A stretch of 63,353 nucleotides of DNA, the filler included, from Reclinomonas americana ATCC 50394 (lineage: Eukaryota), in the NCBI GenBank assembly GCA_048213135.1. It is 7 parts of 3 records of this genome, joined end to end, with 100 filler letters (N's around TTAATTAATTAA, not from the genome) between each part and the next. Parts side by side here need not be neighbours in the genome. Positions count along the whole stretch, not along the records: positions 1 to 6,494 come from PS015231.1; positions 6,595 to 13,762 come from PS015231.1; positions 13,863 to 32,405 come from PS015231.1; positions 32,506 to 40,999 come from PS015231.1; positions 41,100 to 45,078 come from PS015232.1; positions 45,179 to 57,459 come from PS015232.1; positions 57,560 to 63,353 come from PS015235.1. The stretch is one strand, 5' to 3'. Under the pieces are notes generated by a model. The model searched no databases. It was not told the DNA's origin and was given only the letters and a program-made list of their open reading frames with translations. The position numbers and the translations under genes are program-made. This document shows, piece after piece, positions 1 through 63,353 of this stretch. The first letter of the stretch is position 1. Each line of letters starts with the position of its first letter.

Positions 1-5
1 CGCAC

Positions 6-202
6 ATCGTAGCTCCACAGGAGCGGGTCGATCTGCGCAGACAGGAACACAGCACGATTAAGCATGGCGCACGAAGAACGAGGGACGCAAGAAGGGCGCC
101 ACGCACCAGCCACAGCCACAGCGTGACGTACATCACAATGCCGGTGAGTGCCACCAGGCCCATCTCCACCTCGCGGCGAATCGAGGCCATGCGGTTGGGG
201 GT
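6..202 (-). CDS. Two exons (107-202, 6-32) of a sterol desaturase-family N-terminal region, probably the 5' part of the gene at 1123-2263 on an inverted contig
   Basis: AG/GT-bounded exons read TPNRMASIRREVEMGLVALTGIVMYVTLWLWL | IDPLLWSYD. The phase-0 end matches the phase-0 start (WYETHEF) of the + strand exon at 1123. Confidence 0.65.
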
Positions 203-597
203 CTGTGCAGGAGGTCAGAAGGAGGTGGCAAATATGAGGAGGGTGGGGAGATGTGGAAGACGAAACCTTGGCCTTGGGGTTGGTGAACTCGAAGAAGGAG
301 CCGCTGTGGAGGAACAAGGTGAGGGAACGGAACAAAAAGGGAAAGAGAGATGAGGGGAGGGATGGAGAAGAGGGAGGGAGAGAGAATGAGGAGAATGAAC
401 AAGGGTGTGACTGAGACACAAGGAGATGCTGAAGGAAAAAACGCCGAGTGACAGACATGGCCAAGTAAGCATGCATGCACTCAGCGGAGAGAAGGATGGC
501 GAGTGAGAGACAAGGCATGCGAGACATGAAACCAAATGGAAGGGCGCGAAGAACAGACTGAGAGAGAGAAAAGAGACAAGCGAGAAGGATGCCGACG

Positions 598-643
<46 letters not shown>

Positions 644-1122
644 AGGACGGGGTGGAAAACAGACNNNNNNNNNNNNNNNNNNNNNNNNNNNNNNNNNNNN
701 NNNNNNNNNNNNNNNNNNNNNNNNNNNNNNNNNNNNNNNNNNNNNNNNNNNNNNNNNNNNNNNNNNNNNNNNNNNNNNNNNNNNNNNNNNNNNNNNNNNN
801 NNNNNNNNNNNNNNNNNNNNNNNNNNNNNNNNNNNNNNNNNNNNNNNNNNNNNNNNNNNNNNNNNNNNNNNNNNNNNNNNNNNNNNNNNNNNNNNNNNNN
901 NNNNNNNNNNNNNNNNNNNNNNNNNNNNNNNNNNNNNNNNNNNNNNNNNNNNNNNNNNNNNNNNNNNNNNNNNNNNNNNNNNNNNNNNNNNNNNNNNNNN
1001 NNNNNNNNNNNNNNNNNNNNNNNNNNNNNNNNNNNNNNNNNNNNNNNNNNNNNNNNNNNNNNNNNTGCACTTTCTCTCCTCATCCTCTCCTTGATTCACC
1101 ATCTCATCCCCCGTCTGCACAG

Positions 1123-2263
1123 TGGTATGAGACGCACGAGTTCACGTGGTTCGACATGATCCGCGACGGTGCCATCTACATGTTCTGGATGGACACGTGG
1201 TTCTACTGGACTCATCGCTTGTTGCAGTTGCGTCCTCCCTTTTCCGCAAGTGGCTTACAGTCTGTTACTCATTGTCCGCGGATAGCCTGCCGTTCTGGAT
1301 GAAGTATGTCCACTGCTACCACGTGAGTCCATGTTGCTTCCGCTCTCCTCATTGATGCCTCCTCTCATCTTTTGTTTTCTACGCAGCACGGTGCTTTACA
1401 TGCTCCCCACCGCATCCACGACAACTTCGAGCCGTCACTGACTTCTATTTTCTATTTTCCCTGCAGCGTTCATCAACCCGAGCGCCTTTGCGCAGGACGC
1501 CACCCACCCGTTCGAGACCATCCTGCAGGTGCGTCGACTTGCAGCGGTGTAGTTGTTGCCAAACAACAATGAGTGTGACCATTCTTTCATAGGGACCGAT
1601 GGGACACCACTTTGTGTTTGTTCTCTGGGTTCGTAGTAATCTGTGCACACCCTCCTCTCTCCCCGATACTCACCTCGTTGACGTACTTGCAGCACGTGCA
1701 CCCGCTGGTGGCGAGCTTCATTGGCTTCTGGACCTCGTTGTACGCCATTGCCGCCCACGACGGTCGCATTTTCGACCTCAACGACCACTGGTTGCGTCGT
1801 CACCGACAACCACCGCTTCCATCTCCTCTTGCTCACCTTCCTTTCCTCTCGTGCAGCAAGCACCACCACTTTGGCAACGTGAACTTTGGCCTCTACTGGG
1901 GCATGTTGCGTTGTCTGCAATCGTAAGCTGGCTGCTTTCCCCGTCTGATCGTTGTGCTGTCCGTGCAGCTGGGACTACATTTGCGGCACGCGCTTCAACC
2001 GCAACGACCCGCAGGTTTGCTCACGCCGCGGCCAGCTCATCGAGAAGACACAGTACCTCGATGTGTACACCTGGGAGCAGTTCTTTGCTTACGTTGAGCC
2101 ACAAACAATCACCTGCACGCCTCCCTTGCATTCGCGCTCATGTTCCCCGCAGACCAAGGAACACCCGATGGAGGCCGAGGACATCACGCCTGGCGAGACG
2201 TCAACCACCACCAAGGCCGAGAAGGCCGGCAACGTCACTCGCCGCCCCGCCGCCAAGAAGTGA
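1123..2263 (+). CDS. Sterol desaturase / fatty acid hydroxylase superfamily protein (ERG3-like), 3' part
   Basis: Exons 1123-1226, 1286-1322, 1387-1390, 1467-1528, 1593-1628, 1693-1790, 1857-1904, 1969-2092 and 2153-2263 splice in frame. They give His boxes HRLLH, HCYHH and HCKHH plus PSAFAQDATHPFE and NFGLYWGIWDYICGT. Confidence 0.9.
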
Positions 2264-2413
2264 GACGTGTGCACCCACGCTGCACGACTGTGCGTTCTGT
2301 CCTCTTTTTATCTCTCCCTTCCCTTCTCTTTCGCCCCTTTCCCCTTGCACAGTTGCTGCTTTCTGCAATCGTACAGCATTTTACGGTTGCACACCAAATG
2401 TACTCGACGAGGT

Positions 2414-5400
2414 TCAGTCTTCCAAGACCTGGCATGTTGTAAACGGGTGCGAACGTGCGAAAACGCGCAACACCGAGGTCGCCGAGTCGTCCACGAACGC
2501 ATCTGTCGGAATATGTGAGCGACGCACAAACCTCCGGCCTCCTCCCATCAACGCAACTGCGGACGTGCAGGTAACGGAGCGAGTGCGTGCGTTCCACCAG
2601 CAACAGCATTTCGTCCAACGCGCCGGCGGTGAGACTTGCATCTGGCGACACACGCGTGTGAGAGACGGAAGGAAACACGGTAACCATGCAGCACGACATG
2701 CACGGAACTATTTATGCGCAGAGTCTCCACCGTAGTGCTGGTGAGTCGAAGGGAGCGGAACAGGGCAGAGGCGAGCAGATTCGTTAAGTGGTTGTCTGCA
2801 TGCATCATAAGGACCACGGCAGAGTGACGAACAGGGAATAAGACGAACCGCTGAGGTCCAACAGACGCAGATGAGCAGCTGTTTCCACGATACACAGCAG
2901 CGACGGCCAGTGTACGTTTCGCAGTCGGCAGCCTGCATGCACCGACCCACTAAGGAGATGAGTATCGAGGTGGAAAAGATGATATCACTACACATATGTG
3001 TCAATTTCATGTACTGGTCGATTTGACCTCTCCTTTCCCCCCTCACACGCACCTGCCAAAACAAGCTCGCGCAGTTCTGCCTCCGGTCTTGCCACGTACA
3101 CGCTCAACGCTTCAACATCGTCCACGCTTAACACCGCCCCTAAACTCACACAAATGCACATGTAAGAATGAATGCCTAGCGCAGAGATAGAGAACAAATG
3201 AGGCTAGCCTACCCGACAAGTCCAGTCGCCATATCGTCGACGGCAAGTGCGACAAGGCAGAGCGGTGAGATCGGCCTTCGAGTGTACGCAAGAGTGCTTC
3301 GCCAAAGTCGGCAGGCTTTGCAAAATTGTCGGTGAGCGCGAGCTCGCGCAGCGGTCGTGCATTGGATGCAGGCAGCAGGTTTCGCTCAGCGACAGCGGAG
3401 AAGAGCACCGTCCACTCGGCACTCTCCAGGTACTCGTCGTGCGGCATGCCTGCAACGCACGATCAAAAACAGGAGATTGATATCGACAGGCTGCCAATCA
3501 TGTAAACCTGACAAGATCAGTCGCTCAAGACCGGAGTTGGAGGCCAGCGCCTTGGCAAGTGCACAGATGGGATCCAGTAAGCTAGTCGCGTGGTTTACAG
3601 ACAGGCTGCCACAGCCGATTTCCTGCACAACAACAGTAAGCAGGGAGAGGGAGAGGGAGAGGGAGAGGGAGGGAGAGAGAGAGCACGACGCAGCGGGGCA
3701 CAAGTTTGGTGGAGACGAACGAGGTGTCACAAAGAGAGTGTGCGAGAAGTGGGTGCCTTGCGGTGGTGCCGAGAGGGATAGGGGTCGGCGGAGATGAATG
3801 AGAAGGTGTTGTTCAGTGTGTGGAGGAGTGGCTATCAAAGACTTAGCTAAGTGGTGTCTGTGGTACGGAAAGAGAGGTACAGAAGGAGGGGTTCGGTGGA
3901 TGTGAGAGAAGTGTCGACAACATGTTTCCAAGTGTGTGGAGTAGCGACTGTCAAGGACGCATCAAGGTGCCTTGTCTGCAGTGGTGCTGAGAGGGACAGA
4001 TGAACGATGTGACAAGGTACAGAAGGGGCAAAAGTCGGTGTTTGTGAAGGAAGTGTCGACACTACTGAGAGAGAGAGAAAGGGGCGGTCAAACAAACCAG
4101 TGAGCGCAATCCGTCGTTCGCTGCCAGAGCGCCAACAAGAGTGGTGAAGGCGTTATTGTTCATCGATGTGTCTGCACGATCGTCAGCCACAACCCGCCCG
4201 TTTCTTGAATGTCTCAGTGAAGAAACGAAAGACTCACCGTGCAGCGAGAGCGCAGTCAGTGGGCAGTGCGGCTGACTCAGGAAGTGTGCGAGACGCGTGG
4301 TGGTGGCAGCATCCAGTGAATTCCCTGCGTTTCTCTACTTAAAAAGAGACGCAGAAGCACATAGAAACGCCTCCCAATCATACCGTCGATGGCCAGGGTT
4401 TGTAGATGTGGAAGGCTTTCCACGAGCTCGAGCAGCACACGCAACGCCTCATCCGACAGACTGCCGACGACGTGCCACGTGGATCGCCGTTGCCGGTCGT
4501 GAGACGGGCGTGAAAATGAGCCGCTCTGCGATATGCTGGGCCTCATCAGCGGGAGATTCGCAGTGTCATAGCCGCTGCTGATGCGCAGTCGCTCCAGCGA
4601 CGTCGAGCCGTTCAGGCTGGCGACCAGGGCTCGCACGCCCTCCACCTCGACACCGGTGGCGGTCAGGTCGAGGTGACGCAGTCGAGTGCCGCTGAGACTC
4701 CTGGCTACACGGGCCACGCCGGCATCGTCCAGCGGACAGCCGCGCAAATTCAGCTCCGTGAGTGACGCGCACTTTGACACCAGTGCGCCGATGCTGGACG
4801 ACATGAACGCGATGTTGTTGTCGGCCAGCCACAAGCTCTCCAGAGACCAAGGCGCCTGATCGGTCAGTTGGCCGATGAGTCGTGACAGCGACGCCTGCGC
4901 TGCGTTGGACAAGCCGTTCAGGGATCGGCTGAGATCGAGGCGGCGTACTGGCGCCTGTCCGAGGAGTTCGACCAGTTCGGCAAACACAGTGAGGTCGTCC
5001 TTGTTGAGGCGCTGTGCAATCCACGGGGTCGACGACAAGTCCACCAGGTCGGTGGGAATCTTGTGTCGTGCCAGCGTGTGCAGCAGCTGAATGGCGCACT
5101 CGGGTGATCCTTGGCGCGTGAAGGTGGATTCTGTGAAAGGAAAGGGAGGGGTTGATGGGCAAGGATGGGGATGCGTTGTGGTGCGCGCGAGACAAAACCT
5201 TTCAGACTGAGGCGAGTCAGCGCGTTGCAGTTGCCAATCGCGTCGGTGAATCCGCGCTCCCCGATGCAGCCGCCTGGGGAGGGGGATGAGGGGAAAGGGG
5301 AAGGGGGAAGGGAAGGGAAGAAGAAAGAAGGTGAAAGGGGGAAGGGGTATGAGGGGAAGTGGAGTGGGAAGGGAAGAAGGGAGAAGGTGAAAGAAGGAAG

Positions 5401-8400
5401 GGGTATATATGAGGGGAAGTGGAGTGGGAAGGGAAGAAGGGAGAGGGTGAAAGGGAGAAGGGGTATGAGGTGGAAGTGGAGTGGGAAGGGAAGAAGGGAG
5501 AAGGTGAAAGAAGGAAAAGGTATGAGGGGAAAGGGTGATGAGGTGGAAGGTAAAGGAGAATGTGAAAGGGGAAGGGTAGATCGGGGTGCTAAGGAAGGCG
5601 AGAAACGGTGGCAAGTGGGACAAGGGAAGGAACAGCAGGTAATCTGCAACTGTTTCCTCCCGTTTCTTAATGTGTCTCTCTGGGTGCGTTGTGCTTCTCA
5701 CAAGTTCGCCACTGACTTGTGTGCAATGGCTTATCTGCTCTAAAAGCTTCACTCTGCCTCAATCTCTCTCGCCCTTTCTGCATACTCCTGTCTCCGCTCT
5801 ATCGCATTGGTCTCTGACCCACCACAACGGCATACCTCGCAGAGACAACACACGTAGCGCAGGTAGCTGGACCCACGTATCGAAACCAATCGAATAATCA
5901 TCACCAGCGGCGTGTGGTCCTGCATGCCCCAATACCAGGGAGTGCAGATGGGTGCAGGCCGGCAAGGCCGCGTGCGCCGGCAAGTCAGTGGACATGAAGG
6001 GACTCTCGGAAATTCCAGCTGGAAAGGGAAGGGATGGGTGAGCAGCAACAAGGAGCGCCACGCAGGGTGAGCGGAGCCACCTTTGAGAACGATTCGCCGC
6101 ACGGAGTGGGTGAAGGGGGCCACCAGCAGTCCCAAGTTGGTGCGCACTGGCAGGGACAGCTCGGAGAGGTTGCTTTGTTTAGGGGAAGGGGGATGGTAAG
6201 GAAAGGGAGGAGAGAGAGCCAAGAGAGTAGTGGAATGCGAAGGGTGAAGAGAGATGAAAGAGAAATGGTGAGAAAACATCTAGGGAGAGCGAGAGTGCAA
6301 GTTTCAGATCATCTGCAAGTAAGAGAGCGGCAGATAAGGGTAACAAAGAAAGGAGGACGGCTGGAGAGTTGAGTGAGCGTACGCGTTGGGAAGAGAGGGA
6401 GCCATGACAAGAAAAGCACTGTGGACGAGCAGCTTGTGGGGAATATGGGACGAAGGGGTTAGAGAGAGAAAGAGAGAGAGAGAGACAACAAGAANNNNNN
6501 NNNNNNNNNNNNNNNNNNNNNNNNNNNNNNNNNNNNNNTTAATTAATTAANNNNNNNNNNNNNNNNNNNNNNNNNNNNNNNNNNNNNNNNNNNNAAGCAA
6601 GTGGAGTCAGGATGCCGTGGGGAACGAAAGGAGGAGAGAGAGAAAGAGAGAGACAACAAGCATCACGTGAACTGACAGGAGAAAAATGCAAACTGGAGTC
6701 ACAGGCACGAAAGACAGGGAGGACGAAACAGGGAGACACTGCGAGTTGCAAGTGAACTGCAAAGAAGACGAAAATAATAATCGGGTGAGAGGAACAGCAG
6801 GAAGCAAGTGGAGACCGGATGCCGGGGAGAATAAAAGGAGGAGAGAGAGAGAGAGAGAAAGAGAGAGACTATCTTGTGATACGCACTTTTCCAGCATTTC
6901 GCAGAAACCAGTCGACACTTGCCACAGGTAACTAAAGTCTGCAAGCGACGAGGAGGTGAACTCTCAAAGACACGAACAAATCACCATTTTGGAGACGCAC
7001 CACTGAGTGACAGGAAGTGGCACACGAGGGTGGTGGCACGCGGTGGCAAGTCCGCCAGTGATCGACGCGTCGACGGACTGTGTCGGGTCAACGACAGCCG
7101 CCGTTGTGGAGGCACAGAGACATCCGCAGCCTGTCGGAGCGACGAGGATAAGAGTCAACGCATTTGCGCTCACACACGGCGTGTGATTCGCGACGCAACG
7201 GCAGAGGGCGTGTGCACCGAGCGACCGGACAACACCTGCAGTGCCATGAGCCACTGCGCGCGGAGGGCATTGTCTTCAATCACGAAATCCACTGTCCGCT
7301 TCGGCAGCACAATGGTGATGATGTGCGATGCTGTGTGTGGAAAAGTAAGTAGAACCGCGACATTCTATCTTTGAGCACAAACACAAACCCGGAAAGCATG
7401 TGCGCAGAGGCGACAACAGTCCCTGTTGCTGCACCTGCTGCACCTCACAAAACTGCAGTCGCCGATTCATGCGTCTCGCCGATGCACCCCACTGCAATGG
7501 TCCGCGAATTAGCGTTGGCAAGAGCGCGAAGCGTCCCCGACGAAGTAACACAAACCTGCAGGCATGAACGATCGGGCGACAAGCATAGCACGCGCCGGTG
7601 ATGCTTTCGACCGCGGCTGGCGTAGATGAGTTTGATGACGGTGGCCGGTTTCGATACCGCCACAATGGCGAGCTCGGCACGCTTATTGGCCACGCTCTCC
7701 AGGTGCGCGCGACATCGCTCGTCGCGGTCTTGTGCGTAGGCGGCGTCCTTGTAACAGCAAAGGGGGGNNNNNNNNNNNNNNNNNNNNNNNNNNNNNNNNN
7801 NNNNNNNNNNNNNNNNNNNNNNNNNNNNNNNNNNNNNNNNNNNNNNNNNNNNNNNNNNNNNNNNNNNNNNNNNNNNNNNNNNNNNNNNNNNNNNNNNNNN
7901 NNNNNNNNNNNNNNNNNNNNNNNNNNNNNNNNNNNNNNNNNNNNNNNNNNNNNNNNNNNNNNNNNNNNNNNNNNNNNNNNNNNNNNNNNNNNNNNNNNNN
8001 NNNNNNNNNNNNNNNNNNNNNNNNNNNNNNNNNNNNNNNNNNNNNNNNNNNNNNNNNNNNNNNNNNNNNNNNNNNNNNNNNNNNNNNNNNNNNNNNNNNN
8101 NNNNNNNNNNNNNNNNNNNNNNNNNNNNNNNNNNNNNNNNNNNNNNNNNNNNNNNNNNNTAAGCTGAAGTGAAACTGGGGAAGAGAAAGGACTGATACGC
8201 AGAAGGATAGGAGTGGGGAAAGCGAAGGAGGAAAGAGGAGAGAGGAGACTGGGGTTGACGGAAAATGAGAGCTTGCGTCGGGCCACCAAACCTCTGCTGC
8301 CCGCTGCTGCTCATGCGATCGCACGCGTTCCGACCACCGCAACGCATCAATCGCGCAATTCTCCGCCTCATGCTGCGCCACCAGCTCCGGAGCCTCCTCG

Positions 8401-9228
8401 TCCGCCAGCTCACGCACTCGTTGAATGGCACGCTGCGTTCGACCCGTTGTGAGCAAACGCAAGAGGTGGCGAGAACTAGCCAAGACGCAACGTTGATGGC
8501 CAGCAGCCATCCCTGCACCAAGTGACCCTTGTGCACGCGCAGTCGATGCACTCGACCAATGTCTCGCGCATGCCTCCACGCCGCGATAGCCGGGGTGCCA
8601 GACGCCGCGGCCGCAGCAGAGAGCGGGAACACGACTGCAGGAGGGAGAGAGGGAAGTGGGGAAAGGAATGAGAAGGCGCGATGATAACGAGAGACAGAGA
8701 GAGGAATGATAAGGAGAAGCGAAAGCCGACGCGGCGATGAATTACGACTGCGTGGAAAGTTATGGATATAGAATGAGATTAAGAGAGGGTGGGTGAATGA
8801 AAAAAGAAGGATACAAGCCACAGAAGACAACGGGAACACGACAGAAAAAGAGAGGAAATTCAAAAACCGCGGCAGATAACAAGAACATGTCATAGGCGAG
8901 AGGAGAAGAAGGGAACACGACTGTATGACAGAGAGAGAGAGAGAGAGAAGACATGAACAGGATAGGCCACAAGAGAACGGTACACGACATGAGAAAAGAG
9001 CGAAAGAAGGGGAGGAAATGACGAGGAAGTAATTGCCGAAACACAACCGCATGGCAAAGAGCGAGAGAGCGCGCGATACGGAGAGAGAGAGGGAGAGGAC
9101 ATAAAACAGGATAGGCCACGAGAGAACGGGTACACGAGTGCGTGAGAAAGAGAGGGAGAGAGAGGTTGAGGGAGTGAAGAGAAAAGAAAACAGCCGCAGC
9201 AGACGATCGGAAACAACGTTTACTGCAT

Positions 9229-9262
<34 letters not shown>

Positions 9263-9382
9263 GGGAAAGAGGACATGAACAGGATAGGCCACAAGAGAAT
9301 GGGTGCACGATCGCATGAGAAAGAGAGAGGGAGAGAGGGAAAGGGAATGACAAGGAAAGAATTGCCGGAACACAGCTGCATG

Positions 9383-9417
<35 letters not shown>

Positions 9418-9988
9418 GAGTATGCACAGGAAGGATAACAGCCACAGCAGACGAAGGAAGCAGGAGAGAGGAGAGGAATGCATGCAACATGAACAATTGA
9501 CTGGCGCCCGGAAGAACGATGCCACCCACTTGCAATAAGTGAAAGGGTCTTCAGCTCACCAATAACACCCGGAGACAACGGATCGACTTCTGCTCCACTT
9601 GCACCGCACAGATCCAGCTTATAATGCGCCTCCCTCATCTTATGATCAATCACACATATAAGATTGAGTGATCACACAATGCACAACTGTGTGTGCATGT
9701 GAGAGAGTTTGTGAGAGTGAGAGAGAGACTCACCTGTGCAGGCCACTTTGCATGATAGAAATACACAGAGAAGAACGCCATGACAGCGTATGAATGCATG
9801 TCTTCCGCCTCTTCTTCCTCAGTCATGACTGCTGCTGATTGCGCGACAACAACACCCTCTCCACTGTCACTTTCCGCACTGTCATGATGGCGATGATGAT
9901 GTTTCTTGTGTGTCACAGAGGAGGGAGGCTCCAAGTCCAACAGAGTCACACGAGAGCGCAGAGTGAGACACTCGGGAAGACATTGCAT
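2414..9988 (-). CDS. Multi-exon coiled-coil/PH + F-box + RNI-like leucine-rich repeat protein (start codon uncertain, 9988 or 9826; model crosses gaps)
   Basis: PH-like segment LIYASRGRKHHRRVLCLSPDRSCLQWG...IITIVLPKRTVDFVIEDNALRAQWLMALQ (~7230-7650). F-box-like LADLPPRATTLVCHFLSLSDFSYLWQVS (~6890-7070). LRRs such as LESLWLADNNI, LTELNLRGCPLDDAGV and LRHLDLTATGV. Stop at 2414-2416. Confidence 0.7.
6539..6550. other. Assembly linker TTAATTAATTAA embedded in N runs (also at 13807, 32450, 41044, 45123, 57504)
   Basis: The identical 12-mer, with stops in all six frames, is flanked by Ns at six places. This is a contig-joining artefact. Confidence 0.95.
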
Positions 9989-10470
9989 TTTCTCTCTCAA
10001 TGTCAATCAATCAATCAATCCGCGCTGTCCTGCGACCAGTCGGTGATGAGCCCTGCGTGTTAGAGAGGTTCCAAGTCCACCAAGCACAGTCGGGAAGACA
10101 TTGCATTGTGCTTGTGTCTTTTCTCTCAATCAGTATCGCTGCTTCCTCGGTGTCCTGCGACCACTCAAGCGATGAGCCCTGTGTGCCAGAGAGGAGGAAG
10201 GTTCCAAGTCCAACAAAGTAACACGTGAGCGCAGTGTGAGGCACTCGCGAAGACATCTTTCGATGTCAATCAGACAGTCAGTCAATGTTGCTCTTGTCCT
10301 CGGTGATGAGCCCTGTGCGCCAGAGAGGTTCCAAGTCCAACATGCGAGAGCACAGCATTAGGAACGCGGTAAGACATTGCATTGTTGCTCTGCATCTCTC
10401 AATGACAATCTGTCAGAGTTATCACTGCTCTTCCTCGGTGTCCGACGACGACCACTCGGTGATCAGCCAC
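9915..10470. repeat. Degenerate ~130-bp tandem repeat, about 4 copies
   Basis: CCAAGTCCA recurs near 9930, 10071, 10204 and 10331. GACATTGCATT and GATGAGCCCTG also recur. Confidence 0.75.
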
Positions 10471-12986
10471 GGGAACTTCCACTCGTTGGGCATGCCCACG
10501 TGAGAGATACTGCAGTCAGTCAGTGNNNNNNNNNNNNNNNNNNNNNNNNNNNNNNNNNNNNNNNNNNNNNNNNNNNNNNNNNNNNNNNNNNNNNNNNNNN
10601 NNNNNNNNNNNNNNNNNNNNNNNNNNNNNNNNNNNNNNNNNNNNNNNNNNNNNNNNNAGAGGAGGAGAGGAGGAGAGGAGGAGAGGAGGAGAGGAGGAGA
10701 GGAGGAGAGGAGGAGAGGAGGAGAGGAGGAGAGGAGGAGAGGAGGAGAGGAGGAGAGAAGAGGAAAGGAAATGAGAAGAGAGCGAGAGGAAGAGAGGAGG
10801 AGAGAAGAAGGAAAGGAAGTGAGAAAAGAGCGAGAGGAAGAGAGGAGGAGGGGAGGACGGAAGGAGGAGAGGAGAAGGGAAGCGAACATAAGGAAACAGG
10901 GGAGAAGAGGAAAGAAGGAGAGGAGAAGGGAGGCGAAAAGAGCAAGATAAGAAAAGGGGAAGGGGGAGAAGCACGAGAAAATGATACAGCGGCGACGGGA
11001 GCAAGTGAGAATGAAAAGACGCAAAAGGAAGGACAACACCGCAAAGAGAGAAAGTCAGGGTTTTGTTGGTTGCATTGTGCAAGGTAGACGCAGGGCACGC
11101 AACGAGTCTTGCTCATGGCGTAGCTGGTGACCTTGGTGTCGATGCCGGCGTGGTCGCGGAAGCCAAAGGCGCCAATCGGCCACGTGCCGTTCTGCGAGAG
11201 ACGAGTGAGGGGCGGAAGAAGGCTAGTGCAGCTGAGAAGCAGCTACGATACCTTCGGGTTCAGATCCGAGCGGCAGGAGATGGCGTTCTCGCCAGTGAAG
11301 GGCGGATTGCAGCCGTCGCAGCGCGACAACGGATCGTTCTTGTAGTCGTTGTAGCGCATGAAACTGCGAGTGTGGCGGAGTGAATACGGAGCCCATTTCT
11401 ACCTCCCCTCCTGTCCCTCTCTCGACTTACCGCTTCATGGCCTCCATGTCGCCAATCTTCGAGTGATCGCGCTGGATGATCAGATTGCGCGCCGTCTTGT
11501 CGTACGAGAACCAGTTGCCGAACTTTTGCACCAGAGCCGGGCAGCCCGAGGCATCAAAAATGCTGCAAGAGGAGGAAAGGGAGTGAGGATAAGGAGAAGG
11601 GGAAGGGGAAGAGAGGAGAGAGGAGGGGAGAAGGAGAAGGGGAAAAGAGAGGAGAGGGGAGGGGAGAGGGAGAAGGGGAAAGAGAGGAGAGGGATCATGT
11701 GTGCTAGCGCGTGGGATGAAAAACAATTGAATGGCGGAGAGAAGAGAAGGGAGAGACTGAGAGGCGCGAGGGAGAGGAAGGGCAGGGAGGGGGTGGCAAG
11801 AGCGAGGTTGTGAATGGCGAGAAGAGCATTGTGGAAGGGCGCGATGATGTCGTGGGGACGGTGAGATGATCATTGTGAGAAGGGGAAAGAGAGGCGAGGG
11901 ATCATGTGTGCTAGCGCATGAGATGAGAGGCGGAGAGAAGAGAAGGGAGAGACTGAGAGGCGCGAGGGAGAGGAAGGGCACGGAGGGGTGCGAGAGAGAA
12001 GTTGCGAAGGGCGAGAAGAGCATTGTGGGGAAGGTGACAAGAGCATTGTGAAGAAGGCGAGAAGAAGACAAGAAACTAAGGACTCCACACCAGGAGGATT
12101 GACGCACTTCTTGAAGTAGGCAACGTTGAAGGAGCCGAAATAGGTCTGCTGCGCCAGCAGGCTGGTCATGTCTTGCGACTGCAGCGGGACACGCATGAGA
12201 TCACACAAGATGGACGTTGAGTACAGGGACACGTTTCACGGACCTCGACCATGCCAGGGATCTGCGGAGTACAGCGGATGAGTACTTTCCTAAGGTATTA
12301 CAGTTGAAGAATAGAACGCACCTGCTCGAGGAGCCAGAAGGTGTTCGGCTTCAGTGGCTGGCCGGGTGTGAACAGCTTGTAGTCGACCACTGTGTGGAAT
12401 TACATGAGCACGAAACGTGCACCACACATACCGTCTCTCTCTCTCTCTCTCTCTCTCCTGCTGTACCGTACACTCCGCCTTGGCCGTACAGCAGGAAGGG
12501 AGAGGAGGGAGGATAGGAAGTAAGAAGAGAGCAAGAGGAGGAGAGAAGGAGAGGAGGNNNNNNNNNNNNNNNNNNNNNNNNNNNNNNNNNNNNNNNNNNN
12601 NNNNNNNNNNNNNNNNNNNNNNNNNNNNNNNNNNNNNNNNNNNNNNNNNNNNNNNNNNNNNNNNNNNNNNNNNNNNNNNNNNNNNNNNNNNNNNNNNNNN
12701 NNNNNNNNNNNNNNNNNNNNNNNNNNNNNNNNNNNNNNNNNNNNNNNNNNNNNNNNNNNNNNNNNNNNNNNNNNNNNNNNNNNNNNNNNNNNNNNNNNNN
12801 NNNNNNNNNNNNNNNNNNNNNNNNNNNNNNNNNNNNNNNNNNNNNNNNNNNNNNNNNNNNNNNNNNNNNNNNNNNNNNNNNNNNNNNNNNTACGTACGTA
12901 CGTACGTACGTACGTACGTACGTACGTACGTACGTACGTACGTACGTACGTACGTACGTACGTACGTACGTACTACTACTACCTAC

Positions 12987-13076
<90 letters not shown>

Positions 13077-38300: not shown

Positions 38301-40563
38301 CTCGGGATCCGGTCTGGTGGCCGGTGACACAGTAAAGCTGGTCACCGGCGCCGTGTGCACGGCGACCGCCGCCTACACGTTCACCAATGTGTCGGTGACC
38401 GGCACCGCTCCGTTTGTGCGCAACGAGTCCAAAGCCTCCAACTTGGTCGACGGCCTGTACACTGTGTGGTGAGTGCTGAAGTGGGTCTTGGAAACTGCAG
38501 ATGTTTGCAACTGACACCCCTCTCCTCTCTCATCGCTCTTTTTCTCTTCATTTTTCCCCTCTCTTGTCATTCTCTCATTTTTCCATATCCCTTCTTCAAT
38601 CATCTTCAATGCTTTTTGCTTCTTCTTCGCTCTCTCTCCATATTGCAAATTTTCTTCTTTCACTCTATTTCTCTTCCCCTCTCTTTTTCCCTGCTCTCAC
38701 TCATTCCAACTTTCGCGCTCTCAAATTCCTGTTTCTTTCTGGTTTTCTCACTTATCACTCCTCTCCTTCTCTCTCTCCCTTCCCCTTTGTCCCTCTCTGT
38801 CCCTCTTTCTCTCGTACTTCCCTTCCCATCCCTCCTCTCTCTCTCTCTCTCTCCATGTTGCTCGTTTCTTCGTTTTTTGCCCTCTTTCTTTCCCCACTCT
38901 TCCGTCATTTTCCCACTCCCCTGCATGTTCTCGCTCATTCCCAACATTCCCGCTCTCAAATTCCTGTTTCATTCTGTTTTTCTCACTTATCACTCTTCTC
39001 CTTTTCTCTCTCTCTCCTCCCCCCTGTTCTCACCCCATATCTCACCATCTCCCTCTCTCTGTCCCTCTTTTCCTTCTCTCTTTCCCTCATATCTCCCTGT
39101 CCTTTCCCTTTCCCTTTCCCCCTGCTCTTCCTTTCGCCATTTGCAGCTACAAGTTCCTCGGCACCGCCTCGTTTGTGGCCGTCGGCACCTCGCAGATCAC
39201 CGTCCGTGCGTCCATTTCCCCTCACTTTGCCCTTTATTGTTGTGTCTCATCGCCTTGTTTGTGCCCCAGGGTACCCGCTCACCGGATACTCCCCACCCAC
39301 CATTGCACCGGCGACGGCTAATCAGCAAATCACGATCACTGGCTCGGGTTTGCAAAACACCGACGTGGTCAAGCTTGTGATCGGCGCCAACTGCAACAGT
39401 GGCACCGCCACGTCGTACGCCATGACATTCGTCAGCGTGGCTGGCACCGCACCGACCATGACACTCATCGCGAAGACCTCCAATACCTCTCTGACACTGA
39501 ATTCGTACACTGTGTGGTGCGTGCGTGCGTGCGTGCGAGTAGATCTTACTTCGCTTCATCTTGTTTGTCTTACTCGTGGCGCAGCTACAAATTCACGAAC
39601 TTTGCGACTGTGTTCTTTGCCGTGAACACCACACAGCTGCAAGTTGGTGCGCCTTTCCCCCCATTCCTTCCCTTTCCCTCCATCGACTTCCTCACGTGCT
39701 GTGTGTGTATGCAGTGCCTACCCTCACCGGATTTTCGCCGGCCACTGCCGTTCCCGGCACTGTCGGTGTTAACATTACTGTGACGGGATCGAGTTTGTCG
39801 ACCACGGACGATTTGCGTCTGGTTGCCGGCACCGATTGCAGCAGCACCACAGCGGCTTCCTACACCTTTGCCAATGTGCCTCCCGTTTCCACCATATTCG
39901 TGGGCACACTGGCCAACAGCTCGGTGACGGCCAGTCCGTACACGGTGTGGTGAGTGAGAGGAATGGATGGAGAGAGGGAGGGAGGGATAGGGAGGCAGGG
40001 AGAGATAGAGAGTCTCATTCAACTTCGCAGTCGCTCACATATTCACTAGCTCATTAACTCACGCTTTGTCTCGCGCATTCTCTCTCTTTCTTGGTTACTC
40101 GCTTTCTTTCTCATTAACACACTGGCTCATTCATTAACTCATTCCACCTTGCATCTCACGAAGAATGAGTGAGTGTGATCATGACAGAGAGGAAGGGGAG
40201 AGAATGAATGAGCGAGTGAACGCAAAAGAGAGAGAATGAGCGATTCAATAAGTCAGCAAGTGCAGTTAATGGCTGAGTGATCAAAGTGAGAGAGGAAGGG
40301 GGAGAGCACGAAAGAGAGAGACTGAGTGATAAGTGAACAAGTGAGGGAGAGAGAACCAGTGAGTCAGTTTGAGACTTAGTGATCAAAGAATGGAGGTGAG
40401 AATACGTGAGTGAACGCACATGTACGTGTTCATGTTCCGACCACCCGCATGCTCTTTCTGCTAACAGCATTTTACTCACCTCTTCTTACCTTGCGCCTGC
40501 ACAGCTACAAGTTCACCGCCGCCAGCTTCTACGTCACTGTCGGCACCGCCCAGATTGAATTCA
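35308..40563 (+). CDS. Secreted/surface protein with five tandem ~100-aa Thr/Ser-rich Ig/IPT-like beta repeats (3' end lost in gap)
   Basis: Signal-like MGQR|GFLSPSPSPLLLLLVTLVVAV. Exon pairs are 35907-36138/37215-37273, 37330-37576/38118-38176, 38234-38468/39147-39205, 39270-39516/39585-39646 and 39715-39949/40505-40563. Each encodes TGFSP...TITGSGL...DxVKLVxGxxC...YTVC|YKF. Confidence 0.85.
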
Positions 40564-40925
40564 GTGCGTCGTCGACAGCGTTTCTTTTCCTTTCCTGGTG
40601 ATCGTTGTCGCGTGATGCATGCAGACATGTGTCTTTTTTTCTCTCTCTCTCATTGTCTCTTCGCACTTTTTCTCTCCGTGTTTGTGCGCATATGTTAACT
40701 TTGTCTTTTTCTTCTTGTTCTGTCCATGTCCTTTGCTTTTCGCACCTTCTCCTTCCTGGTCTCGTACTCTCCTTTCCGCTCTCTCTCCTTTCTCTTCCTC
40801 TTCGCACATTCTCTCTCTCTCTCTCTGTCCTTGTTCTTGTTGTCTCTCGCGCACTTCTTGCTCATGTCTCCGTCCTTTCCGTTTTGAACTTTCTCTTTCC
40901 TTGTCTCATAATCTCCACCTTCCCG

Positions 40926-40958
<33 letters not shown>

Positions 40959-42477
40959 TCTCTTCTTCTTCTCTTCTCGTTACTTACTTCGTTACTTACN
41001 NNNNNNNNNNNNNNNNNNNNNNNNNNNNNNNNNNNNNNNNNNNTTAATTAATTAANNNNNNNNNNNNNNNNNNNNNNNNNNNNNNNNNNNNNNNNNNNNA
41101 GTCAATCAGGAGAGCGAGGGCGCGATAGAGAACGTATGGGAGGGAGAGAGAAGGAGAGAGGGAGAGAGACTAGATAGAGACGGAGCGTGTGTGTGAGAGA
41201 GAGAGCCAGACGGCCAGGCAAGGAGACAGCAAGATGACCTCGTCTCCTTCTCTGTTCCCTCTCACTGACAGTCTTTGAGCAATGCACACATCCGCCACTC
41301 ACAAAAACACGAAACTCTCTCTATCTCTCCCCATTTCTCTCACCCTCCTCCCCTCCTTACTCCCTCTCTCTCCACCAGCGCGCAACACCACGCCCAACAA
41401 ACAAACAAACAAACAAACATGCGCGCGAAAAACGAATTTGCACAAGACAACACACACACACAACGCAGAACAACAACAATGTCATCGTCACACGCCTTCT
41501 CTCTCACACGCACACTCGCCAAACAGAGAGAGAGACACACACACACAAAGACAACGTGCGCGCGTGTGTGAGATGGAAGACTTGCGAGCATGGCCAACCC
41601 ACACACTCTCTTCTTCTTCNNNNNNNNNNNNNNNNNNNNNNNNNNNNNNNNNNNNNNNNNNNNNNNNNNNNNNNNNNNNNNNNNNNNNNNNNNNNNNNNN
41701 NNNNNNNNNNNNNNNNNNNNNNNNNNNNNNNNNNNNNNNNNNNNNNNNNNNNNNNNNNNNNNNNNNNNNNNNNNNNNNNNNNNNNNNNNNNNNNNNNNNN
41801 NNNNNNNNNNNNNNNNNNNNNNNNNNNNNNNNNNNNNNNNNNNNNNNNNNNNNNNNNNNNNNNNNNNNNNNNNNNNNNNNNNNNNNNNNNNNNNNNNNNN
41901 NNNNNNNNNNNNNNNNNNNNNNNNNNNNNNNNNNNNNNNNNNNNNNNNNNNNNNNNNNNNNNNNNNNNNNNNNNNNNNNNNNNNNNNNNNNNNNNNNNNN
42001 NNNNNNNNNNNNNNNNNNNNNNNNNNNNNNNNNNNNNNNNNNNNNNNNNNNNNNNNNNNNNNNNNNNNNNNNNNNNNNNNNNNNNNNNNNNNNNNNNNNN
42101 NNNNNNNNNNNNNNNNNNNNNNNNNNNNNNNNNNNNNNNNNNNNNNNNNNNNNNNNNNNNNNNNNNNNNNNNNNNNNNNNNNNNNNNNNNNNNNNNNNNN
42201 NNNNNNNNNNNNNNNNNNNNNNNNNNNNNNNNNNNNNNNNNNNNNNNNNNNNNNNNNNNNNNNNNNNNNNNNNNNNNNNNNNNNNNNNNNNNNNNNNNNN
42301 NNNNNNNNNNNNNNNNNNNNNNNNNNNNNNNNNNNNNNNNNNNNNNNNNNNNNNNNNNNNNNNNNNNNNNNNNNNNNNNNNNNNNNNNNNNNNNNNNNNN
42401 NNNNNNNNNNNNNNNNNNNNNNNNNNNNNNNNNNNNNNNNNNNNNNNNNNNNNNNNNNNNCACACAACCAAACGAGC

Positions 42478-42648
42478 ATGGCAGACGACGGCTTGGCCAA
42501 GGCAGGGTGGGACCAGTACTTCCACATTGGAGAGCGCGACGCCACCGACAGCAGCGACTTGGCATCGCGAGTGGCGCAGTTCAGAGACATGGCCGAGAGT
42601 GCCTCGGTCGACTATGAGCGCGCGAAGAGCTTGCTGGCCTCGCTCAAG
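42478..42648 (+). CDS. First exon of an unidentified protein (isolated between gaps)
   Basis: MADDGLAKAGWDQYFHIGERDATDSSDLASRVAQFRDMAESASVDYERAKSLLASLK, followed by a GTGAAT donor and a purine-rich intron start. Coding-like GC3. Confidence 0.5.
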
Positions 42649-43531
42649 GTGAATATGGGAGAGAAGGAGAGGAGGGTGCAAGTGAGGGGAATNNNNNNNN
42701 NNNNNNNNNNNNNNNNNNNNNNNNNNNNNNNNNNNNNNNNNNNNNNNNNNNNNNNNNNNNNNNNNNNNNNNNNNNNNNNNNNNNNNNNNNNNNNNNNNNN
42801 NNNNNNNNNNNNNNNNNNNNNNNNNNNNNNNNNNNNNNNNNNNNNNNNNNNNNNNNNNNNNNNNNNNNNNNNNNNNNNNNNNNNNNNNNNNNNNNNNNNN
42901 NNNNNNNNNNNNNNNNNNNNNNNNNNNNNNNNNNNNNNNNNNNNNNNNNNNNNNNNNNNNNNNNNNNNNNNNNNNNNNNNNNNNNNNNNNNNNNNNNNNN
43001 NNNNNNNNNNNNNNNNNNNNNNNNNNNNNNNNNNNNNNNNNNNNNNNNNNNNNNNNNNNNNNNNNNNNNNNNNNNNNNNNNNNNNNNNNNNNNNNNNNNN
43101 NNNNNNNNNNNNNNNNNNNNNNNNNNNNNNNNNNNNNNNNNNNNNNNNNNNNNNNNNNNNNNNNNNNNNNNNNNNNNNNNNNNNNNNNNNNNNNNNNNNN
43201 NNNNNNNNNNNNNNNNNNNNNNNNNNNNNNNNNNNNNAGTGTGTGATGAAGGGACAGTTTGGTCAAGGGGACAGCGGGACGGGAAGGGGGAAGGGTGAAG
43301 GCGGGCAGACGAGGCCTCGTTGCAACGCAGCAAGTGCAGGGCAGAGGAGAGCATAGGGGAGGTTGATCAACCTTGGCCAACTTGCTTCCGTTTGCTCCCC
43401 CTTTCCCTTTGCTTCCCCCTTCCCCTTGCCCCCCCTTTCCCTTGCTCCTCCCTTTCCCTTCCCATCCCTCCCTTCACGTATGCAACGCTCACAGCACTTT
43501 CATTTTTGACTAGACCAGGCCACCATCATCC

Positions 43532-46500
43532 TTATTTGTCCTTCTTCTTCTTCTTCTTCTTGTCGCCATTCTGCGTGCGCAACAGAAACTTGTCAGCAAC
43601 CAACGCACACATCGTCAACGACGTACACACCCACACGCACGGCAACATGTTGAGAGAGAGATACAGATTGAAGTACAGCCAGAAGAAAACAAATAATCGC
43701 AAGCATCACAATGCACAACACACAAAAAAACAAGAGAAGAATTGAACACATAAGTACAAACAACAACTACATGCACGCTTCGATGCTTCCTCCACACACC
43801 CACAACATCGTAGACCAAGTGAACTCATGCACAAATAGAAGAAAAACAGAGACGACAAGAAAGAAACGCAAGTGACACAATGCGAAGACAACACACAAGA
43901 GTACATTGAACACAGAAACAAACAGCCTTACAGAGAACACATAATCATCAACGCAAGCACAACACAACAACACACACATATAAACATACGAAACACACAC
44001 GAGAGAAGACACATAAACACACGAACATAACAGAGACAAGAACATAAAAAGCACAACAACAACAACAACACACACATATAAACATACGAAACACACGAGA
44101 GAAGACACATAAGCACACGAACATAACAGAGACAAAAACACAAACAAGCACAACACAAAAACACACACATATAAACATACGAAACCCACACAAGACAAGA
44201 CACACAAACACACGAACATAACAGACAAAACACAAACAAGACTCACATAAGGCACACACCCTCGCCTTCCCTTCCCTTCTCCTTCCCCTTCTACCCCTTC
44301 CCCCCTCCACCCTTCCCCCCTCCACCCTTCCCCCCTCCACCCTTCCCCTTCTACCCCTTTCCCTTTCTCTTCCCCTCCCACGCACCGCTGCTGCTGGTAC
44401 CGCCTCCTCCTCCTCCTGCTCCACCTTCTTGCCCTTCTTCTTATCCTTCTTGCTCTTCTTCTTCTCCGGCTCGGCCTCCTTTGCCGCCTCCTCCTCCTCC
44501 TCCGGCTCCTCCTCGCGAGCACGCTTCTTGCTCTTCTTGTCCTTCTTGGACTTCTTCTCGCCAGAGGCCTTCATCTTGACGTCGCCGTCGTCCTCCTCGT
44601 CCTCGTCACCGAGCAAATCGCCAAACTCCGCCAGCGCCTTCTCGTACGCCATGTGCATCACGTCGGCATTGCGGCGTGGTGCCTGGCCCGTCTCGAAAAA
44701 CTGCAATCGCTCCTCCACCTGCTCCTTCAGCAGCTCGCCAAAGACGCGCGATGGCTTGTCGCTGAACGAGTCGATGCGGGCGGCGATCGAGCACTTGTTG
44801 GCGAGGAAGCGCGACATGCGGCCCTTGTCCTTGGCCGAGGCGCGGCCAATGAACGAGGCGTGGAAGAGCAGGCCGTACTTGGGGGTGTTGGAGCGGGTCT
44901 TCAGGGCGCTGCACACAAAAGGGAAAGGGAGGGGTGAATAAAAGGGAAAGGGGAGAAGGGGAAGGAGGGGAAAGGGAGAAGGGGGAGAAGGGGGATAAAG
45001 GGAGAAGGGGGTAAAGGGAGAAGGGGGATAAAGGGAGAAGGGGGATAAAGGGAGAAGGAGGATAAAGGGAGAAGGGAGNNNNNNNNNNNNNNNNNNNNNN
45101 NNNNNNNNNNNNNNNNNNNNNNTTAATTAATTAANNNNNNNNNNNNNNNNNNNNNNNNNNNNNNNNNNNNNNNNNNNNAAGGAGAGGGATAAGGAGAGAG
45201 ATAAGGAGAGGAGAGTAAGGAGAAGGGGGTAAAGGGAGAAGGGGGATAAAGGGAGAAGGGGGATAAAGGGAGAAGGGGGATAAAGGGAGAAGGGGGATAA
45301 AGGGAGAAGGGGGATAAAGGGAGAAGGGGGATAAGGGAAGGAGGCAATCTAATCTCGTCTGAGACACACACCGGAAGAGAGCCTTCTCAGCACCGAGAAT
45401 CTGCACAGTGGAGGCCGGGTACTTGGCCAGGTTGGTGAGGCTGCCAGCGTGCTGGATGAGGCGGGCGGCCACCTGCGAAGAGGGGATGGTTGAGTGAAAC
45501 AGAAGACTGAAATTAAAATCTATTCTCATTGCTCTCGCTCTGTTCCAACCAAGTCTCAGTCGCTGACTGGTTGGTAAATCTTGCCACGACTCATTGCGCT
45601 TGTGCAGCCACTTTGCTGCTCTCTCACTCTCTGAAATCCATTCCCCATTAGCGTGTCTGTTCTTTCTCACCTCGACAATCCGTCCAACGTCACACTCCTA
45701 TTCTCTCGCCTTCCACTTTCCCCTCACTCCAGGCTCCAGCATTCCTCACTGTCTCAAAATCCACCTCATTCCTCACGAACTCCTTCTCACTCTCTCACAT
45801 CTTCTTTCCTTTCCCAATCACAAACCTGCTCGCCAATAATCGCGGCAAGGTTCGGCGCCACAGCGTTCATCTTGGTGACGAGGTAGCTGTGCAGGTCCTT
45901 GCGGTACTTGGCCAGGTTGATGACCTTCTCCGCGAATCGCTCAATGTTGACCATGTCGATCTCGCCGAGGTCGGCGCCTGTGTGCGATGAAAGGAGAAGG
46001 TAAGCACGTGGAGAAGAAGAGGGGAGAGTTCAACGATCTTTGACCGCTGCGTGTGCAGTCGCTGTCTCCGCCATTAACCCTCAACCGTTGTATGCGTGCA
46101 ATCGCTGTCTCTCCACCCTCAACCCTTGACCGCTGTGCGTGCAACCACTGTTTCTCCACCCTTAACCCTTGACCGCTGTGCGTGCAACCGCTGTCTCTCC
46201 TCGACCCTTGATCGGTGTGTGCGTGCAATCAGTGTCTCTCTCCACCCCTAACCATCGACCACTGCGTGTGCAATCGCTGCCTCTCCACCCTAAACCCTTG
46301 ACCACTGCGTGTGTAATCGCTGTCTCCCTCTTCCCTGTGCCATTCTACCCTTTCCCCTTCCCCCATTTCCCACTCACCCATGGACTTTTGTGCCGCCTCA
46401 AACACACGGCGTGCCTGATCCGCGTCCATCGTGATCTCCTCGAGGCCGGCGAGTGACTCCTCCGACAGCGTGCTGCGTCGCAACGAATCAGCCACGATGA

Positions 46501-49500
46501 CAGTCATAAACTGCAAGAAACGACAGGACAAACCTCTTGTTTCCAATAAACTTGACGAGGCGCGCGTAGGTGAAGTTGTCGTTCACGACCTTGACGAGCT
46601 CGGGGAAGTGCCAGCCGTACCACTCACTGTGACGAGACAAAACACGTCAGTTCCATGAATCTCAATGATCGGAGAGGGAGAAGGAGAGGGAGAAAGAGAA
46701 ACAGGGGGAGAAGGAGACAGTAGCAGCATGAAGACAATGAAATACCGACAGACTGGCAAACAGGCAGTCGAAAAAAGCACCCGCGAGAGAGCAAGAGGGA
46801 AGCGACAGAAGGACAGACTGACTGACAGGCAGGAAAACAAACCGCAAGGCTCACATCAGACCGAGTGCAAGAAGCAAGACAGAAGGGAGCGAGCAAGAGC
46901 GAGACAAAAAAGAGTCGCCCAAGCAGACAGACAGGCAAGCAGACAGAAACCAAGAGAGAGAGCACGAGCGTGACAGACTGAACATGACAAGGTGGACCGA
47001 GGGGATGAGCAAACAGAGCAAACTATCAGTTGCTTAACGACCACACAAGGAGAAGCCAACAACGCGCTAATGAAGAAGAAGAAGAGGAGGATGAAGATGA
47101 AGCTCGAGAGAAAAAGAAATAAGAGTGAAGAGAGAAAAAGCGAGAGACGACAGAGTTGGCGACCGAGGAGGAACAAACAGATAAAACACACCAATGACTT
47201 GCTGACCACACAAAGGAGGATGCGAAGAAAGAGAAAAGAGAAGAGGATGGCGATCAAGCATGAGAGCAAGAAGAAGACAAAAGATGGGAGCGACATAGAG
47301 AGAGAGAGAGAGAGAGAGACGAAACGGGTAGACAGACAAACTGACGTTGGGGAGCACAACGGGACGAGCAACAACAGAATAGCCGCCAGTGATCAAGACC
47401 ACACACGCAAAATGCCTTACTTGCCCTCACATGCACTTCCTTCCTGTCAGGATCACTCCCAACAAACACACGACGTTTCTTCCTTTCCCTTCTCCCTTTC
47501 CTTTTGACTTTTCCCTTTTATCCCCGTCTCTCTTTCCCTATTATCCCCCTTCTCCCATTCCCTACTATCCCCTTCTCCCTTTCCTTTTTATCCCCCTTCT
47601 CCCTTCCCCTTCTTCCCCTTTCCTCACCGCACACGCATGGCAAACGTATTGACATCCTTGTCCAGCTGATCCAACAGCGCAATGGCCTGGATAATCATAT
47701 TGTCGATACGGTTGACGTTGAACTTGACCTTGGAGCGCGAGTAGCTGTGCGCCAGACCACGCTGCGCCGTCTGCACGTCGATCTCACCGAGACCGCTGAC
47801 AAACTTGTGGAAGTGCATGCGGATGCCGCGGACGAGCTCGCCAATCACGTCGTTCGACTGGCAGGAGATCTGTGGAGAGCGGAGGGTGAGAAGAGGGAAG
47901 GGGAAAAGAGAGAGAGAGAGTCAAGGACAAACGCACCGACATGCCCTCCTGAATGGCGTTGCCGAGCTTCGGCTCCGACACGCCGAGCATCACCTTGGAC
48001 TTCTTGCCGGTCTTGCCGCGCAGGCCCCTGCCCTCCAAAAACGCCTCCAGCGTCTTGGTGACCACACCTGCACAAAGTGGGGAAGTGAGAATGCAGGAAT
48101 AATTAGAGTGGGCAAGGAGAACAACGCACCCTCCGACACGCAGTTGATGTTCTCCAGTGCGTCCTCGGCCGACTCGAACGGGCAGAACGACTCCAGCTTC
48201 ACGAGGGTGGAGAAGCGGTCGAAATCGCGAGCGCGGTCTTGTACGGCTGTGGGGAGGAAAGGGGGGGGGGGGGAAGGGAGAAGGCGAGGATGAGTATGAG
48301 GAAGGTTGGATGAGACGAGAAGAGCGGATGTGGGGATGCAGAGCGCAGAGACACGGAGTGCAGAGACACGGAGAGCAGAGACGCAGAGTGCAGAGACGCC
48401 GAGAGCAGAGACGCAGAGTGCAGAGACGCCGAGTGCAGAGACGCAGAGTGCAGAGACGCAGAGTGCAGAGACGCAGAGTGCAGAGACGCAGAGTGCAGAG
48501 ACACGGAGAGCAGAGACGCAGAGTGCAGAGACGCAGAGTGCAGAGACACCGAGAGCAGAGACGCCGAGTGCAGAGACGCAGAGAGCAGATAGCAGAGACA
48601 CCGAGTGCAGAGACACCGAGTGCAGAGACGCAGAGGGCAGAGACGCAGAGGGCAGAGACACGGAGAGCAGAGACACGGAGAGCAGAGACACGGAGAGCAG
48701 AGACACGGAGAGCAGAGACACGGAGAGCAGCGACACGGAGAGCAGAGACACGGAGAGCAGAGACACGGAGAGCAGAGACACGGAGAGCAGAGACACTGAG
48801 TGCAGAGACGCAGAGTGCAGAGACGCAGAGTGCAGAGACGCAGAGTGCAGAGACACAGAGGGCAGAGACGCAGAGTGCAGAGACACAGAGGGCAGAAACA
48901 CTGAGTGCAGAGACGCAGAGTGCACAGACACCGAGGGCAGAGGGCAGAGACGCAGAGTGCAGAGACACTTGGGGCACAGACGCAGAGTGCAGAGACACCG
49001 AGTGCAGAGACCGGAAACAGAGACACGGAGAGCAGAGACACAGCGGCAGAGACACGGAGAGCACTGAGAACAGAGTGCACAGACACCGAGAGCAGAAACA
49101 TGGAGAGCAGAGTGTGGAGACGCTTGAAGCACAGACGCAGAGTGCAGAGACACCGAGAAGAGTGCATGACGAGGGATGCAGTGCGCGGTGATGTCACCCT
49201 GCATGTACCACCACCCATTTGCACACAGACAGCACGCACACGCAAACTCTCGTCAGCGTCACAAGTGCACGTGCACATGTGCATCACCATGGCCACTTCC
49301 GCCCCAAAAAAACCCACTCACCCGACACATTCTGCGCAATCTCATCGCCCGCCACACGCTCAAACAGCGCATACCCATTGGCACTCTCAAACAACACGTA
49401 AAGCGTCTGCGCACGAAAAACAACAAAACAAAAGAGTGAGTAATGGCCGACATTCACACACTCAAAAACAAAACAAACAACACGACAGGAGCAAGCAGCG

Positions 49501-49568
49501 TGCGACACGAGAACGAGCGTGGGCTGCACAGAAGCAGTTCAGGAGAAACGTGTGCGCTGGCTCACCAT
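43532..49568 (-). CDS. NOP56: Nucleolar protein 56 (box C/D snoRNP core)
   Basis: [135 protein letters not shown] and a KKE/D tail. Last exon [11 protein letters not shown] at 43532-43570. Confidence 0.97.
46040..46330. repeat. ~41-bp tandem minisatellite in a NOP56 intron
   Basis: TTGACCGCTGTGCGTGCAA.CGCTGTCTCTCCACCC.AACCC repeats about 7 times. Confidence 0.85.
48338..49160. repeat. 15-bp minisatellite (GCAGAGACGCAGAGT-like) in NOP56 intron 2
   Basis: Direct reading. It produces the spurious VSALC/AETQS ORFs. Confidence 0.95.
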
Positions 49569-49645
49569 GATGCAGTGTGCGTGAATGCTTTCGTCCGTCG
49601 ACTGGAGCCGACCGTGAAACGACTTTTTGCACAAACAAAACGAGA
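49569..49645. promoter_or_regulatory. 77-bp interval between the divergent NOP56 and ArfGAP start codons
   Basis: CAT at 49566-49568 followed by a GTGAGC donor on the - strand, and ATG at 49646 on the + strand. Confidence 0.7.
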
Positions 49646-52600
49646 ATGGCGGAGCAGGAGCAGGCCGCGGTTTTCGATTACAAATCCGTGCTGCGACGAT
49701 TGTGCGCCAAGCCCGAGAACAAGGTATGAGCATAAAAAAGAAAGCGTGTGACTTTTTGCGGTTTGACACGCGTTTTTTTCTCATTCGGTTTATGTCTTCT
49801 TGTGTGTCTCTCAGACGTGTATTGACTGTGCGGCGAAGAATCCGACGTGGGCCTCTGTGCAGCACGGCATCTTTTTGTGCATTGAGTGTGCTGGTGTGCA
49901 TCGCTCGNNNNNNNNNNNNNNNNNNNNNNNNNNNNNNNNNNNNNNNNNNNNNNNNNNNNNNNNNNNNNNNNNNNNNNNNNNNNNNNNNNNNNNNNNNNNN
50001 NNNNNNNNNNNNNNNNNNNNNNNNNNNNNNNNNNNNNNNNNNNNNNNNNNNNNNNNNNNNNNNNNNNNNNNNNNNNNNNNNNNNNNNNNNNNNNNNNNNN
50101 NNNNNNNNNNNNNNNNNNNNNNNNNNNNNNNNNNNNNNNNNNNNNNNNNNNNNNNNNNNNNNNNNNNNNNNNNNNNNNNNNNNNNNNNNNNNNNNNNNNN
50201 NNNNNNNNNNNNNNNNNNNNNNNNNNNNNNNNNNNNNNNNNNNNNNNNNNNNNNNNNNNNNNNNNNNNNNNNNNNNNNNNNNNNNNNNNNNNNNNNNNNN
50301 NNNNNNNNNNNNNNNNNNNNNNNNNNNNNNNNNNNNNNNNNNNNNNNNNNNNNNNNNNNNNNNNNNNNNNNNNNNNNNNNNNNNNNNNNNNNNNNNNNNN
50401 NNNNNNNNNNNNNNNNNNNNNNNNNNNNNNNNNNNNNNNNNNNNNNNNNNNNNNNNNNNNNNNNNNNNNNNNNNNNNNNNNNNNNNNNNNNNNNNNNNNN
50501 NNNNNNNNNNNNNNNNNNNNNNNNNNNNNNNNNNNNNNNNNNNNNNNNNNNNNNNNNNNNNNNNNNNNNNNNNNNNNNNNNNNNNNNNNNNNNNNNNNNN
50601 NNNNNNNNNNNNNNNNNNNNNNNNNNNNNNNNNNNNNNNNNNNNNNNNNNNNNNNNNNNNNNNNNNNNNNNNNNNNNNNNNNNNNNNNNNNNNNNNNNNN
50701 NNNNNNNNNNNNNNNNNNNNNNNNNNNNNNNNNNNNNNNNNNNNNNNNNNNNNNNNNNNNNNNNNNNNNNNNNNNNNNNNCTTGGCGTGCATCTTACGTT
50801 TGTCAGGTGAGTGAGATTGGTGATGGAGAAGGAGGCAGGAGGAGAAGGGGAGGTCATGGGAAAGAGCGTGTGTGTGTGTGATTGTGAGTGGACAGCATGG
50901 GCGTGACGGTTTGATGATTCACTTTCGTTTTTTTCTGTGTCTCTTGGCTGGTGCTTGCTCTCCTCTCTCTCTCTCCCTCTCTCTCTCAGCGTGTGTGTAT
51001 AGCAATGTGAAGAAGAGCAGACGAGTGTGTGCGTTGTGGAGAACGCAGGAGAAAGTGACTTTGGTCACACTTTNNNNNNNNNNNNNNNNNNNNGTCACTC
51101 TTTCGTTTTTTCTGTCTCTGTTGGTCTCTTCTTGCTCTCCTCTTGTGCTCTCTCTCTCTCTCTCTCTGCGTGTGAATAGCAGTGTGAACGAGAGCAGACG
51201 AGTGTGTGCGCGCGCTGTGAACACTGGAGAGTGACTTTAGTCACACTTTTGTCACACTTTCGTTTTTTATGTGTCTCTGTTGGTCGCTTCTTGCTCTCCT
51301 CTTGTGCTCTCTCTCTCTCTCTCTGCGTGTGAATGCGAGCAGAAGCGCGTGGAGAACTCAGGCGAGTCACACTTTTGTCACTCTTTCGTTTTTTCTTAGT
51401 CTCTCTTGCTGTCCTCTGTTCTCTCTCGCCTTCCCTCTCTCTCTCGCACATACTCACTCTCCGTGTGTACATTGGAGTGTGCGCGCTTGGAGAACACAGA
51501 ATAGACTGACTTTGATCTCATTTATGATTCACTTTTGTATCTTGCTCTTTCGCGCTTTCTTGCTCTCTTGGCCTCTTGCTGCTCTCTCTGTGTGTATAGG
51601 TGAGTGTGCAGAAGAGCAGAAGAGTGTGCGTGCGCGAGTGGAGAGCAATCGAGAGACGGTTGTGGATTTTGGTCTCACTTTTGTCGCTCTTTCTTTCGTT
51701 CTTGCACGTGCGCGCGCACTGCTCTCGTGTCTTCTCTTCTCTACGCGTGCTTGTTCTGCACTGTGTGCGTGTCTTGTTGTGCGTCTGCATAACGGAAGAT
51801 CCTCGTGCGAAAATGAGCATGGCAATTTTTTCGGCCGCGAGCTATGTGTGTGTGTCTCTCTCTCTCTGTGTCATGAGTGAGTGAGTGAGTGCAGAAGTCG
51901 GCGGACTTCAGCTGAATGCTGCTGTCTCAAACTGTCTCTTGAGCGTGCAAGCGAGCAGTATCGAGAAGATTTGTGAGCGAAGCAGATTATAATACAGAAA
52001 AGAATCAAGTCGTCCCTTGCTCTGCCCCGTGCTCTGCCCCGTGCTCTGCCCCTTGCTCTGCCCCGTGCTCTGCCGTTTGCTCTGTCCTTTCTCGCTCCTT
52101 GCTCTGCCCTTTCTCTGCCCCTTGCTCTGTCCCTTGTCGCTCCTTGCTCTGCCCTTGCTCTGCCCTTGCTCTGCTCCTTGTTCTGCCGCTTGCTCTGTCC
52201 TTGCTCTGCCCTTGCTCTGCTCCTTGCTCTGCTCCTTGCTCGCCCCTTGCTCTGCCCTTGCTCTGCCCTTGCTCTGCTCCTTGCTCTGCTCCTTGTTCTG
52301 CCGCTTGCTCTGTCCTTGCTCTGCCCTTGCTCAGCTCCTTGCTCTTCTCCTTGCTCTGCCCTTGCTCTGCCCTTGCTCTGCCCATGGCTCTGTCCTTGCT
52401 CTGCTCCTTGCTCTGCTCCTTGCTCTGCCCTTGCTCTGCTCCTTGCTCTGCTCCTTGCTCTGCTCCTTGCTCTGCTCCTTGCTCTGCTCCTTGCTCTGCT
52501 CCTTGCTCTGTCCTTGCTCTGCCCTTGCTCTGCCCCCTTGCTCTGCCCTTGTTCTGCCCTTGTTCTGTCCCTTGCTCTGCCCCTTGCTCTGTCCTTGCTC

Positions 52601-55160
52601 TGCCCTTGTTCTGCCCATTGCTCTGCCCTTGCTCTGCCCTTGCTCTGCCCATGGCTCTGTCCTTGCTCTTCCCTTGCTCTGCCCTTGCTCTGCCCTTGCT
52701 CTGCCCTTGCTCTGCCCTTGCTCTGCCCTTGCTCTGCCCCTGCTCTGCCCCTGCTCTGCCCTTGCTCTGCCCTTGCTCTGCCCTTGCTCTGCCCTTGCTC
52801 TGCTCTTGCTCTGCCCTTGCTCTGCCCTTGCTCTGCCCATGGCTCTGCCCTTGCTCTGTCCATGGCTCTGTCCTTGCTCTTCCCTTGCTCTGCCCTTGCT
52901 CTGCCCCTGCTCTGCCCCTGCTCTGCCCTTGCTCTGCCCTTGCTCTGCCCTTGCTCTGCCCTTGCTCTGCCCTTGCTCTGCCCTTGCTCTGCCCTTGCTC
53001 TGTCCTTGCTCTGTCCTTGCTCTGCCCATGGCTCTGCTCATTGCTCTGCCCTTGCTCTGTCCTTGCTCTGCCCTTGTTCTGCCCATGGCTCTGTCCTTGC
53101 TCTGCTCCTTGCTCTGCCGCTTGCTCTGCCTCCAACTCTGCCCTTGCTCTGCCCCTTGCTCTCCCCTTCCCCTTCCCCCACCTCACCCCTTCCCTTCTCC
53201 CTCACCCTTCCCCCCTCCACTTCCCCCTTCCCCTTCCCCCCTTTCCTCTCTCCCCCCCTTCCTTCCCCTTTTTCCCTTTTNNNNNNNNNNNNNNNNNNNN
53301 NNNNNNNNNNNNNNNNNNNNNNNNNNNNNNNNNNNNNNNNNNNNNNNNNNNNNNNNNNNNNNNNNNNNNNNNNNNNNNNNNNNNNNNNNNNNNNNNNNNN
53401 NNNNNNNNNNNNNNNNNNNNNNNNNNNNNNNNNNNNNNNNNNNNNNNNNNNNNNNNNNNNNNNNNNNNNNNNNNNNNNNNNNNNNNNNNNNNNNNNNNNN
53501 NNNNNNNNNNNNNNNNNNNNNNNNNNNNNNNNNNNNNNNNNNNNNNNNNNNNNNNNNNNNNNNNNNNNNNNNNNNNNNNNNNNNNNNNNNNNNNNNNNNN
53601 NNNNNNNNNNNNNNNNNNNNNNNNNNNNNNNNNNNNNNNNNNNNNNNNNNNNNNNNNNNNNNNNNNNNNNNNNNNNNNNNNNNNNNNNNNNNNNNNNNNN
53701 NNNNNNNNNNNNNNNNNNNNNNNNNNNNNNNNNNNNNNNNNNNNNNNNNNNNNNNNNNNNNNNNNNNNNNNGCAGATCCTGCACCCTCGACACATGGTCC
53801 CGCGAGCAAGTCCGCTGCATGGAGGTCGGCGGCAACGCCCGCGCCCGCGCCTTTTTCCGCGCCCACGGCATTGACGGCATGAAGGCCGAGCGTCTCTACT
53901 CGTCGGCCCCCGCCGCGCAGTACCGCGCGCAGATCAAGGCGCTGTGCGCGCAGGCCGCGCAGGCCGAGCAGCAGCACAACGGCAACGGTAGCGCCTCCTC
54001 TGNNNNNNNNNNNNNNNNNNNNNNNNNNNNNNNNNNNNNNNNNNNNNNNNNNNNNNNNNNNNNNNNNNNNNNNNNNNNNNNNNNNNNNNNNNNNNNNNNN
54101 NNNNNNNNNNNNNNNNNNNNNNNNNNNNNNNNNNNNNNNNNNNNNNNNNNNNNNNNNNNNNNNNNNNNNNNNNNNNNNNNNNNNNNNNNNNNNNNNNNNN
54201 NNNNNNNNNNNNNNNNNNNNNNNNNNNNNNNNNNNNNNNNNNNNNNNNNNNNNNNNNNNNNNNNNNNNNNNNNNNNNNNNCCACGGCGGCGGCGGCCACC
54301 ACCACGACCACCACTGCTGCCTCGAGTGGATCGCTCGGACCCTCTTCTGTGGAGCCGCAGTTGCGTTTTCACAAAGGATGTTGACGAGTGGAAGGCAGGA
54401 GATTGACTAACGCGGGGCTGTCGCACAGTTTGGACGACGTGGAGGGCGATTTTGATGTCAAGCGCGAGGGATTGGATGTGCACGCGCTGATTGCCGATTT
54501 GGATCGCAGTCCGTCGGCGCCGTCGCGTGTGGCGTCGAGTTGCGTGAGGGGGAGGGAGTGGTGATGGGAAAGAGAGTGGAAGTGGAAACCGTGAGAGAGA
54601 TTGTTCAGAAGGGCCGATCTCTTTGCAGTGCTCCTTTGGGGAGTTGAAGCTCTGAAGTGAGAGTTTAATGCGAAAAACTGAATGCTCTTTTTTCTATTGA
54701 TGCTGCTTGCTTGTGACGCTTGTCATGAGATTGTTCTTTTCCCGTGTTTGTTTCGCTTCTACCGCAACCTTCTCTGTTTGTCTCTTACCCTCATCGTTCT
54801 CCCTCACTTATCTTGCCTCGCTTGTCTCCATTCTCTCGTCCCCCCCCATTCTCGTCCCTTGCTTCGCTCGCTTCTCTTCAATCCTTTTCTCTCATTTCTC
54901 GTCAGTCCTCTCGTTCCTCTCTCTCTCTCCTCGTTCCTCTCTCTCTCTTCTCGTTCCAACTGTGACTTCTCATTGTGTGTCTCTTTCTCTCCTTTTAACA
55001 TTCTCTCTCTTCCTATCGTCTCTCCACTGCTCCTCTCTTCCCCCCCCTTACGATTTTGTTGCCGATTCATGTCTTTTCCGAGACTGTTATTGCGTCTCGC
55101 TCGACAGTTGTTTCCGTCCGTTGCATCTCATTCCTCTTATTCTTGCGCTCTCTATTCTTC

Positions 55161-55206
<46 letters not shown>

Positions 55207-57072
55207 TCTCTTTTCTCCCACTTTCTCTTCAATCTTCTCTGTCTCTTCTCTCTTTTCTCTCTCTTCTCTTCACCACGCTCTCTTCTCCCTCTTCTCTCTT
55301 CTCGTTCTCTTCATTCACTTCTGTGTGCCTTTATTTGTGCCTCCCCTTTTCTAAACGCCCTTGTCCTTCTACTACCCCGCAGACATCGGCACCCCCACCA
55401 GCGCCTCCGCGAGAGCAGCCGCCCCCTGCTCCTCGTCGTCCTCGTCCTCTGCCAAGCGCCCACTGTCCAGCGCTGGCGGTCGCCGCAGTCTCGGCGCGAA
55501 GAAGGTGGAGGCCGGTACGGTCGCCCCGGCACCGTCACCTCCACCGCAGGCGCAGCGCGTCTCGTCGCCCGTGTCTCCGGCCGCGGAGAGCAGCAGCCCG
55601 GTGCCCAGTGGCGGGAATGTGCACTGTTGAGTTTGCGGTAATAGGGGAAGGGATGGGAGGGGAAAGGTCGTCGTTCAAGACTCGCCGTCTTACTACCTGT
55701 GTTTCATGGTCGTATCAACACTCTTTAAGAGAAAAGAGGGAGAGATAGAAGTGGTTCAGTTCACATCAGCTGCACTTTCATCGCTTGCCTTCCCCCGCAT
55801 TCGCCTGGTCGATCTGGCGTCGATTTTTCATCGCTAATCCTTCCTCTCCCTCGATTAGATTACCGCTCCTTCTTTCTGTTCTCGCAATTCTTCTTTTTGT
55901 TCAGTCTCTTCGACTTCTGTCTCTCTTCTTGCTGTCCACCCTCTGCCTCTCCTTTTTCTTATTCTCTCCTTCATGTTCTCCTTTCCTCCGTTCTCATCCC
56001 TTTATTCGTTCTCCCTTCCGCCTTCCCCCTTTCTCCTTCCTTTTCCCCCTGTTCCTTCCCCTTCTCCTCCCCTTCTCCTTCCCCTTCTCCTCCCCNNNNN
56101 NNNNNNNNNNNNNNNNNNNNNNNNNNNNNNNNNNNNNNNNNNNNNNNNNNNNNNNNNNNNNNNNNNNNNNNNNNNNNNNNNNNNNNNNNNNNNNNNNNNN
56201 NNNNNNNNNNNNNNNNNNNNNNNNNNNNNNNNNNNNNNNNNNNNNNNNNNNNNNNNNNNNNNNNNNNNNNNNNNNNNNNNNNNNNNNNNNNNNNNNNNNN
56301 NNNNNNNNNNNNNNNNNNNNNNNNNNNNNNNNNNNNNNNNNNNNNNNNNNNNNNNNNNNNNNNNNNNNNNNNNNNNNNNNNNNNNNNNNNNNNNNNNNNN
56401 NNNNNNNNNNNNNNNNNNNNNNNNNNNNNNNNNNNNNNNNNNNNNNNNNNNNNNNNNNNNNNNNNNNNNNNNNNNNNNNNNNNNNNNNNCCCCTTCTCCT
56501 CCCCCTTCTCCTCCCCTTCCACTTCTCCTTCCACTTCTCCTTCCACTTCTCCTTCCGCCTTCTCCCTTCTTTCTTCCCCTTCTTCTTCCCTTCTTCCTCC
56601 CCTTCTCCTCCCTTCTTCCTCCCCCTTCTCCTCCCCCTTCCCTTCCCCTTCTCCTTCCCCTTCTCCTTTTCCATTTCTCACCCCTTTCCCTATTATCGCA
56701 GTGAACAAATTCGCCTCCGCCAAGGCCATCTCCTCGGCCGACCTGCGCCGCGCGGAGGAAGAGGACGATCCGGAGGTCAAGGAGCGCATCGGTCGCTTCT
56801 CGGCCGCCCGCGGCATCTCCAGCGACATGTTCTTTGATCGTCAGGCCGACGCCTCACCGTCAGGTGCTGGTGGTGGTGGTGGTGGTGGCGGTGGATCGTC
56901 GCAGAGTGGTGAGTGGGTGGAGTAAGAGGAGGGGATGATTGATTGATGAAGTCGTCCTTACGCGTTTGCGACAGCCACCGATGCGGCCGCTGAGTTCGCC
57001 TCCAAGTTGGCGCTGCAGGCCAAGGATGACATGCGGCGTGTGGCGGGTTTCCTGAAGGAGGGTGGCGCGAAG
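49646..57072 (+). CDS. ADP-ribosylation factor GTPase-activating protein, ArfGAP2/3 (Glo3/AGD8-10) type; last exon not seen
   Basis: [53 protein letters not shown]...MEVGGNARA. Glo3 motifs [11 protein letters not shown] and [14 protein letters not shown], then [16 protein letters not shown]. Confidence 0.93.
52015..53160. repeat. 11-bp minisatellite (CCTTGCTCTGC)n in an ArfGAP intron
   Basis: Direct reading. It is the source of the [11 protein letters not shown] / [13 protein letters not shown]s. Confidence 0.95.
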
Positions 57073-57844
57073 GTTGGTGGTGTGGGAGAGGGGAAGGGAG
57101 ATGATGGGAAAGGGGGACGGGGAGGGAAAGGGAGAGGGTGCAGAGGGCGAGAGAGCGCGAAGGGACGGCAAGGACAGCGTGACCTTGATGCAGAGGATGC
57201 AGTCGATGACTGTAGAGAGGAGGAATAGAGAGTGAGGAAGAGTGAGAGTGAGAGCGAGAGAGAGAGTGGGAAGGGGAAATATGAACAAATGCAGAAAACG
57301 CAGTGTCGTGATGACAGGGTGGGTGAGTGAGAGAGAGAGAGAGAGAGAAGAAAAAAAGGAACAAGGAGTATCATAGGAGTGCCAGCAGAGAAAGTAAGGT
57401 ATGCGAGAGAGAGAGAGAGGAGGGAAGGAAAGAGAGACAAGAGTAAGTAACTAGTAGGGNNNNNNNNNNNNNNNNNNNNNNNNNNNNNNNNNNNNNNNNN
57501 NNNTTAATTAATTAANNNNNNNNNNNNNNNNNNNNNNNNNNNNNNNNNNNNNNNNNNNNTCTCTCTTCTCTTCTTCTTCTTCTTCTCTCTTCTCTCTCTC
57601 TCTCTCTACTCTTCTCTCTCTCCTCTACTCTCTTCTTCCTTTCTCTTCTCTTCTTCTTTCTTTCTTCTCTCTCTTCTCTCTTCTTTCTCTCTCTCTCTCG
57701 CTCTCTCTCTCCTCTGTCTGTCTGTCTGTCTGTCCTTCTTTCCTCCTCCTCCTCCTCCATCATCTCCTCCTGCCCCCTCACACTTTGCCTTCCCCCGCCC
57801 CTCCCCTCCTCCTTCTAATTCTTCTCCTTTCCCTTCGCCACCAG

Positions 57845-59166
57845 GACGCACTCCTCGCACGGCGACCTCCTGGCCCTTGCCGACTCCATGCAGGAGGCAC
57901 ACCTGCTCCACCTCAAGGATCTCTGGTCGCACGTCGCCCAGCGCACCGCCCCCAAAGCCGGCCCGCAGTACGGACTCGTACCTCTCGCGCGCCTCACTCC
58001 CCTCGACTTTGCCGACACGGTAACCCGACTCGCGCAGATCAAGTTGCGTACCCGCGCGCACTAGAGTGACTGCGTTGTGGTCAGCCAACACGTTATCGTC
58101 ACGGTTGCAGATTCATTTTCAATCACTCGGGTGACATTGGGAGGGAGGTGCTGCAGTGGCCGACCGTGCAGCTGCTCCTGCAGTGCGGAGTGATGCACAA
58201 ACAGACGTTGCGTTGGCGGTGGTGTACGAGTGACTCGCCCCGATGCCGCTCGAGGCCGGTTTTCTTGCACAACGATTCTCTTGACTCGCTTTCGTCCATG
58301 TTCATGTTCAGTCTTTCTTCCTTTCCTTGTCCATTCTCTCCCCATGCCACAATCCACCTCCACCAATTCACCCTTGCCCGTTTCCCGTTTCCCAACACCT
58401 CACCTCATCTTCATGTCCTCGGTGTGCAAGTTCTTTCTCGTTACCTTGACTGCAGTCGCCTTTCTCACATTCTACCACCTTTCCATCCTCCACCTCCAAC
58501 TCTTCTCTGTCTCTCTTTCCCTCTCCTCTCGCCTCTCAACATATTCTCGCGTAACTATTCTTGATTCGATACAAACTGGCGTGCTTGTGTTTTTTGACCA
58601 CTTTGTCTCTTTCGCCAGTCGTCCATTTTTCAGCCATTCTCTCTCATCTTTCACATTTNNNNNNNNNNNNNNNNNNNNNNNNNNNNNNNNNNNNNNNNNN
58701 NNNNNNNNNNNNNNNNNNNNNNNNNNNNNNNNNNNNNNNNNNNNNNNNNNNNNNNNNNNNNNNNNNNNNNNNNNNNNNNNNNNNNNNNNNNNNNNNNNNN
58801 NNNNNNNNNNNNNNNNNNNNNNNNNNNNNNNNNNNNNNNNNNNNNNNNNNNNNNNNNNNNNNNNNNNNNNNNNNNNNNNNNNNNNNNNNNNNNNNNNNNN
58901 NNNNNNNNNNNNNNNNNNNNNNNNNNNNNNNNNNNNNNNNNNNNNNNNNNNNNNNNNNNNNNNNNNNNNNNNNNNNNNNNNNNNNNNNNNNNNNNNNNNN
59001 NNNNNNNNTACCATCGCAGCTGTCTGTCGGCCAACGCGCCGCCCTCGCCGCCCGCACCCACCTCGGAATGGGAGGCGTCGGCTCTCTGCAGCGCGTGTTG
59101 CACGACGACGTACTGCCAATGTCGCCGCCGTCCTTGCGATTATCGTCAGACGAGAGAGCAATGTAG
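57845..59166 (+). CDS. 3' exons of an unidentified protein
   Basis: Exon 57845-58042 reads THSSHGDLLALADSMQEAHLLHLKDLWSHV...DFADTVTRLAQIK, 58111-58206 reads FIFNHSGDIGREVLQWPTVQLLLQCGVMHKQT, and a terminal exon reads LSVGQRAALAARTHLG...DERAM*. Family not recognised. Confidence 0.55.
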
Positions 59167-59314
59167 ATGTGTGATGAGGGCAGAGCACTGTCCTCTTCTC
59201 CTTCTTTTTACAGATACACCATATGCTACACTCTTCTCCTTCCCCCTTCTCCTCCTTCCCCCTTCTCCTCCTTCTCCCTTCCCCTCCTTCTCCCTTCTTC
59301 TCCTTCCCCTTCTA

Positions 59315-60400
59315 TCACATATGCATCTCGGGATCCACGCTACACCTATGCACAATGGCCGCCGCATCCTCGACGACAAAGCACCGCAGCACCATCTCCG
59401 GCAGGCACCGCGAATCCTCCCCGCCCTCCTGTCGCCGCTGCATCTCCTCTTGCACTGCTGCCATGGCCGCACGCGCCCAGTCGAGCTCTCGCAGCGCCAG
59501 GCCGCACGGTGTGGACCACACACGCACTCTGTAGTCCATGCAGCCACTCACCACGCGCTGCCCGTCGGGCGTGACGGCGACCGAGTACACTTGTGAAAAG
59601 TGGTCCGCCACCTGCCGCACCTCCAAGCCACTCGCCACGGACCACACGCGCACAGTGGTGTCGCCGTTTCCCGTGACCACGAACTGGCAGTCGGGAGTGA
59701 AGGCCACAGACCACACATCGCGCATGGGTCCCACGAATCGCTGCGCTTCCTTGCCCGTCGCCATTGACCACACTCGTGTGTTGGCCTCCCAGCTCCCACT
59801 GGCAATGTGCACATCGTCGCGGGCAACGGCCACAGAGCGCACCCAGTTGCTGTGCCCCTCGAATCGCTGCACCTCCTCTCCTCTCGCCAGTGACCACACG
59901 CGCACCGTGCGGTCTCGACTCCCGCTCACTATGCGCTGTCCATCATGTGTGGTGGTGACCGACATGACCGGGGCAGTGTGGCCCTCCAGTCGACGCACCT
60001 CCTCGCCACTCGACAGTGACCACAGGCGAATGGTGTTGTCACTGGCGCCACTCAGCGCGTGTCGACTGTCGCGCGTGGTGGCCACTGTCCACACCGAGTC
60101 AGTGTGACCCTCCAGTTGTCGCACCTCCTCGCCACTCGCCAGCGCCCACACTCGCAGTGCCTTGTCGCCACCTCCGCTCACGATGAACTCGCCAGTGGGA
60201 GTGACGGCGACGCACTGCACCCACGCAGTGTGTCCCTCCAGTCGTCGCACCTCTTGGCCTGTCAGCAGAGACCACACGCGCACAGTCTTATCTGAGCTGC
60301 CACTGGCAATGTGCTGGCCGTCTTCTGTGACGACCACAGAGTGCACGTAGTCGCCGTGCCCGACAAGGCGGTTGGTGAGGAGGAGGGGAGGGAATGACAT
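59315..60400 (-). CDS. Intronless WD40-repeat protein with seven internally similar 42-aa repeats (HET-E-like repeat type)
   Basis: Repeats such as GHTAWVQCVAVTPTGEFIVSGGGDKALRVWALASGEEVRQLE and GHTDSVWTVATTRDSRHALSGASDNTIRLWSLSSGEEVRRLE. ATG at 60400. Confidence 0.9.
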   Translation of the reverse strand: MSFPPLLLTNRLVGHGDYVHSVVVTEDGQHIASGSSDKTVRVWSLLTGQEVRRLEGHTAWVQCVAVTPTGEFIVSGGGDKALRVWALASGEEVRQLEGHTDSVWTVATTRDSRHALSGASDNTIRLWSLSSGEEVRRLEGHTAPVMSVTTTHDGQRIVSGSRDRTVRVWSLARGEEVQRFEGHSNWVRSVAVARDDVHIASGSWEANTRVWSMATGKEAQRFVGPMRDVWSVAFTPDCQFVVTGNGDTTVRVWSVASGLEVRQVADHFSQVYSVAVTPDGQRVVSGCMDYRVRVWSTPCGLALRELDWARAAMAAVQEEMQRRQEGGEDSRCLPEMVLRCFVVEDAAAIVHRCSVDPEMHM

Positions 60401-60777
60401 GTGTGCGCGTGAGAGAGAGAAGAGAAGAGTGAAAGGAGCAGGACGGAAAAACTCTCTTGCGCGACGCTCTTGCGGTGGCATGCAGAGCGGCACTTTGGTA
60501 AAGCGGTGGAAGGAGAAGGAAGTCGTTTCGAGGGTCGAAAGGGCGAGGTGCAGCTGCAGAGTTGATGACGATTAAATATTGCGAAGTCGAGAAGTCTGAG
60601 TAATTATAAGTGATCATGCAGCAGAAAAAGCTGATCATGACAAATCATCAGCTTCGTAACAGCAACACTCCTGTATGCTCTTGAGTGAGCATCTGAAACT
60701 GAGCTATCACGGAAACGGCGATCGCGAAGTCGATATCGATGACTTCGGACGAGCGCAGCGTACGGCTTTTCCTGACA

Positions 60778-61033
60778 CCAACAAGCAAGCAAACAGCTGT
60801 CTTGTGACAGAAGTCCCACCATATATGTGCAAACAAACACAAACACCAATTTTGAGGCAGCAGCAGGTTCCTTGTGTGTGTGTGTGTGTGTTCGCTCTCG
60901 GAGCTTCGAACAAGTCGGGAACTGCGATCTTCACCGCATAAGCGTGGTTGACCAGTGGATTTGACGCACTTGCATAGACGCATAGCGTTTTCTGCGATCG
61001 TACACGGCACATCGAATTCGGGAAGAGGCCATA
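60778..61033. mobile_element. Dispersed ~250-bp repeat, copy 2
   Basis: Matches 34663-34906. Degenerate fragments of its 5' part also occur at ~61230-61300. Confidence 0.65.
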
Positions 61034-61537
61034 AGCCAGGCAAACAAAAAGCAAAGCCGGGTCCAGATCCGTCAAGCAGGCAAAGCAAAAGCAAACAGTG
61101 GTGGTGTCGCGATCGTACGTTGGTGGCGTGGTTGAAACCAGAAGAGAGCGAGTCATGTTGTTGGTGAGGCTCATATCGGTGGTGGCTTCAGCAGGTTGCT
61201 GTTATTGTTGTTGTTGTCGCAGCAGATGTGATCCGAATATTCAACACTGAGGCAGCTGCAACAAACAAGCAACAACTTGCCTTGTTGAAAAAGTCCAACT
61301 CTCAGTGCAAGGGCGTCGTGTCCACAGATTGCGTCGCATTTCTAGACGACCACTGTTTAGCCACGCAGTCATGCGGCGCAGACCGGAACCGCAGTTCTCA
61401 GCAAACACACGCACACAAGAAAATCTACCGCTGCCCTCAAGATTGATGATTGAAACAGTTGAATCTGATCATCCAGAGAGCAGAAGCTTGTGCCACCCCG
61501 CCATCAAGATATCTGAAGCAGACTTCTCCCCATATAC

Positions 61538-63340
61538 TCACTCCATCTCACCCCTCTCCCTCAGCACCGCCTCCCACGCCCTCAGCTGCTTTCTGAACCC
61601 CGGATTCGGGGAGACTTGGAATCGACACGACACCACGTGCTCCAGCACGGGGTCAAGTGGCATGCGCCAGGCGCGCATCAAAAACGCGCACACAATCGTC
61701 TGTGCGGCAGAACAGGTGAGCGCCACACGACAGTCCGCAAAACCGCTCACACCAACTCACCGCCGACCGACTGACGCCCTGCGCGCAGTGCACCAACACA
61801 CACCCGCCCTCACGCGACGGTCCATTGGCGTCGTCCACATCACGCTCCACTTCGATCTCCTCCTCTATCTTCTCTCCCGCCCGGCGCTGCAGCGACGCCG
61901 GCAGCTCCGGCACACCAATGCGATCGAGAATCCACTGCGTGACACTCTCAAAGTGCGCCCCCAGGTCCTCCGAAGGCAGGTCGTCGACGGAGATGCGCAA
62001 GTACTCGATGCTCTCGTCGCGCTCCTCGCCCGCCTCGAAAAAGTTCTCAATCTCCACCGTGGCGTTCACCACGTGACGCGCGTTGAGGTTGGCGAGCACG
62101 CCGCGTCGCTGGCGCGCATGGAACTGCGAGCCGAGGAACAGGCGGTGCGCCACCTACAACAGCAAGCGTACGTGTGAGGGGGAGGAGAACGAGATGAAAG
62201 AAACAGGTGGAGGAGAGACCTGTTGGGGAAAGTGAAACAAGCGCTTATGCAGTACCTGATTGGGGAAGAAGGCGTGCGATTTGAAGGCCGGGTGACCCTC
62301 GCAGAGGAACGGGTAGTGGTGGACGACTCGGGGGAGGCCGCCGAGGACGGCGCGGGCGGTGGGCGGCATGCCGAGCTCGACTGGTGGAGGGTGCGAGGCA
62401 TGAGAACAGCAACACGCAGGTGAGGAAAAAAAGGGCACTTTCCCGCCGATGTATACCTTGCTTCTCGCACACACGTCGCGCAATCTCCACGGCGTAGTCG
62501 TCGTGATCCTCGCCGCCGTACACGAAGACCGAGGGGGAGCCGCGGGCGCGGCGGGCGAGAGATGTGAGGGATTCTGGGGAGGGGGTGGGAAAGGGAAGGG
62601 TGAGGAGGGAAGAGAAGGGGAAAGGGAAAGGAGAAGGGGAAGAGAGGAAGCGAGTGAGAAGGAGTAGAAACGAGAGGAAATGGGTGGAGACGAGAGGAGA
62701 CGAGTGGAAGCGAGAGGAAACGAGAGGAAACGAGAGGAAACGAGAGGAAACGAGAAGAGATGAGAAGAGACGAGAGGAAACGAGTGGGAAACGAGAGGAA
62801 ACTAGTGGGAAACGTGAGGAAACGAGTGCAAACGAGAGGAAACGAGTGGAGACGAGAGGAGACGAGAGGTGCACCTCACCACTATCCTCTCTCATCTTCC
62901 TCCTCCTTCTCTCGCTCTCTTCTCTCACTCAGCATGCACTCAGCGCCTGCAATCTCTCGATTTAGAACTCATCCCTCTTCCTCTCTCCCTCTCTCATCAT
63001 CTGCGTCTCTCTCTCTCTCTCCCCTCTCATCATCATCATCTCTCTCTCTCTCTCCTCCCTCCCTTTATCTCTCTCCTCCCCTCTCACCGTCCGTCGGTTC
63101 CTCTCCCACCGGCCACCTCTCCGCCCCATACAGCCTCAACTCATCCTGCACCGGGCGCACATCGATCTTTATCGACTCGGCCGGCCGCGGATCGTTAAAC
63201 ACCTCCAGCGCAGTGCAGGTCAGCGAAGCGCGCGAAAACGGCGGTCCCTTCACACTGCCACCCTTTATCCGCGCATTCACAGAGACGGGTGGAGGAGGGC
63301 CTGGTGGAGGAGGGGGAGGTGCAGAGGAGGAAGATGCCAT
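61538..63340 (-). CDS. Dual-specificity (MAP kinase-type) phosphatase with a degenerate N-terminal rhodanese-like domain
   Basis: IDVRP, VFVYGG, VLGGLPRVVHHYPFLC, FPNQ|VAHRLFLGS, HVVNAT, YLRISVDD, VLVHCAQGVSRSA|TIVCAFLM and VSPNPGFRKQL. Confidence 0.9.
62688..62870. repeat. 10-bp minisatellite (CGAGAGGAAA)n, intronic
   Basis: Direct reading. Confidence 0.9.
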
Positions 63341-63353
63341 GGCTCGAGGGAAA

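What the first reader, a model, noticed from the sequence alone, without database searches (positions are those of the whole stretch)
1227..58213. A large class of introns uses a one-nucleotide-shifted donor, GTTGCGT (and GTTGAG), correlated with lack of exonic -1G
Seen in sequence: the ordinary donors here are GTGCGT/GTGAGT. Reading-frame continuity places donors reading GTTGCGT at 1227, 1791, 1905, 29684, 54360, 54539, 58043 and 58207 (+) and at 2557, 8491, 11103, 13204, 13500, 13643 and 15578 (-). GTTGAG donors occur at 2093 and 55626, and GTTCCGT at 2708. They span six unrelated genes and by my rough hand count approach a fifth of the visible introns. Only one (1791) follows an exonic G, whereas most unshifted donors do. 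Shared sequence stops at +7. At 1227 the conserved HRLLH box fixes cleavage at the GT. A few sites (2093, 29684, 11103, 55626) are less tightly constrained. Established knowledge: rare mammalian GTTAAGT donors are read by U1 snRNA in a +1-shifted register (Roca and Krainer 2009). Inference: this lineage has made the shifted or bulged register a major donor class, or carries a variant U1/U6 snRNA.
Basis: partly seen in the sequence, partly recalled or inferred. Interest (0 to 1): 0.8.

Follow-up and report, generated by a model that had tools for sequence, protein, structure and literature searches.

The report
Intron donors shifted by one base
In this piece of a eukaryotic genome about a third of the best-supported introns begin with GTTGCGT instead of the usual GTGCGT, which looks like the normal recognition motif read one base later, and this form is used almost only where the preceding exon does not end in G.

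Summary
The core observation holds. GTTGCGT occurs 19 times against 5.3 expected, and all 15 claimed coordinates are exact. Donor-agnostic spliced alignment to homologues places cleavage exactly before GTTGCGT at 7 sites. These are 1227, 1791 and 1905 in a sterol desaturase gene and 15578, 13643, 13500 and 13204 in a phospholipase-B-like gene. That is 7 of 18 homology-placed introns.

A local intron-support test passes 12 of 17 GTTGCGT sites, against 29 of 297 control-motif sites, 0 of 19 GTTGCG[ACG] and 2 of 15 GT[ACG]GCGT.

Among 35 supported donors, those after an exonic G are 18 ordinary and 1 shifted. Those after a non-G are 12 shifted and 4 ordinary (p=4e-5). Shifted donors are mostly phase 2 (10 of 13), which fits coding constraint on the last exon base.

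The GTTGAG and GTTCCGT additions are not supported, and 55626 is probably not a donor.

The shifted-register reading fits the sequence statistics. However, a canonical U1 5' end is predicted to bind these sites weakly. No U1 or U6 gene, whole genome or RNA run was available. I rate it a new variant of a known kind.

The parts
1227..1285 (+). Shifted-type intron (gca|GTTGCGT ... ATAG|c), 59 nt, phase 2, in the sterol desaturase gene. The split codon CA|C gives the His of HRLLH.
   Evidence: Chosen in 4 of 4 donor-agnostic spliced alignments.
1791..1856 (+). Shifted-type intron (ctg|GTTGCGT), 66 nt, phase 2. It is the only one that follows an exonic G. It gives HCKHH.
   Evidence: Chosen in 3 of 4 spliced alignments; the P0153 alignment took a GC donor at 1815 instead. 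Passes the local test.
1905..1968 (+). Shifted-type intron (cat|GTTGCGT), 64 nt, phase 2.
   Evidence: Chosen in 4 of 4 spliced alignments. Passes the local test.
15506..15578 (-). Shifted-type intron (ctc|GTTGCGT), 73 nt, phase 2, in the phospholipase-B-like gene.
   Evidence: Chosen by the profile alignment. It scores 6.0 bits above the GC donor 3 nt downstream.
13582..13643 (-). Shifted-type intron (cac|GTTGCGT), 62 nt, phase 2.
   Evidence: Scores 174.5 bits against 172.1 for the donor at 13655. The first profile alignment had picked 13655. Passes the local test.
13337..13500 (-). Shifted-type intron (cat|GTTGCGT), 164 nt, phase 2.
   Evidence: Chosen by the profile alignment. It scores 1.9 bits above the GC alternative.
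13145..13204 (-). Shifted-type intron (ctc|GTTGCGT), 60 nt, phase 2, open in frame.
   Evidence: The alignment to mouse PLBD2 (3fbx_A) skips exactly these 20 codons. It scores 7.1 bits above the GC alternative and 21.5 bits above retention.
29684..29761 (+). Probable shifted-type intron (gtc|GTTGCGT), 78 nt by the unrestricted local scan, phase 0, open in frame.
   Evidence: In one search the 78-nt acceptor ranks first but has a negative acceptor score (-1.6). One search passed the site with the 198-nt acceptor instead. The trained gene model predicts the 78-nt intron. No homology evidence.
54360..54428 (+). Probable shifted-type intron (gca|GTTGCGT), 69 nt, phase 2.
   Evidence: Passes the local test only just (25.6 against a threshold of 25).
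58043..58110 (+). Probable shifted-type intron (caa|GTTGCGT), 68 nt, phase 2.
   Evidence: Passes the local test. Predicted by all three ab initio runs, including the donor-agnostic ones.
8433..8491 (-). Probable shifted-type intron (aac|GTTGCGT), 59 nt, phase 0.
   Evidence: Passes the local test and is predicted by all three ab initio runs. Downstream coding evidence is weak.
7131..7199 (-).
   Evidence: Passes the local test. Predicted in 2 of 3 ab initio runs.
23490..23556 (-). It lies next to an N run.
   Evidence: Predicted in 3 of 3 ab initio runs. Too close to the N run for the local test.
1323..1386 (+). Ordinary intron (cac|GTGAGT), 64 nt, phase 0. Comparison set.
   Evidence: 4 of 4 alignments.
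1529..1592 (+). Ordinary intron (cag|GTGCGT), 64 nt, phase 0. Comparison set.
   Evidence: 4 of 4 alignments.
1629..1692 (+). Ordinary-register intron with T at +3 (tgg|GTTCGT), 64 nt, phase 0. It shows that +3=T alone does not define the shifted class.
   Evidence: 4 of 4 alignments.
12262..12321 (-). Ordinary intron (cag|GTGCGT), 60 nt, phase 0. Comparison set.
55626..55632 (+). Claimed GTTGAGT donor. Probably not a donor.
   Evidence: The open frame 54682-55641 ends 13 nt later and purine-rich sequence follows. No acceptor or coding support within 45-200 nt.

Best explanation
These are ordinary U2-type GT-AG introns. Their extended donor signal sits one base further into the intron than usual. 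The ordinary donor here, counted from the last exon base, is G|GTGCGT. The second class is H|GTTGCGT.

Read as a seven-base word, the two differ at one position only (G-G-TGCGT against G-T-TGCGT). The difference is that the first G is exonic in one class and is the first intron base in the other.

The most likely reading has two steps. First, the early recognition factor, U1 snRNA by analogy with the human '+1 shifted register', binds this word in one and the same register. Second, cleavage is set at the first GU inside it. The intron then supplies the G that the exon would otherwise have to supply.

This explains why the shifted form is used where the coding sequence does not allow a G as the last exon base, above all in phase 2, where that base is a second codon position.

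Shown here: the motif, the exact cleavage position at 7 sites, base-specificity at +3 and +7, the partition by the -1 base, and the phase bias.
For: 1. **Enrichment.** 19 sites against 5.3 expected.
2. **Donor-agnostic models.** In gene models that require only GT, GTTGCGT is the commonest 7-mer at predicted donors. It appears at 8 of 65 donors, against 0.30 expected from independent positions, and at 6 of 77 against 0.24.
3. **Cleavage placed by homology at 7 sites**. The in-frame alternative GTT|GCGT, a GC donor, scores lower by 6.0 bits at 15578 and 7.1 bits at 13204. At 1227 and 1791 the aligner had GC donors available at a higher fixed penalty and still chose the GT donor. It did so in 4 of 4 alignments at 1227 and 3 of 4 at 1791.
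4. **Local intron-support test**. GTTGCGT passes at 12 of 17 sites and pooled controls at 29 of 297 (p=2e-8).
5. **Base specificity.** GTTGCG[ACG] passes at 0 of 19 and GT[ACG]GCGT at 2 of 15. So T is needed at +7 and T at +3, as a one-base shift of GTGCGT predicts. In the usual register +7 would face U1 U2, which would favour A rather than U. That last point rests on established knowledge of the U1 5' end.
6. **Partition by the -1 base.** Of 19 supported donors after G, 18 are ordinary and 1 is shifted. Of 16 after a non-G, 12 are shifted and 4 ordinary (p=4.2e-5).
7. **Phase.** Phase 2 holds 10 of 13 shifted donors against 4 of 22 others (p=0.0011). G is at 0.19 of second codon positions and 0.35 of third positions in the two modelled genes.
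8. **Strand.** 17 of 19 sites lie on the strand of the gene predicted around them.
9. **No shared intron body.** The longest match among 13 such introns is 12 nt. The 7-mer is therefore a signal, not a repeat family.
Against: - There is no RNA evidence at all. No run was listed.
- The sample is one 63-kb window, with 35 supported donors from about a dozen genes. 11 of the 13 shifted ones rest on, or overlap with, models that I built myself.
- With the canonical U1 11-mer (sequence as printed in PMC4856993), nearest-neighbour duplex energies on the shifted sites are -2.6 to +0.5 kcal/mol on 18 of the 19 sites. The exception is 54539, at -5.2 on the GUGAGG 5 nt downstream. The shifted register is the optimum at only 1 of 19 sites (18158). 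Ordinary donors with -1G give -5.0 to -8.0.
- By that energy model the shifted form is no better than a plain H|GUGCGU donor (-1.4 and -2.8). Canonical U1 pairing alone therefore does not explain why the shifted form is preferred or so strictly conserved.
- The depletion of -1G below background is not itself significant (p=0.03-0.08).
- Four to six of the 19 sites may be chance occurrences, since 5.3 are expected.
Confidence: 0.5

Rival explanations
1. A dedicated or co-evolved snRNA reads the class. Either the organism's U1 5' end differs from the canonical one, or a second U1 (or U6) variant is complementary to GUUGCGU.
For: - Canonical U1 is predicted to bind these sites weakly (mean -0.65 kcal/mol), yet the 7-mer is strictly conserved.
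- Among all 33 single-base changes of the 11-mer, U5G gives the best mean on the shifted sites and also improves ordinary ones (-5.53 and -12.06). C8A favours shifted over ordinary sites (-3.76 against -2.36).
- Co-evolved U1 5' ends are reported for Entamoeba (ACAAAC with GUUUGU) and Mastigamoeba (ACGUAC with GUACGU) (bioRxiv 10.1101/2022.06.08.495308, passages read).
Against: - The same preprint reports standard U1 sequences in two lineages that prefer C at +4, Thecamonas trahens and the Mamiellales.
- No snRNA gene lies in the window and no genome is held, so nothing here tests this.
- Nearest-neighbour energies ignore pseudouridines and U1 proteins.
Confidence: 0.2
2. A bulged register. 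U1 pairs normally with +1G and +2U, one U at +2/+3 bulges out, and pairing resumes at +4. This is the human 'bulge +2/+3' register.
For: It yields the same downstream pairs as GUGCGU. The register is validated in human cells (PMC4856993, passages read: 68 predicted human sites, 54 after curation).
Against: - A bulge keeps exon position -1 opposite U1 C9, so the strong -1G preference of ordinary donors should persist. It does not: 1 of 13 against 18 of 22.
- A bulged base need not be U, yet GT[ACG]GCGT is at the control rate (2 of 15).
Confidence: 0.15
3. The +3 to +7 word is read mainly after U1, or by a protein. For example, U6 ACAGAGA or U5/Prp8 tolerates one extra base. U1 pairing would then be largely irrelevant to the class.
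For: - +5G and +6U of ordinary donors are read by both U1 and U6 (established knowledge). Any shifted class must therefore also be accommodated at the U6 stage.
- Predicted U1 energies are weak.
Against: It does not by itself explain why the class replaces ordinary donors precisely when -1 is not G. Position -1 is a U1 C9 contact in the canonical model.
Confidence: 0.1
4. Mis-modelled boundaries or chance. The real donors lie elsewhere, for example a GC donor 3 nt downstream (GTT|GCGT) or another nearby GT, and the motif is a by-product.
For: - The GC alternative keeps the frame. Homology cannot separate it at 13643 (0.3 bits) and hardly at 13500 (1.9 bits).
- About 5 of the 19 sites are expected by chance.
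- Six listed sites remain unresolved.
Against: - The GC alternative loses 6.0 bits at 15578 and 7.1 bits at 13204.
- It is not chosen at 1227, 1791 or 1905.
- The strict need for T at +3 and +7, and 8 observed against 0.30 expected among donor-agnostic predictions, are not chance.
Confidence: 0.05

Closest known systems
Human '+1 shifted register' 5' splice sites (Roca and Krainer 2009, as described in Tan et al. 2016, PMC4856993; I read passages of the latter only, the 2009 paper is not held)
   Same: Cleavage is at a GU followed by U at +3. The rest of the donor word matches the consensus one base late. All U1 pairs are thought to move by one position while cleavage stays at the GU.
   Different: In humans this is a rarity. 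All validated noncanonical registers together make up 1.5% of 201,541 5' splice sites. Here the class is 7 of 18 homology-placed introns and 13 of 35 supported donors. It is built on GCGU rather than AAGU, and it shows a near-complementary rule with the last exon base. No U1 experiment exists for this organism.
Human 'bulge +2/+3' register (Roca et al. 2012; figures taken from Tan et al. 2016)
   Same: An extra U follows GU and is followed by the normal +3 to +6 word.
   Different: The bulge register keeps the exonic -1G contact. The class here lacks the -1G preference and needs T specifically as the extra base.
Co-evolved U1 5' ends in Entamoeba and Mastigamoeba (bioRxiv 10.1101/2022.06.08.495308; passages read)
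   Same: A lineage-wide change of the donor word, with a possible matching change in U1.
   Different: Those lineages have one transformed consensus in the usual register. Here two words coexist in the same genes, offset by one base. Whether U1 is changed is unknown.
Lineages preferring C at +4 with a standard U1 (Thecamonas trahens; Mamiellales with GYGCGY donors; same preprint)
   Same: The ordinary donor here, GTGCGT, is of this type.
   Different: The passages I read do not mention a second, shifted class in those lineages. I could not tell which organism the window comes from.

Membership tests
U2-type GT-AG spliceosomal intron | GT at the 5' end and AG at the 3' end, and removal restores the reading frame and the homologous protein. 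| tested here: met
   7 sites are placed by spliced alignment to homologues that allowed only GT or GC donors with AG acceptors. HMM scores are and the PDB alignment.
U2-type GT-AG spliceosomal intron | Pyrimidine-rich 3' end with a YAG acceptor. | tested here: met
   The acceptor matrix built from 45 short predicted introns has the consensus ...CCCTCCGCAG. The shifted-type introns end in GCAG, ACAG, TCAG or ATAG.
+1 shifted-register 5' splice site | Positions +3 to +7 equal positions +2 to +6 of the organism's ordinary consensus. | tested here: met
   GTTGCGT against GTGCGT. Both need their last T: GTTGCG[ACG] passes at 0 of 19 and GTGCG[ACG] at 14 of 126, which is the control rate.
+1 shifted-register 5' splice site | No dependence on an exonic -1G, because +1G takes its place opposite U1 C9. 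| tested here: met
   -1G at 1 of 13 shifted donors against 18 of 22 others.
+1 shifted-register 5' splice site | U1 snRNA shown to pair in the shifted register, by mutation and suppressor U1 experiments. | not testable with these tools
   This needs experiments. The energy model with canonical U1 finds the shifted register as optimum at only 1 of 19 sites.
Bulge +2/+3 register | Canonical pairing of -1, +1 and +2 is kept, and any single bulged base is tolerated. | tested here: not met
   The -1G preference is lost. GT[ACG]GCGT is at the control rate, 2 of 15. This is indirect, statistical evidence only.
U12-type (minor) intron | Donor word RTATCCTT. | tested here: not met
   The donor is GTTGCGT. 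The U12 consensus is recalled from knowledge and was not taken from a call.
Introner or transposon-derived intron family | Intron bodies share sequence. | tested here: not met
   After removal of the 7-mer, the longest match among 13 introns is 12 nt.
GC-AG intron | Cleavage before GC (here GTT|GCGT, same frame). | tested here: inconclusive
   Rejected at 13204 (-7.1 bits) and 15578 (-6.0 bits), and not chosen at 1227, 1791 or 1905. Not separable at 13643 (-0.3) or 13500 (-1.9).

The most novel reading that the evidence does not exclude
This lineage runs a two-register donor code as a routine part of gene structure. One recognition word, G-(G/U)-UGCGU, is bound in a fixed register, and the spliceosome cuts at the first GU inside it. 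Introns can therefore sit after any exon base. The shifted form frees the last exon base, mostly second codon positions, from the otherwise near-obligatory G. This may be helped by a U1 whose 5' end differs from the canonical one at position 5 or 8.
Probability: 0.4. Interest if true: 0.75.

Novelty: new variant of a known kind. Interest (0 to 1): 0.65.

Why it matters
Shifted and bulged U1 registers are known as rare exceptions in human genes, about 1.5% of donors for all validated kinds together.

A genome in which a shifted word serves a sixth to a third of introns would be different. If the choice between the two words also follows the last exon base, register flexibility would be a regular, selectable part of splice-site design. 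It would also give a natural system for asking how the cleavage site is fixed independently of U1 pairing.

There is a practical side as well. Gene finders trained on a single donor matrix will misplace these donors. My own single-model runs did so at 13204.

Tried and rejected
- **Whole genome.** None is held for this window.
- **RNA evidence.** No RNA holder was listed by the look-up of sequencing runs, so read laying could not be used.
- **snRNA genes in the window.** None at Rfam gathering thresholds. At E<=1 there are only low-complexity microRNA-like hits.
- **Earlier findings.** None for this genome or for these words.
- **Homologue search with one 45-aa phospholipase-B exon.** Blank.
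- **WD40 gene search.** It gave only generic WD40 proteins at 27-36% identity, which are of no use for the 18158 junction.
- **Pfam and PDB on unspliced pieces of the desaturase gene.** No hits.
- **Plain k-mer enrichment.** It is dominated by simple repeats.
- **Donor-acceptor co-occurrence without coding information.** Too weak: GTTGCGT 9 of 19 against a baseline of 0.18, and GTGAGT below baseline.
- **My first ab initio gene finder.** It drifted into low-complexity pseudo-genes. The second masks them, but it still misplaces some donors, for example 13194 instead of 13204. I therefore use its output only as a donor-agnostic enrichment test.
- **Intron sliding.** I considered that a regular phase-0 donor with +1G changed to T could produce the class. 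I rejected it because it needs a simultaneous one-base move of the acceptor. The phase bias is explained more simply by coding constraint on the last exon base.
- **Both boundaries moved by +1 (TT...GN).** This would put Gln in place of the His of HRLLH at 1227. That follows from reading the sequence, since the aligner allowed only GT or GC donors.
- **Literature.** Searches by motif, by GTGCGT donors, by shifted or bulged registers, and by Thecamonas or protist splice sites listed no report of such a class. I read listings only, apart from the two papers cited. Roca and Krainer 2009 and Roca et al. 2012 are not held, so their numbers come from Tan et al. 2016. I opened no supplements, and they might bear on per-species donor logos.
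Full report
**What the window is**

The window is eukaryotic nuclear DNA of about 50% G+C. It has many N runs and six 'N44-TTAATTAATTAA-N44' linkers. No whole genome is held, no RNA run was listed, and no Rfam family reaches threshold. Everything below therefore rests on the 63 kb itself and on protein homologues.

**The motif**

GTTGCGT occurs 19 times on both strands against 5.32 +/- 2.28 expected, and none of 100 shuffles reaches 19. Four further sites on the minus strand (4445, 7199, 18158, 23556) were not listed. 17 of the 19 lie on the strand of the gene that my models predict around them.

**Exact cleavage, tested by homology**

I wrote a protein-profile-to-DNA spliced aligner. It allows any GT donor (and GC at a higher penalty) with any AG acceptor, and it uses no other donor information.

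*Phospholipase-B-like gene (minus strand, about 15600-11100; Pfam PF04916).* I used a profile of 48 full-length homologues, taken from the 150 listed of 484 hits.
- The aligner places introns at 15578-15506, 13500-13337 and 13204-13145, all starting GTTGCGT.
- It also places eight others: two GTGCGT and one each of GTACGT, GTCCGT, GTAAGT, GTATCG, GTTCGC and GTTCAA. The last of these is a donor at 13655, 12 nt upstream of the claimed 13643.
- An HMM of the same homologues scores the model with 13643 at 174.5 bits and the model with 13655 at 172.1.
- The two long introns (885 and 545 nt) show no jump in profile position, so they hide no exon.
- An independent check comes from phmmer against PDB. 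It aligns the unspliced frame to mouse PLBD2 (3fbx_A) as residues 47-86 with 275-315 and 108-129 with 317-338. This skips exactly the 20 codons of the 13204 intron.

*Sterol desaturase gene (plus strand).* The three homologues found carry PF04116, and one is named sterol desaturase of Capsaspora. I ran four alignments, one with a profile of the three and one with each alone.
- All four give introns at 1227-1285, 1323-1386, 1391-1466, 1529-1592, 1629-1692 and 1905-1968.
- Three of the four give 1791-1856.
- The product reads ...WTHRLLH..., ...HCYHH... and ...HCKHH....

*The in-frame alternative.* Frame continuity alone cannot exclude cleavage three bases later at a GC (GTT|GCGT). Homology argues against it at 13204 (-7.1 bits) and 15578 (-6.0 bits), and weakly at 13500 (-1.9). 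It says nothing at 13643 (-0.3). The aligner did not choose it at 1227, 1791 or 1905.

Together, 7 of the 18 introns placed by homology in these two genes start GTTGCGT.

**Is the motif a donor signal in general?**

Three approaches agree.

1. *Donor-agnostic gene models.* An ab initio model that knows only 'GT' at donors puts GTTGCGT at 8 of 65 predicted donors, and at 7 of 71 and 6 of 77 after retraining everything except the donor model. It is the commonest 7-mer in each run. From independent positional frequencies 0.30 and 0.24 would be expected. These models are noisy and misplace some donors.

2. *A local test applied alike to any motif.* It asks for an acceptor score of at least 0 at 45-200 nt, coding log-odds of at least 5 on both sides, and a total of at least 25.
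   - GTTGCGT passes at 12 of 17 testable sites.
   - GTGCGT passes at 13 of 60. Four of those are one tandem (GTGC)n site.
   - Seven control motifs pass at 29 of 297 sites.
   - GTTGCG[ACG] passes at 0 of 19 and GT[ACG]GCGT at 2 of 15.

   So the T at +3 and the T at +7 are both needed, just as the T at +6 is needed in GTGCGT (GTGCG[ACG] passes at 14 of 126).

3. *No shared intron body.* After removal of the 7-mer the longest match among 13 such introns is 12 nt. This is not a repeat family.

**The rule with the last exon base**

- In the homology set, -1 is G at 1 of 7 shifted donors and at 9 of 11 others (p=0.013).
- In the local-test set the figures are 1 of 12 against 13 of 15 (p=7e-5). 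Before this count I dropped the four entries of the tandem site 39517-39529.
- In the union of both sets (35 donors), donors after G are 18 ordinary and 1 shifted. Donors after a non-G are 12 shifted and 4 ordinary (p=4.2e-5).
- The shifted class does not clearly avoid G. 1 of 19 against a background of 0.20-0.25 gives p=0.08-0.03. What it lacks is the strong G preference of the ordinary class.
- T at +3 alone does not define the class. G|GTTCGT (1629) and G|GTTCGC (15406) are ordinary-register donors that follow G.

**Phase**

All 7 homology-placed shifted donors are in phase 2, against 3 of 11 others (p=0.004). In the union the figures are 10 of 13 against 4 of 22 (p=0.0011). By the upstream coding frame, the 19 sites split 11, 4 and 4 for phases 2, 0 and 1 (the frame at 11103 comes).

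The simplest explanation is coding constraint. In phase 2 the last exon base is a second codon position, where G is 0.19 in the two modelled genes. In phase 0 it is a third position, where G is 0.35 and C is 0.50. All four phase-0 shifted sites follow C, in codons AAC, GCC, AAC and GTC.

**Mechanism**

Written from the last exon base, the two donor words are G-G-TGCGT and G-T-TGCGT. A reader that binds this word in one register, with cleavage at the first GU, explains four things at once: the T-specificity, the +7 T, the loss of the exonic G preference, and the phase bias. This is the logic of the human '+1 shifted register', which is distinct from the 'bulge +2/+3' register (PMC4856993, passages read). 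A bulge should keep the -1G preference and tolerate other bulged bases, and neither is seen here.

There is an important caveat. With the canonical U1 11-mer, ViennaRNA duplex energies are -5.0 to -8.0 kcal/mol for ten ordinary donors with -1G. For 18 of the 19 GTTGCGT sites they are only +0.5 to -2.6. The remaining site, 54539, reaches -5.2 on the GUGAGG that lies 5 nt downstream. The shifted register is the optimum at one site only. Ordinary donors without -1G are equally weak (-1.4 and -2.8).

Canonical pairing alone therefore does not explain the preference for the shifted word. Among single-base variants of the 11-mer, G at position 5 improves both classes (-5.5 and -12.1), and A at position 8 favours the shifted class (-3.8 against -2.4). 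These are predictions, not findings.

A preprint reports co-evolved U1 5' ends in Entamoeba and Mastigamoeba. It also reports standard U1 in two lineages that prefer C at +4. Which case applies here is unknown.

**The other claims**

- GTT[AG]AGT passes the local test at 0 of 9 sites.
- 2093 (GTTGAGC) heads a 60-nt, in-frame, open stretch in the unconserved C-terminal tail. It cannot be decided.
- 55626 lies 13 nt before the stop of its open frame and is followed by purine-rich spacer, so it is probably not a donor.
- 2708, 2557, 58207, 54539 and 11103 remain unresolved.

**Novelty**

Five literature searches listed no report of such a class. In humans all validated noncanonical registers together are 1.5% of donors. 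I rate this a new variant of a known kind. It still has to be confirmed by RNA junctions and by the organism's U1 and U6 sequences.

Noticed in passing
window 1387-1390 (+): A 4-nt microexon (CACG) lies in the sterol desaturase gene, between introns 1323-1386 and 1391-1466. It supplies the second His of HCYHH and is chosen in 4 of 4 spliced alignments.
   Followed up: partly
window 6495-6594, 13763-13862, 32406-32505, 41000-41099, 45079-45178, 57460-57559: There are six artificial-looking linkers of the form N44-TTAATTAATTAA-N44. The phospholipase-B-like gene continues in order and orientation across the one at 13807.
   Followed up: partly
window 1227-1968 (+): Intron lengths are very uniform. 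The seven desaturase introns are 59-76 nt, and most short phospholipase-B introns are 60-74 nt. Two introns of 545 and 885 nt in the same gene hide no exon.
   Followed up: partly
window 39517-39534 (+): A tandem (GTGC)n sits at a donor and offers four GTGCGT donors 4 nt apart. Each passes the local test in a different phase.
   Followed up: no
window 54539-54549 (+): The GTTGCGT here is followed 5 nt later by GTGAGG. This is the best canonical U1 match at this site (-5.2 kcal/mol), so the real donor may be the ordinary one.
   Followed up: no
window 12892-12974: A TACG/GTAC-type tandem repeat next to an N run gives spurious sub-threshold microRNA matches on both strands.
   Followed up: no
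window 266, 34283, 5198, 7388, 46533 (predicted donors): Several predicted donors read G|GTTTCGT, G|GTTTTGT or G|GTTTGT, all following an exonic G. They come from ab initio models only. They may be a further donor flavour or may be mispredictions.
   Followed up: no
window 18073-18158 (-): A GTTGCGT lies exactly at the end of the last WD40 exon and is followed by purine-rich sequence and a TTGCAG about 86 nt on. Whether it is used as a donor could not be decided.
   Followed up: partly
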